Both the position numbers and the translations under genes were made by a program. Positions 1-64,000 of a DNA stretch of 64,000 nucleotides are shown here, one piece after another. The stretch comes from Bacillales bacterium (GTDB lineage: Bacteria > Bacillota_I > Bacilli_A > RF39 > UBA660). The stretch's first letter is position 1, and the number at the start of each line of letters is the position of its first letter. The stretch lies in NCBI GenBank assembly GCA_016282375.1, contig JAEEKI010000012.1, positions 6,254-70,253 on the forward strand. Direction: 5' to 3'. The notes under the pieces are model-generated. The model saw only the letters and a program-made list of their open reading frames with translations. It had not been told where the DNA came from and ran no database searches.

Positions 1-171
1 TCCACCTAGGGTAACAAAGACCATATTATTTCTTTCTGTTACGGTATTGGCATTAGCTACATTAGTTATATTCATATTACCTGTTGAAAAGTATGCATAT
101 GTTGCTCCTATAATTAAGACTAAAAAAGTCAGTATGGTAACAATCATTAAAACAATGTTATTCTTTTTCAT
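1..171 (-). CDS. N-terminal 57 codons of a paralog-family secreted/surface protein (gene runs off the left edge)
   Basis: ATG at 169-171 (minus strand), 5 nt after AGGAG. My translation is MKKNNIVLMIVTILTFLVLIIGATYAYFSTGNMNITNVANANTV..., open to position 1. Same N-terminal design as 11658-13889 and 47361-50987. Confidence 0.7.
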   Translation of the reverse strand, partial: MKKNNIVLMIVTILTFLVLIIGATYAYFSTGNMNITNVANANTVTERNNMVFVTLGG

Positions 172-199
172 ATGAACTCCTACTATGATAAGTATAGCA

Positions 200-967
200 T
201 TACAGTTTATAATAGTCAAAGTAATGATTAAGTAAATACTCTTTATCACTCATTACTTTGCTATTTATAAAATAATAGTATTTTACATCTTTATGGTAAT
301 TATTAATATTTTCATTTTTACTGATTACCCTATTAAAGAATAAATCATCATATAAACATCTTTCTAAAAGAAATTTATGATACATTATTTTTCTATTTTT
401 TATTACTTCGATAGTCTTATATAAGAATAATCCCAATAATAAATAATTGTTGATTAAATAATGATAATTTAGTATTAAAAAGATGACCATAAAGAAAAAA
501 GATACTAAGTAATATACTTTTAAACTATTTTTAAATGATAAAAATAAACAACTAATTTCCATTAGTATTTTACTTCCATCTAAGGGAATAATGGGTAAAA
601 GATTAAAGAACATTATTTGGTAGTTTATTTGCATTAAGAAAGAATCTACTTTTAATAAAGATAAAATAAAAGATAATATTAATTGAAAAACAATTCCAAA
701 ACTAGCTATTAATAGATCATTAAAAATTGGTGTATTCAGATGTTTATTAATCTTAGTTAATCCTCCGAAAGGAAATATTTCAACACTTATTACTTCATAA
801 CCTAATATTAAAGTAATAAAGATATGGCCTAGTTCATGAAAAAGAACAATAAAAAAAGAATATAAAGCATATTTGATAAAACCACATAAACAAGCTATTA
901 ATAAAAAATATAAAGTAAGATAATTAAATTTGATTTTGATATTCTTCATATGAATAATATTTTTCAT
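200..967 (-). CDS. Site-2 protease family zinc metallopeptidase (peptidase M50, SpoIVFB-like)
   Basis: Polytopic membrane ORF with HExxH (FHELGHIF) and NLLPIIPLDG motifs. It follows mreC-mreD-M23-like genes, as spoIVFB does in Bacillus. The true start may be the Met at 949. Confidence 0.8.
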   Translation of the reverse strand: MKNIIHMKNIKIKFNYLTLYFLLIACLCGFIKYALYSFFIVLFHELGHIFITLILGYEVISVEIFPFGGLTKINKHLNTPIFNDLLIASFGIVFQLILSFILSLLKVDSFLMQINYQIMFFNLLPIIPLDGSKILMEISCLFLSFKNSLKVYYLVSFFFMVIFLILNYHYLINNYLLLGLFLYKTIEVIKNRKIMYHKFLLERCLYDDLFFNRVISKNENINNYHKDVKYYYFINSKVMSDKEYLLNHYFDYYKL

Positions 968-1484
968 CTTTAGAAATTAACATATATAGTTTATTATTAA
1001 CTTCCCCTAGAATAGTGTCTAACTCAACATAATCATACATTTGCACACTTATATTTTCTAAAGAAGCATACCAAATATCAAAGCCATTACTACCCTGAAT
1101 TATAATAACATTCTCAAATTCCTCCTTGGGACCAATATATATTACTATCCCTGGTGTTATGGCCCTAACAGGATAATTACTAGATACATGAAAAAGTGTT
1201 CCCTCTTTATATGATTCATAACTAGTTAAATCATTATTTTGAGAAACTAAAACTGCATCATTATTAATAACGGATATTTTTTTATAAAAAGAATTAAACT
1301 TAGCAAAATTAAAATGATTCTCAAATACATATTTTTTAAAAGTATTTAAATTCTTATCACTTAATGATGTATAAATTAAACTACTCAAAACAATAATAAT
1401 CATTATTAAATACTTAGTAATATACTTTGAAAGATTGTGTTTAGGTTTATCATTTAAATAACTATCCAATAGTTTATTATGCAT
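924..1484 (-). CDS. Membrane-anchored LytM/M23-like domain protein (SpoIVFA-like position)
   Basis: N-terminal TM helix. The C-terminal segment PGIVIYIG...VIIIQGSNGFDIWYASL...VELDTILGEV looks like a degenerate M23 fold. The ORF overlaps the start of the M50 gene. Confidence 0.45.
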   Translation of the reverse strand: MHNKLLDSYLNDKPKHNLSKYITKYLIMIIIVLSSLIYTSLSDKNLNTFKKYVFENHFNFAKFNSFYKKISVINNDAVLVSQNNDLTSYESYKEGTLFHVSSNYPVRAITPGIVIYIGPKEEFENVIIIQGSNGFDIWYASLENISVQMYDYVELDTILGEVNNKLYMLISKDEKYYSYEEYQNQI

Positions 1485-1488
1485 TATT

Positions 1489-1803
1489 TCACCATTTAAG
1501 TATATGATGATGATTTAAAATAATGAATACTATCTGATATAAGAATGATATCAAATATATAGTTTTCAAAAATAAAAGACTAAAGACTATAAAAATAAGA
1601 ATATTACTCAAATAATAATTCTTGATTAATTTATAAAGAAAAAAACTAATTATTAAAAAGAGTGTCATAAAACCATAAGTATAAGATACTAAATAATCAA
1701 TTATTAAACCATAAAGAATAATTAAATAAAGATTCTTACTATTTAAAACATTAAGAAAAAAGACTGTTTTTTTAAAAGATAATAAATCAATTATAATTGT
1801 CAT
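1489..1803 (-). CDS. Small polytopic membrane protein, MreD-like
   Basis: 104 aa, all hydrophobic helices. LYGLIIDYLVSYTYGF resembles the MreD core motif. It overlaps the end of mreC. It is shorter than typical MreD. Confidence 0.45.
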   Translation of the reverse strand: MTIIIDLLSFKKTVFFLNVLNSKNLYLIILYGLIIDYLVSYTYGFMTLFLIISFFLYKLIKNYYLSNILIFIVFSLLFLKTIYLISFLYQIVFIILNHHHILKW

Positions 1804-2407
1804 ACTCTTTTTCCTTTACAACTACTACATCCATAGTAAGCACTTCATTATTAACTAGTTCAATTTCTAAAGTATTAGCTATTTCATTTGGATCTTTTTG
1901 GATTTTTTTAACAAAGCCAATTAAGAAATTATCACCGATATAGCCTAGATTCGAAGTATATACCTTATCATTTATATTTATTATACAATGAGCATCGACA
2001 TTAGTAACTAAAACTTTTTGATCATACTTTAAAAGACCATAGCAATTATTAATCTGAACCTGTAACAAAATATCGGGATTAGTAAGCAATTTAACAATAG
2101 CCATATTTTGATATTTATTTTTTATAATTCCTAATAAACCTTTTTCGTTAATAACATAATTATTGATATTTATTTTAGTATCATCAATAGCAATTATTAA
2201 TTCTTCATTAAATTTATAAGGATTTTGATAAAGAATTTTACCATAAACATAATTTTCTTTATAAATAACATTACTTTGAATACTGTTATTTATTACATTA
2301 ATGTATATATCTTTAGAATTATTAATTAACTTTAAAAAATATGGTTTAGTTATAACCAATAAAAAAAGAATTAATAAATAATAACTTTTAGATACTAATA
2401 TACGCAT
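1787..2407 (-). CDS. mreC: Rod shape-determining protein MreC (short form)
   Basis: N-terminal anchor, then GLLGIIKN...AIVKLLTNP...VYTSNLGYIGDNFLIGFVKKI, matching the MreC beta-domain pattern (GLvGrV...V.Ll.d...TSG..g.fP.Gl.IG.V). Confidence 0.7.
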   Translation of the reverse strand: MRILVSKSYYLLILFLLVITKPYFLKLINNSKDIYINVINNSIQSNVIYKENYVYGKILYQNPYKFNEELIIAIDDTKININNYVINEKGLLGIIKNKYQNMAIVKLLTNPDILLQVQINNCYGLLKYDQKVLVTNVDAHCIININDKVYTSNLGYIGDNFLIGFVKKIQKDPNEIANTLEIELVNNEVLTMDVVVVKEKEYDNYN

Positions 2408-2440
2408 ATTAATAGGATATCCAATTATTATCTTTTAATT

Positions 2441-3466
2441 CTAATTTATATCACAAGCATTTTCTAAGTCATTAATTTGTTTACTAACAAAGACAACATT
2501 ATCTTTCTTACAATTAACAATAGTATAATCATGCAAAGGATAGTAACTATATCCATCTTCTTCGACTATCTCAGTTGATTTAACCAAATTGTCAATTGAT
2601 TCCCTTTTATCCATCAAAAGATAGAATAGCTCATAAATATTATTTTCATCATAACGATAATAGATGCCTTGTAAACCCATGTAGTAGAATTTATCATAGG
2701 CTTTAGTTACTGAACGATCATTTATTTCGTTAACGATTAATTCATATTTATCATAAATAGATGAAGGAATTATTTTTGCATCAGTAATATGAATTTCTGT
2801 TTTTTCATCGCTTGTTTTAAGACTTCTTACAATACCTATTACTTCGATAAAATCATAAACATAGTAATCAGCAGGATCGATATCCAACCCATCAATAACA
2901 ACACTTTTTTCATTATCAAATGATACATGACCATTTAAATCAATTCTATCTTCATAAGCCGATAATCCTAAGGAAGAAGTCCCTACAATAGTGGTTATTT
3001 TTCCTTCGATATGTACAAATTTATTCTTATATGTTTTAAAACTCTCTTTAGGATTTTCTAAAATCTTATTAACATTAATCGTAGGAAGATAATTCTTATC
3101 ACAAGGGCAACTCTTTTTATAACCATTATCAATATTTAATTCGCCATCACAATCATAAACCCGATAAAACAAACTGTTATACGTTTTTACTTTTGTAGAT
3201 GATACTTTTTTTATAGCCATTATAGGATATGTATTAAATAAATTGACGATGAAAAAATCGAATAAATAAAGGCCAACAATAAGTGATAAAGGAATTAAGA
3301 TAATTTTAGCAACCTTTTCAGGCAAATTAAGAATTAAACCCATGGAAAAGATTATTATGCCAATTAAAAGCGCCACAATTCTAAAAATGCTATACACATT
3401 AATAAAATATGGTGTTATTAAAAAAAGTAAACCAATAATGATGAAAAAGATATTAACTTTTTTCAA
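2441..3466 (-). CDS. Hypothetical membrane protein (3 N-terminal TM helices plus extracytoplasmic domain)
   Basis: Long ORF with hydrophobic N-terminus. No family recognised by eye. Confidence 0.6.
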   Translation of the reverse strand: MKKVNIFFIIIGLLFLITPYFINVYSIFRIVALLIGIIIFSMGLILNLPEKVAKIILIPLSLIVGLYLFDFFIVNLFNTYPIMAIKKVSSTKVKTYNSLFYRVYDCDGELNIDNGYKKSCPCDKNYLPTINVNKILENPKESFKTYKNKFVHIEGKITTIVGTSSLGLSAYEDRIDLNGHVSFDNEKSVVIDGLDIDPADYYVYDFIEVIGIVRSLKTSDEKTEIHITDAKIIPSSIYDKYELIVNEINDRSVTKAYDKFYYMGLQGIYYRYDENNIYELFYLLMDKRESIDNLVKSTEIVEEDGYSYYPLHDYTIVNCKKDNVVFVSKQINDLENACDIN

Positions 3467-3510
3467 ACTATACTCCTTTACTATCTATAGTATACTATAA
3501 TTTAATTCAT

Positions 3511-3546
3511 TAAAAAACGAAAAAATCTCACTTAAATGAGATTTTT
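3511..3546 (-). terminator. Intrinsic terminator ending the recD2 transcription unit
   Basis: AAAATCTCA-loop-TGAGATTTT (3522-3545), followed on the minus strand by TTCGTTTTTT. Confidence 0.65.
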
Positions 3547-3566
3547 ATCAGGAATGTCAAATCATT

Positions 3567-3719
3567 TTACTTATCTTTGGCATTGTATTTGTCAGAGGTA
3601 TATGGTGATGGTAAATTTTTGATTTTTTTCTTCATTTTAGGCATCATAAAATACATACTTGTCAAAGATGCCCCCATTACCATTCCAATACCTAATGAGC
3701 TCATTATTCTTTTCATCAT
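3567..3719 (-). CDS. Candidate 50-aa small membrane protein
   Basis: Found by hand, below the ORF-track length cutoff: MMKRIMSSLGIGMVMGASLTSMYFMMPKMKKKIKNLPSPYTSDKYNAKDK. GAGGTGA lies just upstream. It sits between the recD2 stop and the terminator at 3511-3546. Confidence 0.35.
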   Translation of the reverse strand: MMKRIMSSLGIGMVMGASLTSMYFMMPKMKKKIKNLPSPYTSDKYNAKDK

Positions 3720-3755
3720 TCACCTCATTAAGTATTATTACCTAAAGACAAAATA

Positions 3756-5954
3756 TTATTCTTGAAATTGGTCTATTAAAAAATCTTGCAAACTAGTTTT
3801 TCGAAGTGAAGAATAATTATTTTGAATGCCACTCGTAAAACTGCGAGGATCCCCTATTAAAGTTAGGCTTTTTTTAGCACGTGATACCCCTGTATAAAGA
3901 AGTTTATTATAAAGCATTGAATAATAACCTTTACTGATTGGCATAATAACATGATTAAACTCACTACCCTGACTTTTATGAACAGTCATGGCAAAAGCAT
4001 GCATAATATTTTTTAAATCTTTCTTTTCGTAATCGACAATGTTGCCATCAAAATCAATCTTAACAACATCCTTATTATTAAAATTACGATAAATGCTCAA
4101 TATTTTACCTATATCGCCATTGAAAACACCATTATCAGAATCATTAACTAGTTGTAAAACTTTATCATTTTCACGATATATTTTGTCTAAAAATTTAATT
4201 TCTTGTTTATGATCATCATGCGGATTATATATACTTTGCAACCTAATATTGAGATTATCAATGCCATTTATTCCCTTATACATTGGAGCTAAAACTTGCA
4301 TATCATCTTCCGTAATACCCTTAGATAAAGCATATTTAACCGAAGCAGTAACTTTGGCTAGAATTTCTTCCTCTGGACAAATAATAAAATTATAATCGTC
4401 TCTTTTATACATAAACTCTTCATCAATATTTTGAAGTTTAATATCTTTGGCTAAAAAAGGAATATAAGAATTATCACTTTGACGATAAATAATCGATAAA
4501 GGATTATAAACAAAAAAATCACTATTAATTAAATCTTGTAAGACAAGACCTGGTCCAACCGAAGGTAATTGATAAATATCACCAACTAAAACCAAATTAA
4601 CATTCACATTGATGGCAGATAATAAAGCCTTCATCAAAGAAATATCAATCATCGATGTTTCATCCACTATAATTAATTTTTGAACTATTTTATTATTCTC
4701 ATCATATTCAAAAGTATCACTCTCTTTATGCCACTTTAAAAAACGATGGATAGTATAAGCCGGTAAACCGGTAGCTACTGATAACTTCTTACTTGCCCTA
4801 CCTGTCGGAGCTAAAAGTGCTATCTCTTTTAGAACTTCATCCTTCATTAAAGAATATTCTTGAATATAAAGATCCACGATAGCCTTAATAATCGTCGTCT
4901 TTCCAGTTCCAGGGCCTCCTGAAATAATAGAAATACTATTTGTCAAAGCTGATTTAATAGCCTTTTTTTGTTCATCATTATAGACAATATGTTGTTTTTC
5001 CTCATAAGCAGTTAGTTTTTTATCTAAGTCTTTAATCTTTTTAATCTTACCTTTAGAAATACTATGTAAATCGGTAGCAACACACTCTTCTTCCATAAAA
5101 TATTTTGTTAAGTAAAATCTTTTATCAATAACCACAATTTGTCCTTCGGAAGCTAACTGTGTAAGACATTCCATATACTTATCACTGTCAATATTTAGAT
5201 TAAAAAACACTGTTAAGGCTTTATATATTTCCTCAAGATTATAATAAGTACTACCTTCATTAAAACTTATCTGAAGCATGCTATTCAAAAGACATTCCTT
5301 ACATCTTAACATACTTTCTTTATCAAAATTATTTAAATAAATATCATCTATCTTTTTAAAATCAAAAATATCTTTCAAAAGATATAAATTACCTTCCAAA
5401 ATAGTTTCAATTTCATCATTATGTTTAGCCAGTATTTTAGCACTATCTTCGATAGAAAAACCCATTTTTGATAATTTAAGGATAATTGTTTCATCTTTTT
5501 CATAAGCTAAAATACTATTATATATTTTCATGGCTTTTAAAGCGGTCATGCCTTTGATAACTAAAAGATTATTAACATCTTCCTTGATGATATCTAAAGC
5601 CTTATCGCCATATTTTTTAACAATTTTTTCCGCTGTGACTTTACCACAACCTTCGACAAAACTACTTTGTAAGAATTCCAAAATAGCATCTTTCCCTTCA
5701 GGTTTCACTAACTCATAAGTTGAAAAAGCAAATTGCCAAGAATACTTAGGATGTTTAACATAATCTCCTTGCAAAAGATAGTTAGCCTCAAGTTTTACAT
5801 CATTAATTAACCCATTAACATTAATTAACTTATTATCTGCTTTATTAATCTCTTCATTATCCGTTTCTGCAACCTTAAAAAGAGCAACAAGATAATTATT
5901 GTCACCATTTTGATAAATAATCTTCTTAAATTTGCCCTTGATATAATAAGTCAT
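3756..5954 (-). CDS. recD2: RecD2-type SF1B ATP-dependent DNA helicase
   Basis: 732 aa. Walker A SGGPGTGKTT. LIIVDETSM, VGDIYQLPSVGPG and MTVHKSQGSEF motifs are typical of RecD-like helicases. N-terminal region is RecD2-like. Confidence 0.85.
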   Translation of the reverse strand: MTYYIKGKFKKIIYQNGDNNYLVALFKVAETDNEEINKADNKLINVNGLINDVKLEANYLLQGDYVKHPKYSWQFAFSTYELVKPEGKDAILEFLQSSFVEGCGKVTAEKIVKKYGDKALDIIKEDVNNLLVIKGMTALKAMKIYNSILAYEKDETIILKLSKMGFSIEDSAKILAKHNDEIETILEGNLYLLKDIFDFKKIDDIYLNNFDKESMLRCKECLLNSMLQISFNEGSTYYNLEEIYKALTVFFNLNIDSDKYMECLTQLASEGQIVVIDKRFYLTKYFMEEECVATDLHSISKGKIKKIKDLDKKLTAYEEKQHIVYNDEQKKAIKSALTNSISIISGGPGTGKTTIIKAIVDLYIQEYSLMKDEVLKEIALLAPTGRASKKLSVATGLPAYTIHRFLKWHKESDTFEYDENNKIVQKLIIVDETSMIDISLMKALLSAINVNVNLVLVGDIYQLPSVGPGLVLQDLINSDFFVYNPLSIIYRQSDNSYIPFLAKDIKLQNIDEEFMYKRDDYNFIICPEEEILAKVTASVKYALSKGITEDDMQVLAPMYKGINGIDNLNIRLQSIYNPHDDHKQEIKFLDKIYRENDKVLQLVNDSDNGVFNGDIGKILSIYRNFNNKDVVKIDFDGNIVDYEKKDLKNIMHAFAMTVHKSQGSEFNHVIMPISKGYYSMLYNKLLYTGVSRAKKSLTLIGDPRSFTSGIQNNYSSLRKTSLQDFLIDQFQE

Positions 5955-7186
5955 TAAATCTTCCTTTGATAAATCTTATTTACTTCTAAAACTTCATCGA
6001 TGGTTACTCCTAAATAATTTGAGGTATGGCCAAAACTTTTACCATCTTGATGATATTCGATTAAAACATCTAATGTTTGGCCTTTAAAAAGATCGTAATA
6101 ATTCTTTTCTAACACTTCCGATAAATTGATTAATTTTCGAGCCCTATCCTTCTTATCACGTTCCGATACTTCATTAGGCATCCTCGAAGCAGCTGTACCG
6201 GTTCTTTTTGAATAAGGAAAAACATGAATCTTAGCAAAATTAATCTTTTGACAGAATTCATAAGTTTTTAAAAACAAAGCATCTGTTTCATAATTATGGC
6301 CTACGATAACATCGGTTGTAATGGCAATATCTGGTCTAATTTTACGAATTTGTTTAATTTTTTCTTCATAATATGCCGTATCATATTTACGATTCATAAT
6401 CTTAAGTATCTCATCACAACCTGATTGCAATGGAATATGTAAATGATCACAAAATTTAGAATTATTTTTTAGAATATTAAAGAACTTATCATTTAATTCT
6501 GTTATCTCAATCGATGATAATCTAATTCTTTGAATACCTTTTATTTTAGAGAGTTCTTCAATTAAATCATATAAATCTTTACCATCATCATGATAAGAAC
6601 CCGTATGAATACCCGTTAAAACAATTTCTTTATAGCCTTTTTCGGCTAGAGTGTTAGCTTCTTCGATAATACTTACGAAATTGCGAGAGCGAACATTTCC
6701 TCGCACATAAGGAATAATACAATAAGAACAAAAATTATTACACCCATCTTGAACCTTAATATAGGCTCTTACTTGATTAAAGTTATTTAAACTCATCTCT
6801 TCGAAAGGAATGTCTCGATCACTTTCAATATTACAGTAATTAGTTTTATTAACAAGATAGTCTTTAATTAATTCTACTAATGTACTTTTATGTCTATTGC
6901 CTATTATAATGTTAGCGCCTAAGTCTTTATATGGCTCACAATTATTTTGACTAGAGCAACCACAGATCACTAAGATAGCCTTAGGATTTTCTCTTTTTAT
7001 TCTTCGTACCATTTTTAAACACTTTTTATCGGAGGTATCAGTTACACTACAAGTATTAATAATAACAATATCACTTTGATTTAATTCCTCACAAAAAGAA
7101 AAACCATTATTAACTAATGATTCACTTATATAATTAGATTCATACATATTAACTTTACAACCGAAAGTAATAATATTAAATTTCAT
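5954..7186 (-). CDS. mtaB: tRNA methylthiotransferase, MtaB/MiaB family (radical SAM)
   Basis: N-terminal MTTase domain (TFGCKVN, INTCSVT), radical SAM CNNFCSYCIIP, C-terminal TRAM-like region. 410 aa fits MtaB. Confidence 0.8.
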   Translation of the reverse strand: MKFNIITFGCKVNMYESNYISESLVNNGFSFCEELNQSDIVIINTCSVTDTSDKKCLKMVRRIKRENPKAILVICGCSSQNNCEPYKDLGANIIIGNRHKSTLVELIKDYLVNKTNYCNIESDRDIPFEEMSLNNFNQVRAYIKVQDGCNNFCSYCIIPYVRGNVRSRNFVSIIEEANTLAEKGYKEIVLTGIHTGSYHDDGKDLYDLIEELSKIKGIQRIRLSSIEITELNDKFFNILKNNSKFCDHLHIPLQSGCDEILKIMNRKYDTAYYEEKIKQIRKIRPDIAITTDVIVGHNYETDALFLKTYEFCQKINFAKIHVFPYSKRTGTAASRMPNEVSERDKKDRARKLINLSEVLEKNYYDLFKGQTLDVLIEYHQDGKSFGHTSNYLGVTIDEVLEVNKIYQRKI

Positions 7187-7195
7187 AAACTCCCC

Positions 7196-7684
7196 CTAGT
7201 TTAACGACTTTTGTAATTCTTTTAAAGCTTTTAAAAACTCCTCTTCTCTTTTCACAGTAAATAAATGCACATCTATTTTAGGTGCTTCCACTTTTTGAGT
7301 AGGATTAACCAAATTATCTAAATCAAACTTCTTAATACTTAAACCATCTTTATCATCCTCAGAGGAATAATTTAAAGCATATTCTCCCGTATTAGATAAT
7401 AATTCATCATAAGAAATAATTGCTTTATCTTCCTGCTCTTTTTCATACGAAGTAAAAGTTATTGGCTTAGGACTCTCCGTATTTTTTAAAGCTTCAGCAA
7501 TATTTTTTAAATTATCAGGATCAGTAATCGCTTCTTGAGTTATTTCATCTTCATTAATACGAATAAAATATATTAAACTAACAACTAAGATAATTAAGAA
7601 AATCACCGTAAAGAAAAACACATAATCAATAAATGATAGGTTTTTTAAAAATAATATTATGTCTTTAACCATAATAACCACCAC
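7196..7684 (-). CDS. Hypothetical membrane-anchored acidic protein
   Basis: ORF with one N-terminal TM helix and an acidic C-terminal region. No family recognised. Confidence 0.5.
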   Translation of the reverse strand: MVVIMVKDIILFLKNLSFIDYVFFFTVIFLIILVVSLIYFIRINEDEITQEAITDPDNLKNIAEALKNTESPKPITFTSYEKEQEDKAIISYDELLSNTGEYALNYSSEDDKDGLSIKKFDLDNLVNPTQKVEAPKIDVHLFTVKREEEFLKALKELQKSLN

Positions 7685-7745
7685 AAAATTATTCTACCAC
7701 ATTTGCATTTACTTGAAAACACTTGATGATTTATTTACTTAAAAA

Positions 7746-8969
7746 TTATGTCAATATATACGGATCATTAACAGTTCCCGTACCGGAAACCACAGCCGTC
7801 TTAATAATAGTAATAACTGGCCGAATGGCTCTTAAATTATCACCAGTATCCTTGTCAAGAACTTTACCATTAGCGCTCACAGCAAAAGGTGTATAATCCT
7901 TTTCAGTTAACTTAGCACCCGTCAATAAATAATATTCAATTGTGATATCTTCATTGTATAAATAAAAACTCTTGTTTTCATCTTCGGTAGTCGCTCCAGC
8001 ATAAATAACCTCATCTACCGTTAACATAGCAATCTTACTTTGAACTTTATCGCCTAAACATATAAAAGATGGAATATGATCAACTTTTATTCTTGTTTCA
8101 GATAATAAACCTTCATCACCTTGAGTATTATCATTACAATACTTTTGATTAGCTACATAAAATTCAGATTTTTTAACATTCTTAACAAACCAATCATTAT
8201 TCAAATAAGTATATAAGTTGGAATTCTTAAACTTATAATTATCAATAGAATCATAATACTTCTTGATGGTTTCTGTTACCCCATCCAAGACTAATTTAAC
8301 AGAACCATCACCGTTAATCTTAACTATTTTATAATTAACGTCATCGATTACCACATTATTATTTTGGACATTACCTCGAAAATAATATGCTGATCCATAA
8401 TCATCAATTGTTCTAATTAAGCCTTCATCTTCGGTAGCTATTTCCTTACCCGGTTCTGTTAAAGGTGCAGTCTTAATTTCATTATGTGAAAGAATCGTAT
8501 CCGCAAAATTAGTTACTTCACTATTCTCTTCACTCACACTTATTTCAATACTATAGGTAATCTTATCTTCAGCATTAAACGACAAAGTATAATTATGAAT
8601 ACCTTCGCCTTCGATTTCAATATAACTAGAAATAGTTGAACTATACGGAGTTAAATAATCCGTTATAGTTACATCATCTCCATTAGTAAGTGTATATTTA
8701 ATATTACCTTTAATATTCTTCGGATTTAAAAAAGCTATATAATAATAAACTGTTTCTTCGGAAGAATTAATAACAGAAAAAGTAACTGTTTTATCTTTAT
8801 ATATTTTTAGTTTATCACCATTTTCATAGTTAATTGATAAAACCCCAGATGTTTTGATCATAGCCACATCTTTAATTTTTTTATATGAAAAATAGGAAAC
8901 TCCTAAAACTAATGAACCAATTATTAAAAAAAGTAATATAATTAGTATTCTTTTAAACTTCTTTTGCAT
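7746..8969 (-). CDS. Paralog-family secreted protein (divergent N module plus short M module)
   Basis: Start moved to ATG 8969 (GGAGA 8 nt upstream), because the track start at 9017 overlaps the pnp terminator. N-terminus MQKKFKRILIILLFLIIGSLVLGVSYFSY. C-terminal motifs IAMLTVDEV, RAIRPVITI and GTGTVNDPYILT are shared with the family. Confidence 0.7.
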   Translation of the reverse strand: MQKKFKRILIILLFLIIGSLVLGVSYFSYKKIKDVAMIKTSGVLSINYENGDKLKIYKDKTVTFSVINSSEETVYYYIAFLNPKNIKGNIKYTLTNGDDVTITDYLTPYSSTISSYIEIEGEGIHNYTLSFNAEDKITYSIEISVSEENSEVTNFADTILSHNEIKTAPLTEPGKEIATEDEGLIRTIDDYGSAYYFRGNVQNNNVVIDDVNYKIVKINGDGSVKLVLDGVTETIKKYYDSIDNYKFKNSNLYTYLNNDWFVKNVKKSEFYVANQKYCNDNTQGDEGLLSETRIKVDHIPSFICLGDKVQSKIAMLTVDEVIYAGATTEDENKSFYLYNEDITIEYYLLTGAKLTEKDYTPFAVSANGKVLDKDTGDNLRAIRPVITIIKTAVVSGTGTVNDPYILT

Positions 8970-9003
8970 CGTATCTATCTCCATTATCATTATATTAAGG
9001 CAT

Positions 9004-9046
9004 AAAAAAATTGTCAATTTCTATTTTCTTAGAATATTGACAATTT
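9004..9046 (-). terminator. Hairpin terminator after pnp
   Basis: Minus strand AAATTGTCAAT...ATTGACAATTT (11-bp arms, 17-nt loop) plus TTTTTT. Confidence 0.55.
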
Positions 9047-9050
9047 CTTC

Positions 9051-11216
9051 TTATTCTTCAGGAGTTTCTTTTTTCTCTTCTGGTTTTACAGGTTTAGGAA
9101 GTGCTTCTTTACGAGATAAGTTTAATCTTCCACGATTATCATAACCTTGAGACTTAACAATCATCTCATCACCTACTCTAAACATATCGCTTGGTTTTTC
9201 GACTCTCTTATAATCAAGTTGAGAAACATGAACTAATCCTTCACAACCAGGCCATAGTTCTACAAAACAACCAAAATCTTCAACTTTTGTTACTTTACCA
9301 GTATATACTTTACCTACTTCAACTTCTTTGATAACATCCTCAATCATGGCCCTAGTCTTATCAATTATTTCTTGACTAGTATGATAAATAACTACTCGAC
9401 CATCATCTTCAAGATCAACTTTAACAGCATCTTTATCATTAACACTCTTAACGCCGGAAGCCTCAAGAATGATTTTAGTAATCATATCTCCGCCTTTACC
9501 AATAACATCTTTAATCTTATCTGGATCAATTGTAAAGGTAACAACTTTTGGAGCATACTTAGAAAGTTCTTTTCTTGGCTCAGCGATTCTTGCTTCCATA
9601 ACATCTAGAATTTTCATTCTGGCTTTTCTAGCTTCTTCAAGAGCTTCTTTTAAGATTGCTTTCGTAACACCTTTAATCTTAATATCCATTTGTAAAGCGG
9701 TAATACCTTCGCGCGTACCTGCAACTTTAAAGTCCATATCACCCATATGATCTTCAAGACCTTGAATATCCGTTAAAATAGTATATTTTTTACCATTTGA
9801 GATTAAGCCCATCGCTATACCAGCAACGGGAGCCTTAATTGGTACACCAGCAGCCATTAATGATAAACAACCACTACAAATCGTAGCTTGTGAAGATGAA
9901 CCATTACTCTCTAATACTTCAGATACCACTCTAATCGTATATGGGAACTCCTCTTCTGAAGGAATAACTTGTAATAAAGCTCTTTCTCCTAAAGCACCAT
10001 GACCAATTTCTCTTCTGCCTGGTGATCCATAACGACCTATTTCACCAACAGAAAATGCTGGGAAATTATAATGTAACATAAACCTTTTTTCATCCTCAAT
10101 TCCTAAACCATCAAGAATTTGATGATCAGAAAGTGGGCCTAAAGTTGTTGTCGCAAGAACTTGTGTTTCGCCTCTTGAGAATAAACCTGAACCATGAGTT
10201 CTAGGTAATAAATCAACATCAGCAAAAAGTGGTCTAATTTCATCCATTTTTCTGCCATCAGGACGAATATGTTTTTCAATAATTAATCTTCTTACTTCAC
10301 TACCTTCGATTAAGTTAACCGTTTTTTCAACATCACGCATCTTCTTATCAAAATCTTCAGCGCCTTCATAAATTGCGGTAAAATGCTCAATTGTGGTCTT
10401 TTTAACTTCATCGATTTTAGCATATTTTTCTAATTTTTCTTTAATTTGAATTGCTTTAAGCATATCTTCAGTTGCGTATTCTCTAACTTCTTTATCTACT
10501 TCAGGATCAATTATAGCTGGTTCTAAGACAACCTTTTCTTTACCAATTTCTGCAATAATTCTTTCTTGGAATTCACATAATGTTTGAATATTTTCATGAG
10601 CAAACATTAATGCTTCAAGCATTTGCTTTTCTGATAATTCTTTACTTCCAGCCTCAACCATACAAATAGCATCTTTAGTTCCTGCTACGGTTAATGCAAG
10701 TGGACTTACTTCCGTTTGCGTGGCTGTTGGATTAATGATAAACTCACCATTTTCATCCATACCTACCATAACACCAGCAACCGGTCCATCAAATGGAATA
10801 TCAGAAATGCCTAAAGCAAGTGATGTGCCAAATAAAGCAGCCATTTCTGGTGAATTGTCTTGATCAACTGACAATACGGTATTTACAACTTGAATTTCAT
10901 TACGAAGATTCTCATCAAACATTGGTCTAATTGGTCTATCAATTAGTCTTGCAGCAAGTGTTGCTGAATCAGTTGGTCTTCCTTCTCTTTTAATAAATCC
11001 ACCAGGTATTTTACCTACAGAATATAACTTCTCTTGATAAAGTACTTGAAGTGGAAAAAAATCTTGAGACACAGGAGTCTTACCCATAACACAAACAGAT
11101 AATACAACCGTATCTCCATAACGCACCAATACACTACCATTTGTTTGTTTGGCAAGTTCGCCAGTTTCTACAACTAAATCTCTTCCTAAAAAATCTAATT
11201 TAAATTCTCTTTTCAT
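9051..11216 (-). CDS. pnp: Polynucleotide phosphorylase
   Basis: 721 aa. Two RNase PH domains, KH and S1 domains ([18 protein letters not shown]). Classic rpsO-pnp synteny. Confidence 0.97.
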
Positions 11217-11237
11217 TACTACACCCTTTCCTATAAG

Positions 11238-11269
11238 TAAAAAAAGACACTAAAAATAATTTAGTGCCT
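11238..11269 (-). terminator. rpsO terminator/attenuator hairpin upstream of pnp
   Basis: Minus strand AGGCACTAAA-TTATT-TTTAGTGTCT plus TTTTTTT. It overlaps the rpsO stop. The position is classic for rpsO-pnp. Confidence 0.7.
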
Positions 11270-11537
11270 ATTTTCTTAAATTTAATTTTTTAATTACTTC
11301 ACGATAACTTTTTACATCGTTATTTTTTAGATAATCAAGTAATTTTTTTCTACGTCCAACTTTAATTAAAAGTCCACGATTTGAATGATAATCATGTTTA
11401 TGAACTCTTAGATGTTCAGTAAGTTCGTCAATTTCTTTTGTAAGAATAGCGATTTGAACTTCAGCAGAACCAACATCTTTTTCATTCTTCGCAAACTTCT
11501 TAATTAGTTCAGACTTTTCATCTTTTGATAAAGCCAT
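11268..11537 (-). CDS. rpsO: 30S ribosomal protein S15
   Basis: 89 aa: [11 protein letters not shown]...[30 protein letters not shown]. Confidence 0.97.
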
Positions 11538-11621
11538 TTTTTATCCTCCTATTCACATATCCGTTTAAACTGAGTAATGATGAGAAGGATTTCATCAAAA
11601 CTAAGTAAAAACTTCCTATTC

Positions 11622-11651
11622 ATTATATTAAATATAAATCAATATTGTCAA
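11622..11651 (-). promoter_or_regulatory. Candidate rpsO promoter
   Basis: Minus strand TTGACA (11646-11651), 18 nt, TATAAT (11622-11627). Confidence 0.5.
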
Positions 11652-11657
11652 GCATTT

Positions 11658-13889
11658 TTAAATTTCAAAATCGTTAATACAATATGCTGTCCCATTGTAA
11701 TTAACCGTAGCATATGATCCACTCCGATTAGTAAAAACAATACCAGTATTATAAATGCCATACCAACTATAATTATTAATATTACATTTAATAGTACCTG
11801 AACTAGTAGTACAATCGCTTAGACTTATATTAAAACCAGCGTTAATTAATGTTTGGTAAAGAGCTTGTTTAGCGCTTGTTTGTTGTGCAGATGTAAAATT
11901 GGAATTTAACGTATGTCCCGTTAAACCATATTGCGTATATGGTTGACTTAAACACAACTCATTGCCACTATCTTCATCCTTCATACATGCAAAGTATTCA
12001 CTATCATTTTGCCCTATGCAACTAGTAGTACTCATAGAAGAATATGTTGTATTTGCATGGCTTGGATATTCATAAATTTCATCAGAAAAAAAGTCAGCCC
12101 AATAGAAATCCGGTGTTTTTATTGTATAAGGATCATTCCAAGATCCAGCATGATTACCACTAATTAAAGTATCAGCTTTTAAATACACTACTGGACGTAT
12201 AGAATCTGAAGATGATACAGTAAGGTTCGATAAACCACCTGAAGAATCCACTGCAAGTACTACATTATTAATACTACTAGAAGTTAAGGTACGATACCCT
12301 CCACCAGAGGAACCTGGTGGATTAGAAGTTATACCAGTATACCATAAATAATCATTACCAACACAATCAGACTTATAGGCACCACTTCCCCATCCTGAAG
12401 ATGTCATGGCGGTACCTAAACAGGTGGTTCTAGAATAAGTACTGCCACCACTCGTAGCATAACCATAATCACTTGGATATATTAAACCGACTTTGCCATA
12501 CCAGTAAGCTGCTCGATTCTCAAGCATATTTGATGCAGTGTATAAAAATCCAGTTCCACCAATATTACGTTCTTTATTGTAAAAGGCTTGAGGATTTCCT
12601 TCAGCATCCGTTGACCATGAATTTACTCCATATAAATCCCATTTTGCTGTTACTATTTTTGAAAGAGCTGATAAAGATATTTTTTTAGGTACAGTACCAG
12701 CTGTTGCTGTATAACTGCTGGTAGTTGCAGTGCTTGGTTTATAAACGGTAGTACCATTTCCATCTAAATAACTATACGTATCATTATAAAAATTATGTCC
12801 ATTTCCATCTGCAACCACATTATTAGTTACTGTATAATTTGTATGTAATTGAGTTCCATATTTGTCATATGAAGTTTTTAAATAGTTAGACCCATTTAAC
12901 ATTAACATTAGCTGACTATCGCTCCAATCACCAGAACCACTAGAAGACAGTGATGTACCAACAGTACTTGATTTCTTATCATAAATAAAACTTCCCAAAG
13001 AATCGTTTCGAACTATTTTTACTAAGCTCCCTTTTGAAGTTGTAGCACATTCATCTTCACTACCATAGGTTCCTGTACAATATTCCATATCAGGCATCAC
13101 ACCAATTATACGCCATAATTCACCATTAAACGATATATAATTATTAGGGTTTTTACCAGCATAACGCAATTCGCCTTCGTGATCCTCTGTTAAAAACCAT
13201 TGACTACCTGATACTGCATCATACCCTGCCCTTGGAGCATCATATGCTAAATAATCAGCAATTGATTTGACGCTAGATGATGAACTACAATGAGCATTTG
13301 CTACCATAATAAATCCCCGATAATTCTTATCAGAATGAGATGTTTGACTAACATCGGTTAAATTATAAAATTTTGTAGTTAAAGTATCTTGTCTAGTTTC
13401 GGTGGAATTTGCACTAGCTTGGATGCTTGCTTTTCCAAGTACTCTTTTTCCATCCACATAATTAGGTACTTGCATTTCACTAATTGCTCCCGATACAGTT
13501 AATTCCTTCGAAGCATCAGTAGAAATTACATATTGATTTGGAGACGTTGTATCCCAAACCCAAACATAATCATATGTACAATAGGCATCCGTACCTGAAG
13601 TATTTTGAAAACTGATATCAAACATAACATCATAGCTATCAGCAACAGAATCATTTGACCCTTGAACCATATTTGCAGCCGTAATATTAAGAGTAACACC
13701 ATTAACTGACGCACTATTTATTGCGGCAGTGAAATTATAATTGCCACTATTAAAAGTTGTATTATAGGATATATTACCATTCGTAGTATTTACTCCGCCT
13801 GTAAAAAAGGCATAAGATATTCCCATTATGACACAAGCCGCTATAGCAATACCAATAATAAATAATATCACTATCCTTTTTTTATTCAT
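11658..13889 (-). CDS. Paralog-family secreted protein, full N+M+C module architecture
   Basis: 743 aa. N-terminus MNKKRIVILFIIGIAIAACVIMGISYAFFTGG. KFYNL...NYRGFIMVANAHC. GELWRIIGVMPD. YWYGKVGLIYPSDYGYA. IRPVVYLKAD. GSWNDPYTIK. Then the Cys-rich C module (CLSQPYTQYGLTGHT...). Confidence 0.8.
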   Translation of the reverse strand: MNKKRIVILFIIGIAIAACVIMGISYAFFTGGVNTTNGNISYNTTFNSGNYNFTAAINSASVNGVTLNITAANMVQGSNDSVADSYDVMFDISFQNTSGTDAYCTYDYVWVWDTTSPNQYVISTDASKELTVSGAISEMQVPNYVDGKRVLGKASIQASANSTETRQDTLTTKFYNLTDVSQTSHSDKNYRGFIMVANAHCSSSSSVKSIADYLAYDAPRAGYDAVSGSQWFLTEDHEGELRYAGKNPNNYISFNGELWRIIGVMPDMEYCTGTYGSEDECATTSKGSLVKIVRNDSLGSFIYDKKSSTVGTSLSSSGSGDWSDSQLMLMLNGSNYLKTSYDKYGTQLHTNYTVTNNVVADGNGHNFYNDTYSYLDGNGTTVYKPSTATTSSYTATAGTVPKKISLSALSKIVTAKWDLYGVNSWSTDAEGNPQAFYNKERNIGGTGFLYTASNMLENRAAYWYGKVGLIYPSDYGYATSGGSTYSRTTCLGTAMTSSGWGSGAYKSDCVGNDYLWYTGITSNPPGSSGGGYRTLTSSSINNVVLAVDSSGGLSNLTVSSSDSIRPVVYLKADTLISGNHAGSWNDPYTIKTPDFYWADFFSDEIYEYPSHANTTYSSMSTTSCIGQNDSEYFACMKDEDSGNELCLSQPYTQYGLTGHTLNSNFTSAQQTSAKQALYQTLINAGFNISLSDCTTSSGTIKCNINNYSWYGIYNTGIVFTNRSGSYATVNYNGTAYCINDFEI

Positions 13890-13977
13890 TTTTATTCATC
13901 TCCATACGTATTATATTTCAATTTATATTATATCCTAAAAGATGAACATTAGCAATAAATATAATCAAAATAAAAAA

Positions 13978-14535
13978 CTAGTATCCTAGTTTTTTATAAT
14001 AATCATATAATTCTTTAAAACGATTAAAGTGAACAACTTCCCGTTGACGCAAAAATAGCAAAGGACCAATAATATCTTCATCATCAGTTATATTTATTAA
14101 TGCTTCATAAGTAGCTCTAGCCTTTTGTTCAGCTGCCATATCTTCAGATAAATTGGCTATCACATCACCTGTTACCGCAAAATATGCTGATGTAAAGGGA
14201 TTGCCAACACTATCTTGTGGAAATAATCCTACCCCATGCTCTGTATAATAGCAACCAAGTCCAGCTGATTCTAATTCTTCAAGGGAAGCATCTTTGGTTA
14301 ACTCATGAATCATCGTACAAATCATTTCTACGTGAGCTAGTTCTTCGGTAGCAATATCATTTAACAAAGCTTTTCCCATATCATCGGGCATAGTGAATTT
14401 TTGAGAAAAATAACGGAATGATGCAGCCAATTCTCCATTAGCTCCACCAAATTGTTCTATTAAATATTTTGCCATTTTTAAATTTTTTTTATGGATACAA
14501 ATTGGAAATTCTAACTTTTTATCATATTTATACAT
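13978..14535 (-). CDS. cotJC: Spore coat protein CotJC (manganese-catalase-like ferritin fold)
   Basis: MYKYDKKLEFP...AKYLIEQFGGANGELAASFRYFSQ...EELAHVEMI...AAEQKARATYE...LRQREVVH closely parallels Bacillus CotJC. Start set at ATG 14535 after GGGGGA. Confidence 0.85.
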   Translation of the reverse strand: MYKYDKKLEFPICIHKKNLKMAKYLIEQFGGANGELAASFRYFSQKFTMPDDMGKALLNDIATEELAHVEMICTMIHELTKDASLEELESAGLGCYYTEHGVGLFPQDSVGNPFTSAYFAVTGDVIANLSEDMAAEQKARATYEALINITDDEDIIGPLLFLRQREVVHFNRFKELYDYYKKLGY

Positions 14536-14974
14536 ACATTCCCCCATCACTTTCCCAAGGCCATGGTGAACTTAACCATTGATATGAATTATATTGTCCT
14601 TCCGTATTACAAAGTGGACCATAAACGCTTTCATATTCTTTCTTTAAACTATTTAGTTTTTCTTTTTCTGTGTTATATTTTTCAAATATGACATGATCAT
14701 CTGGATGAATGTCTAAATACAAAACATAATCAATCACTGCAAAAGATGATTCCATAATCTTTGATAGTTTTTGTTCCTTTTCATTTTTAATCTTAGGCAT
14801 AACATACTTCATATTTTTATAAGGAATAAATTCGTTATCAAACATATTTCCTCTTAAAAACTTTTCTGATAAATAACTTTGATTATTATTTTGATAATTA
14901 TAAGCATATTGATAATTATTAAGTCCAAACAAATCATTTAAATCATTAAAGTTATTAATATTTTCAAAATACAT
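14528..14974 (-). CDS. cotJB: Spore coat protein CotJB with an N-terminal extension that may be CotJA-like
   Basis: C-terminal half FAVIDYVLYLDIHPDDHV...YESVYGPL...YQWLSSPWPWE matches the CotJB pattern. It overlaps the cotJC start. Confidence 0.75.
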   Translation of the reverse strand: MYFENINNFNDLNDLFGLNNYQYAYNYQNNNQSYLSEKFLRGNMFDNEFIPYKNMKYVMPKIKNEKEQKLSKIMESSFAVIDYVLYLDIHPDDHVIFEKYNTEKEKLNSLKKEYESVYGPLCNTEGQYNSYQWLSSPWPWESDGGMYV

Positions 14975-15052
14975 ACTATATCCTCCTAAAATATAGTATG
15001 TTATACCTAATTATTGTTCTGGATGTATGCCCATAAAAAAATTAGGCCAAGC

Positions 15053-15616
15053 CTAATTTATATTAAGTATTTGATTAATTTTCTTGTATGCCTCATCAAA
15101 ATCATCCATTGCTACTTCAAAAGTTTTAACATTACGGCACTCTTTTAATTCTTTAACAATGTTTTTATATTCATTTTGTTGTCTTACGCTATTTTCTTTA
15201 CTAAATGATTGATAATTATGATGGGAATCACGAGCTAATCTTTTAATAAATAAATCTGTGTCTTTTAAATATAAAGATATATAATAAATATCAAAATTAA
15301 GTTCATTAAACTTTTCTAATAATCTTTGATATACATCCGTAAAGCGATATTCTTTGAAACCTAACCTTGCATAAACTTCTTCGGTAAAAAATGTACGATC
15401 AAATATTAAGTCCATGGGAATATCTTCCATATTTTTAAGATATTTCAAAAGGGTATTATACATTTTTCTACTAATCTTTTTTCCTTCAGAAGTTTTGTCT
15501 TTTTGACCAGAAAGACGATACAAATTAGAACTAGCTATATTTTCTCTTAAATAATTAGCAAGCGTTGTCTTACCGGTTCCTTGAGGACCTTCGATAACAA
15601 TCATTCTATTTCTCAT
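15053..15616 (-). CDS. P-loop nucleotide kinase, thymidylate-kinase-like
   Basis: IVIEGPQGTGKTT Walker A at the N-terminus, as in Tmk/dNK-fold kinases. Last gene of the folD-glyA-thyX operon. Confidence 0.55.
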   Translation of the reverse strand: MRNRMIVIEGPQGTGKTTLANYLRENIASSNLYRLSGQKDKTSEGKKISRKMYNTLLKYLKNMEDIPMDLIFDRTFFTEEVYARLGFKEYRFTDVYQRLLEKFNELNFDIYYISLYLKDTDLFIKRLARDSHHNYQSFSKENSVRQQNEYKNIVKELKECRNVKTFEVAMDDFDEAYKKINQILNIN

Positions 15617-15618
15617 AA

Positions 15619-16290
15619 TTAACCTCTTATCACAGATATTTTAGCCAATTTCTCTTTAGGGAAATCTTCATCATATGGAACACTATCAAAAATCTCTGGC
15701 ATTTTTTCCTTGAGTAAAAGTAAAAATGGTATCAAAAGTTGTCTAATTGCCGGATGAGCATGCTTAGAACAGCGAAGTGTTAAAACATGCTTCCATTCCC
15801 GTATATTGCAAGTCATCGTAACTTCCGCAGCGGTTGAATGAGGAAGCATCATTCGTAGTTCATCGGCTGCAGCATCTAGTTTAGCCATTTCCATATAACC
15901 ATCCTCAATATGTTGCATTGTTTTTTTCCAAATAGCATATTTTTCTTTATCATCACTATATAATGGTTCAATAAATTTGATACTATTCGTATATTTATCT
16001 TTGGAATAATTACAATATCTCGTGGATTCTATAGAAAATGAAGCACCCGCACGGTGTCTTGTTAAATCCTTATAGACACCAATATCGCAAGTAAGACGAA
16101 CAGTTATCTTTTCATGTTCTAAAACGGATTCATGGCCCCGTGTAATACAGTTAGTTAATAATTTTTTATAACTATCTTCAGTAATAGAGCCCTCTGAACG
16201 ATAACATGTCCGGCAAGCTCTTTCAATGTTCTTCATTATTTTTACACCATCGAATTTTTCATATTCGATTTTGGGTTTTACAACTTGCAT
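15619..16290 (-). CDS. thyX: FAD-dependent thymidylate synthase ThyX
   Basis: ThyX signature RHRxxSxxxxSxR, present as TRHRAGASFSIESTRY. 223 aa. Confidence 0.9.
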   Translation of the reverse strand: MQVVKPKIEYEKFDGVKIMKNIERACRTCYRSEGSITEDSYKKLLTNCITRGHESVLEHEKITVRLTCDIGVYKDLTRHRAGASFSIESTRYCNYSKDKYTNSIKFIEPLYSDDKEKYAIWKKTMQHIEDGYMEMAKLDAAADELRMMLPHSTAAEVTMTCNIREWKHVLTLRCSKHAHPAIRQLLIPFLLLLKEKMPEIFDSVPYDEDFPKEKLAKISVIRG

Positions 16291-17529
16291 TTAAATCTCC
16301 TTATACCAAAGTGGATATTTACTAGTTAAATCTAGTACTTCTTTACGTAAATTATTTAATACTTCTTCATTATCTTTGTTTTTCAAAGCACTAGAAATAA
16401 TCTTACCAATCTTGATAAAATCTTTTTCCTTTAAACCTCTAGTAGTCATCGCTGGAGATCCTAATCTTAAACCACTAGTAACCATTGGACTCTCCGTATC
16501 TCCAGGAATAGCATTCTTATTAGTAGTAATATGAATAGTATCTAGTAGGTTTTGAGCATCTTTTCCAGTTATATTACATGAAGATTTAACATCTACTAAA
16601 ATTAAGTGATTATCTGTTCCACCAGAAATAATCTTAAATCCCTCTTCTTTTAAACTTTCAGATAGAGCATTAATATTCTTAATAATTTGTTTACCATATT
16701 TCTTAAAATCAGGTTGTAATGCTTCATAAAAGCATTGAGCTTTGGCCGCAATAACATGTTCAAGTGGTCCACCTTGAATACCTGGAAAAATCATTTTATT
16801 AATCTTTTTAATTATTTCTTCATCATTAGTTAGGATAAGTCCACCACGTGGTCCTCTTAATGTTTTATGGGTAGTTGTTGTTACAACATGAGCATAAGGA
16901 ATTGGTGATGGATGAAGACCAACTGCTACTAAGCCAGCAATATGAGCCATATCTACCATCAAATAAGCTCCTACTTTATCTGCAATTTCTCTAAATCTTT
17001 TAAAATCAATAGTTCTTGAGTATGCTGAAGCTCCCGCAATAATCATCTTTGGTTTTTCTTTCAAAGCTAGTTTTTCAATTTCATCATAATTTAACATTTC
17101 TGTTTCTTTATCAATATCATATGAAACAATTTCATAGTCTTTACCACTAAAATTCATTTTATGGCCATGTGTAAGATGTCCACCATTATCTAAGTTCATA
17201 CCCATAACTTTATCGCCAATATTTAATAAAGCTTTATATACTGCCATATTAGCGGATGACCCTGAATGTGGTTGAACATTAGCATACTTACAATCAAATA
17301 ACTTACAGGCATATTCAATCGCTGCACTTTCAAAAACATCAATATTTTCGCAACCGCCATAATATCTTTTACCTGGATAACCCTCGGCGTATTTGTTGGT
17401 TAAAATACTTCCTTGTAAAGCCAGAACATCGTTGGAAACATAATTTTCTGATGCAATTAACTCAATGTTCTCTTCTTGTCTTTGCCTTTCTTTTTGCAAA
17501 GCACTTTTTAAAATACTATCCATTAACAC
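16291..17529 (-). CDS. glyA: Serine hydroxymethyltransferase
   Basis: 412 aa. PLP-lysine motif [32 protein letters not shown]. Confidence 0.97.
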
Positions 17530-18349
17530 TACCTCCTTTATATGCTTCTAGGATATTTTCAATTATCATCGCAATTGTCATTGGTCCAACTCCCCCTGGA
17601 TTTGGCGTAATATAAGCACATTTATCTTTTAAATTGTCAAAATCAGCATCACCGATAATTTTGCCATCAATAACACTAATTCCCGCATCAACTACAATAG
17701 ATCCTGGACTAACCATATCAGCAGTTAGCATTTTGGCTTTTCCACATCCACAGACAATAACATCGCTATTTAACGTTATTTCTTTTAAATTCTTGGTTTT
17801 AGTATGGCATACTGTAACGGTAGCATTTTCTTTAAGCATTTCAAAAATTAATGGTTTTCCCACCAAATTACCTCGACCAATTAAGCAAACTTTTTTTCCT
17901 TCTAAAGGAATATTATAATACTTTAACAGTCTTATAATACCTTTAGCGGTACATGGATGAAGTCCAGCTAAATTATGACCCAAACTATAGAAACTATCTT
18001 TCGTAAAGCCATCAACGTCCTTTTTCGGACTAATATACTTAATACAATTATCCATATTTATGTTCTCAGGCACTGGACTTTGTAAAATAATACCCGTTAT
18101 GCTTGAATCATTGTTAAGCTCTTGAATTATGTCAATAACTTGCTCTTCACTGGCCTTTTCTAACCTAACAAGTTTTGTTTTTATTCCTACTTTTTCACAA
18201 GCTTTTATTTTATTTCTAACATATATTTCACTTTGAGGAAAATCCCCAATTAATAAAATAGCCAATGTTAAATCAAGTTTTTCATTGTCTATTTCTAACT
18301 TAATACCCTCTAATATCTTATCTCTTACTAATTTTCCATCAAGAATCAC
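17516..18349 (-). CDS. folD: Bifunctional methylene-THF dehydrogenase/methenyl-THF cyclohydrolase
   Basis: 277 aa. [32 protein letters not shown] and [13 protein letters not shown] motifs. Confidence 0.95.
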
Positions 18350-18361
18350 TATATCACCTTC

Positions 18362-19360
18362 TTAAAATAATGAATGATTATATTCAATTTTCAAATGTTC
18401 ATATGATTTTGGAGTTGCAACTCGTCCACTTCTCGTTCTTTTAATAAAACCTTCTTGTAGTAAAAATGGTTCGACAACATCTTCGATTGTAGTTACTTCT
18501 TCACCTATCGATGTAGCAATAGTTTCTACACCAACTGGTCCCCCATTAAATTTGGTAATCAAACTCTTTAAATACTCTATATCGATATTATCTAAGCCAA
18601 AATCATCAACTTTTAGCCTTTTTAAAGCATCTTTCGTAATATCTTTATCAATATTGCCATCACCTAAAACTAAAGCAAAATCCCTTACTCTTTTAAAAAG
18701 TCTGTTAGCTATTCTTGGTGTTTTTCTACTTCTTTTGGCAAGTTCTAAAGCTGCATCATCATCTATTGGCATATCAAACACTTTACTGGTTCTTTTAATA
18801 ATCTTAGCCAATTCCGCATTTGAATAGTATTCAAGTTTATTAACGATGCCAAAACGATCTCTTAATGGTGCTGATAAATCACCGGCTCTAGTAGTCGCTC
18901 CTACTAAAGTAAAAGGTGGTAAATCAATCCTAATACTCTTACTTTTTCCCTCTTGGCCAATAACTATATCAAGTTCAAAATCTTCCATAGCGGGATACAG
19001 TATTTCTTCAATGAAGGAAGGTAATCGATGAATTTCATCAATAAATAAGACATCTCCTGGCTCTAAAGTTGATAAAACAGCCGCTAAATCACCAGGTTTT
19101 TCCATCGCAGGACCAGATGTGGTCTTAATATTTGTCCCCATTTCATTAGCAATAATATGAGCTAAAGTTGTTTTTCCAAGCCCTGGAGGGCCATATAAAA
19201 GCGTATGATCTAATACTTCTCCACGCATTTTGGCCGCTTTAATAAAAACATCGAGATTATCTGTAATTTCTTTTTGTCCAACATAATCGGCTAATGTCTG
19301 AGGTCTTAAGCTGACTTCAAAATCATCTTCCGCTGTTTCGGTTCCATCTACTATTCGCAT
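18362..19360 (-). CDS. ruvB: Holliday junction helicase RuvB
   Basis: 332 aa. [43 protein letters not shown]. Confidence 0.97.
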
Positions 19361-19387
19361 ATAATCTCCTTTCTAAGGTCATAAATA

Positions 19388-19945
19388 CTACTTTAATAAC
19401 AATTTTAAAGCTTCCTTTACTTGGCTTTCTACTGGAAGTGTAGTATCAATATCCTTTAATATCTTTTTAATCTCTAGTTGCTTATAGCCAAGACTTTCTA
19501 ATACAGCAACTAAATCATCGGTATTATTATCCTCAATACTTTCTGATACTTCAAGATTAATCTTCCCTTTTAAGTCTAAAATCATTTGTTTAGCTATTTT
19601 TTCACCTATTTTAGGATATTTAGTTAAATAAATGATATTTTCTCTATTAATAGCATCAATTATGCCATTAACACTACCTGTTGCAAAGAAAGTATTAGCC
19701 ATTTTAGGTCCTAAACCTTTAACATTAATAAGTTTTAAAAACAAATTTAGTTCTTCTTCATTCTTAAATCCATATAAAGAATTTTCATCTTCTCTAACAT
19801 TATTATATATATAGACCTTATAATCCCCGCCTATTTCATAACTATAAGGATTAGCTACATAAACTAAATAACCAATATCATTATTTTCAACAACAATGTA
19901 ATTTGCCCCTAATTCTGTTACTTTTCCCTTTATATATTTATACAT
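19388..19945 (-). CDS. ruvA: Holliday junction DNA-binding protein RuvA
   Basis: MYKYIKGKV... OB-fold N-terminus, HhH region LINVKGLGPKMA...KYPKIGEKIA. Start set at the internal ATG 19945. Confidence 0.9.
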   Translation of the reverse strand: MYKYIKGKVTELGANYIVVENNDIGYLVYVANPYSYEIGGDYKVYIYNNVREDENSLYGFKNEEELNLFLKLINVKGLGPKMANTFFATGSVNGIIDAINRENIIYLTKYPKIGEKIAKQMILDLKGKINLEVSESIEDNNTDDLVAVLESLGYKQLEIKKILKDIDTTLPVESQVKEALKLLLK

Positions 19946-20132
19946 ACCTACCACCAACCTTATTATATAACAAAGGTGCCTTGATTGCTATGTAATTGCA
20001 CTAATTTTACAAACAAGTGTTATTTTTATTATTTTAACCATCAAATATGCTATTTTACACTTATTTGCATCCCAAAATCATGATGTTATATCCTACAAAC
20101 AAAAATGTTATACGTAAACAGCAGAACTTTTA

Positions 20133-20161
20133 TTTGACTTTTAATTAAAGATGTGATATCA
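20133..20161 (+). promoter_or_regulatory. Candidate sigma-A promoter for the 20197-24533 operon
   Basis: TTGACT (20133-20138), 17-nt spacer, TATCAT (20156-20161). About 35 nt upstream of the AAGGAGG-ATG. Confidence 0.45.
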
Positions 20162-20196
20162 TAGGGCGCGTTTATATCAAAAAGGAGGTTTTGATT

Positions 20197-21714
20197 ATGA
20201 AAACAAAGGAAGATGTACTAGCATTAATTCAAATATGTGAGAGTGAAGCTGAATACGCATTAACTCGTGATGACATTGAACTTACTGATGAAAGACGTGA
20301 AGGTCTTGAAAAAGTATTAAAAGCCATCAAAAACGAAAAAGAAAAATTTGAAAAAGTTCCGGAAGATGATCAAAGAGTAATTGACGGTTACTACAATATT
20401 TTTACTAACTTATTTACTGAATTAAAGAAAATTAATCAACCTACTCTTAATCATTCTACAGACATTCAAATTAAAGGTGAAAATCCTATCATCCCTCAAG
20501 ATGATGAAAATGGTATCATCCCAACTAATGATGAAAAGAAAGATATCATTGGTTTAGATGATGAAAATTTAGAAGAACCAAAAGATAATTCTAAAAAAAT
20601 GAAAGTTAAAAAAGTTATTCCTGAAGAAGAACAAACAGAAGAAACAAAAGAACAAAGGGATAGACTAACTAGAAATTTAAGAAGAATTTTCTATGTATTA
20701 GGTTCTGCTGCAGCTTTAGCTATTATCATTGCAACTATTAAATACTACGTTGATCATCCAAAAGATCAAAAGGCAAATGATTTACCTAGAACTACACAAT
20801 CTGATGTATTACCTACTAAAGATTCATCTAATATATACTATATTGAAGATGGTGCAAACGATGAATCAAAAGCCATCACTGAAGAATTACCTGAAGAAGT
20901 TCAAAAAGTATTCAAAATAGCTGATGTTGACATTAATGATTACAATCAACTTGTTACATATGCTACAGAAATCAATAATGAACTAAATGATACAAGAATC
21001 ACAATTGATGACATTATGTACGCTATTAGAATGGCTAACTGGGATAAACTTCAAGATAAGAGTTGTTTCACAGATCGTCAAGGTGTATGTCGTAGTACAT
21101 ACAATGCTGGTGTTGTTGCAACTAAATTAGGTTCAGATGCCATTGTTCAAAAAGATTTAAACAGTGATATCTTTATTACTGATCAACAAATGGCTGACAT
21201 CTTAGTTTGTGTAACTAATGGTAAACTAACACTTGCAGATTTTGAAAGTGCTAAAGTTGAAGACAGAGGTTATGACATCTATGCCGTAATAGACAGATGT
21301 GTTGCTGGCATGAACGAACATGTTGGTTCAACTGATGAAAATGACATTATTCATGATACTCATTATGCAAGAGTATTCAACGAAGTTGTTACAAGAGCTA
21401 CAATAAGCTTCTCAATAGTAAATTCTGACGAAGCTTTATTAAGTACTGTATATACACTATTAGGTACTTACAATGCTAATTCTAATCGTCTTATGGATTT
21501 AACTAAACAAGATGGTCCTATTTATGGTACCGGACCAAGAATTGATGGAAACTATGGTAATATCTGCGCACTTGAAGTAAATACTTTAGTTTACATTGAC
21601 AAACAAGACAAAAATGGTACACCAAACTTCATTGGTAACGAAAAAAATATTTTCTACTCTGGAATGATTGATGAAGTTATACTAAATCCAGAAAAAAGTA
21701 TGGGTTTAAATTAA
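20197..21714 (+). CDS. Hypothetical type-II membrane protein (acidic cytoplasmic N-terminus, one TM, ~310-aa outer domain)
   Basis: Start set at ATG 20197 (AAGGAGG 8 nt upstream). TM LGSAAALAIIIATIKYYV near residue 170. No family recognised. Confidence 0.7.
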   Translation: MKTKEDVLALIQICESEAEYALTRDDIELTDERREGLEKVLKAIKNEKEKFEKVPEDDQRVIDGYYNIFTNLFTELKKINQPTLNHSTDIQIKGENPIIPQDDENGIIPTNDEKKDIIGLDDENLEEPKDNSKKMKVKKVIPEEEQTEETKEQRDRLTRNLRRIFYVLGSAAALAIIIATIKYYVDHPKDQKANDLPRTTQSDVLPTKDSSNIYYIEDGANDESKAITEELPEEVQKVFKIADVDINDYNQLVTYATEINNELNDTRITIDDIMYAIRMANWDKLQDKSCFTDRQGVCRSTYNAGVVATKLGSDAIVQKDLNSDIFITDQQMADILVCVTNGKLTLADFESAKVEDRGYDIYAVIDRCVAGMNEHVGSTDENDIIHDTHYARVFNEVVTRATISFSIVNSDEALLSTVYTLLGTYNANSNRLMDLTKQDGPIYGTGPRIDGNYGNICALEVNTLVYIDKQDKNGTPNFIGNEKNIFYSGMIDEVILNPEKSMGLN

Positions 21715-21734
21715 AAAGTTAGGGGGTTTTGAAA

Positions 21735-24533
21735 ATGTATAAAAATAATAAAAATGGTAAAATATTAAATTTCCTTTTAGGCATTATTGCCCTATTCTTA
21801 ATTATTTTCATCATTGTATGGATAGTTAATAAAGGAAATAGCGCTACTAATACAACAGCTAATGAAGCAGAATTTAAATCAAGCTTAAATAACATCCAAG
21901 AAAAATCAAAAAGTTATTTTGCAAATGATTTACCTAATGACATTGGTGACACTAATGTATTAACTCTTCAAGATTTATACGATTTAAAATTAGTTGATAC
22001 CGTATCTTATGGTAAAACAGCATGTAATCCAGAAAACAGTTATTCTTCAATTACAAAAATCAACGCTAATGAATATAAAGTTAAAACTAACTTAGTATGT
22101 GGCGACAAAATTGATAATATAACTGAAAAGATTAGTGCTAATACTATCGTTGTTGAAAATGATGACGATAATAGTAAAGAAATTATCAATACTGACAAAG
22201 AAGACGTAACTGTTAATATTGATAAAAATGTTACTTCATCTGATGGTAAAACAGCTGATGTTGTAAATTGTATAGGGCCTATTTGTAAAATTGAAGAAGT
22301 TCCTACAAAATGTACAACTACTTATACATATGAATTCGTAAGAAGAAATGTATCTTGTCCTAGTGGTTATATTCTACAAGGTGGTACATGTGTTAAAGTT
22401 ACAAATAGTTCAATTGATGCAACTAAGAATTATTCTGATGAAACTACTAAAGTAGTTGATGCTAAAGTTAACGTTGGTGGTTCATACAGAGTATATACTG
22501 ATCCAATTGTTACACCAGGTACATCTACAAAAGTATGTAAAACTGGAAATCTTGCAGCTGACGGTTTCTGCTATGAATATAAAGATAAATTAACAAGTTC
22601 ATCTGATTCTTGTCCTGAAGGTTATACAAGAAATGGTAATGCTTGTTATAAATATACCGATTTAGTAACTGATACTTCTTATTCTTGTCCTGCTGGTTAT
22701 ACTAAAGAAGGTAATGCTTGTTATAAGTATACAGATTTAATTACTGATGCAACTTATTCTTGTCCTGATGGATATGCAAGAAATGGTAACTACTGCTATA
22801 AATACACTGATGTAATCGCAGATACTACTTATTCTTGTCCTTCTGGATATGAAAGAAATGGTAGTTATTGTTACAAATATACTAATTTAATTACCGATAC
22901 TACTTATTCTTGTCCTTCTGGATACGAAAGAAACGGTAATGCATGTTACAAATATACTGATCCAACTACTGATACTACTTACTCATGTCCTTCTGGATAT
23001 GAAAGAAATGGTAACTATTGTTACAAATATACTAATCCAACTACTGATACTACTTACTCATGTCCTTCTGGATATGAAAGAAATGGTAACTATTGTTACA
23101 AATATACTAACCCAACTACTGATACTACTTACTCATGTCCTTCTGGATATGAAAGAAATGGTAATTACTGCTACAAATATACTAACTTAATTACTGATAC
23201 TACAACATCTTGTCCTGAAAACTATATTAAGAGTGGTAATACTTGTTATAAAACTGCATCTCCTGTTAAGACTTACACTGCTTGGGGTAACCCAGTAAAT
23301 ACTTATCAAACATTTACACAAGAAACTGTTTATGAATATGAATATAGTAAAAAAGTATTAATTGGTACTGGTACAAAATATGGTCAAACAATTTATACTT
23401 ATGCTATTTATGAAAGAACTTCATACTATACTTGTGCAACTGGTACATTAGGATCTGATAATAGATGTTATATTTATACTAATCCAGTTACTTCATCAAC
23501 ATCTTACTGTCCTTCCGGTTATACTAAAGATGGCAATACTTGTTATATGAGAACTAATTTAACATCTTCTTCTACTACAACTTGTCCTTCTGGTTATACT
23601 AAAGATGGTAATACTTGTTATATGAGAACTAATTTAACATCTTCTTCTACTACAACTTGTCCTTCTGGTTATACTAAAGATGGTAATACTTGTTATATGA
23701 GAACTAACTTAACATCTTCTACTACTACAACTTGTCCTTCTGGTTATACAAAAAGTGGTAGTACATGTTATATGAAAACAGATCTAATTTCTGATACTAC
23801 ATCTTCTTGTCCATTTGGTTATACAAGAAATGGTAATACTTGTTATATGAGAACTGATCTTGTTTCTAGCACTTCATATTCTTGTCCTTCTGGTTATACT
23901 AAAGATGGTAATACTTGTTATAAGAAAGCTAATTTAATTACAGGTTCTACATCTTCTTGTCCTGAAGGTTATACAAGAAATGGTAATACATGCTATAAGA
24001 AAACTGATTTAGTATCTTCAACTACAACATCTTGTCCTACTGGATATACTAAGAGTGGTAGTACATGTTATAAGAAAACTGATTTAATCACTTCACATAC
24101 TGCATATTGTCCTGAAGGATATGCTGATAATGGTTCAAACTGTTATAAGAAAACTAACCCAACTGTTGAAACAACTCCAACTACTTATGCTTGTCCTTCT
24201 GGTTATACTAAGAGTGGTTCAGGTGCCAATATAAAATGTTACATTGATAAGACAAGTGCTGACACATATTATTGTGAAGATGCTAATGCCGTATTAAATG
24301 GTAAAAAATGTTATGTAACAATTCCTGCTCAATTTACTGGTTATTCTTGTCCTGCTGGTTATAAATTAAGTGGTAGTCTATGTCTAGCTACAACTACTGA
24401 AACTGCTTCTCCAATCTGGAGTAATGCTGAATACATTTATAGCACTGAAGATTATGTTGCAGGATACCAAAAAACTGGTGTAGCGAAATTCGTTACAAAA
24501 TGTACACCTATCGAAGAAATACATTATAAATAA
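21735..24533 (+). CDS. Membrane-anchored cysteine-repeat surface protein (about 24 copies of a 25-aa CPxGY-x5-C unit)
   Basis: Start at ATG 21735 (AGGGGG 8 nt upstream). N-terminal anchor ILNFLLGIIALFLIIFIIVWIV. Units such as SCPSGYERNGNYCYKYTNPTTDTTY repeat in two arrays. Confidence 0.8.
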   Translation: MYKNNKNGKILNFLLGIIALFLIIFIIVWIVNKGNSATNTTANEAEFKSSLNNIQEKSKSYFANDLPNDIGDTNVLTLQDLYDLKLVDTVSYGKTACNPENSYSSITKINANEYKVKTNLVCGDKIDNITEKISANTIVVENDDDNSKEIINTDKEDVTVNIDKNVTSSDGKTADVVNCIGPICKIEEVPTKCTTTYTYEFVRRNVSCPSGYILQGGTCVKVTNSSIDATKNYSDETTKVVDAKVNVGGSYRVYTDPIVTPGTSTKVCKTGNLAADGFCYEYKDKLTSSSDSCPEGYTRNGNACYKYTDLVTDTSYSCPAGYTKEGNACYKYTDLITDATYSCPDGYARNGNYCYKYTDVIADTTYSCPSGYERNGSYCYKYTNLITDTTYSCPSGYERNGNACYKYTDPTTDTTYSCPSGYERNGNYCYKYTNPTTDTTYSCPSGYERNGNYCYKYTNPTTDTTYSCPSGYERNGNYCYKYTNLITDTTTSCPENYIKSGNTCYKTASPVKTYTAWGNPVNTYQTFTQETVYEYEYSKKVLIGTGTKYGQTIYTYAIYERTSYYTCATGTLGSDNRCYIYTNPVTSSTSYCPSGYTKDGNTCYMRTNLTSSSTTTCPSGYTKDGNTCYMRTNLTSSSTTTCPSGYTKDGNTCYMRTNLTSSTTTTCPSGYTKSGSTCYMKTDLISDTTSSCPFGYTRNGNTCYMRTDLVSSTSYSCPSGYTKDGNTCYKKANLITGSTSSCPEGYTRNGNTCYKKTDLVSSTTTSCPTGYTKSGSTCYKKTDLITSHTAYCPEGYADNGSNCYKKTNPTVETTPTTYACPSGYTKSGSGANIKCYIDKTSADTYYCEDANAVLNGKKCYVTIPAQFTGYSCPAGYKLSGSLCLATTTETASPIWSNAEYIYSTEDYVAGYQKTGVAKFVTKCTPIEEIHYK
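22608..24190 (+). repeat. In-frame 75-bp tandem repeat arrays (~22608-23270 and ~23505-24190)
   Basis: Adjacent units are nearly identical at DNA level: 22983-23057 and 23058-23132 differ at 1 nt, and 23580-23654 and 23655-23729 differ at about 2 nt. Confidence 0.9.
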
Positions 24534-24536
24534 TTT

Positions 24537-24567
24537 AAAAAACTAAGGTATAAACCTTAGTTTTTTT
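24537..24567. terminator. Bidirectional intrinsic terminator between convergent genes
   Basis: AAAAAACTAAGGT-ATAA-ACCTTAGTTTTTTT: an 8-bp stem flanked by an A-run and a T-run. Confidence 0.8.
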
Positions 24568-26152
24568 ATTGATTAATAATTAATTTTGCAACCATCTCTG
24601 CTACTTTAATTCCATCAATAGCCGAAGATGTTATACCTCCAGCATAACCTGCCCCTTCACCACAAGGAAATATTCCTTTAATATTACTTTGTAAACATTC
24701 ATCACGAAACATCTTAATTGGAGATGAAGTCCTTGATTCTACCGCGGCTAGAATTGTTCCATCACTGTCAAAACCTTTAATCTTTTTACCAAAATAAGTC
24801 ATAGCTTCTTTAATATCACTATTTATTTCTTCACTAAAGAGCTTATTTAAATCGCCAAAAGTATATTTTCCCTTAAATAACGGATTAACATCTAAAAAAC
24901 GGTTAGATATCTGCTTTTTTTGATAGTCTTTATATAATTGTACTGGAATTAGGCCATTTCCAAGCCCGTAGGCCGCTTTTTCTAGTGATTCCTGATATTT
25001 TACCCCATCTAAGGGATTGGGTCCAAAATCAGCCTGAGAAACGGTTACAACAATGGCACTATTAGCATTTTCAGAATCTCTTAAATAATTACTCATCCCG
25101 TTAATAACTAATTGGTTACGAACGCTCGAAGCATTAACCACATAACCACCAGGACACATACAAAATGAATAAACCCCTCGATGATGCGATGATTGATAAG
25201 TTAGTTTATAATTAGCACTCCCTAATTTATCAGCATATTTTTTACCATATTGAGATTCATTAATCATCTTTTGGCGATGAGAAACTCGAAGTCCTACCGC
25301 AAAAGGTTTACTTTCCATCAAAAGGCCATGTTCATAAAGCATATGAAAAGTATCTCTTGAACTATGACCCAAAGCTAAAACCAAAAAATCACAAGCAAAG
25401 CGTTCACTATCATTTAAAATAATTTCCTTAATATGATTATTATCAATGACAATATCAGTTAGCTTTTTTTCAAAATAAAATGATCCACCCATTTCTTCAA
25501 TTTTCTTACGGATACTAACAATAACCCTCGATAAGCAATCTGTACCAATATGGGGTTTATAACTATATAAAATATCTGATGGTGCACCATGCTCCACAAA
25601 AGTATTAAACACCTTTTCATGCCGATGATTTTCATTCTTAATCATCGTATTTAACTTACCATCAGAAAAGGTTCCAGCTCCCCCTTCACCAAACTGAACA
25701 TTGCTATTTGCATTTAAAATGCCTGTCTCCCAAAAGTGATTAACTGTTTTAATTCTTTTCTCCATTTTCTCACCTTGTTCAATAACAATGGGATGAAAAC
25801 CATTTTCAGCTAAAACATAAGCACAAAATAGTCCTGCTGGACCACAGCCAATTATCACGGGTCTTACTTGAGAATTACCATTAACATATGGAAATTGATA
25901 AACTTCTTCGTTAGCTATTAAAACATCCTTTATTTTTAAATATTTTTGTTCATCATTTAATTTAACATTAAATTCATAAACATACATGATTTTTTCTTTA
26001 TCACGAGCATCTAAAGATTGCTTGGTTATTTGATAATCTAATATTTCATTTTGTCTAAGATGTAATTTTTGACATAAAGCTTGTAATCTTGTCGTTTCAT
26101 TATCATTTAATACATCAATCTTAACTTGTCTTACCTTCAACATTTTAGACAC
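24566..26152 (-). CDS. FAD-dependent oxidoreductase (uncharacterised FAD-dependent dehydrogenase type)
   Basis: 528 aa. Dinucleotide-binding VIIGCGPAGLFCA. C-terminal GEGAGYAGGITSSAIDG is typical of this flavoprotein group. Confidence 0.7.
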   Translation of the reverse strand: MSKMLKVRQVKIDVLNDNETTRLQALCQKLHLRQNEILDYQITKQSLDARDKEKIMYVYEFNVKLNDEQKYLKIKDVLIANEEVYQFPYVNGNSQVRPVIIGCGPAGLFCAYVLAENGFHPIVIEQGEKMEKRIKTVNHFWETGILNANSNVQFGEGGAGTFSDGKLNTMIKNENHRHEKVFNTFVEHGAPSDILYSYKPHIGTDCLSRVIVSIRKKIEEMGGSFYFEKKLTDIVIDNNHIKEIILNDSERFACDFLVLALGHSSRDTFHMLYEHGLLMESKPFAVGLRVSHRQKMINESQYGKKYADKLGSANYKLTYQSSHHRGVYSFCMCPGGYVVNASSVRNQLVINGMSNYLRDSENANSAIVVTVSQADFGPNPLDGVKYQESLEKAAYGLGNGLIPVQLYKDYQKKQISNRFLDVNPLFKGKYTFGDLNKLFSEEINSDIKEAMTYFGKKIKGFDSDGTILAAVESRTSSPIKMFRDECLQSNIKGIFPCGEGAGYAGGITSSAIDGIKVAEMVAKLIINQ

Positions 26153-27341
26153 TCTTTCCTGCTAAATAACCACTGATAAAAGCAAAAGCTAAATTAAATC
26201 CGCCACAGATACCATCAACATCTAGTTCTTCACCAATAAAATATAAACTAGGAACCTTTAATACTTCCATCGTCTTTTCATCAATATCCTCAAGAGAAAT
26301 ACCTCCTGTACATACTTGAGCTTTATCAAAAGAACCGTAGCCACTTACCACAATTGTAAACTGGGTAATAGTTTGAACAAATCTTTTCTTTTCACTATCC
26401 GTTAAACTCTTCCAGTGAGCATTACCATTAATACCACACTTTTTAAAAAAGATACTATTTAATTTATAATTAAACAAGCTTTCACATAATTCATTCATAC
26501 TAAAATCCACTAAATCTGAAGCTCGTTGATCAAAGAATTGATAAAAATTATCAGTAAACGGTGCAAAGTTAATCAACACTTTAACTTCACGATGATTATT
26601 AAGAGCTCTAATAGCCTCACTACTTAAATTAAAAACACAAATACCACTAATACCATTATCAGTAAGTTGAATCTCACCTGACTCTTTTTTTATAAACTTA
26701 TTATCTACTAAAAGGGAAACCTCAGTATTAGCTCTAATGCCACTCCAAACTTTTAAAAAAGATTCACTAGTCTGTAAGCCAACTAATGATGGTAAAACTG
26801 GATTAACTTTTAACCCATATTCTTTTGCAATTTGGTAAGCTAATCCATCACTACCTGTTTTAGGCATGGCCTTTGATCCCATCGCAATAATTACTTTATC
26901 ACAGGATATACTTTCTTTTTCACTAACAACTTTAAAACCATCAGCCATTTTTTCCACTTTAGTAACCGTGTAATGATATTTAATTTCAATATTTCTTTTT
27001 AATAGTTCATTAACCAATATTTCTCGTACACTATAGGCAGAATTGGCATAAGGATAGTAATAGTCTCCTTTTACTTGGGGATAAATACCTAAGTAACATA
27101 AATAATCATAAACTTCATCTTTATTGTCTAAAATATGACTTAGTTTTGTAACGTTATCAGTATGATATTTATCAACAGAAATAGAACTATTCCAATAATT
27201 GCATTTACCATTGCCAGTCAGAAGGATTTTTTTGCCACAACAATCATTCTTATCAATTAGAATTACCTCATGTTTTTCACTAGCCTTTAGAGCTGCAATG
27301 ATACCTGAAGCACCAGCTCCAATAACAACAATTTTACCCAT
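26145..27341 (-). CDS. HI0933/aminoacetone-oxidase-like FAD-binding protein
   Basis: KIVVIGAGASGIIAA N-terminus. GKKILLTGNGKCN. C-terminal GEELDVDGICGGFNLAFAF. Start set at the internal Met (27341). Confidence 0.7.
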   Translation of the reverse strand: MGKIVVIGAGASGIIAALKASEKHEVILIDKNDCCGKKILLTGNGKCNYWNSSISVDKYHTDNVTKLSHILDNKDEVYDYLCYLGIYPQVKGDYYYPYANSAYSVREILVNELLKRNIEIKYHYTVTKVEKMADGFKVVSEKESISCDKVIIAMGSKAMPKTGSDGLAYQIAKEYGLKVNPVLPSLVGLQTSESFLKVWSGIRANTEVSLLVDNKFIKKESGEIQLTDNGISGICVFNLSSEAIRALNNHREVKVLINFAPFTDNFYQFFDQRASDLVDFSMNELCESLFNYKLNSIFFKKCGINGNAHWKSLTDSEKKRFVQTITQFTIVVSGYGSFDKAQVCTGGISLEDIDEKTMEVLKVPSLYFIGEELDVDGICGGFNLAFAFISGYLAGKSV

Positions 27342-27422
27342 AGGACACCTCATATACCCATTATAATAAATGCCATTTAAAAATACAATTTAAAAAAAAT
27401 GAGAGTTGCTAAAAAGTAACTC

Positions 27423-28574
27423 TTATTTTTTCTTTTCTAATTGACGAATCTTATCTAAGGTAGCATTATTATAACATTCATTAAAATTAAAAGTCTTTAA
27501 ATTGGTATCTACAAAAGATAAAGTAGCTTTAACAATCGTTGGTATAAAGAAAATCATCGCTCCTACAAATACTTTAGTTAGGAAAAGTCCAGTGGCCTTT
27601 TTAATATCTTCGTCATATAGAATGGTTTTAGAAAAAGATATGATACTCGTAATAATAATGATTACCGGTACAAGGATTTTTACTACTTGAATAATTGTTT
27701 TGACAATATATATAGCTCTTAAAGCATTTGGATTTTGGCAAAGAGGTGTATTGGTAGTAGTCGTATAACCACTTCCTGAACTGCCTTGATTACCACTTGA
27801 ACTACTATGACTTCCACTATTGCCTGATCCTTGATTGGTTGAACCGCTGTTACCATTACTAGAACCATGATTATTGCCACTTGAGCCTTGATTATTAGAG
27901 CCACTACTAGATCCTTGATTTCCGCTACTAGAACCCTGATTGTTATTATTACTATGTTGGCAGATTGTGCTAGTAGTATAACTAGAATAATCACTCTTTC
28001 GTAAGGAAGCCGCCAACTGACGATAATGATCTGCTGAAGTAGATGATAATGCATTGCCCATCGTATCTTCATTTGATAGAGAACCACTATAACCAAAATA
28101 AACCGCTTCACTACAATTTAAACATGTTGCTTTTACCGAGGTCCAAACAATACCACCCCATGGCTCAATATCCCATGGATCAGCTTGGAAAATCATTTCT
28201 TTAGGCACCGTAAATTGACCAGATAAAACTAGTTCCGCGATATAAAGTAATTTAGCTTGTTCACTCGCAGGTACATAATTTTCAAAAGGCACCGTTTTAT
28301 ATGTTGAATAACCACCATAATCACTATTAGTTAAATTATACATCTTATCAATAAAAGTAACGCCACTCTTTCGATTAGCGTTATTTAAAACGACACTAGC
28401 GGTAACTAATTTGGCAAAAAAATCTTCATCAGGGTCATTATTAATTGTTCCCCCAACTTCACGATAGATAATTTTGGCCATTTGTTCAACAGTACTTTCG
28501 GTACAATAATCACTTGCGGATACATTATCTATCAAAAGAAATAAGCCTAATATAATAAACAATACTTTTTTCAT
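27423..28574 (-). CDS. Secreted SleB/cell-wall-hydrolase-like domain, G/S/N/Q low-complexity linker, then a C-terminal two-TM hairpin
   Basis: Signal peptide MKKVLFIILGLFLLIDNVSA. MAKIIYREVGG...AKLVTASVVLNNA resembles the Hydrolase_2 (SleB) motif. About 90 aa of low-complexity region. The C-terminus carries two hydrophobic helices. Confidence 0.6.
   Translation of the reverse strand: MKKVLFIILGLFLLIDNVSASDYCTESTVEQMAKIIYREVGGTINNDPDEDFFAKLVTASVVLNNANRKSGVTFIDKMYNLTNSDYGGYSTYKTVPFENYVPASEQAKLLYIAELVLSGQFTVPKEMIFQADPWDIEPWGGIVWTSVKATCLNCSEAVYFGYSGSLSNEDTMGNALSSTSADHYRQLAASLRKSDYSSYTTSTICQHSNNNNQGSSSGNQGSSSGSNNQGSSGNNHGSSNGNSGSTNQGSGNSGSHSSSSGNQGSSGSGYTTTTNTPLCQNPNALRAIYIVKTIIQVVKILVPVIIIITSIISFSKTILYDEDIKKATGLFLTKVFVGAMIFFIPTIVKATLSFVDTNLKTFNFNECYNNATLDKIRQLEKKK
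27760..27960 (-). repeat. Low-complexity imperfect repeats encoding (G/S/N/Q)n
   Basis: Encodes NNNNQGSSSGNQGSSSGSNNQGSSGNNHGSSNGNSGSTNQGSGNSGSHSSSSGNQGSSGSG. Confidence 0.8.
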
Positions 28575-28640
28575 TTAAACAACCCTTTTTAATAAATGTT
28601 TTCGTATCAATTATATCAAAAAAAAGCAGATTATTAAATA

Positions 28641-28672
28641 AAAAAAATCAATCCTCACGAATTGATTTTTTT
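28641..28672 (-). terminator. Intrinsic terminator after the transporter gene
   Basis: Minus strand AAAAAATCAAT-TCGTGAGG-ATTGATTTTTTTT, immediately 3' of the stop at 28676. Confidence 0.7.
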
Positions 28673-28675
28673 ATA

Positions 28676-30154
28676 TTACATTGCATATGCTACGATTGTT
28701 ACATAAATAACTAATACTAGTAACACAGAAAGCGCAAATAGCCAAATATACTTGAACCAAGATTTGTAATCTAATTTCAAATATGCTAAACCAAATAGTA
28801 ATAAACCACCAACTGGAACAAATACTTGAACCAATCCATAAGTAGTTACATAAATAGTATGAAGTAATGTAAAATCACTAGCAAATTTACCAGTAAGAAC
28901 ACTACTAACTAAATATGATGTATAACCTAAGTCAGCATGGAAAATAGATGATACTAAAGCAGTTATTAATGCAATGAATGGATTAAACTTCTTAGTTAAA
29001 CCAAATGCCCAATCAGAAATAGTTGCTACAAATGGTGTCATATAAGTTACAATAAATACCATATATGTAAGAGCATATAAAGTAACTGGTTTAATTAATT
29101 TAGTCATTCCTTCACCAAATGAATTCGCAAATTCGCTTGGTTTTAGTCTACCAATTACTGCTGCTAAGATGGATGCAATTATTAAAATAACTATCATATG
29201 GCTGATTTCCATCATACCAAATGCAACCGAAGCAGTTCCAAGAATATACTTAAATAAAGTAAAGTCTTTACCAATTGGAAGTTCAGTTAACCAAGTGTGG
29301 AATCTATCAAAAGCATCAAGGCCCCAGTTAGCATTCCAACTAATGTATCCTAAAATGATGAAGATAAATAAAAGTGCAAAAATGACAATAGTTGGCCAAG
29401 TTTTAACTTTTCCTTTAGCTTCTTCAACTTCATATGGATCATCAGTTACTTCAGCAACCTTATTCTTGGCTTTTTTCATTTTTAAAATGCGCCAAATATT
29501 ATAGCTAACAAACAAAACAAGAATAATTAAGCCTAAGATTAAACGATGAATAATACCAACCGTAATCTCAGAACTAGCATAGTTATTAAACCAATATATG
29601 CCTTCTGTTCCATAAGTCGCAGATATTGAACCAACAAGTAATGAACCAAATGTAATACCCATTGTTGTAATTTTATCAAATTTAGCATTTAATAAAACAC
29701 TAATTAAAAATGGAATAAATACAAGTAAGACAAGTGTACTCTTAATTATTGACGTTAAAGTAATTAATAAGATCATTAATACAATTGCTACTGGTAATTG
29801 CTTGTTGCTTACAAATTTAGCAAACTTATTTACAAGAGCTTTGTAACCTTTAGTTTTAGTTAATACACCATAGAACCCACCTATTACTAAGAAGTATAAA
29901 ACTGTTGTTAAGCAAAAATATACTGAATAGTAAATAAGTTGTGGAATATCGGTTAATCCAAGACGATTCATTCCATATTCATAGAATTCTCCGCTTTGAA
30001 AAGAACCATATGGTAATACCCATGTGAAACAAAAAGCAATGAAAATAAAAATGCCAATCCATTTAAATAAATCGTTACCTTTTGACTTGCATGTAAATAT
30101 TGCCATAACAAGTGCAAGAACTAATACTACAATAATTCCAATAACCTTTCCCAT
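28676..30154 (-). CDS. Polytopic transporter, YfcC/DcuC-like (ion transporter superfamily)
   Basis: 492 aa, at least 10 TM helices. YFLVIGGFYGVLTKTKGYKALVNKFA resembles the YfcC motif FMLVIGGAFG... Confidence 0.55.
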   Translation of the reverse strand: MGKVIGIIVVLVLALVMAIFTCKSKGNDLFKWIGIFIFIAFCFTWVLPYGSFQSGEFYEYGMNRLGLTDIPQLIYYSVYFCLTTVLYFLVIGGFYGVLTKTKGYKALVNKFAKFVSNKQLPVAIVLMILLITLTSIIKSTLVLLVFIPFLISVLLNAKFDKITTMGITFGSLLVGSISATYGTEGIYWFNNYASSEITVGIIHRLILGLIILVLFVSYNIWRILKMKKAKNKVAEVTDDPYEVEEAKGKVKTWPTIVIFALLFIFIILGYISWNANWGLDAFDRFHTWLTELPIGKDFTLFKYILGTASVAFGMMEISHMIVILIIASILAAVIGRLKPSEFANSFGEGMTKLIKPVTLYALTYMVFIVTYMTPFVATISDWAFGLTKKFNPFIALITALVSSIFHADLGYTSYLVSSVLTGKFASDFTLLHTIYVTTYGLVQVFVPVGGLLLFGLAYLKLDYKSWFKYIWLFALSVLLVLVIYVTIVAYAM

Positions 30155-30220
30155 AATTTACCTCCTTATTCAAATTATAGCACTACTGCAAATAAAAAAA
30201 AAGCAAAAATGCTTTTTTCA

Positions 30221-31708
30221 TTATTTATTATTATTCTTCATCGTTGGAAATAAAATAACTTCACGAATCGTTTCTTGCTCGGTAAACAACATACAAAGCC
30301 TATCAATACCGTATCCAATTCCTCCAGCCGGTGGCATACCATACTCTAAAGCTTCAACAAAATCCATATCGATATCATTGGCTTCATCATTACCTAATTC
30401 TCTTTCTTTAAGTTGTTCTTCAAAACGAGCTAATTGATCAATTGGATCATTTAATTCAGTATAGGCATTAGCAAATTCCTTACCACCAATAAACAATTCA
30501 AAACGATCAACAAAACGTGGATCATCAGGATTTTTCTTCGTAAGCGGAGATATCTCTACTGGATGACCATATAAGAAAGTTGGTTGAATTAAAGTATCTT
30601 CAACAAATTTCTCAAAGAAAAGATTAATAATGTGACCAACTGTCTTTTCGTGTTCTTCTGGATAAATATCGTGCTCATTAGCTAAACGAATTGCTTCATC
30701 AATAGACATTTCTTTCTTAAAATCAATTCCTGTTTGTTCCTTAATGGCATCAACCATACTAATCCGTTTCCATGGTCCTTCTAAACTAATTTCATTACCA
30801 CACCAATTATATACCATCTTTTTCGTTACATTTTTAGCAATCGTGGTAAACATCTTTTCCGTTAAATCCATCATACCTTCTAAATCAGAATAAGCAAGAT
30901 AAGCTTCCATTAAAGTAAACTCTGGATTATGTTTTGGATCCATACCCTCATTTCTAAATACACGACCTATTTCATAAACTGCTTCCATACCACCTACTAG
31001 TAATCTTTTTAAAGGTAGTTCTAAAGCAATTCTTAAATACATGTCCATATCTTGGGTATTGTGATGGGTCACAAAAGGTCTAGCAGAAGCACCAGTTAAA
31101 AGAGTTGTTAAAATTGGTGTCTCAACTTCTGTAAATCCCTCTTTATCCATAAAGTTTTGAATACAACGAATAATCTTAGGACGCATAAAAGCAATATTAC
31201 GAGAATCATCATTCATAATTAAATCCACGTAACGACGACGATATCTCTCTTCTGTATCAGTTAAACCATGAAATTTTTCAGGAAGAGGACGTAGCGCTTT
31301 AACAAGATGTGTATATTCTAAACATTTAATGGTTACCTCACCGGTTTGTGTCTTCATTATTTTACCCTTAACTCCAACAATATCACCAATATCAGCACTC
31401 TTAAATAAAGTATACACTTCTTCGCCTACATCATTAATAGAAATGTAAATTTGAATTTTATCGGTTTTATCCTTAATCGTAAAAAATGATGCTTTACCCA
31501 TTTTTCGAATAAACATTATTCTTCCTGCTACACATGCTGTATCATTCATGTTTTCAAAAGCATCATGCTCTACGTCTTGATATTTCATTTTGATGTCTCT
31601 AGCAAAAGCTGTTCTTTCAAAACGATGACCAAAAGGATCAATTCCCATTTGGCGAATGTTTTCACACTTTTCACGACGTATTACTTCTTGTTCTGTTAAT
31701 TCCCTCAT
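30221..31708 (-). CDS. lysS: Lysyl-tRNA synthetase, class II
   Basis: OB anticodon-binding domain, class II motifs (FRNEGMDPKHNPEFT, GGIGYGIDRL). Start set at ATG 31708 after AGGTGA. Confidence 0.95.
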   Translation of the reverse strand: MRELTEQEVIRREKCENIRQMGIDPFGHRFERTAFARDIKMKYQDVEHDAFENMNDTACVAGRIMFIRKMGKASFFTIKDKTDKIQIYISINDVGEEVYTLFKSADIGDIVGVKGKIMKTQTGEVTIKCLEYTHLVKALRPLPEKFHGLTDTEERYRRRYVDLIMNDDSRNIAFMRPKIIRCIQNFMDKEGFTEVETPILTTLLTGASARPFVTHHNTQDMDMYLRIALELPLKRLLVGGMEAVYEIGRVFRNEGMDPKHNPEFTLMEAYLAYSDLEGMMDLTEKMFTTIAKNVTKKMVYNWCGNEISLEGPWKRISMVDAIKEQTGIDFKKEMSIDEAIRLANEHDIYPEEHEKTVGHIINLFFEKFVEDTLIQPTFLYGHPVEISPLTKKNPDDPRFVDRFELFIGGKEFANAYTELNDPIDQLARFEEQLKERELGNDEANDIDMDFVEALEYGMPPAGGIGYGIDRLCMLFTEQETIREVILFPTMKNNNK

Positions 31709-31776
31709 TTTTCTCACCTGCCTATAGTTTATCACAAAAAAAAACTATTAGGAATACCTAATAGCCTTTAATTATA

Positions 31777-32325
31777 CTATATTCTTTGTAATTTAGTCTT
31801 TTTCTTTGTAGCGAAGTATACACCAACAGCAAGTACTGCACCACCAGCAATGATAGCATATGGAATGCTTACACCAGTTTCAGGAACAATCTTGCCTTCA
31901 GCACCTTTGTAAGTGTATTTGATAGTACAATCCTCATCAGGAGCATTCTTATTAACAACTACAGTGATTGTACCAACTTGGATTTCAGAACCCTTACCAG
32001 GATCAGCCTCAGATGCCGTAAAAGTACAAGCAGCACCGGCAGCAGCATTAGTTTGAGAAGCAGTAAATTTACCTGCATCGCCACAAGTGAAAGATTTAAT
32101 AGCAGGTCCGTAACTAAATGTAATTTCAACCTTTGTGAAATCAGCAGTAGCTTCACTTCCAGTATTGTTTAATGAAACAGGATAATAATAAGTCATTGTC
32201 CCATCGCCATTATCAACTTTCTTTGATGGTTCACTAGGTAAATATGCAGCACTCGCAGCAAAAGTATCTAATGGATACATAAGAAGCACTCCCAATACTA
32301 ACAATAATGCTAAGACTTTCTTCAT
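31777..32325 (-). CDS. Small surface protein with a sortase-type sorting signal (VPETG)
   Basis: Signal peptide MKKVLALLLVLGVLLMYPLDTFA. C-terminus KIVPETG-VSIPYAIIAGGAVLAVGVYFA-TKKKTKLQRI, i.e. motif, hydrophobic helix, basic tail. Start at ATG 32325 after GGAGAG. Confidence 0.7.
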   Translation of the reverse strand: MKKVLALLLVLGVLLMYPLDTFAASAAYLPSEPSKKVDNGDGTMTYYYPVSLNNTGSEATADFTKVEITFSYGPAIKSFTCGDAGKFTASQTNAAAGAACTFTASEADPGKGSEIQVGTITVVVNKNAPDEDCTIKYTYKGAEGKIVPETGVSIPYAIIAGGAVLAVGVYFATKKKTKLQRI

Positions 32326-32456
32326 AATCAACACTCTCCTATCTTTATTATGTCTTAATTATATCATAAAATTCTAAAAATCAATATGTTTTTTAAAAAA
32401 AAGTATTAATTGGTGTAAAGGTGTGTTATCATATTAATATAAGATGGTGGTTGAAA

Positions 32457-34016
32457 GTGAAAATCCTTGTAAAAATTAAAGATGATAAACTTTCATTTTT
32501 AAACAAGAAAAAGTTAAATGTTGAATATAAAAATATGTTAAATACTAATGTTATCAGCAATGATGAATTAGTTTTTAGTGATGAGTATATCCAAAAGAAT
32601 TATAAAATTCTTTCGGCTTTTTTTAGTGAATTAACTAACACTTATAATATTAACGTTTTGTCTTTTCAAACCATGGAAGTTGCTCTATTAATAATGCCTA
32701 TTTTTAATAAGATAAAAAATATTAATGCTATTTATTTTGATTCTGATGAAGTACTCCCCTATAAAGTATGTGAAAAGTTATTAAAATGTAATAATATTAC
32801 CTATATTAGTGCGGGATATATTCCTCAATATATGTTTGAATTACTAGACAAATATGATATTATTCCAGAATCACGAAATGAAATACTATATACTTCAGGT
32901 TTTATGGAACTTAACGGACTATCAACCTATTCTACTTTGTTTTATAAATATAGTGTTTTGTTAGATAGTCCTATCACAAACGAAGATTTAAATGACTTTA
33001 CAACTTTTTGTAAGATTAACAAATATCTTAAAAATGTCCATATTAATAAGCCAACTAAAATTAATCTAGAAAAGATTATCTTTATTCTTAAAGAATATCG
33101 CCATAAAAACATTCGAATCATTATTCATGGTGATACTATTGATGAAGAAGTAATTGAATATTTAAAAAAGTATAATAAATCTATTAAGAAAAAATATAAA
33201 ATATTAATTAAAATAAAATATAGTGAAAAATTTATCGAAGAAAATATTGTTAATGAAACCAATAATACTATTCTAAGAGCATGCGCACTCATTATGTTCT
33301 TCCTGGCTTTTGGATCAATTGGTATGGTCTTTATTGATAATTATAAATCCATCAAAGAAGTATCAAAAATTCAAAAGGCGATTGAAACATATATTGTCGC
33401 TTCGGATACCGAAGAAATAACTAAAGAATTACAAAAGCAAACCACTACACCTATTAAAAATAGTTATATAGCCGCTTTAATGAACATTAACTCAGATGCC
33501 GTTGGTTGGTTAAAAGTAAATAATACTAATATTGATTATGCAATTTTACAATCTGGCGATAATAGTTATTACCTAGAACACAATATTTATAAAGAAAAAG
33601 ATCCTAACGGATGGTTATTCTTAGATTATGAAAATAATGCAGACCGTGTAGATGATAATATTATTATATATGGACATAATCGTCTATTAAACGGAGTTAT
33701 GTTTGGAACACTAAATAAAGTATTATATAAAAGTTGGTACACCAATCCTGAAAATCAAATTATCAGATATGATACCCTTTATGGTTCATATGAATATCAA
33801 ATATTCTCTATCTATGTTATTCCAACCACAAATGATTATTTGAAAACAACTTATTTAAATGATGATGAAAAAATGGAATTCTTCAATCTTATTAAAAATC
33901 GTAGCATCTATAATTTTGATGTAGAATTAAACAATGATAGTCAAATTATTACTTTACAAACATGTCATGATGAAACAACAAAATTAGTTGTTCATGGTGT
34001 ATTAGTTAAAAGATAG
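32457..34016 (+). CDS. Class-B-sortase-like transpeptidase with a ~290-aa N-terminal cytoplasmic extension
   Basis: C-terminal domain NIDYAILQSGDNSYYLEHN...IIIYGHNRLLNGVMFGTL...IITLQTCHDETTK matches SrtB His and TxC motifs. TM helix ILRACALIMFFLAFGSIGMVFI precedes it. The start is uncertain: GTG 32457 after GGTGG, or the track start at 32421. Confidence 0.7.
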   Translation: MKILVKIKDDKLSFLNKKKLNVEYKNMLNTNVISNDELVFSDEYIQKNYKILSAFFSELTNTYNINVLSFQTMEVALLIMPIFNKIKNINAIYFDSDEVLPYKVCEKLLKCNNITYISAGYIPQYMFELLDKYDIIPESRNEILYTSGFMELNGLSTYSTLFYKYSVLLDSPITNEDLNDFTTFCKINKYLKNVHINKPTKINLEKIIFILKEYRHKNIRIIIHGDTIDEEVIEYLKKYNKSIKKKYKILIKIKYSEKFIEENIVNETNNTILRACALIMFFLAFGSIGMVFIDNYKSIKEVSKIQKAIETYIVASDTEEITKELQKQTTTPIKNSYIAALMNINSDAVGWLKVNNTNIDYAILQSGDNSYYLEHNIYKEKDPNGWLFLDYENNADRVDDNIIIYGHNRLLNGVMFGTLNKVLYKSWYTNPENQIIRYDTLYGSYEYQIFSIYVIPTTNDYLKTTYLNDDEKMEFFNLIKNRSIYNFDVELNNDSQIITLQTCHDETTKLVVHGVLVKR

Positions 34017-34043
34017 AAATTACAAAATTTCTATTTTTTTGTG

Positions 34044-34074
34044 AAAAAAAGTAGTGATTAAAAATCACTACTTT
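34044..34074. terminator. Hairpin terminator between convergent sortase and DUF4176 genes
   Basis: AAAAAAAGTAGTGAT-TAAAA-ATCACTACTTT: an 8-10 bp stem. The U-run is best on the minus strand. Confidence 0.65.
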
Positions 34075-34090
34075 CCAAATACTCAATTTA

Positions 34091-34390
34091 TTATTTAGGA
34101 GTTTCATTATTAACGGAACCAAATTGATTAATTAAATTATTAAGTTTTCCCTTAAATGTTGTTTCTTCTTCATCAACAAATCCCTTATAAAAGACTTTTT
34201 CAATTTGATTATGGTCAAACATACAAGTTTGATTTGATGCCATTAATCCTTCTGGATAAATGCATCCGCAGTAATCAAAAATCTTTCCTTCCTTACCTTT
34301 AGCCATCGCACAAAAGCCAATAATCATGACCCGTTTCTTTCCACCATTTAGTAAGACAACAGTACCAATCGGTAAAAATCTTTCTTCCAT
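34091..34390 (-). CDS. DUF4176-family small protein (commonly found in T7SSb loci)
   Basis: MEERFLPIGTVVLLNGGKKRVMIIGF...FDYCGCIYPEG fits the DUF4176 pattern (LPlGSvV.L...lmIigr...yDY.g..yPeG). Start at ATG 34390 after AAGGAGG. Confidence 0.7.
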   Translation of the reverse strand: MEERFLPIGTVVLLNGGKKRVMIIGFCAMAKGKEGKIFDYCGCIYPEGLMASNQTCMFDHNQIEKVFYKGFVDEEETTFKGKLNNLINQFGSVNNETPK

Positions 34391-34422
34391 AATTTCCTCC
34401 TTTATATTACTCTTAACAACCA

Positions 34423-36246
34423 TTATTGTTGGTTTTCTTTTTTAGATTCTTCTTTATCTTCTTCAGAATCTTTTTCATTTTTATATTTATTTATTCCATA
34501 TGCTGATGCTGTAGCTGCACCCAATGCAATTCCGCCAATACCAATTGGAGTATCATCAAACTCAGATGTCTTAATTTCCTCAGTTGTAGTGATTTCTTCC
34601 TTTGGCTCACTACCTACTATACCAGAAAGTGGTGTAATATTAACAGATTCAATTCCTTGATTAGAAACTGCATCTAGACTACCAGGAACAGTCGTATCTG
34701 GCATTACTGGAATCTTAACCGTTGTTGGTTTAAGATCAAATTCATAAATTGGTTCTGCAATTACTTCATTTGGATCTACATATTCTGGTTGAGAATCAAT
34801 TACTGGTTCAGGATATGTAATGGTACCGCCACCACCAGGTAAATAAATTTCATCACTATAATTATTTGAATATCCAGTCGGTGTAATATCAATACTCTCA
34901 GGGCCTGCATTAATCACAGTTACATTTGGATCGGTTAATTGCTCATCTTCAGGTGGTAATTCTTCACTAGCCTCTCCTGTTTCAGCCGGTGGAGTCAAAT
35001 CCTCTTGCTCATCTTCAGATGCTAAATCATCGATATCTTCAGGTTCGTCTGTTATAATTTCTGAATTACCTTCCTCAGGTGGAACAAATACATTTTCTTC
35101 ATCCGAAGAATTATTGTCTTCTTCTTCGTTATGACTATCTTCTAAAGAATCTTCTACAGGAGGACGCCCTGATTCTACCACTGTATAATTATAATTAACC
35201 GCATCAGTAATATGACTACCATTAGCCCCCGTCATACTCGTCAACTCACCAATAAATGTCGCACCAGTAACACCACCATAAGCAATTACACTTACTGTTG
35301 TACCCCAGTCTACTTGAGATGAACTTATTTGATCTAACACACTATGAATAGCATCTTCATTAGTTAAATCAACCCATACAGCTTGCATCTCACCTTGTTC
35401 AGTATTGGTATATATAATGCCTGTTGTATATCCTTCTTCATCATTATGAAGATCATTTAATATTGTTGATAATTGATCAACAACAGTTTGCGTATATTTT
35501 TCAGTTTCATTTGTATCTGGTAAAACTGGTTCTAATTCTATTACTGGTTCTATAACAGTATCAACACTTGGTGTATAACTACCAGAATCACCACCAAAAG
35601 AACCATTATCTATATATCCATTATCACTGGTAATTGGTAACTCTACTCCACTATCACCAATAATTGGTAAAATTGGAGCAATAACTGGCTCAGTGGATGG
35701 ACTAGAATTATCAACAGTAACATAAGGATTTTCTCCAACATAACCACTAGGATAAGCTCCTTGATCATCCGAAGGCGCTGGTGGAAAACCAGTACCATCA
35801 AAACCTTCATTAGAACTCTCATAGTATGGCATTCCATAATATTCGCTAAGCCATCCAACTTCTCTTAGTATCATTTTTGCATAGTCGTCTAGGTCAGCTG
35901 CTGTTTTACGATACTCAGTCAATTGATCAGAAATACCAGTTTCACTATTTTTTAACAATTTTAGAGGTCCTTTTTTAACTCTTTCATAAAAATTAGGTGT
36001 TATCTCATCTAATAATTCATCGTATTCATTAGCATTGTAGTTACATGACTCTAGAGACTCAGCCATTTTCTCTAAATAGGTGCAAAACTGCATAAATTTT
36101 TCTTTATCCATTGATAAAGATGAACCACCACCACCAAAAGTAATCGAATTGCCACTAACACTTGGATAACTGTTAGCATCAAGTGCAAACGGATTACTCA
36201 CAGTGGAATCAGCTACAGCCGATGAAGAATTGTCAATATCTGTCAT
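34423..36246 (-). CDS. Orphan 607-aa protein: helical N-domain, long acidic Pro/Glu/Asp-rich region, C-terminal tail-anchor TM
   Basis: AAGGAGG SD. C-terminus PIGIGGIALGAATASAYGI followed by a K/E-rich tail. No family recognised. Lies in the T7SS-like operon. Confidence 0.7.
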   Translation of the reverse strand: MTDIDNSSSAVADSTVSNPFALDANSYPSVSGNSITFGGGGSSLSMDKEKFMQFCTYLEKMAESLESCNYNANEYDELLDEITPNFYERVKKGPLKLLKNSETGISDQLTEYRKTAADLDDYAKMILREVGWLSEYYGMPYYESSNEGFDGTGFPPAPSDDQGAYPSGYVGENPYVTVDNSSPSTEPVIAPILPIIGDSGVELPITSDNGYIDNGSFGGDSGSYTPSVDTVIEPVIELEPVLPDTNETEKYTQTVVDQLSTILNDLHNDEEGYTTGIIYTNTEQGEMQAVWVDLTNEDAIHSVLDQISSSQVDWGTTVSVIAYGGVTGATFIGELTSMTGANGSHITDAVNYNYTVVESGRPPVEDSLEDSHNEEEDNNSSDEENVFVPPEEGNSEIITDEPEDIDDLASEDEQEDLTPPAETGEASEELPPEDEQLTDPNVTVINAGPESIDITPTGYSNNYSDEIYLPGGGGTITYPEPVIDSQPEYVDPNEVIAEPIYEFDLKPTTVKIPVMPDTTVPGSLDAVSNQGIESVNITPLSGIVGSEPKEEITTTEEIKTSEFDDTPIGIGGIALGAATASAYGINKYKNEKDSEEDKEESKKENQQ

Positions 36247-36258
36247 TTTTACCTCCTT

Positions 36259-37800
36259 TTATTTTTTTGTTTTAATAGAAGTTCTATTACTTGTCAAATT
36301 ATCAGTTGAAATAAATACTGATCGATCTTCAGAACTATCAATACTTAAAGTACCTGCAACAGTATCAACTGCATAATATCCATCAACAGTACCATCATAT
36401 ACTAAATAGCATCCATTCGAACCACCCTTTATTGTCGTGTTAAATGCACTATAAGGTTTATCATATACGACCTCTGTTCCTGGAGCTATATAAATTATTT
36501 TTGGCAATTTTTCTTGACCAATACTTACTTTATCCCAATGAATTTCACTTTGAGCTGTTGCATTGCTTCGCAAGAAATTAGTATCATATACCCGATGTTC
36601 ATTATCACGATATTTGGCAAAAACAGTATCCGCCCAACCAACATTTTTGTTATTTTTAACATCACACGCTGTTGATCCGACACTATCAAAAGGAAAATCA
36701 GTAGCATATGTAACACTATAAGAATTTCCACTATAACAATATGTTTGAAGGAATTCCTCTCGACCAGGAATGTCTGTACCTCCATTACCATCATAAACTA
36801 CACGAGGAGCTAATGTACCACTACTATTCAAATAAAAAACTTGATCATATGGACTAGTTCCCTTTGTAAAATACATTGTACCGCGCGCATCTCGCATTAA
36901 GAAATAACAAGTCTCGCCATTTATAACCACTTGTGTACCACATGTAATGGTCTTTGGAGAATAAGTAAAATATTCTTCATAATTATCATAGTATGCCAAA
37001 TCAGCAGAACCTGCATTTTTTCTTCTTGTAAATTCACTTCTAGTCATTAAATTAGAGAATGCTTTATATGTGGCATCATCGTATTTATGGCTACTTGGTT
37101 TAACATTTTCACCATTGATACCCGCATTATTATCATAACTAGGTACATAATTGTCAGCTTGAAGGCGGCAAATACAATAGTCAACACCATATACACCATT
37201 TTGGTAGCCATAAGCAATATTATAATTTGGATATGGACAATTATTGGAATATTTTAAATATTTTGAAGATTCATTAAAATAAATAGAACCTACTCCGCCT
37301 TCAGGATCGGTTTTCTTAGCAATTCGAATCATTCCATCGCTTGTACGCTCAAAATCGGTATATCCATCAGATCTTAAGTTATCCTCCACAACAGAGCAAA
37401 ACTTTTTAAAATATTTATCGTACCAATCTTCTAAATCTTCTTTAACTTCTTTATCAAACATATCTAGTTTAGTTTCATCTAACGGCTGATTTGTCTGAAG
37501 AGTTAAATCAAAATTAGAACCAGTACCATTCAATTTAGAACGCAAATCATATAAATAATCTGCAAATGGGTTTCGACCATTAACTAACAAAGATTCTTCA
37601 CATATGTTAATACAACTGTCAAGATACTCAATTGCTTCATATAAACTATTTTTAGCTTTTGATTCAACATCCCAAGCAGTATTAGCCAATTGATTATGCG
37701 CTACATATTTGTCTTTTTCCAAGATATAAAATGGACGTTCCGTCGAAGACTGTGCTGCATCTTTCAATTGAATCAACGTCATACTGTCGTATCTACTCAC
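36259..37800 (-). CDS. Orphan 513-aa soluble protein (helical N-terminal ~150 aa plus unknown C-domain)
   Basis: GTG start 37800 after AAGGGTGA. No TM segments. First gene after the esx-pair terminator hairpin. Confidence 0.7.
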   Translation of the reverse strand: MSRYDSMTLIQLKDAAQSSTERPFYILEKDKYVAHNQLANTAWDVESKAKNSLYEAIEYLDSCINICEESLLVNGRNPFADYLYDLRSKLNGTGSNFDLTLQTNQPLDETKLDMFDKEVKEDLEDWYDKYFKKFCSVVEDNLRSDGYTDFERTSDGMIRIAKKTDPEGGVGSIYFNESSKYLKYSNNCPYPNYNIAYGYQNGVYGVDYCICRLQADNYVPSYDNNAGINGENVKPSSHKYDDATYKAFSNLMTRSEFTRRKNAGSADLAYYDNYEEYFTYSPKTITCGTQVVINGETCYFLMRDARGTMYFTKGTSPYDQVFYLNSSGTLAPRVVYDGNGGTDIPGREEFLQTYCYSGNSYSVTYATDFPFDSVGSTACDVKNNKNVGWADTVFAKYRDNEHRVYDTNFLRSNATAQSEIHWDKVSIGQEKLPKIIYIAPGTEVVYDKPYSAFNTTIKGGSNGCYLVYDGTVDGYYAVDTVAGTLSIDSSEDRSVFISTDNLTSNRTSIKTKK

Positions 37801-37816
37801 TTTTTATCACCCTTTC

Positions 37817-37871
37817 TAAAAAGTATATTGTAAATAAAGAACATATTGCATTTCTTTACTTACAATATACT
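37817..37871 (-). terminator. Strong hairpin (20-bp stem) plus U-run between the WXG100 pair and downstream genes
   Basis: Minus strand AGTATATTGTAAGTAAAGAA-ATGCAATATG-TTCTTTATTTACAATATACT-TTTTT, with one G-U pair. A second small hairpin TGCATAGAAATATGCA lies just upstream. Confidence 0.7.
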
Positions 37872-37914
37872 GCATATTTCTATGCAATATATTTTTTTAC
37901 AATTAAACCAACAT

Positions 37915-38220
37915 CTATGGATTTGTTGGTGTAGCATTGGCCATTTCTTGTTGAGCCTTTTTAAATTCGTTATTAGCATATTCAATTTGATCTTGAACAG
38001 TAAGAACGTGTCCAAGTTGACTTCTAAAACTATCAGTAAAATTGTACCAAGCTCTTATAAAGCCTTCTGCTGCAGCTCCAGTCCATTCACCAGATGTTCC
38101 GATTTTACCTTCAATATCAGCTGTTAAACGATTAAAATCTTCAGTCATTTTATCAGCTAAATCAAGAACATTTCTAGCTTTCTCTGTAGCAGCCGCATAA
38201 TTTATATACTCTCTATCCAT
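37915..38220 (-). CDS. WXG100-family protein (EsxB-like partner)
   Basis: 101 aa helical hairpin with a central W-x-G (SGEWTGAAAEGF). GGAAGGAG SD. Confidence 0.8.
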   Translation of the reverse strand: MDREYINYAAATEKARNVLDLADKMTEDFNRLTADIEGKIGTSGEWTGAAAEGFIRAWYNFTDSFRSQLGHVLTVQDQIEYANNEFKKAQQEMANATPTNP

Positions 38221-38241
38221 TATATTTATCTCCTTCCATTA

Positions 38242-38529
38242 TTACATATAGTTTTCAATATTTCTTGTCGTATCATCACCAATATCTGCAACAATACCAA
38301 GAGATTTTCCATAAGTAGATAATTCACCAGCAAATCCCTCAATACTTGCCTTATTAGTATAATAAGAGTTTTTGAAAGCATTATAAGTTCTACCATTCCA
38401 ATCGCTTTCTAAACCATTTACAAGACCTGTTAATTCCTCAATTTTTGCTAAATATTGCTCAGCAGCATCATAAATATCCTGAGCAGTATTACGAATTTTT
38501 TCTGTTACATAACTAATGTTATCGCTCAT
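38242..38529 (-). CDS. WXG100-family protein (EsxA-like)
   Basis: 95 aa with a central W-x-G (ESDWNGRTYNAF). GGGAGGTG SD. Directly downstream of esaB/essC. Confidence 0.85.
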   Translation of the reverse strand: MSDNISYVTEKIRNTAQDIYDAAEQYLAKIEELTGLVNGLESDWNGRTYNAFKNSYYTNKASIEGFAGELSTYGKSLGIVADIGDDTTRNIENYM

Positions 38530-38542
38530 TCTTTCACCTCCC

Positions 38543-38797
38543 TCACATTATAATCAATTTGGCTCCGTTTAAGATTCTATTTTCCTTTACGGTTTTATTG
38601 ACATCATAAACAGAACCGGTAAATCCATCAACTAATGATAGTTCTTCATTAATAGGAAAACTCCCTGAACTAATATCATTAATGGCTTTGTTTAATAAGA
38701 ATATAATTTCAATAGTCTTTTTATTGACCGGAATAAATACATTGTATTGTTCTTCAAGGGCAGGAACTATAACATCAACATTTACTTTATTTTTCAT
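38543..38797 (-). CDS. esaB: EsaB/YukD-like ubiquitin-fold T7SS protein
   Basis: 84 aa. The size, the VDVIVP...YNVFIPVNKKT...GAKLIIM beta-grasp pattern and the position next to essC all fit. Confidence 0.7.
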   Translation of the reverse strand: MKNKVNVDVIVPALEEQYNVFIPVNKKTIEIIFLLNKAINDISSGSFPINEELSLVDGFTGSVYDVNKTVKENRILNGAKLIIM

Positions 38798-38806
38798 AAT
38801 TCACAC

Positions 38807-41800
38807 CTATAACATTTCTTCTTCCGAATCATAACTTTCGACATATTTGAATAATGTTGGAATACCAGAAACAATGTTATAGCCAAAGTTATTTGGAATA
38901 TTATTAGGTAAAGATCGCGTACTAGCAAATAACTTGAATATACTTTGTTCTGCTAGACCATTACCAATCCAAATACCCCTTGTACTATTTACAATATCCT
39001 TATACCATCCATCATACTCTAGTTTCTTTAAGTTGTCAAACGTATCGACAATCACATAACTTATCTTTGATAACTTTTTCGAGTTCATTAAAGTACTGCC
39101 TACAAGGCTATCAAATTCAATACCAAGAATTGTTTTAATCTTGTTAATACCGGTAATAACCACTACCATATTGCCATAATTCTTTAAGGCATCATTATCA
39201 TACCCATTCTTAACGTAAATATCATTTAAACCATCAACAGTAGTTTTAAAACTAGCAAATACCTTATCAAAAGAACTAGTATACAATTTAGCATTTCCTG
39301 ATACATCACTTACTAATTTTTCGGCATCTATAACACAAACGACAGTATTTTTGATTGTTGACATTTCGTGCACGAACACGTTTACAAATTTTTGTAAACT
39401 ATTGATTTTAGTTGCAGATATCACAATAGAAGTTTGATTCTTTACATCTACTGAAAGAATATTTAAATTCTCTTTAGCAACACCAATTGGTACTTGATGA
39501 AGGCCCATAAATTCTGAAGATACAAACGAAGTAGTAACTTTATCTGGTAAAGTAGGAATTCTTTCTGCTTTCTTAGTATAAAGAGTATTTAAATTAGTAA
39601 TTGTTTTAGCAATAAAATCCGGTATTTCTGCTGTCTCTGTTGGATAGGCAGTTTGAAATTCATAAATACCCTCTCTTTTAGCAAGACCTCGACCAAATAT
39701 CTTACTTGGCAACACTTCACTTCTTCCCAATAATTGACGATAATCAAATTCATCGTTCATTTGTAAAACTAATTTTTCATTAAAGTTTTGAGCAACTTTC
39801 ATTCGAATATTACTTGCTGCACTAACAGTTGTTACAAACAATAATCCGTATTTTACACCTTCTCTTGTTAAGAGAATAATATCATCGGCAAAATCAGGAT
39901 ACAATTCATTAAATGATTCATAACCATTTATAATAGTAATAATAGTTGGTAACGTTTTACCACTGTTCTTACAATAATAATCATAACTTCCATTATAATC
40001 AGCAAATAGTTTTTTTCTATCAGCCATTTTCTTTTGCAGTAAACGGAATAATGTCATAAGTTGATCTTTGTCATCAGCTCCGACAATCCCACCAACATGT
40101 GGTGCTTTAGAATACATTCTCAAAGCTTCTGTACCAAAATCTAAAATATATATATTTATTTCATCTACACTATATGTAGTTATTAATGAATAAACAAGCG
40201 TAGACATTAAGTTTTCTTTTCCACTACCAATTGAACCATAAACTAATAAGTTTCCACTTTGAGATAGCGGTAAAGTTAATAGATTTTGTCTTTGTTCTTT
40301 TGGAGCATCATATTCACCTATAACAGGATTTATAACAAAAGGTACTTTGTTATAACGATATTTCTTTTTTAATACATCCACAAAGATATTAGCAGGAATT
40401 GGATCAAGCCATAATTGACGAACATCAATTTGTTCTTCATATCCCAAATCAGCTAGATAATTTAGAATACTCGTTACTTCTTCGCCTTTATGTACTCCTC
40501 TTAAATTTTGTTTATCATTATCAATACTTTTGATGCGTTCACCAATATTATCAACGAAATTAATAGAATTATCCACAATCTTCTTTCGCTTTTCAGATTC
40601 ATAATAAGGAGCTCCACACCAAGCAGATTGACCCTTAGCAAAGAACTCATTAAAGCCAACTTGAAGATAAAAACGACCAGTTTCTTTTAAGTAAGCGGCA
40701 TCCGGTGATTTAATCATATCATTACTATCTGACTTATCTTGAACTTTTAAACATACTCTAAATTTTGAGTTAGACCAAATCTGTTCATCAACAACACCAC
40801 TTGGTTTTTGAGTAGCTAAAATTAGATGGACACCTAATGAACGACCAATACGAGCCGTAGATATCAACTCATCCATAAACTCTGGTTGTTGAGCTTTTAA
40901 TTCTGCAAATTCATCAGATATAATAAACAAATGAGCAATTGGTTCTTTTACTTTACCCTCACGATATAATTTTTGATATTTATAAATATCAATCGTGCTT
41001 TCATTACAGGCATCACGAGCTTCATTAAATATTCTTTGCCGTCTTTTCAATTCACTTTGTAATGATGATAAACTCCGATTAATTTCATTTACATCAAGAT
41101 TGGTTATGGTACCTGCCAAATGTGGAAGTTTAACACCTGTTTCTTTGTTTTCAAAAGCTCCAGCTAAGCCACCACCTTTGTAGTCAATAAGTACAAATTG
41201 GACTTCATAAGGATTATAATTAACAGCCATTGACAATATATAAGTAATGATAAATTCAGATTTACCTGAACCAGTCATACCTGCGATAAGGCCATGGGGA
41301 CCATGCACCTTTTCATGTAAATCTATTTTAAATAATTCACCATTTTCATTAATACCTACCGGACAAGAAAGCGAAGTTGTCGGATCATTTTTTTGCCACC
41401 TGTTGTAAGCATTTAATTGCTCAACATTTCCTGCATTGTACATCTCTAAGAAGGTATATAAAGTTGGAAGTTCAAAAGCTTTATCGCGGGTTTCAATTGG
41501 TATATTAGAAGTAGCATATACATACCTATCAATGGTTTTGTTAATAAAGTCAGGAATAAATTCTTGCTTTTTATTAACTAATTCATTTTCGAAAATACCA
41601 CCAACCGAAGCATCAATACTAATGAATGTTGAACATTCACTTGGTAAAGAATTTAATTTATCAGTTAAATATAAAATGGTAAAACCATTAGATCGACCAG
41701 ATTTTAAGATATCATTAATTATACCTAATCTATTTGTTATATATACATCATCAGTAATAATGACATAATGTGGAAAAAATCTCGTCTTTTTTTCCGAATC

Positions 41801-43423
41801 TTGACCAGATCTATTTTGCCATTCATTTTCTAGTTCTGATGACACTCTAACAGCTTCATCAGAATCAGTAGCAAAATATCTAACAGTCTTATCATTATTC
41901 CAACAATACGGAGAATTTTTTAATTTTTCCCAATAAGAACGATTACTGTCATTAGTAAAGATGGCAATCTTTAATTCATCATATGAATGATATGCTAACA
42001 TCTGAAGAATCAATCCATCCGTATATCTTCTTAAAAGGTCAAATTTACCAATCAAAGCAGTGATATTTTTTTCTCGAAAATTCATGGTAACTGGAACATC
42101 GACAAGGGTATTATTCTTTTTAATAATGGAACGTAATTCTTCCTCTAAATCATCAGATTCCAATTCAAAATGTTCAGGAGCATAATTAATGTTTAATTTT
42201 GGTTCCACACTACCTATTCCTAAACGCAAATTTAGAAAATCATCATGTGTAACCTTTCTTTCCCAAAGATTTCTCTTACGATATAAAATAACATCGCCAA
42301 CATTATCTAAACTAACATTATTTTCAATTAAAACTCTTTTTTGATAAGTACATTCATCAATAATCTTTTTATCCAAGTCTTGTAAATAAGCATGGTATTT
42401 TTCTTGTCTTAACTTCTCTTTTTGCCGTTCTGTTTTCTTTTGATAAGCCCGATTTGCCATAGGAAAAACGAACATTGCAACAATCATACAAAAAGCTGTG
42501 ATTATTGAAGTAAAACTTTCTTTAAAGCTAGCCTCCCCAGAAAGAACTTTTGTTAAAGCCATGACACCTGTTATCGAAGAAGTCATTCCCATAATTACCA
42601 TCGGTCCAAGTGTCAAAATAATCGGGAAATCCTCACTTTCTTGCTTACGTGGAGGTCCATCAACATCAATATCTTTTGTTTCTAAAACATTACTAAAACG
42701 AGGCGGTCTAATAAAATAATCACTTTTTGAAAACAATTCTACACTTGCATCAGTTATTTTATCAACAGAGGCATAATCTAATTTATTAACTTTGTGACCA
42801 GCAAACTTATTAGTAACATATTTTACTTTATTTTCAACCGTACCTAGCATCAAAATGTTACCCACAATAGAAAAAGTTAAGCCTTCAAGAAAAACTACAT
42901 CGCCATTTTTTAAATAACAACTATTTGTAAGATAATTATTTACATAAACGTTCACACTAGGATTGAGATTTGTTAATCGACATATGCCATTTGAACGAAC
43001 AATTTCAATTTGATTATAATGAACATCAGGGTTTTCATAAGAAATATAATTGGGTTGTCCGCCTTCATTCGAGGAAGAATTACCAATGTAAAAAGTTAAA
43101 TCTCCAGTCTCAATAAAGTCTAACAAAAGCATTTTACTGTCGAATGTTTCACCAACAAAAACGCGGTATTTTTCACCACTTGCAACATCCACAAAATAAT
43201 AAAAATGATTTTCCACTAATTCGATATTATCGATAACTCTCCCATTATCTACAATTTTTATATCATCATTACTTTTGATAAACCATTTATTATTTAAGGC
43301 TTCAATATTAACTAGATTTTCATTATTCTCATTAGTTATCCAATAATTACCATAAATTCTTTGGGGTAATATGGTATTAACTAACTGGGTTTTTCCGATT
43401 AATCTAACTTTCACACTAAACAC
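38807..43423 (-). CDS. essC: T7SSb FtsK/SpoIIIE-family ATPase EssC/YukB
   Basis: 1538 aa. FHA-like N-terminus, two TM helices, three tandem FtsK-like modules. D1 has Walker A GMTGSGKSE and Walker B LFIISDEFAEL. The start may be GTG 43414. Confidence 0.93.
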   Translation of the reverse strand: MFSVKVRLIGKTQLVNTILPQRIYGNYWITNENNENLVNIEALNNKWFIKSNDDIKIVDNGRVIDNIELVENHFYYFVDVASGEKYRVFVGETFDSKMLLLDFIETGDLTFYIGNSSSNEGGQPNYISYENPDVHYNQIEIVRSNGICRLTNLNPSVNVYVNNYLTNSCYLKNGDVVFLEGLTFSIVGNILMLGTVENKVKYVTNKFAGHKVNKLDYASVDKITDASVELFSKSDYFIRPPRFSNVLETKDIDVDGPPRKQESEDFPIILTLGPMVIMGMTSSITGVMALTKVLSGEASFKESFTSIITAFCMIVAMFVFPMANRAYQKKTERQKEKLRQEKYHAYLQDLDKKIIDECTYQKRVLIENNVSLDNVGDVILYRKRNLWERKVTHDDFLNLRLGIGSVEPKLNINYAPEHFELESDDLEEELRSIIKKNNTLVDVPVTMNFREKNITALIGKFDLLRRYTDGLILQMLAYHSYDELKIAIFTNDSNRSYWEKLKNSPYCWNNDKTVRYFATDSDEAVRVSSELENEWQNRSGQDSEKKTRFFPHYVIITDDVYITNRLGIINDILKSGRSNGFTILYLTDKLNSLPSECSTFISIDASVGGIFENELVNKKQEFIPDFINKTIDRYVYATSNIPIETRDKAFELPTLYTFLEMYNAGNVEQLNAYNRWQKNDPTTSLSCPVGINENGELFKIDLHEKVHGPHGLIAGMTGSGKSEFIITYILSMAVNYNPYEVQFVLIDYKGGGLAGAFENKETGVKLPHLAGTITNLDVNEINRSLSSLQSELKRRQRIFNEARDACNESTIDIYKYQKLYREGKVKEPIAHLFIISDEFAELKAQQPEFMDELISTARIGRSLGVHLILATQKPSGVVDEQIWSNSKFRVCLKVQDKSDSNDMIKSPDAAYLKETGRFYLQVGFNEFFAKGQSAWCGAPYYESEKRKKIVDNSINFVDNIGERIKSIDNDKQNLRGVHKGEEVTSILNYLADLGYEEQIDVRQLWLDPIPANIFVDVLKKKYRYNKVPFVINPVIGEYDAPKEQRQNLLTLPLSQSGNLLVYGSIGSGKENLMSTLVYSLITTYSVDEINIYILDFGTEALRMYSKAPHVGGIVGADDKDQLMTLFRLLQKKMADRKKLFADYNGSYDYYCKNSGKTLPTIITIINGYESFNELYPDFADDIILLTREGVKYGLLFVTTVSAASNIRMKVAQNFNEKLVLQMNDEFDYRQLLGRSEVLPSKIFGRGLAKREGIYEFQTAYPTETAEIPDFIAKTITNLNTLYTKKAERIPTLPDKVTTSFVSSEFMGLHQVPIGVAKENLNILSVDVKNQTSIVISATKINSLQKFVNVFVHEMSTIKNTVVCVIDAEKLVSDVSGNAKLYTSSFDKVFASFKTTVDGLNDIYVKNGYDNDALKNYGNMVVVITGINKIKTILGIEFDSLVGSTLMNSKKLSKISYVIVDTFDNLKKLEYDGWYKDIVNSTRGIWIGNGLAEQSIFKLFASTRSLPNNIPNNFGYNIVSGIPTLFKYVESYDSEEEML

Positions 43424-43438
43424 CCTATTCTATAGAAA

Positions 43439-43467
43439 ATTATACCGTAATTTGCTATTTTATACAA
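43439..43467 (-). promoter_or_regulatory. Candidate promoter for essC
   Basis: Minus strand TTGTAT (43462-43467), 17 nt, TATAAT (43439-43444). Located just after a hairpin terminator (about 43469-43495). Confidence 0.45.
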
Positions 43468-43498
43468 GAAAAAAAGATGTATTTAGCATCTTTTCATC

Positions 43499-44782
43499 TT
43501 AATTACTACAAGAATAATTTTTCGTATTTACATAGTATGAATTAATCGCCGTATAAGTCTCTGATAATGTTTCATTATTCTCCGCTTTTAACTGCTCATT
43601 ATCTAGTTTAGCTACTAAACTAATAGTCTTATTAATTGTATCCATGATAAAGTACCCGCTTCGACCATCGATTGTAATCCGATTGTTCTCGATATTATTT
43701 AGAGCATTTTCAAAAGCTAATTCATCATCATATTGATAATTATACAATCGTAACGAATAATCTAGATTTTTACGGTTTTCATCAAAAACAAAATAATCAG
43801 TTACACTATAACCATAATCAGTTTTATTTGTAGTCTTACTTGTGCAACTTAAACTCATCGCTGGTGCTTTGTCAACCACATATAAAACAGCATAACCAAG
43901 TTTTTCGCTTCCACTGGAATGACTAACAGAAATACTGATACCATATACGCCATTTGATTTAACATTATCTTTTAGCGAAATGTTATCGGTTAAGTATTCG
44001 TATTCATTACTTGTTAAAACAAACTCATCAATTTCTGGTATGTCATTAATTTTCTTATAAACAACTTTTGTAGCAAAACTTATCTCAGGAATAGATAAAA
44101 CTTCTATTTTCGCACTATGTTTAGTACTTCCACACTTTACGGAATAATTATATGTTCCTGGTGTACTAGCATCAATACTATCTAAACCCGTAATTAAACA
44201 AGAAGAAATGTCGATTTTAGAAAAATCTCCATAATCATTAATATTATGTGATATAGTATCACCTACATAGATAGTTACATCTTTCAATGTAAATATTTTA
44301 TGATTCTTTCTAGCTAATGATAAATAGAAATATAAACCATAAGCAACGCCACCCATTAAAAGTAAAATAATCACAGCAAAAATGACTTTCTTTAATGTAT
44401 CATGTGGTTTTTTATCAGGATTTGGCGTCGTACTTTTCTTCTTTTTACCTTTCTTATTCTTTTTATCATCTAAAGGCTCAATCGGTTGAGGTGTTGGTTC
44501 AGGTTGCACCCCAGGTGTTGGTTGCATTGGTTGAGTTTGAGGCGGTACTGCGCTCTCTTGTGGGCTTGGTACATTAGTAACAGCCCCAGTTTGATTGATG
44601 GCAGGAACAGAATTTGTACCTGAGGAATTAACACTAGCGTTTTCAGGATTTGCGGTATTCGCAGCATTGGCACCATCAGATGTTGGTTCAAGTAACGGCA
44701 AAAAGTCAAGGGTATCAATAACCTCGATAGTTGTTGGATCTGTGCCAATATCACTAATCTCATTTGGAAAAACGTTATTCAT
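43499..44782 (-). CDS. Orphan type-II membrane protein (Pro/Thr/Gln-rich disordered N-terminus, K-rich patch, one TM, ~260-aa outer domain)
   Basis: AAGGGGA SD. TM VIFAVIILLLMGGVAYGLYFYL near residue 150. No family recognised. Confidence 0.7.
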   Translation of the reverse strand: MNNVFPNEISDIGTDPTTIEVIDTLDFLPLLEPTSDGANAANTANPENASVNSSGTNSVPAINQTGAVTNVPSPQESAVPPQTQPMQPTPGVQPEPTPQPIEPLDDKKNKKGKKKKSTTPNPDKKPHDTLKKVIFAVIILLLMGGVAYGLYFYLSLARKNHKIFTLKDVTIYVGDTISHNINDYGDFSKIDISSCLITGLDSIDASTPGTYNYSVKCGSTKHSAKIEVLSIPEISFATKVVYKKINDIPEIDEFVLTSNEYEYLTDNISLKDNVKSNGVYGISISVSHSSGSEKLGYAVLYVVDKAPAMSLSCTSKTTNKTDYGYSVTDYFVFDENRKNLDYSLRLYNYQYDDELAFENALNNIENNRITIDGRSGYFIMDTINKTISLVAKLDNEQLKAENNETLSETYTAINSYYVNTKNYSCSN

Positions 44783-44852
44783 TTTTTCATCCCCTTATGA
44801 TAATTAAATTATATCTTTTTTATGAATTTAATGCAATAAGAAAAGCAGTACT

Positions 44853-46598
44853 TTACTTTAATACTGCTTTAATACGTCTAACACCTGATGATGAACTTTC
44901 TTCCTTTATAATCTTAAATGTCCCTAAAACGGAAGTGTTTGCCACATGAGGGCCACCACATAATTCTTTTGAAATATCCCCTATACTATAAACAGTAACT
45001 ACATCAGGATACTTTTCAATAAACATACACTCTGCCCCGGATTTAATAGCTTCTTCCTTAGGCATTTGCTCGCACTTGACATCCAAGCCTTCCTTAATCC
45101 AATTATTAACAATTGTCTCCGCTTGATTTAACTCTTCATCACTTAGCTTATGATCACATGAAAAGTCAAAACGCATTCTTTCATCAGTAATATTTGAACC
45201 TTTTTGATGAACTTCAGGGCCAACAACTATTTTTAAGGCAGCATTTAATAAGTGTGTGGCCGTATGATATTTAGTCTCGACTTCTGAATTGCCTGCTAAT
45301 CCACCTTTAAACTTACCTGCTGAGGCAGTTCGAGATTTTTCTTGATGTTCTTTAAACATTTTTTCATAGCCTTCTTCATCAACAGACAAATTATTTTCAC
45401 TAGCTAATTCTTTAGTAAGTTCTAATGGAAAACCATAAGTATCAAATAAATGGAAGGCAACTTCACCAGTAATATTCTCCCCATTTTTAGTAAATTCACT
45501 AAATTTTCTCAATCCTTTTTCAAGGGTTCTTGTAAATTTAACTTTCTCAATAGCTAATTCTTTTAAAACAACTTCAGCATTATCTTTAAGTTCAACATAA
45601 TACTTATCATATTGATTAAGAATTATTTGAGCGATTTCACACTCCCATGAACTATTACTATCAATACCTAAAATTCTTGCATGCCTTATAGCCCGACGAA
45701 TAAGTCTCCTTAGAATATAACCTTGATCTGTATTACTTGGTTTAATACCAGCTGGATCTGCTAAAATAAAAACTGCTGTCCGAATATGGTCTGCAATGAT
45801 TCGCATACTTTTTTGATATTCACCAACATATTCTTTTTTAGAAAGTTCACATATCTTAGCAATAACATTTTGCCAAATAGAAGATTCATAATTATCTAAT
45901 TTACCTTCCAAAACCGAAGTAATTCTTTCTACTCCCATTCCTGTATCAACATTCTTCTTTGGAAGTTCAACAAATGTTCCATCACTTTTCTTTTCATATT
46001 GCATAAAGACATCATTCCAAATTTCTACCCAACGATTATCATCAGGATCAAATTCATCAGGAATAGCATCTTCACTACGAAAATAGAACATCTCACTATC
46101 TGGTCCACAAGGTCCAGTATCTCCGGCTATCCAAAAATTATCATCAACAGTCTTGGCGATTCTTTGGGGATTAATACCTAAAGAAATCCATTTATTATAT
46201 GATACTTCATCAAATGGAATATTATCATTACCTGCAAAAACAGTTACAGCTAGTCTTTCAACAGGAATGTTTAATTCTTGCGTTAAGAATTCAAAACTCC
46301 AAGATATAGCTTCTTCTTTAAAATAATCACCTAAAGACCAATTACCAAGCATTTCAAAAAAAGTATGATGAGTTTTATCACCAACTGAATCCAAATCAGT
46401 AAGTCTAATACATTTTTGATAATCACACAATCTTGTTCCATATGGATGCTTTTGACCCATTAAATATGGAATTAAAGGCATCATACCAGCTGTATTAAAT
46501 AAAACACTAGGATCGTTTTCAGGTACAACAGGTGCACTTGGAATTTGTTTGTGTCCCTTTTTAGTAAAAAAATTAATGTATAAGTCTTTTATGTTCAT
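44853..46598 (-). CDS. alaS: Alanyl-tRNA synthetase, short form (catalytic, tRNA-recognition and editing domains; no C-Ala domain)
   Basis: LFNTAGMMP, DTGMGVERI, RRLIRRA, editing-site HTATHLLN and CGGPHV. The ORF ends at 581 aa, right after the editing domain. Confidence 0.88.
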   Translation of the reverse strand: MNIKDLYINFFTKKGHKQIPSAPVVPENDPSVLFNTAGMMPLIPYLMGQKHPYGTRLCDYQKCIRLTDLDSVGDKTHHTFFEMLGNWSLGDYFKEEAISWSFEFLTQELNIPVERLAVTVFAGNDNIPFDEVSYNKWISLGINPQRIAKTVDDNFWIAGDTGPCGPDSEMFYFRSEDAIPDEFDPDDNRWVEIWNDVFMQYEKKSDGTFVELPKKNVDTGMGVERITSVLEGKLDNYESSIWQNVIAKICELSKKEYVGEYQKSMRIIADHIRTAVFILADPAGIKPSNTDQGYILRRLIRRAIRHARILGIDSNSSWECEIAQIILNQYDKYYVELKDNAEVVLKELAIEKVKFTRTLEKGLRKFSEFTKNGENITGEVAFHLFDTYGFPLELTKELASENNLSVDEEGYEKMFKEHQEKSRTASAGKFKGGLAGNSEVETKYHTATHLLNAALKIVVGPEVHQKGSNITDERMRFDFSCDHKLSDEELNQAETIVNNWIKEGLDVKCEQMPKEEAIKSGAECMFIEKYPDVVTVYSIGDISKELCGGPHVANTSVLGTFKIIKEESSSSGVRRIKAVLK

Positions 46599-47119
46599 TG
46601 TAGTGTCTCCAAATATTTAAATACCTTATCTCTTAAACTCTCTAATGTATCATTAGCTAAAGTATAATCAAATTCATCATAATTCTCTAATGCTGTTTCG
46701 GTAATATGTGATTGTTGTTCTAATGAAAGTGTACTATTGCCAAATTGATTAACAACGTAAATAGCATAAACTTCATCATAGTTTTCTTTAATTTCTTCGA
46801 TTTCTTCAGGCATTCTAACATCAGCAATTACTAAATCACTAACGTATTCTTGATATATTGAAATATCTTTAATCATATTCGAAGTTAAAAAATAAGGATC
46901 TTTCCTACGAATTTTATCACCTAGTTCTTGCATAAAATCACGTGGCTTGTTAGCATCTGTTCCATCCCAATCCGTTAGTTCTCTAGCAAATTGTTTAATA
47001 TATTTACTATAACTTGTAATAGCACACTCCTCAAGTTTGTATGTATAATACTCCTTTATTAATTTGGCTACTTCTCCTTTTCCACTTCCTGCTTTACCAG
47101 CAACTAAAAATATTCTCAT
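46595..47119 (-). CDS. P-loop kinase resembling phage-type dNMP kinase (T4 gp1-like)
   Basis: MRIFLVAGKAGSGKGEVA Walker A. LVIADVRMPEEIEEI and SHITETAL resemble the gp1 motifs DTRQ...E and THITE. Start set at ATG 47119; the track's upstream extension is T-box RNA. Overlaps the alaS start. Confidence 0.55.
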   Translation of the reverse strand: MRIFLVAGKAGSGKGEVAKLIKEYYTYKLEECAITSYSKYIKQFARELTDWDGTDANKPRDFMQELGDKIRRKDPYFLTSNMIKDISIYQEYVSDLVIADVRMPEEIEEIKENYDEVYAIYVVNQFGNSTLSLEQQSHITETALENYDEFDYTLANDTLESLRDKVFKYLETLQ

Positions 47120-47124
47120 ACTCT

Positions 47125-47335
47125 CTTCCTTTCTTAAAAAATAAAAAGGATAATACCAAGGAGCCAAATCGGCGGTACCATCCTTTATTTTACTTTATAG
47201 TTTTATAGGTCTTCACCATTTAATCTTCGAAAGCAGCAAACATTAAATAATATTTATTCTCTTTCACCAATTAAGAACTCTCTTTAAAATATTATTAAAC
47301 ATCATCTTTCATCAACAATTACATCTATAGTTTAA
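47125..47335 (-). promoter_or_regulatory. T-box leader (probable Ala specifier GCU) with terminator/antiterminator
   Basis: The minus strand carries an AGAGAG/GGUGAAAGAGA stem-I-like region. UUUGCUGCUUUC lies at 47229-47240. The T-box sequence AAAGGAUGGUACCGCC lies at 47171-47186. The terminator AAAGGAUGGUACC...GGUAUUAUCCUUU plus U-run lies at 47136-47186, just before the SD of the kinase gene. Confidence 0.75.
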
Positions 47336-47360
47336 CACATATTAATTATTTTGCAAGTAA

Positions 47361-49160
47361 TTATAATAATCTATATGGATTATTATATGATCCGTCGCCA
47401 TCGATAACAACTGTATCAGCATTTAAATATAATGCTGGTCGTGTATTATATGAAGAATATGCATAACCAGAAGTTACAAAGCCACTAGAAGACACTTGCG
47501 TGATATACTCCGTACGACTAGAATAATTAGTTAAAGTCACACCATTTATTGCAGTTCCTTTAGAACTAGCAGTCGCATTCTTATAAGTAAGATAACTCAT
47601 AAGTCCACAATAAGTTCGATAGTTACCTGATGCATTCAAATTGGCTGAAAGGCAACTAGAACGCGGATATGTTGTTCCATCATTTGAACCACCGCCAGAA
47701 TAGCCATAATCACTTGGATACATAAGGCCCACTTTACCATACCAATATGTTGGTCTAATTAATGAATTAGTACCTTGTGTACATGCCGTGTTACTTGTAA
47801 TAGTCGCACATGTATAATTACTTTTCTCTCTTTGATATATTGTTTCAACCGTGTTTGCTATTGAAGATATACCACCTAAATTCCATTTTACCGTAGCAAC
47901 CATTCCTTGGGCCGAAAGACTAAATGGTTTAAAGCAATCGTTTACTGTGGAACCAGAACACTTTGTAAAAGCGGTTGTCGAATTAAAACCGTTTGTTAAA
48001 TTAGCACTAGCCGGTTTATACACTGTATATGTGCCTGTATTCCATAAACTCGCCGGATTACGATAAAAATTTACACCATTTGCATCTTGAACATACCCAT
48101 TTCGAATAACACTTATTTGAGGTACAGTGCCACTGACAGTATAACTAGATGTATAAAAAGTAGATGGATTAGTCATCAGCATCAACTGACTATCACTCCA
48201 TACATTAGAACCACTTGTATTACCAGAAGAACCAATATTTTTGGCTTTTCCATCAATAATATAAGTTGACCCATAAGTTGTACTTCTAATAATTTTAACC
48301 AGGTTCCCATTTGTTTCTGGTACTCCATCACCATTCGTATCATAATCTACTGGCATAACGCCAATTATTCGCCACATTTCACCGTTAAATTCAACAAAGT
48401 TTGGTGGATTAGCTCCCGCATATCGATAATCCGTTTTACTATCAGATGAATGAGTAACCGTAGTTAAAAGCCAATTATTTCCTTGAGCATCAGTCCCTGC
48501 ATTAGTACTAGCATTTGCCGTATTACTAATTATTTTATTAGCTAGTGTCGTTGTACCGGTTGGATAACAATGAGCATCATCAATGGCTATTTGTCCACGA
48601 TATGTCTTATCCGCATGATAATCTTGGTTAACATCTAAATTATAAAATTTTGTCCCGATATTCCAAGTTTGTGTTGTCGTCGTAGCATTGGCACTAATAG
48701 TATATCGTCCTAATACCATTGAATTTTCAATTGAATATGGAACATTTATTTCTCCTAAACTTAGTCCACTACCTGTCGACCCATAAACAACAAATTCATT
48801 TTGATCAGTAAAACTTTTTTCATAAGTATCAGAACCACTCAACCAATTCCAAATAATCGAATATGAGCAAGTAACATTTATGTCTGATTGCAAACGAACA
48901 ACTATATTTTTGGATTCATCGGCAGCTACACTATTTTCACCACCTATTAGCATATTTCCACCATTAATATTTAAGGTCATATTCGTATTTCCTGTAACCG
49001 TAAAATTAGCTACGGTTCCATTAGCAAAAGTTACATTGACATTTAAATTATTAACTATATTTTGATTCGCAGCTAAATAAGCATATGAAAAAGATAATAC
49101 AACAAGCATTATAACTATCATAACAATTGAAATATAAATCACTAACTTTTTATCTTTCAT
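47361..49160 (-). CDS. Paralog-family secreted protein (N+M modules), tandem copy 1
   Basis: 599 aa. MKDKKLVIYISIVMIVIMLVVLSFSYAYLAANQN, KFYNL...TYRGQIAIDDAHC, GEMWRIIGVMPVD, YWYGKVGLMYPSDYGYS, TRPALYLNAD, GDGSYNNPYRLL. Confidence 0.8.
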   Translation of the reverse strand: MKDKKLVIYISIVMIVIMLVVLSFSYAYLAANQNIVNNLNVNVTFANGTVANFTVTGNTNMTLNINGGNMLIGGENSVAADESKNIVVRLQSDINVTCSYSIIWNWLSGSDTYEKSFTDQNEFVVYGSTGSGLSLGEINVPYSIENSMVLGRYTISANATTTTQTWNIGTKFYNLDVNQDYHADKTYRGQIAIDDAHCYPTGTTTLANKIISNTANASTNAGTDAQGNNWLLTTVTHSSDSKTDYRYAGANPPNFVEFNGEMWRIIGVMPVDYDTNGDGVPETNGNLVKIIRSTTYGSTYIIDGKAKNIGSSGNTSGSNVWSDSQLMLMTNPSTFYTSSYTVSGTVPQISVIRNGYVQDANGVNFYRNPASLWNTGTYTVYKPASANLTNGFNSTTAFTKCSGSTVNDCFKPFSLSAQGMVATVKWNLGGISSIANTVETIYQREKSNYTCATITSNTACTQGTNSLIRPTYWYGKVGLMYPSDYGYSGGGSNDGTTYPRSSCLSANLNASGNYRTYCGLMSYLTYKNATASSKGTAINGVTLTNYSSRTEYITQVSSSGFVTSGYAYSSYNTRPALYLNADTVVIDGDGSYNNPYRLL

Positions 49161-49210
49161 ACAGTTAAATTATACAATAAAAAAAAAGAAGCGGCAATAT
49201 GCTTCTTTTC
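48300..49210 (-). repeat. Copy A of a ~0.9-kb direct duplication (5' part of the paralog gene plus promoter/hairpin)
   Basis: Near-identical to 50120-51038, with scattered, mostly synonymous differences. Identity decays 3' of about codon 290. Confidence 0.85.
49169..49206 (-). promoter_or_regulatory. Terminator hairpin with an embedded promoter; no SD before the ATG
   Basis: Minus strand AGAAGC-ATATTGCC-GCTTCT plus a T-run. TTGCCG (49192-49197), 17 nt, TATAAT (49169-49174), then only 8 nt (TTAACTGT) to ATG 49160. Confidence 0.45.
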
Positions 49211-49226
49211 AAATAATTTAATTATT

Positions 49227-50987
49227 TTACATTATTTTATATGGATTATTATAAGAACCATCACCATCAATATAAACGGTGTTAGGGTCCAAGTATAAAA
49301 CAGGACGATTAGTATACCCTCCACGAGCCGTACCATCGGTTAAATTACCATTGGAATGTGACATAGCAGCATAAAAAACATGGGATAATTTAGGTGTCAA
49401 GGTTATCGTACTATTAGCTGTTCCCTGTGAAGAATTAGTAGCATCATTGTATCGCAAAAAGGTTTTTTGTGCACAATAAGTAAGAGGATTTCCACTACTC
49501 CACGTACTCATGTTTGAACTCATACAAGATGATTTTGGATAAGTACTATCATTAGAACCATAAGCCGATAAGCCAATATCGCTTGGATACATAAGGGCAA
49601 CCTTTCCATACCAATATGCCGATCTGTTAGTCGTCGTATTAATAGTTCTTTCTAGTGCATAGAATGCCTCAGCAGATGTTGCGGATGTAGAATAACCACC
49701 TAAAAGCCATTTAACGGTTGCTACCATACCTTGAGCAGAAAGATCTAATGATCGAAAACACCCCGTTGCTGTACTACTCGAGCATCTAGTCATTGTCGTA
49801 GTTGATGTAAAACCTGAAGTTTTAGTTGCACTTGCTGGTTTATAAACCGTATATGTCGAACTAGTATTCCAGAAAGCAGATGGATTTCGATAATAAGAAA
49901 CACCATTACTATCATATACATAAGATCCACGAACATAACTCATCCATGGATGAGTTCCACTCGAAGTATATCCACTATTTAAAAACGCTAAAGGATTAAA
50001 TAGTACCATCATTTGGCTATCAGACCACTCATTAGAACCATACGTTGCATTAGTGGATGACCCTAGGCCAGTCAACTTATAGTCTCTTGGAACTGAAGTT
50101 CCTGCCGTGTTACGAATTATTTTAACTAAATTAGCATTTGTTTCTGGCACTCCATCACCATTCGTATCATAATCTACGGGCATAACACCAATTATTCGCC
50201 ACATCTCACCATTAAATTCAACAAAGTTTGGTGGATTAGCTCCCGCATATCGATAATCCGTTCTACTATCAGAAGTATGTGTCGTGGCAAATAAAGACCA
50301 ACTATTACCTTGAGCATCAGTCCCTGCATTAGTACTAGCATTTGCCGTATTACTAATTATTTTATTAGCTAGTGTCGTTGTACCGGTTGGATAACAATGA
50401 GCATCATCAATGGCTATTTGGCCACGATATGTCTTATCCGCATGATAATCTTGATTAACATCTAAATTATAAAATTTTGTCCCGATATTCCAAGTTTGTG
50501 TTGTCGTCGTAGCATTGGCACTGATTGTATATCGTCCTAATACCATCGAGTTTTCAATCGAATATGGAACATTTATTTCTCCTAAACTTAGGCCACTACC
50601 TGTCGACCCATAAACAACAAATTCATTTTGATCAGTAAAACTTTTTTCATAAGTATCAGAACCACTCAACCAATTCCAAATAATCGAATATGAACAAGTA
50701 ACATTTATGTCTGATTGCAAACGTACAACAATATTTTTGGATTCATCGGCAGCTACACTATTTTCACCACCTATTAGCATATTTCCACCATTAATATTTA
50801 AGGTCATATTCGTATTTCCTGTAACCGTAAAATTAGCTACGGTCCCATTAGCAAAAGTTACATTGACATTTAAATTATTAACGATATTTTGGTTCGCAGA
50901 TAAATAAGCATATGAAAAAGATAATACAACAAGCATTATAACTATCAAAACAATAGAAATATATATTACTATTTTTTTATCCTTCAT
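49227..50987 (-). CDS. Paralog-family secreted protein (N+M modules), tandem copy 2
   Basis: 586 aa. The first ~225 aa are almost identical to copy 1. The C-terminal half is homologous but diverged (AYWYGKVALMYPSDIGLS, NRPVLYLDPN, GDGSYNNPYKIM). Confidence 0.8.
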   Translation of the reverse strand: MKDKKIVIYISIVLIVIMLVVLSFSYAYLSANQNIVNNLNVNVTFANGTVANFTVTGNTNMTLNINGGNMLIGGENSVAADESKNIVVRLQSDINVTCSYSIIWNWLSGSDTYEKSFTDQNEFVVYGSTGSGLSLGEINVPYSIENSMVLGRYTISANATTTTQTWNIGTKFYNLDVNQDYHADKTYRGQIAIDDAHCYPTGTTTLANKIISNTANASTNAGTDAQGNSWSLFATTHTSDSRTDYRYAGANPPNFVEFNGEMWRIIGVMPVDYDTNGDGVPETNANLVKIIRNTAGTSVPRDYKLTGLGSSTNATYGSNEWSDSQMMVLFNPLAFLNSGYTSSGTHPWMSYVRGSYVYDSNGVSYYRNPSAFWNTSSTYTVYKPASATKTSGFTSTTTMTRCSSSTATGCFRSLDLSAQGMVATVKWLLGGYSTSATSAEAFYALERTINTTTNRSAYWYGKVALMYPSDIGLSAYGSNDSTYPKSSCMSSNMSTWSSGNPLTYCAQKTFLRYNDATNSSQGTANSTITLTPKLSHVFYAAMSHSNGNLTDGTARGGYTNRPVLYLDPNTVYIDGDGSYNNPYKIM

Positions 50988-51038
50988 ATAATTATATTAT
51001 ACAATAAAAAAAAAGAAGCAGCAATACGCTTCTTTTTT
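50120..51038 (-). repeat. Copy B of the ~0.9-kb direct duplication
   Basis: See copy A. It includes the same hairpin (AGAAGC...GCTTCT) and the TTGCTG-17-TATAAT element 8 nt from ATG 50987. Confidence 0.85.
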
Positions 51039-51136
51039 AGATATTACTCCTTAATATCGTTAGTTTAATATACTAGATTGATATCAAAGAAAATATGCTA
51101 TATAAGTAATACCTGGAATAGCACTACTTATATTAT

Positions 51137-51985
51137 TTATCCATCTATTTTTTTTAAACTAGTAGTTTTTTCCAATTCTTCACTCTCTTTTTGATAATTA
51201 AGACTCATCCCAATTACAAAGAAATATGCAATAAAATAATACCAAATCATCAAGATACAAATACTCGTGAGCCCACCATACAAAGCTGAATAATTCGCTA
51301 AATGATTAATAAAATAAGAATAAATTTGTGTTGTAAGAATCCATGATATAGTGGTAAATAACGCACCATAATTTGTGTTATGTGACTTTATATAACGATC
51401 TGGAGCTAAAACATAAATCAATTTGATTAATATAAAAAGGAAAATCCACATGACAGGTCCTTTTAAATATTCATATATGGTAATAACGAGATTCGTTATT
51501 TTCTGATTCATATTAACTGTTTCTATTAAATTAACAATTTGATCACCAAAAATAACAATAATCAAAAGAAAAACAATAATCAAAACAAAGATAAAAGCCA
51601 TAATAATAGACTTAATTCTTCTTTCTAACCAACTACTATTCTCAATACCATAGATTTGGTTAGAAGTGACAATTACTGAAGCGGTACCATTACTAGCCAC
51701 ATAGTAGCCCATAATCAGTACAAAAGTCATCTTAATTCCGGCATTTGAAGCAGAAGAAACCCCTAATAAGAGATCTGCTATCTCATGAGAAAAAGCTTTT
51801 TCAAAAAAACTATGTAATATATCGGTAGATAAATTTAAAACCGAAGCCCCATAAGTAATAAGCGTCATCGTAGGAATTGTAGCCATAACCAGAAAAAAAG
51901 CCAGTTGTCCTGGAAGTAACATCATATCTGGCCTTTTAATAACTTTGAAGATTCTATTAAAAAATTTTTTAATCCTTTTTCTCAT
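51137..51985 (-). CDS. YihY/BrkB-family polytopic membrane protein
   Basis: 282 aa. MLLPGQLAFFLVMATIPTM and six hydrophobic helices are typical of YihY family proteins. Confidence 0.75.
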   Translation of the reverse strand: MRKRIKKFFNRIFKVIKRPDMMLLPGQLAFFLVMATIPTMTLITYGASVLNLSTDILHSFFEKAFSHEIADLLLGVSSASNAGIKMTFVLIMGYYVASNGTASVIVTSNQIYGIENSSWLERRIKSIIMAFIFVLIIVFLLIIVIFGDQIVNLIETVNMNQKITNLVITIYEYLKGPVMWIFLFILIKLIYVLAPDRYIKSHNTNYGALFTTISWILTTQIYSYFINHLANYSALYGGLTSICILMIWYYFIAYFFVIGMSLNYQKESEELEKTTSLKKIDG

Positions 51986-53981
51986 TCTCCGCCTTTTTTT
52001 CTTTTAATATCTTGGTAGCTTCATTCAATGCATCCTCAATTGTTTTAATATCATCTAAAATCATCGAGTAACCATACTCTGCTCCATAATTGTATGGTAA
52101 TTTTCTAAATTCCTTGTTTAATTTATGAATATAATTTGTAATTTGTTTTTGAGAATAACCCACCATATATACAACGAACTCATTACCATCAGTTCTGATA
52201 ATATCTGAATTATCAAGTTGTGTCTTAATAAGGGCATTCGCTGCGGCTTTAATTTGTTTATCGCCTTCCTCATAACCTTTAGTATCATTAATAGCTTGTA
52301 AGTGATTTAAATCCACAACCAATACAGCCTGAGGATAAATATTATTATTTCCCCATTTACCAATATTTTCAGATAGATAACTTCGATTTTTTAATAAAGT
52401 TAACTGATCAATAAAACGAATTTTATCATCTTTCTTAATTTTCTTAGCTATAACAATCTTTTTAGTTTTTCTAATAAATAAGAAAATCATAACTGCTAGG
52501 ATACAAACTAGGATTATGAAATATTTTGCTATAAAGCCCAATACTTTTCCAGTTTGAACAGTTTTTTCGTGATTATATAATCCTTCGATTAATATTTGAT
52601 TTGGATCAGAAATATTTAAATATTCATTTAGCAATTTATACATGGCATTATCATTTTTGACATTAAAACCATAAATATAATTTAAATCGTTCTCGTAACG
52701 AGCTGAATAATTCTCCAACCCATGTGATCCGTAATAATCAAAAATATTTTTATCAACAACAATTATTTCATCTTTTTTATTAAGACGAAGTAATTCTTTA
52801 TTATTGTTATAATATTTAACTTCAATACCTGAAATATTATTTAAATAGTTAGCAAAAACAGAATTCTTATCCACATAAACAGTCTTGCCAATTAATGAAT
52901 TAATTGAATTAATTACAATACTATTTTTAACGTTAGCAATAACGACGTAAGAACTTTTTAATCCACCCTCAGTTGTTAAAAAATCATTAGTAATATTACT
53001 GTAGCCAAAATAAATATCAACTTTTCCTTTAGCAAGAGAACGTGAGAAATTATTAAAACTACGATATTTTTTAAAGTTAAATTCAACATCGGCAAAATCA
53101 ATAAAACCTTTTAAATAAACAGCTGCTACACCACCATAATTACCACCAGAAATGACTTCATATGGTGAATTATTAATGTAACCATATTCATAAGTCATAC
53201 TCCGCATAGCATCAAGTTCAGTCGAAGAAATATTTAAGGCATTTACCATAAGATTAAATAAACTAATGCTATAGTAATCATGAATATTGTCTTGCCAACT
53301 ATCAAAGTATTTATTTAAAATACTACTAAACTCCCCTTCACTAGTGGTCATCGTATAGTAAATATTAATATCACTAAAATGATAACAAACTTTATAGTCA
53401 TTTCTTATAATATCACTTAAATACAAATGAAGAGGTACAATAATATAGTCATTTTCCTCAATTGAGGCCAATAAATCAGATCTATTTTCATAAGTCTTAT
53501 AATTTAAGTTAGTTTCTTTTAAATAACTAGATATATAAGATAATTCATTCATTAAAATGCCAATATTCTTACCACTCAGATTATTTAATCCACTGATAAT
53601 AGTATATTTTTTACTAACTAAAACATAATGGTCTGTATAGACAACTTTATCATTGTTGTTAACGGTATTTTTAACTCCAAAGACAACATCCGAAGGAGTT
53701 GCACCATATTCAAAAGTTACTTCATTAATATTTAATGAGTACTTATTTTTAAAGTCATTAATAAAATCGTAAAAGACTCCACTACCATTATTACCAAAAA
53801 CATCAGCATTGTTAATAACATTAACATTAATTACTTGGCCAGAAATTCGGGTTTGATCTAACCAATTTTTTTCATTAATTGTAAGGCCACTAGAATTCTT
53901 TACAAAGTACATCACAATGCTCAAACCAATCAGAGCAAAAACGATAATAACCCCAATCAATGCATATTTTTTAGTTTTCAT
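51969..53981 (-). CDS. Membrane sensor: N-terminal anchor, large extracytoplasmic SBP-like region, TM, degenerate GGDEF domain
   Basis: C-terminus DQLTLLKNRSYL...VVDLNHLQAINDTKGYEEGDKQI...RTDGNEFVVYM is GGDEF-fold, with DGNEF in place of GG(D/E)EF. Confidence 0.7.
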   Translation of the reverse strand: MKTKKYALIGVIIVFALIGLSIVMYFVKNSSGLTINEKNWLDQTRISGQVINVNVINNADVFGNNGSGVFYDFINDFKNKYSLNINEVTFEYGATPSDVVFGVKNTVNNNDKVVYTDHYVLVSKKYTIISGLNNLSGKNIGILMNELSYISSYLKETNLNYKTYENRSDLLASIEENDYIIVPLHLYLSDIIRNDYKVCYHFSDINIYYTMTTSEGEFSSILNKYFDSWQDNIHDYYSISLFNLMVNALNISSTELDAMRSMTYEYGYINNSPYEVISGGNYGGVAAVYLKGFIDFADVEFNFKKYRSFNNFSRSLAKGKVDIYFGYSNITNDFLTTEGGLKSSYVVIANVKNSIVINSINSLIGKTVYVDKNSVFANYLNNISGIEVKYYNNNKELLRLNKKDEIIVVDKNIFDYYGSHGLENYSARYENDLNYIYGFNVKNDNAMYKLLNEYLNISDPNQILIEGLYNHEKTVQTGKVLGFIAKYFIILVCILAVMIFLFIRKTKKIVIAKKIKKDDKIRFIDQLTLLKNRSYLSENIGKWGNNNIYPQAVLVVDLNHLQAINDTKGYEEGDKQIKAAANALIKTQLDNSDIIRTDGNEFVVYMVGYSQKQITNYIHKLNKEFRKLPYNYGAEYGYSMILDDIKTIEDALNEATKILKEKKAENEKKD

Positions 53982-54447
53982 CAGTTTCTTCTTCCTCTAT
54001 TATTTCGGTATTATTATTCCATGATACATGATCAGTTATAGAATTCTTGGCTCCATAAACTAAGAATTCACTATTTTTAACAGCAAAATTAATATCATAG
54101 TAAGATAAGATATCTTCATCAAATAGTTCCAAAGAATTATAAGCAATACTTTTAGCATCTTCTAAAGAAACTTCATCTTCAAATTTGATATGAACATAAA
54201 TAACGCGTCCCTTAGTATTAATCTTAACTTTAGCAACGCCATCATTTTCATATACAGCATCCTCATATTCATTCTTAAACTTTTCTGTAATCGGATGCTT
54301 ATCGATATCATCAAGTCTAGAACCATAATTACTTACATTTTTAGAATAAAAAAAGGTTATAGCTACACATACAATAGCAATAAAACATATTAGCAAAATG
54401 GAAAGTAAAAGCATTAAAACTCTATTTTCCCGCCATAATTTTTTCAT
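53971..54447 (-). CDS. Hypothetical membrane-anchored protein
   Basis: 158 aa. N-terminal TM helix and acidic tail. Overlaps the start of the GGDEF-like gene. Confidence 0.5.
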   Translation of the reverse strand: MKKLWRENRVLMLLLSILLICFIAIVCVAITFFYSKNVSNYGSRLDDIDKHPITEKFKNEYEDAVYENDGVAKVKINTKGRVIYVHIKFEDEVSLEDAKSIAYNSLELFDEDILSYYDINFAVKNSEFLVYGAKNSITDHVSWNNNTEIIEEEETDEN

Positions 54448-54525
54448 AATTCACCTTCTAAGTAATAACATTATACTACACAATATTAATTTATTCAAAT
54501 GTTCATTACATTAATCACATTTATC

Positions 54526-54552
54526 AAAAAAAAAGAAAGGTTGACACCTTTC
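54526..54552 (-). terminator. Intrinsic terminator after 54565-55662
   Basis: Minus strand GAAAGG-TGTCAA-CCTTTC followed by TTTTTTTTT. Confidence 0.7.
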
Positions 54553-54564
54553 ATTTCTAAATTA

Positions 54565-55662
54565 TTATGGAATAAGACAATATGCTTTGTCAGAACTATT
54601 AACTTCACATACTTGTAAAGCATTATTACTATTTAGACAATAAACAATGCCTTGAGAATTAACGCCACAACCGATACCACTAATATAACAATAAACAGCG
54701 CTTGCCTCTGCAGTACAGTCACTAATACTTATAATAGCTCCAGAATCAACAAAAGCTTGATAAATTGCTTGTTTAGCACTTGCCTGTTGAGCGGCTGTAA
54801 AATTAGAACCAGGTGTGTGACCTGAAAGGCCGTATTGCGTATACGGTTGTGACAAACATGTTTCATGTCCTTGTAATGTTGTTGCACACGCGTAATATTG
54901 AAAATCTTGACCAATATATATACTACGACCGCTTGATGTACCTTCAGGCAATAAAGAATCCCCATACGCTGGGTAAGTGCACGGATTTGATGGTGTACAC
55001 GTAGAAGTATCAAACCAATATTCCTTAGCGCCTGAACATTGAACATTCTTTATTGATACTTTTCCGCTTGGGTGTTGACCAGCCGCATCATTTTGATTGA
55101 CATTTAAATTATAAAATCCAAATTGAAATTTCCAATCTATAACCGCAGATGGTGATGACGAAGTAGTTCTTATATATGTGGAATACAAAACAATCTCATT
55201 AGAACCAGCAATTGACATATTAATAATTTCATTAACAGTTCCGTTTTCATGTAAAGATTGACCAGCTCTTATAACTAGTTCTTTTAAATTACCTGCTACC
55301 GATGCAGCACTTGGTACATATGCCACCGTAGGTGTATAAACAATATCATAACTGCAATACAATCCATGAGGAAATTGGTTTACATCAGTATTCAATGCAA
55401 TAGTAATATTACTTACAGGTCCTAATACAACAGTACTATTATTAACAACATTATCCACAGATAAGTCACTTTCAGTTATATTTAAAGACAGATTAACACC
55501 TTCTGAGTAACTTAATGTAGCATTACCAAGGATAGTGACATTTGTATTGGTATTACCAGTCACAGTTGGTCTACTTCCATAAGCAAAAGTTACAGCAAAA
55601 ATAGCGGTTAAAACAGCCATAACAACGATACTTAAAATAATATATATTTGTTTCTTATCCAT
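54565..55662 (-). CDS. Paralog-family secreted protein (N+C modules, no M module)
   Basis: 365 aa. MDKKQIYIILSIVVMAVLTAIFAVTFAYGS. FGFYNLNVNQ...SGKVSIKNVQC. The C module CLSQPYTQYGLSGHTPGSNFTAAQQASAKQAIYQAFVDSG..ISISDC is nearly the same as in 11658-13889. Confidence 0.75.
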   Translation of the reverse strand: MDKKQIYIILSIVVMAVLTAIFAVTFAYGSRPTVTGNTNTNVTILGNATLSYSEGVNLSLNITESDLSVDNVVNNSTVVLGPVSNITIALNTDVNQFPHGLYCSYDIVYTPTVAYVPSAASVAGNLKELVIRAGQSLHENGTVNEIINMSIAGSNEIVLYSTYIRTTSSSPSAVIDWKFQFGFYNLNVNQNDAAGQHPSGKVSIKNVQCSGAKEYWFDTSTCTPSNPCTYPAYGDSLLPEGTSSGRSIYIGQDFQYYACATTLQGHETCLSQPYTQYGLSGHTPGSNFTAAQQASAKQAIYQAFVDSGAIISISDCTAEASAVYCYISGIGCGVNSQGIVYCLNSNNALQVCEVNSSDKAYCLIP

Positions 55663-55691
55663 GACATACCCTCTACTAAAATGATTATAAC

Positions 55692-55727
55692 AAAAAAGTG
55701 TATAAATAACAAATATATTTATACACT
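55692..55727 (-). terminator. Intrinsic terminator after ligA
   Basis: Minus strand GTGTATAAATA-TATTTG-TTATTTATACAC plus TTTTTT. Confidence 0.75.
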
Positions 55728-55732
55728 ATAGT

Positions 55733-58614
<2,882 letters not shown>

Positions 58615-58616
58615 TT

Positions 58617-60707
58617 TTACACCTTCCTTATACCTTTATAATTTTTCAAAATCTTTTTTGTACCTATCCGATGATTAAATGCAATGGTAATAAAGCGATC
58701 ATCAATATCTAAAATGACTCCTTTACCATACGTAATATGCATTACAATATCACCTTTTCTAAACTTAGAACTACTTGAACCATCCTCATCATATAAAATA
58801 CTCTTATTTACTTTATTAGTTTCTAATTTTTGATTTTCCACATCAAGTAATTCCGAATTAATCTCACTAATAAACCTACTTGGGGGATTCATAGTTAAGC
58901 GACCAAAGAGCATTCTTTTCTGAGCATTTAGAAAATACAATTTTTCTTTAGCCCTTGTTATAGCCACATACATAAGTCGTCTTTCTTCTTCTAACTCTGA
59001 TTCTTCATACAAACTATTAACATGCGGTAAGATATTTTCTTCAAGGCCAATAATAAAGACTACTTTAAACTCTAAACCTTTGGCACTATGAATCGTCATT
59101 AAGGTTACGGCATCGCCATCTTCAGAATAATCAGCAGCATCCGCTACTAGGCTTACTTCCTCTAAGAAATCATTTAAGTTAACACTTCCGGTTACTTTTT
59201 CATAGTTTTCGGTAACACTCTTAAATTCCATTAAGTTTTCTAAACGTAAATCACTTTCTAAAGTTTTATCCTTCTCCAATAATTCTTTAATCTTAGTCTT
59301 CACTAAAACATCATCAATTAATTCCGTCAAGGACATTTTTTCACTATCTTCAGTTAACTCTAAAATTAAATTTTTAAATTCTAGTTCTCTTCCTGAAGTA
59401 ATACTATTAAACATGGATGTATTACCAGCAATAGCTAAGTTTTCTAAATTATCAATCGTTTTTTCCCCAATTTTTCTTTTTGGTTCATTAATAATTCTTT
59501 TTAGAGATATATCATCATCATGATTAGCAATTAACTTTAAATAAGCAAGTAAGTCCTTAATTTCTTTTCTCTTATAGAAATAATAACTTCCATAAACTTT
59601 ATATGGAATGTTTTCTTTAACCATTTTATCTTCGATAGCCCGTGATTGAGCATTAGTTCGATAAAAAATAGCCATATCCTTTTTTTGATAACCATCCGCA
59701 AGTAAATTTCGAATCTCACTAACTACTTTAGATACTTCGGCTTCATCATTAAATAAACGATAATACTTAATCTTAACACCCTCGCCTAAGTCACTAAATA
59801 AATCAATATCTTTCCGTTCTTTGTTATTCTTAATAACATCATTGGCAGCTTGTAAAATAGTTTGGGTACTACGATAATTTTGAGGTAACTTAATAACATT
59901 ACAATCTGGATAATCTTTTTCAAAATTTAGAATATTTTGGAAATTAGCTCCGCGGAAAGCGTAAATAGATTGTGATGGATCACCTACTACAAATAAGTTA
60001 CGATACTTCTTAGCAAGTAATCTTACCATTTTATATTGTACTTCATTAGTATCTTGATACTCATCAATCAAAATATATGGATAATGATCTTGATATTTTT
60101 CTAATATATTCGGATTCTTAGTAAATAATTCAACTGGTTTTTTTAATAAATCATCAAAATCAATCGTATTATTTCTCTTTAATATCTTTTCATACTCAAA
60201 ATATACTCTTGTGGCAATTTTTTCCGGCGGAGATGTTAAAAACTTTTCTATTTCAACATCGGAAAGCATATTATTCTTTATGAAGGATATTTTATTTCTT
60301 ATAAAAGATGGCGAATATTCCTTTGAATCAATATTTAAATCTTTTAAGATTTTTTTGATAACACTATTTACATCTTCTGTATCTATAATTGTAAAGTTAC
60401 TAGACAAAGAAAGACTTTCTGTATTTTCTTTTATAATCTTTAAACCAAAAGAATGAAATGTTCCTACAAAAGCACTATGAGAACCAATTAAGTTTTCGAC
60501 TCTTTGACGCATTTCATTCGCAGCTTTATTGGTAAATGTTATAGCTAAAATGTTGCTAGACCTAACCCCTTTTTCAATTAAATTAGCTATTCTAGTGGTT
60601 AAAACTTTGGTTTTTCCTGAACCTGCTCCTGCTACTACTAAACATGGTCCCTCTATATGTTCTACGGCTTCTAATTGATTTTTATTTAAACTATCTAAGT
60701 AACTCAT
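58617..60707 (-). CDS. pcrA: ATP-dependent DNA helicase PcrA/UvrD
   Basis: LNKNQLEAV, AGAGSGKTKVLT, ILIDEYQDTN, VGDPSQSIYAFRGA, TIHSAKGLEF, YVAITRAK. pcrA...ligA synteny. Confidence 0.95.
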   Translation of the reverse strand: MSYLDSLNKNQLEAVEHIEGPCLVVAGAGSGKTKVLTTRIANLIEKGVRSSNILAITFTNKAANEMRQRVENLIGSHSAFVGTFHSFGLKIIKENTESLSLSSNFTIIDTEDVNSVIKKILKDLNIDSKEYSPSFIRNKISFIKNNMLSDVEIEKFLTSPPEKIATRVYFEYEKILKRNNTIDFDDLLKKPVELFTKNPNILEKYQDHYPYILIDEYQDTNEVQYKMVRLLAKKYRNLFVVGDPSQSIYAFRGANFQNILNFEKDYPDCNVIKLPQNYRSTQTILQAANDVIKNNKERKDIDLFSDLGEGVKIKYYRLFNDEAEVSKVVSEIRNLLADGYQKKDMAIFYRTNAQSRAIEDKMVKENIPYKVYGSYYFYKRKEIKDLLAYLKLIANHDDDISLKRIINEPKRKIGEKTIDNLENLAIAGNTSMFNSITSGRELEFKNLILELTEDSEKMSLTELIDDVLVKTKIKELLEKDKTLESDLRLENLMEFKSVTENYEKVTGSVNLNDFLEEVSLVADAADYSEDGDAVTLMTIHSAKGLEFKVVFIIGLEENILPHVNSLYEESELEEERRLMYVAITRAKEKLYFLNAQKRMLFGRLTMNPPSRFISEINSELLDVENQKLETNKVNKSILYDEDGSSSSKFRKGDIVMHITYGKGVILDIDDRFITIAFNHRIGTKKILKNYKGIRKV

Positions 60708-60827
60708 TATAACTCCTTATATGTCTTTATTATATCAAATATAAAGATATAAAAAAAGGAACTTTACAGTGCATTCTTGATTGAATAAAAACTAAAAATA
60801 TGATATTTTATTTCTGAGGTAAAAGTT

Positions 60828-61463
60828 ATGAAAAAATTATTTACATTTTTCTTAATATGTTGTGCTCTTGCAGGTGGATTTTTTATCGCCAAAAAGGTTA
60901 AAATTTCCATAGATGAAAAAAAGTATGTTGAAAAAGTTAAAAAAGGATGGTATCTAGAAGTCCTAGTTGATGAATTAAATGTTCGTGATGAAGCTAACCA
61001 ACATTCTCATCTCGTTGATTCTGTAAAAAAAGGTGAAGTATATGAAATACTTGACTATGAAATTAATAATTCTGGTAATTATTGGTATAAAATTAAATTA
61101 AGAAATACTGGAACTGGCTGGGTTGCTAATCCTAAAAAGGGAACTAAATATGTAGAAACCTTTAATGGAACTATTGATGTTGCTACTCCAACTATTAAAT
61201 TTAAAGAAAACGTCTATCATGTTATAAGCATTAAAGATATTAATTATGATCATTTAACCGCTTGGGATGATACAGATGATTATAAAATAACTCATGTTGT
61301 TTGCCACGAAGTAGATCCTACAAAAGATATTGATCAATACTGGATTAAATATACAATAACTGATGGTTCTGGTAAGTCATCTTCTAAAAAACAAAAGATT
61401 GTTTTTGAAAAACTGCCTAACGAAGATGCTGTTGTCGATTTTTATGATGAAAGCTGCGAATAG
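60828..61463 (+). CDS. Membrane-anchored SH3b-domain protein with an Ig-like (DUF5011-like) C-domain
   Basis: N-terminal TM helix. LNVRDEANQHSHLVDSVKKGEVYEIL...YWYKIKL..TGTGWV is SH3b-like. PTIKF...HLTAWDDTDDYKIT is DUF5011-like. Confidence 0.6.
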   Translation: MKKLFTFFLICCALAGGFFIAKKVKISIDEKKYVEKVKKGWYLEVLVDELNVRDEANQHSHLVDSVKKGEVYEILDYEINNSGNYWYKIKLRNTGTGWVANPKKGTKYVETFNGTIDVATPTIKFKENVYHVISIKDINYDHLTAWDDTDDYKITHVVCHEVDPTKDIDQYWIKYTITDGSGKSSSKKQKIVFEKLPNEDAVVDFYDESCE

Positions 61464-61587
61464 CAGTTTTTTTATGTAGCAAAAAGTAAGTATCTCTTAG
61501 TACAGTTTAAAACTTTTTAAAAAAATTTACTTCAAAAAAAAGGAAATTGAGAAAAAAAACTGTATATATAAGGGTGAAAGGAGGTAC

Positions 61588-62565
61588 ATGACTAAATTTT
61601 ATACTTCTAAGTATGATCGCGTTTTTAGAACTATCTTTGTCGATGATAATAACCTTCACCTACTCGAGGCTTTAATATCTACTTGTTTGAATAAAGATAT
61701 CAAAATAATTAAACTTTTGAAAACTGAGCTTAACGTTAATTCATCTAAAGAAAGAGTCAAAAGATTAGACTTAGTAATTGAAACAAATGGTGAAAAAATT
61801 AATTTAGAATTAAATACTAGTTTTAATGATGCTACAAGAATTAGAAATTTTAATTACTTTACGGCATTTTATAGTTCTAATGCTAAAATCGGTGAAATAT
61901 ACGATTACAAAACAAGTTTTATTCATCTAGATTTATCATACCAAATGGGTCTTAATAAACCGACATTTAATGAATATTATGTTCATAGTAAAGAATATGA
62001 TGATTTATATGTTAATAACTTTAAAATCATTGTCGTCAATATGGACAAGATTATGAAGTTTTGGTATGATAACGACAAGAAGTTAATTAAAAAATATGAT
62101 TTAATCATGATGCTTGACTTACTTCCCAATGATTTAAATAACTTAAGAGAAATAAGTCTTAATAAAGCAATCATAGATGAATACAAAAGTAAGGTGTGTA
62201 AATTGAATGAAGATTATGATTTTATAGCTCCGATATCAGCCGAAGAAGATTACGTACTACTTATGAATACAGAAAAACAAATGGCCATTGAAGAAGGATA
62301 CGCTGAAGGCTTTGAAAAAGGAAAAATGCAAGGAATACAGGCTGGCATTGATAAAGGTATCGAGCAAGGCATCGAAAAAGGTATCGAACAAGGTATCGAA
62401 CAAGGTATCGAACAAGGTATTGAGCAAGGTATTGAACAAGGAACCAAATTAAGAAATATTGAAATTGCTAAAAACTTGTTAAAGCAAAACATTGATATTT
62501 CCATCATAAGTAATGCAACAGGTCTTTCAATCGAAGAAATTAATGAAATAATCGAAGAAAAATAA
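61588..62565 (+). CDS. Rpn-family / PD-(D/E)XK nuclease-type putative transposase-like protein
   Basis: N-terminus YTSKYDRVFRTIF...RLDLVIETNGEKINLELN, with a C-terminal Gly-Ile-Glu-Gln repeat tract and helical tail. This is a typical layout for the family. Confidence 0.65.
   Translation: MTKFYTSKYDRVFRTIFVDDNNLHLLEALISTCLNKDIKIIKLLKTELNVNSSKERVKRLDLVIETNGEKINLELNTSFNDATRIRNFNYFTAFYSSNAKIGEIYDYKTSFIHLDLSYQMGLNKPTFNEYYVHSKEYDDLYVNNFKIIVVNMDKIMKFWYDNDKKLIKKYDLIMMLDLLPNDLNNLREISLNKAIIDEYKSKVCKLNEDYDFIAPISAEEDYVLLMNTEKQMAIEEGYAEGFEKGKMQGIQAGIDKGIEQGIEKGIEQGIEQGIEQGIEQGIEQGTKLRNIEIAKNLLKQNIDISIISNATGLSIEEINEIIEEK
62344..62439 (+). repeat. 12-bp in-frame tandem repeat, 8 units
   Basis: GGTATCGAACAA-type units encoding GIDK-GIEQ-GIEK-(GIEQ)5. 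Confidence 0.9.
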
Positions 62566-62599
62566 GATAGTTATATAATGCTATCTTTTTTCTTTTCAT

Positions 62600-62624
62600 A
62601 AAAAAAGCCTTGTTTCCAAGGCAT
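62600..62624 (-). terminator. Hairpin terminator after the CotY/Z-like gene
   Basis: Minus strand GCCTTG-GAAA-CAAGGC plus TTTTTTT. Confidence 0.7.
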
Positions 62625-62628
62625 CTAT

Positions 62629-63072
62629 TTAACAAACACAGTCAACATAACAGTCATTTAAACAGCGAATGCAACATAAGCAATCACAGTTCATTGTAAA
62701 TAGTGAATTTGTAGCTATATATGGATTTAAAGATGTTTCATCTGGATTGTCAGCTAGCACTCTAAATGTACAACAATTACCTTCGAGCTTCTCTACTCTA
62801 AAGACAGTAGAACAGTTATCACCGATAGCTTGTCCTGAACAATTAGTAGTTACATTTTTGGTTGTTGGCATACTCCAAGGAATACCGTTTGAGGAACAAG
62901 TATATAACATGACGGGTCTAGTGTTACAAACAAGGCAATTAGATCCTCCCCCTAACATTGGTCGATCACAAGAATCTAAAGAACTATCACAACACGCATT
63001 TTCTTGAAGAACAAAAATTACGGATAAGATTTCATTAATACAATTACCTGATCCATTTGTATTATTATTCAT
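62629..63072 (-). CDS. CotY/CotZ-family cysteine-rich spore coat/crust protein
   Basis: 147 aa with about 19 Cys. CINEILSVIFVLQ...C, NTRPVMLYT and FRVEKLEGNCCTFRVL match the CotZ/CotY pattern. Cys-dense C-terminus. Confidence 0.75.
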   Translation of the reverse strand: MNNNTNGSGNCINEILSVIFVLQENACCDSSLDSCDRPMLGGGSNCLVCNTRPVMLYTCSSNGIPWSMPTTKNVTTNCSGQAIGDNCSTVFRVEKLEGNCCTFRVLADNPDETSLNPYIATNSLFTMNCDCLCCIRCLNDCYVDCVC

Positions 63073-63164
63073 TTATTTCACCCTTTCTTTTGCTTTCATT
63101 ATAATTTATGAGAGATAAAATAAATCGTGCTATAATTTTTATGATTTTTATAGTATAATTATTT

Positions 63165-63494
63165 ATGGGTGATAAAATGAGCACAATAGTTACGTATTTA
63201 ATAATTGCATTTATTTTAATGATTATTGCTTTAGTAGTTTTAAAATTAAATAAGAAAGATTTTAACATCGAAGCCAATAAGTTAATAACATATCTTGGTG
63301 GTAAGGATAATATTATCAATGCCGAAGCTAACATGAGTCGATTTAAAGTTATTCTTAAAGATGTCTCTTTAGTAGATAAAGATGGTATTCAAAAACTAGG
63401 TGCTAAAGGAATTGTTGAAATTGATAACCAGTTAAAAATAATCTTTGGCAAAGATGCAAGAACATTAAAAAAGTATATTAGTCAAATTGTCTAA
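63165..63494 (+). CDS. Membrane-tethered PTS-EIIB-like domain protein lacking the phospho-Cys
   Basis: N-terminal TM helix. LGGKDNIINAEANMSRFKVILKD aligns to the EIIB motif GGkeNI...hCaTRLR..vkD, with Asn at the Cys position. Confidence 0.5.
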   Translation: MGDKMSTIVTYLIIAFILMIIALVVLKLNKKDFNIEANKLITYLGGKDNIINAEANMSRFKVILKDVSLVDKDGIQKLGAKGIVEIDNQLKIIFGKDARTLKKYISQIV

Positions 63495-63520
63495 TATACT
63501 TTTTTATTATAATTTATATA

Positions 63521-64000
63521 CTAATAATTCCAATCGCAGTTTGCCGTTCCATAAGGGGATAAAGCACAATAAAAATCTCTAACCCAATCTTGGCATTGAA
63601 TAAATCCCCTAAAAGAGACATTGCATGCTGTATTTTCATTTAGTAAACACATAGGAGCCTGTTCACTAGGATAGCAATCATTAATATCAATATCTACACC
63701 CGCATCGATAAACACTTGATAAAGGGCATATACTGCACTTTCTTGCTCTGCTTGAGTAAAATAGCACTGATAATCAAAACAACTTGTATGATTTTCAAGA
63801 CCATATTGATTATATGGTTGTGTTAAACATACTTCATGGCCTTCGCCATCATTAGCACATACATAGTATTTGTCTATGCCTTGGCCAACATATGCATTGC
63901 CATCTAAACTAAAGCCCGTTTCACTTAAGGTTCCCCCATAGTTTGGAAATTCATAATACGTCCCATCTGTAGTAACCCAATAGGCAGTTGGGCCTGGTTT
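63521..64000 (-). CDS. C-terminal 160 codons of a paralog-family protein carrying the Cys-rich C module (gene runs off the right edge)
   Basis: I translated 63716-64000 by hand. The frame stays open to the window end: ...YYVCANDGEGHEVCLTQPYNQYGLENHT...FTQAEQESAVYALYQVFIDAGVDIDINDC... The track ORF 63521-63715 is only its tail. Confidence 0.75.
   Translation of the reverse strand, partial: KPGPTAYWVTTDGTYYEFPNYGGTLSETGFSLDGNAYVGQGIDKYYVCANDGEGHEVCLTQPYNQYGLENHTSCFDYQCYFTQAEQESAVYALYQVFIDAGVDIDINDCYPSEQAPMCLLNENTACNVSFRGFIQCQDWVRDFYCALSPYGTANCDWNY

Follow-up and report, generated by a model that had tools for sequence, protein, structure and literature searches.

What do the unannotated genes scattered among the housekeeping genes of this 64,000-nucleotide stretch of DNA (the window) encode, and why do they differ so strongly from those of a close relative? 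The window comes from an uncultured, spore-forming bacterium of low GC, one of the Bacilli in a rumen or gut lineage, and also holds MreC, M23 peptidase and spore-coat genes. The protein family in question is fast-evolving and unannotated; every one of the 838 homologues of its 743-aa member is annotated 'hypothetical'. The earlier note on this DNA had described seven such genes as a modular family of secreted proteins, and all seven open reading frames are present where it placed them, on the minus strand (Table 1). Searches of the six-frame window with HMMs of modules N, M and C built from homologues reveal that five genes share modules (E 1e-43 to 1e-174), and the family is thus modular and paralogous as proposed. 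Module N is found in 11658-13889, 47361-49160, 49227-50987 and 54565-55662 (E 1e-43 to 1e-55), module M only in the first three of these (E 1e-109 to 1e-174), and module C in 11658-13889, 54565-55662 and 63521-64000 (E 1e-51 to 1e-58), which gives exactly the architectures described before, N+M+C, N+M (twice), N+C and ?+C. With its 57 aa, the fragment at 1-171 is not long enough to match the N HMM, and its membership comes from 50-74% identity over its full length to the N-termini of the N-module proteins P0131, P0141, P0070 and P0090; by this likeness it is a genuine family member with an N-type start. Together the six true members occupy 7.5 kb, or 11.8% of the window.

The seventh gene, 7746-8969, does not belong to them. 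It has no match to the module N or M HMM at E<=10, carries GVSYFSYKK in place of the S-Y-A-Y motif, and has a same-length orthologue with 69.5% identity in the nearest genome as well as hundreds of orthologues of about 400-410 aa in other genomes. It encodes a separate, conserved single-copy protein, in which a T-type, weakly TasA-like N-terminal domain is followed by a DUF6273-like C-terminal domain; the T-type profile matches TasA (8aur/5of1) at E about 2e-3.

Table 1. Features of the window, in order of position
Feature	Positions	Strand	Evidence or remark
Family gene, 5' part: putative signal MKKNNIVLMIVTILTFLVLIIGATYA before YF, first ~30 residues of module N	1..171	-	gene continues beyond window
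Distinct 407-aa gene: signal-anchor-like N-terminus, T-type beta domain, DUF6273-like domain	7746..8969	-	
Family gene, 743 aa: signal, N, M, C	11658..13889	-	module HMMs; AF2 model pLDDT 88.9
Module C of 743-aa protein, residues 592-743	11661..12116	-	alignment; HMM E 1e-50
Module M of 743-aa protein, residues 207-591; enlarged DUF6273-like / C-type-lectin-like domain	12117..13271	-	Foldseek
Module N of 743-aa protein, residues 28-206	13272..13808	-	alignment; model pLDDT 86.6
Putative signal/anchor segment of 743-aa protein, residues 1-27, ending I-S-Y-A, then F-F	13809..13889	-	sequence, motif statistics
Family gene, 599 aa: signal, N, M; downstream copy of tandem pair	47361..49160	-	module HMMs
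Terminator-like hairpin between tandem genes, then TGnTATAAT-type -10 element	49183..49210	-	
Family gene, 586 aa: signal, N, M; upstream copy of tandem pair	49227..50987	-	module HMMs
Terminator-like hairpin upstream of 49227-50987, then -10 element	51009..51038	-	
Family gene, 365 aa: signal, N (divergent subtype), C	54565..55662	-	module HMMs
Promoter-like site with extended -10, upstream of 54565-55662	55684..55712	-	
Family gene, 3' part: module C	63521..64000	-	C HMM E 3e-56; gene continues beyond window

Alignments show that the motifs quoted earlier (GE[LM]WRIIGV, WSDSQ, YWYGKV.L.YPSD, RP..YL and G.G....PY) are indeed conserved, and that modules N, M and C each contain a pair of invariant Cys residues, which we count as a hallmark of extracytoplasmic proteins. 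In module N, the two Cys and the FYNL motif that had been pointed out are kept within FYNL..DQ..GK.Y.G..V.N..C, and alignment together with the predicted model indicates an all-beta sandwich. No sequence match to this module was found in Pfam, NCBIfam or PDB, and Foldseek returned only weak matches to generic Ig-like and pilin folds, suggesting that module N is a new beta-sandwich domain; it is distributed over at least 582 protein clusters, of which about half consist of stand-alone proteins of ~200 aa. The results do not support a TasA-like jellyroll for it: none of 125 module N members matches Peptidase_M73, TasA, CalY and Abp structures are absent among the 50 best Foldseek matches, and comparison of the N with the T-type profile gives only 7-13% probability. 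These results agree with the earlier remark that the mature regions do not look TasA-like. Module M is matched by Foldseek to 9qa6, the Thomasclavelia ramosa IgA peptidase with its N-terminal DUF6273 domain (prob 1.0, 361 columns), and its best viral matches are phage DUF6273 proteins (prob 0.97-1.0); the search gave no aligned coordinates, and the assignment rests on PF19789 precomputed for the close homologue P0024 and on the matched proteins being named as DUF6273. The suspected DUF6273-like fold is thereby supported, and module M has an enlarged form of this C-type-lectin-like fold. Module C is Cys-rich, with the motif YIGQD..YYAC....E.CLSQPYTQYGL.GH, and has a narrow distribution, no annotation and no match to a Pfam or NCBIfam family.

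The N-terminal segments of these proteins take a nearly universal form, in which basic residues and a helix of about 22 residues are followed by [STA]-[YF]-[AS]/[YF]-[FY], the slash marking the putative cleavage site. The pattern x-[YFW]-[AS]-x-x lies at about residue 26 in 220 of 234 homologues (about 94%), among which position -3 is S, T or A in 72%, position -1 is A in 74% and S in 26%, and positions +1 and +2 are mostly Y or F. This motif belongs to the signal rather than to module N, because related motifs precede proteins that have M without N (SHAYF in P0058, SRATFY in P0076) and [STA]-[YF]-A-[YF]-F stands directly before module C in P0270 and P0274. A signal of the TasA/camelysin form, as the earlier note had seen, is real. 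Its reading as a hallmark of SipW dependence is not sustained by the curated SipW-cognate model TIGR04088, for which the fragment at 1-171 reaches 15.2 bits against a cutoff of 19 (Peptidase_M73, 13.8 bits, is likewise under cutoff) and which matches, even at E<=0.05, only 2 of 72 and 6 of 125 homologues. The [ST]-x-A site is just as compatible with any type I signal peptidase of the ordinary kind, and the helix of 22 residues might as well be a signal anchor that is never cleaved.

As had been noted, the window contains no SipW gene: no S26 peptidase was found by regex and phmmer in six-frame ORFs >=80 aa or by Pfam in 44 other long ORFs, ORFs of 110 aa, 130 aa and similar size that are nested in or overlap longer ones being covered by the motif and phmmer searches only. 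In the closest genome, that of the sheep-rumen MAG RGIG7022, there are two genes for signal peptidases of the archaeal type (SipW class). Among the SipW-class genes of relatives, L014:13933-14577 reaches 94 bits on TIGR02228 (cutoff 51.85); it lies 2.8 kb away from a family gene and directly after a gene that weakly matches the T-type, TasA-like profile (T-HMM E 6e-4). The score of L013:20220-20699 is 73 bits, and beside L044:13625-14299 stands a gene that looks TasA-like by eye. Such genes lie near 3 of 79 family loci, compared with about 2 expected, which is not clearly above chance. The family proteins have no cell-wall anchor, neither LPXTG nor wall-binding repeats, that would retain them on the cell after cleavage.

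Synteny is kept between the window and RGIG7022. However, neighbouring genes are 75-94% identical between the two, whereas family genes share only 38-60% identity, and at fixed loci modules have been gained, lost or swapped: N+M+C faces N+M, the tandem pair faces a single gene, and N+C (54565-55662) faces a gene with a TM segment and M only. The proposal of a diversifying repertoire is supported by this contrast, and about 19 family genes occur in the roughly 220 kb of RGIG7022 sampled (20 HMM-positive ORFs, one of which is a locus-end copy of another). The position of the genes, 'wedged between core operons', had been overstated: the arrangement is old and syntenic and does not point to recent insertion. 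Within the tandem pair, the N modules are identical in amino acids despite about 20 synonymous differences, while the M modules are about 50% diverged. Near-identical hairpin and -10 elements stand upstream of the two copies, one for each, and such terminator-like hairpins and promoter-like sites of their own suggest, on balance, that the family genes, which keep fixed places in the chromosome, are each transcribed separately.

We consider it fairly probable, taking all parts together, that the six paralogous genes encode exported proteins which form a diversifying, lectin-like binding repertoire of the surface or matrix. Whether these proteins also form fibres is a matter of conjecture, although a possible one. 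In a rather unlikely version, the strand freed by cleavage ([YF]-[FY]-x-x-N-x-N...) would enter the next N sandwich by donor-strand exchange as in TasA, with stand-alone N proteins of about 200 aa as the shaft and N+M, N+C and N+M+C proteins as variable adhesive subunits. In fact, 67 of the 139 new best matches to the N profile are stand-alone proteins of about 195-235 aa that end at the last Cys, and they cluster with N+M genes (L009:9956-13936). In both predicted models the first ~10 mature residues of N are disordered (residues 31-41 of the 743-aa protein) and confidence is lower in the two strands that follow, which may recall the donor strand of TasA, formed by residues 28-38 right after the SipW site and anchored by F29 and I32 (PMC9674648). 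Strong purifying selection on N in the tandem pair while M diverges would also suit a shaft, as would the donor-strand pilins FimG, CfaB and the PapG pilin domain among the weak fold matches (TM 0.3-0.44). However, the pilin matches are at the level of a generic Ig sandwich, the distance of module N from TasA, CalY and Abp described above speaks against it, and neither a stand-alone N gene in the window nor a TapA-like anchor was identified.

Unlikely, too, is a reading in which the helix stays uncleaved as a type II membrane anchor, with the aromatic motif at the interface and N as a stalk presenting M and C. The hydrophobic stretch is long, with a median of 22 residues, the AF2 helix of the 743-aa protein runs on through the motif (residues 3-31), no other anchoring device is present and the TIGR04088 cutoff is missed. 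An interface belt, however, needs no small residues at exactly -3 and -1 before unrelated downstream modules, TasA is cleaved after a motif of this kind, its mature form beginning at residue 28 (PMC9674648), and a stalk of about 180 aa would be too short for the Gram-positive wall of a host with the MreC, M23 peptidase and spore-coat genes mentioned above. Very improbable is an origin as targets of diversity-generating retroelements (DGR) or as prophage-derived receptor-binding proteins. It is suggested by the viral fold matches, since the DUF6273 of phage tentaclins, described as C-type-lectin-like, is a receptor-binding domain and DGR target (PMC10743442), but no reverse transcriptase or phage gene was found in the window, no M segment has a template-repeat-like copy outside the genes, the loci keep their synteny with housekeeping genes from one species to another, and the tandem copies differ across the whole of M rather than in one short C-terminal variable region.

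The exported binding proteins that we favour resemble several known systems in part. Like TasA of the TasA/TapA/SipW system of Bacillus subtilis and CalY/camelysin of B. cereus, they have a basic N-terminus, a long helix and [GST]-x-A before aromatic residues; SipW-class genes occur in the genomes of the nearest relatives, small secreted beta-sandwich subunits of about 200 aa occur beside larger variants, and distant M-sharing relatives score on Peptidase_M73 (P0106, 25.2 bits, over cutoff) or match TasA weakly. They differ in module N, which shows no detectable likeness to TasA, in being scattered single units without adjacent sipW or tapA rather than an operon, and in the added lectin-like and Cys-rich modules that TasA lacks. 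BsaA of Clostridium perfringens is a TasA-like, SipW-associated secreted matrix subunit with a sipW gene in an anaerobic Firmicute (PMC11580942); no homology to it was detected, and the invariant E, N and Q positions of module N may leave room for putative covalent cross-links. DUF6273 (PF19789) domains, which occur in gut Firmicutes surface proteins, share with module M the W..I.G and RP..YL motifs as well as the fold, but at 385 aa module M is roughly double the 172 positions of the Pfam model, falls under the Pfam threshold in the window proteins that carry it, and is linked to the new module N instead of to a protease, Ig-like repeats or a DGR. We know of no ligand for any DUF6273 domain. 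In the T. ramosa IgA protease this N-terminal domain has no measurable role (PMC12402451). Large families of paralogous surface proteins in host-associated Bacilli with small genomes, such as the DUF285/PARCEL families of Mycoplasma and the BspA-like LRR families, likewise combine many paralogues per small genome with fast divergence and module shuffling, and some N-module proteins carry fused DUF285, LRR_5 or PARCEL repeats; in contrast to those families, the N-terminal device here is not that of a lipoprotein, and the window loci showed neither phase-variation repeats nor invertible elements.

We therefore propose a repertoire in which the basic tip and helix would carry each protein through Sec, and a signal peptidase, most probably of the archaeal (SipW-class) type that acts on TasA, would cut after the small residue of the motif. 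Module N, a disulfide-stapled beta-sandwich, may be the constant part, serving as a stalk or for assembly, with module M as a variable ligand-binding head and module C as a second, terminal Cys-rich domain. The genes evolve several times faster than their neighbours, as they are duplicated, their M and C modules diverge and modules are swapped, which may provide each strain with its own set of adhesins or matrix proteins for binding glycans or cell surfaces in the gut.

Our analysis firmly identifies a family of surface proteins that had not been described before; it joins a signal to lectin-like modules in an unusual architecture and has clearly diversified, and we infer its function. Its genes occupy about 12% of the 64-kb window (GC about 30%, most genes on the minus strand), which also holds housekeeping and sporulation genes for M50 and M23 peptidases, MreC, RecD2, PNPase, CotJB/JC, ThyX, SHMT, FolD, RuvAB, LysS, AlaS, LigA, PcrA and CotZ. 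The seven open reading frames that the earlier note had grouped as one family are all present, but pairwise BLAST and HMMs made from homologues divide them into six members, built from modules N (beta-sandwich), M (DUF6273-like) and C (Cys-rich), and one distant cousin. The cousin, gene 7746-8969, is set apart because it matches neither the N nor the M HMM, because its orthologue is conserved, with 69.5% identity in RGIG7022, the closest species representative, and a constant length of about 400-410 aa in hundreds of orthologues elsewhere, and because its N-terminal beta domain is of a T-type, weakly TasA-like kind. Its C-terminal domain is DUF6273-like (21.9 bits; cutoff 23.5), and a PF19789 match is precomputed for the protein. 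A great many MAGs of Bacilli from gut and rumen, 1.2 Mb contigs among them, carry an orthologue. The gene adjoins pnp both in the window and in RGIG7022 and looks like a core gene of the lineage without assigned function. The product of the cut gene at 1-171 shares 50-74% identity with the starts of many N-module proteins. All homologues of the family are annotated as 'hypothetical protein' and come from MAGs of uncultured Bacilli, Tenericutes or Firmicutes from rumen and from rabbit, human and chicken gut. Our literature search found no paper on the family, and nothing relevant came from searching for it alongside SipW in Erysipelotrichia, RF39 or Tenericutes.

Family genes and other loci in the window, with modules assigned by BLAST and HMM and, where available, the syntenic comparison with RGIG7022 (amino-acid identity)
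Positions	Strand	Product	Comparison with RGIG7022
1-171		Cut gene: signal and first 30 residues of an N subtype	
7746-8969	-	T-type and DUF6273-like domains; distant cousin	
11658-13889		N+M+C, 743 aa	52% (neighbours CotJC 92%, PNPase 93%); N+M there
21729-24533	+	934 aa; N-terminal TM helix, about 25 tandem 25-aa repeats (75-nt period), two Cys each, C-P-x-G-Y-x-x-x-G-x-x-C-Y-K-x-T; preceded by an unannotated 507-aa protein	
27423-28574	-	383-aa secreted protein; ordinary Sec signal (…NVSA↓SD), long Gly/Ser/Asn low-complexity tract, C-terminal TM helices; no family match	
31777-34016		Divergent pair of sortase-domain and secreted-protein genes	
31777-32334	-	185-aa secreted protein ending VPETG, hydrophobic stretch, KKKTK	
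32421-34016	+	531 aa; C-terminal sortase domain	
34091-43423	-	Type VIIb secretion locus; two unannotated proteins (513 and 607 aa) may be substrates	
34091-34423	-	DUF4176 protein of the type VIIb locus	
37915-38220	-	WXG100-like, 101 aa (20 bits, below cutoff)	
38807-43423	-	EssC-like FtsK/SpoIIIE ATPase, 1538 aa	
44853-46598	-	Alanyl-tRNA synthetase of only 581 aa; catalytic core and SAD domain, usual C-terminal region apparently missing	Orthologue of the same length
47361-49160		N+M	
49227-50987		N+M	
47361-50987		Tandem pair of the two preceding genes	60% and 53% (neighbours 75-88%); single N+M gene there
54565-55662		N+C	No orthologue, best N match elsewhere 39% (neighbour LigA 85%); TM+M-only gene there
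63521-64000		C	

The export signal can be read in five window proteins: the N-terminus is basic, a hydrophobic helix follows, and a motif of the [GST]-x-A-x-F type lies near residues 25-30. Of 234 homologues, 220 have x-[YFW]-[AS]-x-x near residue 26, after about two basic residues and a hydrophobic stretch with a median length of 22. Among the homologues, position -3 is S, T or A in 72%, -2 is Y or F in about 99%, -1 is A in 74% and S in 26%, +1 is Y or F in 65%, and +2 is F or Y in 57%. The related motifs T-S-H-A-Y-F and S-R-A-T-F-Y stand ahead of M-bearing proteins that lack N, and the form [STA]-[YF]-A-[YF]-F stands ahead of C-only proteins, so the motif is a property of the export signal and not of one domain. 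Judged from its sequence, this signal has the shape of the TasA/camelysin signal, and the proposal of a SipW-type signal holds as far as the form of the motif is concerned; it does not hold by TIGR04088, the SipW-cognate signal model, whose curated cutoff of 19 bits is missed by the best window score (15.2 bits, fragment 1-171) and which detects only 2 of 72 and 6 of 125 homologues even at E<=0.05. Small residues at -3 and -1 fit any type I signal peptidase. A lipoprotein signal was rejected, as I-A-A-C lies inside the helix of the 743-aa protein but its Cys is conserved in no paralogue, and so was a type IV pilin-like class III signal, as no G↓F-T-L-I-E type site lies ahead of the helix.

As the earlier note had stated, no SipW gene is encoded here, and no S26 peptidase was found in the 64-kb window. 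The sheep-rumen MAG Bacilli bacterium RGIG7022 shares 75-94% identity with the window in its housekeeping proteins and has two archaeal-type signal peptidases (94 and 73 bits against the TIGR02228 cutoff of 51.85). The gene for one of them comes immediately after a gene that weakly matches the T-type, TasA-like profile (T-HMM E 6e-4), and a family gene is 2.8 kb away. The second directly follows a radical-SAM/SPASM-like gene (the two together at L013:19115-20699) and so may serve a different system, perhaps in peptide maturation, rather than the family. In an Erysipelotrichaceae MAG, a sipW-like gene adjoins a gene judged TasA-like by eye, and an M-bearing gene lies 3 kb away. In more distant proteins that bear M, the N-terminal domain is T-type; one of these proteins (P0106) scores 25.2 bits, above the Peptidase_M73 cutoff, and the T-type profile matches TasA (8aur, 5of1; E about 2e-3) and archaeal AbpX. 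A statistical linkage of sipW to family loci was dropped, since SipW-class genes lie within 10 kb of 3 of 79 loci against about 2 expected, which is near chance; it is therefore the presence of SipW-class genes, not their proximity, that we count as evidence. The link of the family signal to SipW is incomplete.

Module N matches no Pfam or NCBIfam model, and neither its profile nor that of the whole family finds any PDB sequence at E<=10. Modelled alone (pLDDT 86.6), N gives in Foldseek weak generic Ig-like matches (TM 0.2-0.44) to arrestins, Bd1399 and the chaperone-usher pilins FimG and CfaB, while TasA (5of1, 8aur) is absent from its best 50 matches. Comparison by hhalign of N with the TasA-like T-type set returns a probability of 7-13%; the C-terminal strands of the two look alike when aligned (FYNL..DQ..GK.Y.G..V versus FLN.DENQ..MGKSFS..I). 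Peptidase_M73 (PF12389) has no match in the N-containing window proteins and, at E<=1e-3, in none of 125 N-module proteins; fragment 1-171 scores 13.8 bits over the signal region (cutoff 22.5). At the sensitivity that Foldseek, the Peptidase_M73 scan and hhalign provide, a TasA-like jellyroll for N is rejected, and the earlier impression that the mature regions are not TasA-like is borne out. The alignment of N gives the motif FYNL..DQ..GK.Y.G..V.N..C, with two invariant Cys, one at the extreme end of the domain. Run with the N profile against 1.84 billion representatives, a full HMMER scan matched at least 582 clusters at 50% identity, in which the domain always starts near residue 28. Roughly half of the 139 new best N matches stand alone, as proteins of 195-235 aa whose end is the final Cys, and in the remaining proteins N is followed by DUF6273, DUF285/PARCEL, BspA-type LRR, a PT-HINT pretoxin module or other domains. 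Module C is narrowly distributed and without annotation, occurs also directly after the same signal type without N or M, and a C-containing profile finds nothing among PDB sequences at E<=10. N and C are both unannotated domains.

The AlphaFold2 model of the 743-aa protein (pLDDT 88.9) predicts a helix at residues 3-31, a disordered segment at 31-41, N as a long-stranded beta-sandwich (44-203), M as a large mixed domain (207-591) and C as a smaller domain (595-743). In the PDB, Foldseek found a single meaningful match, to the Thomasclavelia ramosa IgA peptidase 9qa6 (prob 1.0, 361 columns); among viral models, the best matches with a name were three phage 'DUF6273 domain-containing' models (prob 0.97-1.0). 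The N-terminal domain of the T. ramosa IgA peptidase is DUF6273 (PMC12402451), and DUF6273 is called C-type-lectin-like in the literature, where it is also reported as the head of phage 'tentaclins' that binds receptors and is diversified by DGRs (PMC10743442). Since Foldseek came without aligned coordinates, we place these matches on M by inference, because the targets are named DUF6273 and a PF19789 match is precomputed for a close homologue, P0024. PF19789 itself finds no match in the three M-bearing window proteins at the Pfam gathering threshold of 23.5 bits. The suggested resemblance of M to a DUF6273-like fold thus agrees with the structural matches, and on the predicted structure M is an enlarged DUF6273-type domain that belongs to DUF6273 at the level of fold only. 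We know of no ligand for any DUF6273 domain.

Over almost its entire length the window shares its gene order with RGIG7022, and the family genes at syntenic positions are far more diverged than their neighbours and differ in architecture, in agreement with the diversifying repertoire proposed in the earlier note. The products of the tandem pair are amino-acid-identical over residues 31-227, most of N and the linker into M, with about 20 synonymous differences between the genes, and differ at about half of positions in the later M module, a pattern that points either to N being under strong purifying selection or to the 5' half having been converted, with the head diverging freely in both cases. 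In the roughly 220 kb sampled, RGIG7022 has about 19 family genes; the HMMs flag 20 open reading frames, one being a locus-end copy of another. By architecture, nine of the 20 are N+M, four M with a different N-terminus, three N alone (among them the truncated copy), two N+M+C, one N+M+M and one C alone. Each family gene in the window has its own terminator hairpin and -10 element, extended in some cases. Phase variation was rejected, the promoters having neither simple-sequence tracts nor inverted repeats beyond ordinary terminator hairpins. A rabbit-gut Bacilli MAG has four tandem genes (L028:5170-11640) that combine the T-type domain with an M-like architecture, which suggests that another N-terminal module has expanded by the same logic. 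At L009:8848-13936, RGIG7022 has five consecutive genes with the same signal type, for products of 373 aa, stand-alone N of 232 and 225 aa, N+M of 600 aa and an N-like protein of 208 aa, possibly a shaft-plus-adhesin operon.

We favor, with reasonable confidence, the view that the family is a diversifying repertoire of exported binding proteins. The TasA-style signal would carry the proteins across the membrane and would probably be removed after the small residue, N would be a constant disulfide-stapled stalk or assembly module, M a lectin-fold head, and C a second terminal module. The family would work most like the TasA/CalY/SipW matrix-protein systems and the DUF6273-bearing surface and phage receptor-binding proteins; it is a demonstrable member of neither Peptidase_M73 nor TIGR04088. 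That N polymerises into fibres by donor-strand exchange, with the stand-alone N proteins as shaft, appears unlikely; in its favor are the many N-only proteins, the clustering of N-only with N+M genes, the N-terminal segment predicted as disordered or of low confidence in models, and, by analogy, the precedent of TasA, in which the mature protein starts at residue 28 and the donor strand of the fibre consists of residues 28-38, F29 and I32 among them (PMC9674648). In its fullest form, doubtful when all its parts are taken jointly, N would be an unrecognised class of Gram-positive extracellular filament subunit, processed by a SipW-class peptidase and polymerised by way of a donor strand at the N-terminus, parallel in function to TasA and archaeal bundling pili with a different sandwich fold; stand-alone N would form the shaft, fusions of N to lectin, Cys-rich, LRR or toxin modules would be interchangeable subunits, and the product would be a combinatorial, strain-specific adhesive fibre for small-genome gut and rumen Bacilli.

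How the proteins would be held at the surface bears on a further alternative, in which the N-terminal helix is an uncleaved anchor, a quite improbable reading. No anchoring device was found in the family proteins, whose C-termini (...NPYRLL, ...NPYKIM, ...CINDFEI, ...AYCLIP and ...CDWNY) lack LPXTG with a hydrophobic stretch and basic tail, and they were rejected as sortase substrates. The sole LPXTG-like C-terminal signal in the window belongs to the 185-aa protein at 31777-32334, unrelated to the family, which from this C-terminus is likely a sortase substrate. That the genes are targets of a DGR or of phage origin is very remote and was rejected, because the window has no template repeat (no copy of an M segment outside genes) and no reverse transcriptase or phage gene among the open reading frames scanned, and the loci are syntenic with RGIG7022.

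The lineage consists of uncultured rumen and gut Bacilli known from metagenomes only, some with genomes of about 1.2 Mb. The share of the window that the family takes, the number of its genes in RGIG7022, its fast evolution and its lectin-type head make it a prime candidate for the contact surface of these bacteria. The family adds two unannotated domains, N and C, and ties a TasA-style export signal to lectin-like modules. Should N polymerise, it would represent a new TasA-type fibre system; otherwise it would still be useful, as a marker family in strain typing and for the glycan-binding modules it supplies.

Follow-up and report, generated by a model that had tools for sequence, protein, structure and literature searches.

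A cysteine-rich surface protein with two length-matched hairpin arrays and its bitopic partner: a candidate fold-back stalk of uncultured gut Bacilli

The window, that is, the whole stretch of 64,000 nucleotides (64 kb) of contig JAEEKI010000012.1 from a Bacillales bacterium that was analysed here, contains two adjacent genes on the forward strand that encode a bitopic protein, termed the partner, and a protein exceptionally rich in cysteine. One promoter-like site and one terminator-like hairpin bracket the pair. The features of the locus are the following.

20134-20162, + strand: promoter-like site, TTGACT, 17 nt, TGaTATCAT (extended -10); 10 of 12 matches in a consensus scan plus the TG, a pattern match only.
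20181-20188, + strand: ribosome-binding site of the partner gene, AAAGGAGG, as read from the sequence.
20197-21714, + strand: partner gene, 505 aa, bitopic product (open reading frame; identical to P0121).
21735-24533, + strand: gene of the Cys-rich, putative stalk protein, 932 aa with 54 Cys (open reading frame and homologues).
21762-21827, + strand: transmembrane segment of the signal anchor, aa 10-31, preceded by a cytoplasmic N-terminus rich in Lys (sequence and AlphaFold2 helix 8-62).
21840-22139, + strand: membrane-proximal N-domain, aa 36-135, with the invariant residues P67, G71, L78, C97, S102, L120 and C122 (alignment A1); pLDDT 83-92.
22140-22259, + strand: low-complexity acidic/Asn-rich linker, aa 136-175, poorly conserved.
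22260-22607, + strand: pre-array beta module, aa 176-267 (hairpin C208-C219 included), and cap hairpin 1 (C268-C279).
22608-23249, + strand: array 1, nine 25-aa units, SCPSGYxRNGNyCYKYTdlxTDTTY, of which units 4-8 are recently expanded.
23250-23432, + strand: central non-repeat beta module, aa 506-566, with W-G-N-P and YTYxIYxR motifs; pLDDT 87-96.
23433-23504, + strand: cap hairpin 2 (C567-C578), which corresponds to cap hairpin 1.
23505-24179, + strand: array 2, nine 25-aa units, tCPSGYTKdGNTCYmrTnLxSSTTx, of which units 1-3 are near-identical.
24180-24530, + strand: C-terminal region, aa 816-932, with degenerate hairpins C820-C835, C847-C859 and C872-C883; pLDDT 80-91.
24537-24566, no single strand: terminator-like site common to the pair and the convergent FAD-protein gene, a hairpin of 13 bp that has T-runs on each strand.

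The open reading frame of the Cys-rich protein extends from a TTG at 21729 to 24533, which gives 934 aa, or 932 aa when counted from the ATG at 21735. The ATG was chosen as the start because it coincides with the N-termini of all close homologues (MYKNNKNGKIL...) and is preceded, 9 nt upstream, by an AGGGGG ribosome-binding site. The sequence-only reading, a 934-aa frame at 21735, was thus right in its start coordinate, while its length is that of the TTG form. The 54 cysteines make up 5.8% of the protein, against a median of 1.1% for the open reading frames of the window, and are arranged as 24 consecutive pairs (C-x10-15-C), 22 of them with exactly ten residues between the cysteines and two with longer loops. 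A 22-residue hydrophobic segment follows the Lys-rich N-terminus, and AlphaFold2 predicts a single helix (residues 8-62) succeeded by an all-beta chain, with a pTM of 0.33 and low confidence in many linkers. The earlier assignment to the surface proteins is borne out by the hydrophobic segment and this model, which supports an uncleaved N-terminal helix acting as the anchor and a predicted extracellular location for the remainder. No other region is as well conserved as the signal anchor, which shows 76% identity within the close clade. The C-terminal region ends in a conserved tail (SPIWSN...GYQKTG...C923; terminal residues ...KFVTKCTPIEEIHYK) without the LPXTG signal, hydrophobic stretch and charged tail of sortase anchoring. 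The N-terminus, MYKNNKNGKILNFLLG, gave no match to the type IV pilin methylation motif (PF07963; G-F-T-L-x-E). A pilin-like N-domain had been suggested by the succession of a long helix, a beta sheet and a pair of cysteines, and was dropped because no test spoke in its favour.

The partner is 505 aa long from the ATG at 20197, instead of the 507 aa first given, and its gene is separated from the ATG of the Cys-rich gene by 20 nt rather than 14 nt. Its domain layout was read with the aid of an AlphaFold2 model of pLDDT 64. The N-terminal half comprises a cytoplasmic three-helix N-domain (aa 1-80) and an acidic disordered linker (aa 81-145); an Arg/Lys-rich stretch then leads into a transmembrane helix (aa 164-185; nt 20686-20751), and a second disordered linker connects the helix to an all-alpha ectodomain (aa 241-505). 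In both proteins, the transmembrane regions rank among the segments with the highest conservation. No J domain or other output domain was detected in the partner with Pfam and NCBIfam.

The two genes stay together across the family. A partner-sized open reading frame lies directly upstream of the Cys-rich gene in 45 of 48 loci found by sequence scans and in all five loci examined individually, that is, in 50 of 53 scorable loci. When 26 upstream genes were searched with the partner profile, 23 gave a match, each with an E-value of 3e-35 or better; in the three distant-clade partners no sequence homology was detectable. A bitopic partner gene that ends 10-25 nt upstream, as is the case in the window, is characteristic of the family, and relatives preserve the gene order ruvB-ruvA, pair, FAD genes. 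The pair is a conserved two-gene module at a core position of the chromosome. No regulator gene linked to the pair was seen at the loci examined, and no oxidoreductase gene adjoins the operon. Co-transcription of the two genes, as initially proposed, agrees with the conserved order, with the single promoter-like site and terminator, and with RNA-derived contigs of a human-gut relative that cover both genes and span their junction in three runs. Transcripts of the relative's pair occur in gut and wastewater metatranscriptomes; for the window's own species, none of the RNA runs searched contains the Cys-rich gene.

The repetitive part of the protein consists of 18 units with a strict period of 25 aa (75 nt), nine in each array, and six degenerate hairpins, which together account for the roughly 24 CPxGY copies counted before. 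Each 25-residue unit holds two cysteines at constant spacings of 11 and 14. Tandem Repeats Finder located period-75 arrays at 22606-23203 (84% matches) and 23508-24113 (79%), and the insert between them measures 62 residues between the flanking cysteines, or 74 when counted between the starts of the hairpins, in line with the two arrays of about nine units around a ~75-aa insert described previously. The repetition is no product of chance: when the window was translated in six frames, all 19 occurrences of the C[PA]xG[YFW]...C motif fell within the Cys-rich reading frame.

Near-identity of neighbouring units, a further claim of the first description, holds for three adjacent pairs (22983 and 23058, 1 nt apart; 23580 and 23655, 2 nt; 23505 and 23580, 5 nt) and fails for the remaining pairs inside the arrays, which differ at 8-21 of 75 nt. 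Within the genome, interior units reach 99% identity, but against those of the sister species only 73-81%, while the edge units are orthologous. This pattern supports the suspected recent expansion, which took place among interior units independently in each lineage. Arrays 1 and 2 are not copies of one another: they share 60-70% nucleotide identity, each is nearer to its orthologous array in the related locus L009, and the positions of recent duplications show no simple register correspondence between them.

A search of solved structures with the unit profile returned weak matches to EGF5 of thrombomodulin, the N-terminal hairpin of C-type lectins and an insect stress-response peptide. In every one of these structures the motif is a disulfide-closed beta-hairpin. 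The disulfide-stapled hairpin anticipated for the unit is therefore supported only by analogy, with a putative C(i)-C(i+11) disulfide in each unit. The likeness to the C-terminal sub-domain of EGF comprises the C-P-x-G-[YFW]-x(5,6)-C-[YF] motif, the beta-hairpin and the single closing disulfide. A canonical EGF-like domain, however, has six cysteines and three disulfides in ~40 residues, whereas the unit has two cysteines in 25 residues, is devoid of the N-terminal major sheet, is joined to its neighbours by Thr/Ser-rich linkers and occurs in a bacterial host. The whole-protein score for Pfam cEGF (PF12662) is 16.0 bits, below the gathering cut-off of 26.6, and the EGF_Tme5 match reaches 17 bits; several relatives exceed the cEGF cut-off (P0034, 48.2 bits; P0066, 30.2; P0209, 32.3; P0153, 34.6). 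In searches of PDB sequences, the unit profile scored best against long-form C-type lectins (PLA2R, DEC-205 and snake-venom lectins; E 6e-5 to 0.1), which share a disulfide-closed CPxGWxxxxxxCY hairpin but carry it singly within a larger fold and not in tandem; this likeness is probably convergent. Overall, the unit profile matched 1,703 protein clusters, among them TraN mating-pair stabilisers, a Ser/Thr kinase in which the same units form the ectodomain (P0165), and pilin-like proteins such as P0249, where they accompany a type IV pilin motif.

Curated family and fold libraries identified neither protein. Neither protein scored above cut-off in Pfam, NCBIfam, PADLOC or PHROGs, and so neither matched the families of anti-phage defence or phages in the latter two. 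A YdjO match of 26.9 bits (cut-off 27) was rejected, because it covers just 22 residues of one hairpin. The family profile retrieved from the PDB sequences only transmembrane and stalk helices of henipavirus G proteins (E 0.3). Foldseek found no match at an E-value of 0.001 or better for the partner model against the PDB, nor for the full-length Cys-rich model against the PDB and BFVD, a null result weakened by the length and flexibility of the model.

The relatives of the Cys-rich protein constitute an unannotated family of more than 200 clusters from uncultured gut Bacilli, one of which, at 90% identity, comprises 2,080 member sequences; the cluster members are all named 'hypothetical'. The window protein has the N-terminal signal anchor and N-domain Cys pair of the family, C97 and C122 being invariant in 56 sequences, as well as its order of array, W-G-N-P module, array and YYCE tail. 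The invariant residues of the central module are Y514, W517, N519, P520, Y524, E530, Y533, K540, Y554, Y556, Y559 and R561. An independent genome from sheep rumen encodes a 10+10 orthologue, and an exact, in-frame deletion of one unit separates otherwise identical human-gut relatives, an instance of the length variation between strains that the sequence-only reading had expected. In bovine gut metagenomes the window's species is represented by low-coverage fragments, none of which crosses the arrays.

The matched lengths of the two arrays across the family are a new result. Counted as array units after removal of the constant non-array hairpins, array sizes co-vary from 1+1 to 10+10, with an independent-contrast correlation of 0.68 that was reached by none of 10,000 permutations. 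The number of hairpins after the insert equals the number before it plus one in 111 of 155 family proteins; about a quarter of the proteins depart from this diagonal, in part as a result of parsing problems in divergent clades. Among sister pairs that differ, 15 of 20 show the same change in both arrays, and the unit period is equal on both sides of the insert (23/23, 25/25, 28/28 or 35/35). L048 and L050 are natural variants in a (7,7) state, a one-unit mismatch.

From the co-varying unit numbers we infer that the arrays would lie side by side in antiparallel orientation. Our leading, though still tentative, reading is a membrane complex in which the Cys-rich protein forms a fold-back, two-legged stalk with the central module at its tip and is bound to the partner. 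Array 1 would run outward from the membrane, the central module would constitute the distal tip, and array 2 would return, which would place the conserved C-terminal region beside the N-domain at the membrane. The hairpins, each with one disulfide and by analogy counterparts of the C-terminal half of EGF domains, would build a stiff structure whose length depends on the number of units and shifts as 75-nt units are gained or lost in frame; in the window's lineage the arrays would have grown to 9+9, perhaps enough to span the Gram-positive wall. The partner is proposed to connect the stalk to the cytoplasm; its ectodomain and the conserved transmembrane helices would bind the stalk. The most likely role would be that of a stalk of tunable length, which holds the conserved tip a fixed way out from the membrane to contact another surface or to sense. 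The central module is not hypervariable and, consequently, a role in receptor specificity is not indicated.

A precedent is provided by the TraN proteins, which AlphaFold models predict to fold back on themselves, with the tip in the centre and every cysteine engaged in a disulfide (PMC9246713). The long homologues P0110, P0134, P0135, P0136 and P0153 carry the same hairpin units, of 23-25 aa, split into two arrays of near-equal length on either side of a central module. Unit counts are 9+9 in the window protein and 9/9, 9/10, 10/11 and 13/11 in TraN-like proteins. Among 46 unrelated proteins with the same units in two arrays, many of them TraN-like, the arrays agree within one unit in 32 and are equal in 13. 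The two systems nevertheless differ. TraN has a signal peptide, is located in the outer membrane and is plasmid-borne, whereas the window protein has an N-terminal membrane anchor and is chromosomal and syntenic; the TraN tip is hypervariable, whereas the central module is conserved; and the window family, unlike TraN, has a bitopic partner. That the pair might represent a Gram-positive counterpart of TraN, stabilising mating pairs on behalf of a mobile element, is most improbable despite the common unit and two-array plan: the C-terminal TraN domain (PF06986), which scores 246 bits in P0110, gave no match in the window protein at E-values up to 1, viral contigs yielded no relative, the surroundings hold no transfer genes, and the chromosomal site between ruvAB and housekeeping genes is conserved in several species.

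Small domains in tandem usually form linear rods, and the repeat stalks of staphylococci and streptococci work in this way. The G5-E repeats of SasG/Aap and the Rib/alpha-like stalks likewise consist of small tandem beta units, whose strain-variable copy number sets the projection of a module; these proteins differ in being free of cysteine, anchored to the wall by a C-terminal LPXTG signal, built from a single array and not accompanied by a partner gene. An arrangement of the two arrays in series, with the C-terminal region projected and equal arrays maintained for another cause, such as the central module being kept at mid-length, would fit the absence of confident global packing in the AlphaFold2 model (pTM 0.33) and the out-of-register duplications, but it leaves unexplained why unit number and period co-vary between the arrays and why the same array rule holds in unrelated TraN-like proteins; we regard it as unlikely. 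The near-identity of units that differ by only 1-2 nt, together with the lack of array-spanning reads in bovine gut metagenomes, raises the separate concern that 75-nt units were mis-joined in the short-read metagenome assembly. Such an artefact is highly improbable, given that most units are distinguishable (8-21 nt), that the arrays are intact at both ends and in their reading frame, and that the independent sheep-rumen genome holds the 10+10 orthologue; the architecture of the family would not be affected by it.

Two further proposals concern function. The stalk and the partner ectodomain may form a transmembrane sensor of contact or of the state of the wall, with the cytoplasmic helical domain of the partner signalling to factors such as DnaK. 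The conservation of the partner's cytoplasmic N-domain and transmembrane helix, the use of hairpin units as the ectodomain of the kinase P0165, and upstream bitopic genes of a distant clade with a DnaJ or DnaJ-like domain (L006, 34.4 bits; L007, 24 bits, below cut-off) speak for this proposal; the absence of a detectable output domain in the window's partner and of a linked regulator gene speaks against it, and in this specific form it has a rather low probability. It is compatible with the stalk model, the two not being mutually exclusive. A component of the spore envelope, contributing to a Cys-rich, cross-linked resistant layer as is typical of coats and crusts, is less probable again. The organism forms spores and has a CotZ-family gene at 62629-63072, and relatives carry GerA and CotJB, yet the promoter-like site resembles those of a housekeeping sigma factor, both proteins are membrane-anchored with large extracellular domains, a relative is transcribed in gut and wastewater metatranscriptomes, and neither protein matches a coat family in Pfam or NCBIfam. 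Counting against the preferred model of a fold-back stalk with a bound partner is its demand for 27 putative disulfides outside the cell of an anaerobic member of the Bacillota, which is unusual; for aerobic Firmicutes, exclusion of cysteine from exported proteins has been reported (PMC2823432). The one-unit mismatch of L048 and L050, the off-diagonal family members, the duplications that are out of register between the arrays and the low pTM of the model likewise count against it.

The pair represents a conserved, transcribed and unannotated envelope module of many uncultured Bacilli from gut and rumen, which form a large group, and its putative extracellular disulfides challenge the view that this phylum keeps cysteine out of exported proteins. 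The minimal EGF-like hairpin emerges as a common extracellular building block in bacteria, mostly missed by curated libraries. The matched-array rule amounts to a simple, testable structural prediction that is also applicable to the long TraN proteins, by which the species specificity of conjugation is decided. It is possible, though less likely than not, that a fold-back, two-legged stalk of single-disulfide hairpins, its length tuned as both legs gain and lose units together, is a general bacterial design common to TraN-type stabilisers and the Bacilli module, in which case the Bacilli pair would be an unrecognised contact or sensing apparatus that requires extensive extracellular disulfides in strict anaerobes.

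The open reading frame (ORF) of the Cys-rich stalk protein proved real and extends from a TTG at 21729 to 24533 (934 aa). The true start is most likely ATG 21735, because the resulting 932-aa product begins like all close homologues (MYKNNKNGKIL...) and an AGGGGG ribosome-binding site lies 9 nt before it. Residue numbers are given in 932-aa numbering. The gene follows that of a bitopic partner protein after a 20-nt gap, and the operon contains the following features:

20134-20162, + strand: promoter-like site with an extended -10 element (pattern match)
20181-20188, + strand: strong ribosome-binding site
20197 (start ATG), + strand: partner gene, 505 aa, product identical to the database protein P0121
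22608-23249, + strand: array 1, nine hairpin units with a strict 25-aa period
23505-24179, + strand: array 2, nine hairpin units with a strict 25-aa period
24537-24566, both directions: predicted two-way hairpin terminator

The pair is encoded on the + strand, against the prevailing - strand transcription of its surroundings. In close relatives, too, it stands between ruvB-ruvA and two FAD-protein genes, a chromosomal core position; a search of viral contigs found no relative. Co-transcription of the two genes, proposed in the sequence-only reading, is supported in a human-gut relative, where RNA-derived contigs from three runs cover both genes and bridge their junction, with the caveat that metatranscriptomes may include DNA.

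The Cys-rich protein contains 54 cysteines (5.8%; the ORFs of the window have a median of 1.1%). They include 24 consecutive pairs, 22 with exactly ten residues between the cysteines and two with longer loops; 18 of these form strict 25-aa units, nine in each array. Tandem Repeats Finder returned a period of 75 in both arrays, with 84% and 79% matches. When the window is translated in all six frames, the 19 occurrences of the motif C[PA]xG[YFW]...C all fall within this ORF. The description of the units as near-identical holds at three junctions, with differences of 1, 2 and 5 nt between neighbours, but not elsewhere inside the arrays (8-21 of 75 nt).

A protein search revealed 211 relatives, nearly all of them "hypothetical" proteins of uncultured Bacillota or Bacilli from the gut; the 932-aa protein itself has no entry in the large protein collection, whereas its partner does. 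All relatives share one plan, consisting of an N-terminal anchor, a conserved N-domain with an invariant C97/C122 pair, a low-complexity linker, a beta module with a cap hairpin, array 1, a W-G-N-P module of about 60 aa (the central module), a second cap hairpin, array 2 and a conserved tail (YYCE..., SPIWSN...GYQKTG). Among species-representative genomes, 17 loci were detected, under labels that include Bacilli bacterium, Mycoplasma sp. CAG:472, Mollicutes bacterium and uncultured Mycoplasma sp. The nearest genome, assembled from a sheep-rumen metagenome, is Bacilli bacterium RGIG7022 (locus L009), with flanks of 76-82% nucleotide identity to the window, unchanged gene order and a 978-aa orthologue of 10+10 units. 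Bovine gut metagenomes contain short stretches identical to the window, at low depth. One database cluster (P0015; 90% identity, 2,080 members) mixes 674-aa Cys-rich proteins with partner proteins of 461-470 aa, which fused gene calls may bridge.

The pairing of the two genes is obligate. In five of five loci looked up individually, a gene of 345-490 aa ends about 20 nt before the Cys-rich gene begins, and 45 of 48 loci from the genome and metagenome scans have an ORF ending within 60 nt upstream; among the exceptions, one has no upstream sequence on its contig and in another the ORF overlaps the called start. A profile of the partner matches 23 of 26 upstream genes tested (E 6e-257 to 3e-35). 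The distant-clade partners at L006, L007 and L008 have no detectable sequence similarity to it, though their bitopic layout is alike. In this clade the upstream gene begins with a DnaJ or DnaJ-like domain (L006, 5641-6921, 34.4 bits; L007, 6610-7980, 24 bits, under the cut-off, with no HPD motif seen in the sequence), which hints at a chaperone link on the cytoplasmic side.

The Cys-rich protein is membrane-anchored and located externally. Its AlphaFold2 model (mean pLDDT 72, pTM 0.33) has a helix at residues 8-62 and is all beta thereafter, with pLDDT values of 83-92 for the N-domain, 87-96 for the central module and 80-91 for the C-terminal region, and many low-scoring linkers. The partner model (mean pLDDT 64) displays, in order, a three-helix N-terminal bundle, an acidic disordered linker, a transmembrane helix, a second disordered linker and an all-alpha ectodomain; an Arg/Lys-rich stretch precedes the transmembrane helix, so the N-terminus is placed in the cytoplasm. 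Foldseek gave no match at E ≤0.001 for the Cys-rich protein model in the PDB and BFVD or for the partner model in the PDB, and a profile search of PDB sequences returned nothing meaningful. The transmembrane helices, with 76% identity in the stalk protein and 59% in the partner, rank among the regions of strongest conservation, and the two proteins may assemble through them.

Pfam matches to the Cys-rich protein all lie below threshold (cEGF, 16 bits; EGF_Tme5, 17 bits; YdjO, 26.9 bits); relatives score above the cEGF cut-off. The three-unit profile A4, run against 1.84 billion representative proteins, matched 1,703 clusters at E ≤0.001 and 595 at ≤1e-10. The matched proteins include giants with up to 304 cysteines, TraN proteins, an Ig-domain giant, a Ser/Thr kinase with a unit-built ectodomain and a pilin-like protein with an N-terminal methylation motif. 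The unit thus represents a widespread extracellular module of bacteria, mostly missed by curated libraries. A4 also weakly matches the N-terminal hairpin of the C-type lectin domain, thrombomodulin EGF5 and an insect stress-response peptide, in all of which two cysteines close a beta-hairpin. This analogy supports the earlier proposal of a disulfide-stapled hairpin, and there are good grounds to infer one disulfide per unit. The repeat does not represent a new fold class but a bacterial form of a known hairpin.

Recent expansion and concerted evolution had both been offered for the arrays. In 75-nt comparisons of window units (W) with L009 units (L), edge units are orthologous (W493-L511, 77%; W792-L835, 80%; W343-L336, 81%), whereas interior units are closest within their own genome (W418-W443, 99%; W617-W642, 97%) and reach 73-81% across genomes. 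Separate local duplications in each lineage therefore account for the pattern, and homogenisation of whole arrays does not. The expected length variation was found among human-gut relatives: L048 differs from L026 by precisely one 25-aa unit, missing from array 2, and is otherwise 100% identical; the breakpoints lie within a shared GYTQSGN segment, and L050 (94.6% identity) carries the same deletion. Most loci of this group retain 674 aa; unit number thus varies, yet not freely.

The two arrays vary together. When Cys hairpins were counted on either side of the central module, 111 of 155 family proteins had the diagonal state (n, n+1), which corresponds to 1+1 to 10+10 array units once constant non-array hairpins are removed. 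On a neighbour-joining tree from the non-repeat ends, the independent-contrast correlation of the arrays was 0.68, a value reached by none of 10,000 permutations, and 15 of 20 sister pairs differing in unit number changed equally in both arrays. The unit period is also equal between arrays (23/23, 25/25, 28/28, 35/35). One duplication cannot extend both arrays, and these are not recent copies of each other (60-70% nucleotide identity); their equality must therefore be under selection. The only geometry we found that would require it packs the arrays antiparallel and side by side, so that the central module sits at the turn.

The rule extends to unrelated unit-carrying proteins, many of them TraN-like: of 46 with exactly two arrays, 32 have arrays that differ by no more than one unit and 13 have equal arrays. 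Near-equal arrays surround a central module in P0110, P0134-P0136, P0140, P0148, P0153 and other TraN-like or secreted proteins, and in P0140 the series of unit lengths is identical in both arrays. AlphaFold models of TraN present an extended N-terminal beta domain leading to a central "tip", a C-terminal domain folded back onto the N-terminal one, and cysteines that can all form disulfides (PMC9246713). Unlike the TraN tip, the central module here is as conserved as the other domains, so that a ligand, if any, would itself be conserved.

The window further codes for a spore coat protein of the CotZ family, a protein with a sortase domain and a type VII secretion-like ATPase, which makes the host a walled, spore-forming, single-membrane bacterium. 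The CotZ-family protein (62629-63072, - strand; 147 aa, 12.9% Cys) matches Spore-coat_CotZ at 40 bits (cut-off 24), which marks the organism as a spore former; beyond it, towards the end of the window, come more small Cys-rich ORFs. At 37915-43423 (- strand; neighbours 34423-37800 and 43499-44782), the 1537-aa EssC-like ATPase, with two FtsK/SpoIIIE domains, adjoins a 100-aa WXG100-like ORF (20 bits, under the cut-off), which suggests a type VII secretion-like locus; the 427-, 513- and 607-aa ORFs beside it have no Pfam match. The sortase domain is C-terminal in a 531-aa protein on the minority strand (32421-34013, +) with about 360 unassigned N-terminal residues. Elsewhere, a 670-aa protein (51969-53981, -) ends in a GGDEF diguanylate cyclase domain, and a PD-(D/E)XK "transposase"-family protein (61588-62565, +) ends in a run of four-residue GIEQ/GIEK repeats. 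The sole Rfam match, n00280 (a Clostridioides difficile sRNA; 58916-59016, -), probably reflects conserved coding sequence, given its position within a UvrD/PcrA-type helicase gene (58617-60707). Cysteine exclusion has been reported for exported proteins of aerobic Firmicutes (PMC2823432); here, an anaerobe has 27 putative external disulfides in one protein. No oxidoreductase gene adjoins the operon, and a thioredoxin-like gene two genes downstream occurs in L008 only.

The sequence-only observation and most of its reading stand, and the pair is a real, conserved, unannotated two-gene envelope module. We infer a role in contact or sensing, in which the arrays would fold back into a stalk with the central module as its distal tip, presenting this conserved module at a defined distance from the membrane. 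The matched-array rule provides a new, testable structural clue.

Follow-up and report, generated by a model that had tools for sequence, protein, structure and literature searches.

[quoted passage not shown] The only parts common to these variants are a WXG100 protein, a YukD-like protein, and an ATPase (TsxA, TsxB, and TsxC), and the same authors cautioned that neighbourhood analysis may miss components (PMC11217815). In T7SSb, the FHA region of EssC binds the EssB pseudokinase (PMC11217815, PMC9600267). In the four canonical T7SSb loci used for comparison, those of Listeria (L084), B. mycoides (L085), L. fermentum (L086), and Enterococcus (L088), the esaA-essA-esaB-essB-essC genes were contiguous.

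The locus analyzed here lies in a 64-kb window (the whole stretch of DNA under study). We consider it reasonably likely, judging from sequence and gene order, that it represents a functional EssC-driven type VII-class secretion locus of reduced A1/A2-B-C layout, found in a clade of gut Bacilli that are uncultured and low in GC, and that, of its three orphan proteins, p427 is a backbone surface protein and p513 and p607 are cargo, none of them substituting for EssB, EsaA, or EssA. It resembled the T7SSb of S. aureus (Ess) and B. subtilis (Yuk) in an EssC that scored above the T7_EssCb_Firm cut-off and carried an FHA region, a YukD/EsaB-like protein, WXG100 substrates, and cargo and DUF4176 genes downstream of essC; in the Listeria locus DUF4176 directly follows essC. 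It differed in the lack of EsaA and EssB (EssA was also undetected, in an insensitive search), in having two distinct WXG100 genes instead of a single esxA, in an EssC only about 30% identical to the canonical ones, and in an EsaB-like protein too divergent for a direct Pfam match.

Among T7SSc–j, the nearest was the 'simple' T7SSg (TsgA1, A2, B, C, and L), also from Bacillota and devoid of EssA, EssB, and EsaA. A non-identical WXG100 pair is shared with T7SSg and T7SSe, and cargo encoded alongside small helical partner proteins with T7SSc–j in general. However, TsgC has no FHA domains whereas the present EssC has one, and the DUF5050 beta-propeller protein (TsgL) was missing from our cluster, as were the kinase, phosphatase, vWA, FHA-protein, EspG-like, and AAA+ components that define T7SSc–f and T7SSh–j. 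By its sequence features, the A1/A2-B-C layout with an FHA-bearing EssC is thus none of T7SSc–j as published, a distinction that is drawn from the published layouts. The survey used RefSeq, and hence the MAG lineages considered here were not sampled by it (PMC11217815). A similar set of genes was encountered in the gut organism Agathobacter rectalis (L087; NZ_CP143948.1), in which only WXG100, EsaB/YukD, an FHA protein, and EssC are annotated and custom HMMs detected no EsaA or EssB within approximately 10 kb. This species belongs to Clostridia, though, and it encodes FHA as a separate gene, other cargo/immunity genes (Imm59), and an EssC about 33% identical to ours over 64% of the length.

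Gene order and the conserved secretion core

The gene order proposed in the initial annotation was confirmed, with all ORFs of the cluster on the minus strand between lysS (30221–31735) and alaS (44853–46598). The 'sortase pair' beside it turned out to consist of one sortase-domain protein (32421–34016, plus strand) and a 185-aa protein (31777–32334) ending in VPETG-TM-KKKTK, a probable sortase substrate. As to the 'accessory island', the cluster itself was found 3' of the alaS–p427 pair in some relatives and was missing there in others, but it showed no compositional anomaly, its G+C content of 0.30–0.34 being no different from that of the remaining window sequence. The genes of this compact operon overlap or are closely spaced; since intergenic gaps do not exceed 114 bp, there is no space for unannotated small genes in the cluster.

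The conserved machinery genes encode the FHA-bearing EssC, the divergent YukD/EsaB-like protein, and the WXG100 pair. EssC, an FtsK/SpoIIIE-type ATPase (38807–43423), matched TIGR03928 with 1025.5 bits against a cut-off of 778.4 and PF01580 with E 1.7e-46, and it was classified as b-type by NCBIfam. The protein comprises membrane segments and ATPase domains in addition to an FHA region at the N-terminus; the N-terminal profile A7 matched FHA domains and the EssC of G. thermodenitrificans (5FWH). The 1538-aa ORF was uninterrupted and aligned end-to-end with 80 relatives; essC is intact. Its start is probably the GTG at 43414 and not at 43423, as the family consensus opens with MKI.L and an AGGGTG Shine–Dalgarno sequence lies 6 nt upstream; the protein would then have 1535 residues. 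The FHA region is kept in EssC though EssB, the pseudokinase with which it usually pairs in T7SSb, was not found at the locus.

The gene for the 84-aa protein (38543–38797), the small ubiquitin-like partner of the ATPase, adjoined essC in 77 of 80 related loci. Its designation as esaB/yukD-like held at the level of the family: 20 of 39 members matched PF08817 (YukD) weakly, with a best E of 3.8e-4, and hhalign against canonical EsaB gave a probability of 64% (E 6.7e-5) in an alignment that spanned almost the entire protein and took in the D(L/I)xIP motif. Taken by itself, the window protein had no Pfam match, YukD included. The first WXG100 protein, A1 (38242–38529; 95 aa, motif W-N-G), matched PF06013 above the gathering score (E 4.5e-7, 30.5 bits) and TIGR03930 (E 6.9e-8). 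The second, A2 (37915–38220; 101 aa, motif W-T-G), matched TIGR03930 (E 1e-6) and, below the gathering score, PF06013 (E 8.5e-4); its C-terminal Y-A-N-N-E was read from the sequence as a YxxxE motif. A2 is the probable heterodimer partner of A1, and WXG100 pairs were also found in another subgroup of related loci.

The strong hairpin noted previously between A2 and the p513 gene was also corroborated. The intergenic region 37801–37914 folded at −27.9 kcal/mol (z −4.99), with none of 200 shuffled sequences as stable, and formed a stem of 19 bp with a U run after it (approximately 37823–37870, minus strand). It is probably a partial terminator or an mRNA-stabilizing element.

Search for EssB, EsaA, and EssA

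Neither EssB nor EsaA was found in the cluster, in the 64-kb window, or in the approximately 1 Mb of essC-flanking sequence from 80 MAGs of related uncultured gut Bacilli. The flanks totalled 0.99 Mb and reached approximately 10 kb from essC, with 28 loci having at least 5 kb on both sides. Custom EsaA and EssB HMMs gave no match with E below 0.003 across the window and loci L001–L083, while left-out orthologs were recovered at E ≤ 1e-75. EssA was not detected either, in a search that was insensitive (the leave-one-out control failed for one of four sequences and was weak for another). Curated Pfam/NCBIfam models likewise detected neither EssB nor EsaA at E ≤ 0.1, and the three orphans matched none of these models. 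Hence, of the earlier statement that no EssA, EssB, or EsaA is recognizable, the part concerning EssB and EsaA was upheld with working controls, and that concerning EssA relies on the insensitive test. The idea of a minimal EssC/EsaB core was supported at the locus level, as an EssC/EsaB/WXG core within the window.

The orphan proteins

The p427 gene (43499–44782, minus strand) encodes a protein that crosses the membrane once. Its cytoplasmic N-terminus is disordered and contains the conserved motif DIGTDPTxxxVIDSLD, residues 127–157 form the TM helix, and the ectodomain comprises two Ig-like (Rib-like) domains in tandem and, after them, an unmatched domain with four invariant cysteines. The ectodomain was modelled by AF2 with pLDDT of about 90, and Foldseek matched it best to Rib, SraP, and S-layer domains; EssB and EsaA were not among the top 50 matches, and hhalign of p427 against EssB gave a probability of 0.9%. 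The family has 15 members only. The p427 gene is linked to alaS and not to essC, because alaS always precedes it and essC is missing beside it in five related loci (L082, L083, and L089–L091). The terminator and promoter annotated between p427 and essC (43439–43498) were recovered as a weak terminator-like hairpin with a T run (−12.1 kcal/mol, z −2.2) and a putative promoter, −35 TTGTAT (43467–43462) and −10 TATAAT (43444–43439) separated by a 17-nt spacer; these are consensus matches only, and promoter-like sites across the region were no more frequent than expected by chance. On sequence grounds, p427 is an alaS-linked backbone surface protein, not a demonstrated part of the secretion system.

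The slot 3' of the WXG100 pair varied in gene content among close relatives and is occupied here by p513, p607, and the DUF4176 gene. The p513 protein (36259–37800, minus strand) starts with a three-helix targeting-like domain (helices 29–70, 78–103, and 109–144 in the AF2 model). Next come a small domain of beta structure and a disordered linker; the beta-rich C-terminal domain (approximately 280–511, pLDDT of about 80) had no fold match in the PDB. This domain recurred at the C-termini of 15 proteins of 404–808 aa, whose N-termini appeared by eye mostly WXG100/LXG-like, some with YD/RHS repeats; Pfam confirmed WXG100 in one of 15 and RHS in two of 15. There was one full-length homolog (P0018, 41% identity), residues 24–97 matched a small helical protein of the same slot in L005 (E 8.5e-5), and the Pfam LXG model gave no match to p513. 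It is a probable secreted effector, exported by its N-terminal helical domain.

The other cargo candidate, p607 (34423–36246, minus strand), begins with a region that appears helical from sequence and has neither TM segment nor signal peptide. A long spacer of acidic, low-complexity sequence leads from there to a conserved YxF(E/D) motif, and the protein ends in a (G/A)xxx(G/A) zipper helix with a charged tail. No homolog was significant at the database-wide level; the C-terminal module was common to 783–868-aa proteins of the same slot in L001, L003, L004, L006, and L081. The stop codon of p607 overlaps the start (34423) of the gene for a 110-aa DUF4176 protein (34091–34423, minus strand; PF13780 E 1.7e-27, PDB 9DCS E 6e-11), 3' of which no immunity gene was evident. 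In S. suis, DUF4176 proteins are encoded 3' of LXG effectors and stabilize the cognate effector (PMC12482557). The arrangement of a small helical partner gene, a large effector gene, and DUF4176 resembles that of S. suis LXG1-CT3, and a (G/A)xxx(G/A) helix near the C-terminus is also present in the glycine-zipper LXG toxins TelE (PMC10434224) and EsxX (PMC12258717). In contrast to these effectors, p607 had no detectable LXG domain (PF04740) and no recognizable immunity gene, its acidic spacer is long, and in its family the C-terminus is conserved and the N-terminal half hypervariable, the reverse of classical LXG toxins. Among 17 large DUF4176-adjacent proteins of related loci, an ADP-ribosyltransferase toxin domain occurred in one and a CHAP domain in one other. 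We regard p607 as a probable LXG-like membrane-active effector and, by analogy, the DUF4176 protein as its probable cognate chaperone; the C-terminal helix could instead be a simple membrane anchor.

Alternative explanations and the proposed mechanism

It is unlikely, though worth weighing, that the system is not minimal and that this EssC assembles with further membrane components whose genes are located in another part of the genome (EssB, EsaA, and EssA, or parts of another subtype such as a membrane kinase or a wall-spanning protein of the TsxI type). The component searches in the organism's own genome covered 64 kb, so partner genes could lie elsewhere; the retained FHA region hints at a partner protein beyond those recognized, and components can escape neighbourhood analysis, as Garrett et al. 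warned. On the other hand, searches out to approximately 10 kb from essC yielded none in 80 related species, whereas the canonical loci are contiguous, and Pfam scans of 18 proteins of the cluster and its neighbourhood showed no kinase, phosphatase, vWA protein, or additional FHA protein. A decaying canonical T7SSb, which lost esaA, essA, and essB and ceased to secrete, seems a very improbable reading of the locus. The locus lacks three components that are indispensable in S. aureus and B. subtilis, but the uninterrupted essC with canonical Walker A motifs in a genome of 30% G+C, a D1 region 94–97% identical among relatives (67–72% for the whole EssC), an EsaB-like protein 85–86% identical in the closest ones, the compact operon, and a reduced layout kept in at least 80 species-level MAGs all argue against decay.

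The initial annotation had also offered the orphans as non-homologous replacements of the missing membrane components, which our data did not support: p427 is Ig-like and follows alaS, and p513 and p607 occupy a variable slot and bear effector hallmarks. In its narrower form, with p427 and/or p607-type tail-anchored proteins as lineage-specific structural parts (analogues of EssB/EsaA or TsdH/TsdI) tying EssC to the envelope, this explanation is improbable. The gene immediately upstream of essC is of the p427 family in the window, L001, L003, L081, L092, and L093, and in L004 a single gene intervenes; the conserved cytoplasmic motif and Ig-like ectodomain loosely recall the Ig-rich TsdI and the single-TM TsdH/TseK (PMC11217815), and a p607/c23-type gene was present in every close relative, its C-terminal anchor conserved in most (not in L005). 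Yet the five p427 loci without adjacent essC, the terminator-like hairpin and promoter-like site parting p427 from essC, the lack of both families in the other approximately 70 essC loci, the coupling of the p607 gene to that of an effector chaperone, and the hypervariable N-terminal half of p607 speak against it.

In the favored reading, that of a reduced but functional EssC-driven locus, EssC multimers would serve as membrane motor and channel, with the YukD-like protein docking on EssC. The WXG95/WXG101 heterodimer would be co-secreted, the YxxxE of WXG101 acting as the export motif, and the hairpin 3' of the WXG genes may reduce read-through into the cargo genes. The p513 protein would leave via its N-terminal helical domain and deliver the C-terminal domain. 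The translationally coupled DUF4176 chaperone would keep p607 stable in the cytoplasm, and p607, once exported, may act on membranes by its C-terminal glycine-zipper helix, like TelE.

The initial view that either a minimal core or replaced components would be new biology was overstated, as T7SSc–j had already been described (PMC11217815). The locus is less new than first supposed and contributes one more layout to a secretion system whose variability had been recognized before.

Gene layout and neighbourhood

The ORF list of the 30-50 kb region and the curated models reproduced the minus-strand gene order of the initial annotation. The order runs from p427, an orphan protein of 427 aa (43499-44782), through EssC (38807-43423), an 84-aa protein (38543-38797), two proteins of WXG100 size (95 aa, 38242-38529, and 101 aa, 37915-38220) and the orphans p513 (513 aa, 36259-37800) and p607 (607 aa, 34423-36246) to a DUF4176 protein of 110 aa (34091-34423), all on the minus strand. 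The cluster is flanked by alaS and lysS. Intergenic gaps within it do not exceed 114 bp, therefore no unannotated small gene is hidden there. G+C content and skew gave no island signature, and the base composition of the cluster was not distinct. A hairpin 3' of the WXG100 pair (37823-37870) has a 19-bp stem (-27.9 kcal/mol, z -5) and is followed by a U run, and the gap between p427 and essC contains a weak hairpin with a T run and then a promoter match, TTGTAT-17-TATAAT. Since the promoter/terminator scan of the region gave matches no more frequent than in shuffled sequence, the regulatory reading of these elements is one of position only.

The neighbouring genes were also inspected. AlaS (44853-46598, minus strand) is the short form of 581 aa (NF002436/PRK01584 type) without the C-terminal domain of the standard bacterial enzyme, which is consistent with a reduced genome. 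The start of alaS is overlapped by the gene of a 190-aa P-loop kinase-like protein (46595-47167, minus strand), syntenic in all relatives, with weak matches to DNMK, phosphomevalonate kinase and the N-terminal part of a model for anti-phage dCTP deaminase. Tandem paralogs of 599 and 586 aa (47361-49160 and 49227-50987, minus strand) are almost identical over the first ~230 residues and have an N-terminal hydrophobic anchor; no Pfam match was found in either. In the related locus L081 the corresponding interval, from the BrkB-like to the kinase gene, contains no genes. Next to the DUF4176 end of the cluster, a 531-aa protein (32421-34016, plus strand) carries a C-terminal sortase domain (PF04203, E 1.6e-12), and a probable sortase substrate gene (31777-32334, minus strand) is divergent from it; the predicted pair implies that this organism, with its reduced genome, has a wall of peptidoglycan. 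A protein of 383 aa (27423-28574, minus strand) has a signal peptide, hydrophobic segments at its C-terminus and a long low-complexity stretch rich in Ser, Gly and Asn, and gave no Pfam match at E <= 1e-3.

Core components and the search for EssB, EsaA and EssA

EssC scored 1025 bits against TIGR03928 (cut-off 778) and matched TIGR03924 (E 4e-107), TIGR03925 (E 4e-71) and PF01580 (E 1.7e-46), as a membrane FtsK/SpoIIIE-type ATPase of the EccC/EssC kind with multiple NTPase domains, the form expected of type VII secretion systems (T7SS) in the broad sense. The frameshift in essC for which the initial annotation had allowed was not seen, the ORF being unbroken and alignable with its relatives over the full length. 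D1 of EssC is 94-97% identical to that of the nearest relatives, versus 67-72% for the whole protein. Because the family consensus begins with MKI.L and an AGGGTG Shine-Dalgarno motif lies 6 nt before GTG 43414, this codon (region 43411-43430), not the first in-frame GTG at 43423, is probably the true start.

A profile of the first 235 EssC residues matched FHA domains (Ki-67, E 2.8e-6; Rv1747; Dun1) and also EssC 5FWH (E 4.8e-5), hence the protein has the N-terminal FHA region that characterizes EssC of T7SSb. By inspection, the pThr-binding Arg is replaced by Asn (IGN) and S-x-x-H is missing. The T7SSb FHA domains that do not bind phospho-ligands likewise have Asn in place of the pThr-binding Arg. 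The FHA region has been kept although EssB, its partner in T7SSb, was not found at the locus.

The two small proteins are of the WXG100 type known from T7SS in the broad sense: the WxG motif is visible in both, and PF06013 and TIGR03930 matched the 95-aa protein at E 4.5e-7 (above the gathering score) and E 6.9e-8, and the 101-aa protein at E 8.5e-4 and E 1e-6. The 84-aa protein of the window by itself had no Pfam match. At the level of its family, weak matches to PF08817 appeared in 20 of 39 members (best E 3.8e-4), an EsaB HMM that we derived from the four canonical loci described below recognized family members (best E 7.8e-5), and hhalign aligned the family with canonical EsaB over nearly the full length (probability 64%, E 6.7e-5), including the D(L/I)xIP motif. 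A gene of this family adjoins essC in 77 of the 80 loci. A PDB sequence-profile search with the family found no YukD. Given the family-level similarity to PF08817 and EsaB, the size and the position, the protein was accepted as a putative divergent YukD-like protein, weakly resembling YukD/EsaB at family level.

The EssC search, with one genome per GTDB species, returned at least 80 loci. Those listed all belong to MAGs of uncultured gut organisms, most of which carry the label Bacilli; the hosts are rabbit, Hadza people, ruminants, pig and mouse. Among the 80 loci listed, EssC identity falls from 72% to 37%, and the nearest EssC proteins of canonical systems, those of Listeria and Bacillus mycoides, are only ~30% identical. 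No account of T7SS in these MAG lineages was found in the literature. When ORFs were called in all loci and clustered, only two families proved near-universal around essC, EssC itself and the 84-aa protein, and the rest differed between subgroups. Small helical proteins are common in the loci, and the one further pair scanned (clusters c11/c8) matches WXG100.

No Pfam or NCBIfam match to EssB, EsaA or EssA was obtained at E <= 0.1 in any protein of the cluster, and this included the EssB models PF10140 and TIGR03926. We therefore built our own HMMs from four canonical T7SSb loci (Listeria, B. mycoides, L. fermentum and Enterococcus), in all four of which esxA-esaA-essA-esaB-essB-essC are contiguous, and searched the window and 83 comparison loci (L001-L083) with them, taking all stop-to-stop ORFs of 40 aa or more; the searched flanks amounted to 0.99 Mb, with at least 5 kb on both sides in 28 loci. 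Neither EssB (best E 0.022) nor EsaA (best E 0.0034, on a 164-aa ORF) had a homolog in this set. In leave-one-out controls the left-out orthologs were recovered at E <= 7.5e-75 with the EssB model and at E <= 5e-89 with the EsaA model, and the two models recovered orthologs of only 21-27% identity at E <= 1e-75. For EssA nothing was found below E 0.1 in the window and L001-L083, with a model that is unreliable, as its control failed for one of four sequences.

Two other groups of candidates were rejected. A protein with EsaA-like architecture (884 aa, 7 TM) encoded near essC in L043, L052 and L080 is a Ca-type P-type ATPase, and the ~200-aa proteins whose genes immediately precede essC in other subgroups (c12, c19 and c49) are helical or HPF, not T7SS parts.

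With the curated models and our own HMMs with working controls both negative, the initial statement that no EssB or EsaA is recognisable at the locus was borne out. The pair that marks T7SSb, EssB/YukC and EsaA/YueB, was found neither in the window nor in the related loci, therefore its absence next to essC is a property of the lineage and not of this window alone.

The three orphan proteins

The initial annotation had offered p427, p513 and p607 as possible non-homologous replacements for the missing membrane components. The p427 family comprises only 15 proteins, built of an N-terminal DIGTDPTxxxVIDSLD peptide, a variable disordered linker, one TM helix and an ectodomain with four invariant Cys residues. 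The peptide is cytoplasmic and strictly conserved in the family and looks like a docking motif; a KSTTPNPDKKP motif precedes the TM helix. The AF2 model of the ectodomain (pLDDT about 90) resembled, in Foldseek, the tandem Rib/Ig-like domains of surface proteins, with EssB, YukC and EsaA not among the best 50 matches, and hhalign of p427 with EssB gave a probability of 0.9%, over the TM helix only. Homologs of p427 directly follow alaS in every case; the next gene is essC in L081, L092 and L093/L094, and housekeeping genes take its place in L082/L083 and L089-L091. As the homologs track alaS and are only sometimes next to essC, p427 is a backbone gene beside a site at which some loci carry the T7SS cluster and others lack it. 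The linkage to alaS without essC in five loci and the lack of an EssB or EsaA fold match do not support p427 as a replacement part. The protein also differs from TsxI, a large Ig-rich component with a signal peptide, since p427 is Ig-like but only 427 aa long, oriented N-in, devoid of a signal peptide and not linked to essC.

No homolog of p513 was found by a word-indexed search, and an exhaustive HMMER search found 18. One is full-length (41% identity), and the homologs of 404-808 aa have only the last ~230 residues in common. The N-termini of the proteins with this C-terminal domain are by inspection mostly WXG100/LXG-like, several with WxG and some with YD/RHS repeats; of 15 such proteins, one had a Pfam match to WXG100 and two had matches to RHS repeats. 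Residues 24-97 of p513 match a small helical protein of the same slot in L005 (E 8.5e-5). In the AF2 model three long N-terminal helices (pLDDT 60-75) and a disordered linker precede a beta-rich C-terminal domain (pLDDT about 80), for which Foldseek returned nothing significant in PDB with the p513 model as query. The modular C-terminal domain with varied N-termini, encoded here beside essC together with helper genes, is the architecture of polymorphic T7SS effectors, of which p513 is a candidate. A public protein library contains a 262-aa protein (P0017) identical to residues 252-513 and no full-length p513, so that in the source assembly the gene may have been called too short or been cut off at the end of a contig.

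The database-wide search found no homolog of p607, and its N-terminus had no informative match, with only noise versus PDB. About 250 C-terminal residues are common to proteins of 783-868 aa in the same slot of L001, L003, L004, L006 and L081; the shared module consists of an acidic spacer, NVGP..(V/I)D(V/I)TP, YxF(E/D), a (G/A)xxx(G/A) zipper helix and a charged tail. These relatives have an extra Gly-rich hydrophobic central region that p607 itself is without. The end of the p607 gene overlaps the start of the gene of the DUF4176 protein (PF13780, E 1.7e-27; PDB 9DCS, E 6e-11). In S. suis, DUF4176 proteins, encoded 3' of LXG effectors, show specific binding to these effectors and keep them stable until they are secreted (PMC12482557), and two T7SS effectors, TelE and EsxX, owe their toxicity to a C-terminal glycine zipper (PMC10434224, PMC12258717). 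Among 17 large proteins encoded beside DUF4176 genes in related loci, an ADP-ribosyltransferase toxin domain occurs in one and a CHAP domain in one. In L003, L004 and L006 a second WXG100-like pair (c10, c7) lies 3' of the DUF4176 gene, which suggests repeated cargo modules in these loci, without a counterpart in the window.

The C-terminal helix of p607 may be a plain tail anchor. The LXG model PF04740 matched neither p513 nor p607, Pfam found no LXG domain in the 17 large proteins or p607, and the stretch from the DUF4176 gene to the convergent sortase gene contains no evident immunity gene; the effector reading of p607 is thus without direct support from these two sources. Because of the overlap with the DUF4176 gene, the glycine-zipper precedents and the toxin domains in the wider set, p607 is nevertheless read as a putative membrane-active effector, with the DUF4176 protein as its likely chaperone. 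The slot after the WXG100 pair holds different genes in close relatives, and this variation, together with the effector-like features of p513 and p607, does not support these two as stand-ins for the membrane parts either.

Comparison with known subtypes and the minimal core

The subtypes T7SSc-j were defined from RefSeq (Garrett, Higginson and Palmer 2024; PMC11217815). All of them share TsxA (WXG100), TsxC (the ATPase) and, except for subtype d, TsxB (YukD-like), and EssA, EssB and EsaA occur in none (PMC11217815). The principle of a Bacillota T7SS without EssB, EsaA and EssA has therefore already been published (PMC11217815), and the initial claim that both a minimal core and replacement parts would be new biology was too strong.

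The layout of the window, a WXG100 pair, a YukD-like protein and an FHA-bearing ATPase that scores as EssC of T7SSb, matches none of the eight subtypes T7SSc-j as described. Pfam found no kinase, phosphatase, vWA, DUF6382-FHA, EspG-like, AAA+ (TsfV) or DUF5050 protein among ten cluster and ten neighbour proteins, and the component sets of T7SSc, d, e, f, h, i and j do not agree with the locus, TsxH, TsxI and TsxK having been compared by description. The nearest is the 'simple' subtype T7SSg, which combines an FHA-less ATPase, the DUF5050 beta-propeller protein TsgL and adjacent Tad pilus genes; unlike TsgC, the EssC of the window has FHA, and no DUF5050 or propeller match was obtained among the cluster proteins. 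A similarly bare locus, with WXG100, EsaB, a split FHA and EssC, is present in Agathobacter rectalis, a cultured gut Clostridium, and no EssB, EsaA or EssA was found within ~10 kb of it. This locus (L087, NZ_CP143948.1, 7426-11854) is annotated as T7SS in RefSeq, and its FHA domain has a gene of its own, immediately 5' of a shortened essC.

The minimal-core reading is supported for the locus and its 80 relatives and is unproven for the genome. That EssC, the YukD-like protein and the WXG100 pair are the only dedicated T7SS machinery in at least 80 species-level MAGs, and possibly in Agathobacter-like Clostridia, is proposed tentatively, as a reading we regard as somewhat less probable than its opposite. 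If true, a whole radiation of uncultured gut Bacilli with reduced genomes would have a genuinely minimal T7SS, one more subtype in addition to T7SSc-j, and EssB, EsaA and EssA would be accessory adaptations outside the translocation mechanism. If the three parts suffice for export, this would be the simplest natural T7SS and a defined minimal set for reconstitution, with which the question of the channel former of the Gram-positive T7SS, still open for T7SSb, could be asked. The diversity described as T7SSc-j would then extend to uncultured gut lineages missed by RefSeq-based surveys. The value of the locus lies in a possibly minimal natural T7SS and in new effector domains, not in a new class of system; the domains indicated, the C-terminal domain of p513 and the p607/c23 family, may serve competition in the gut microbiome.
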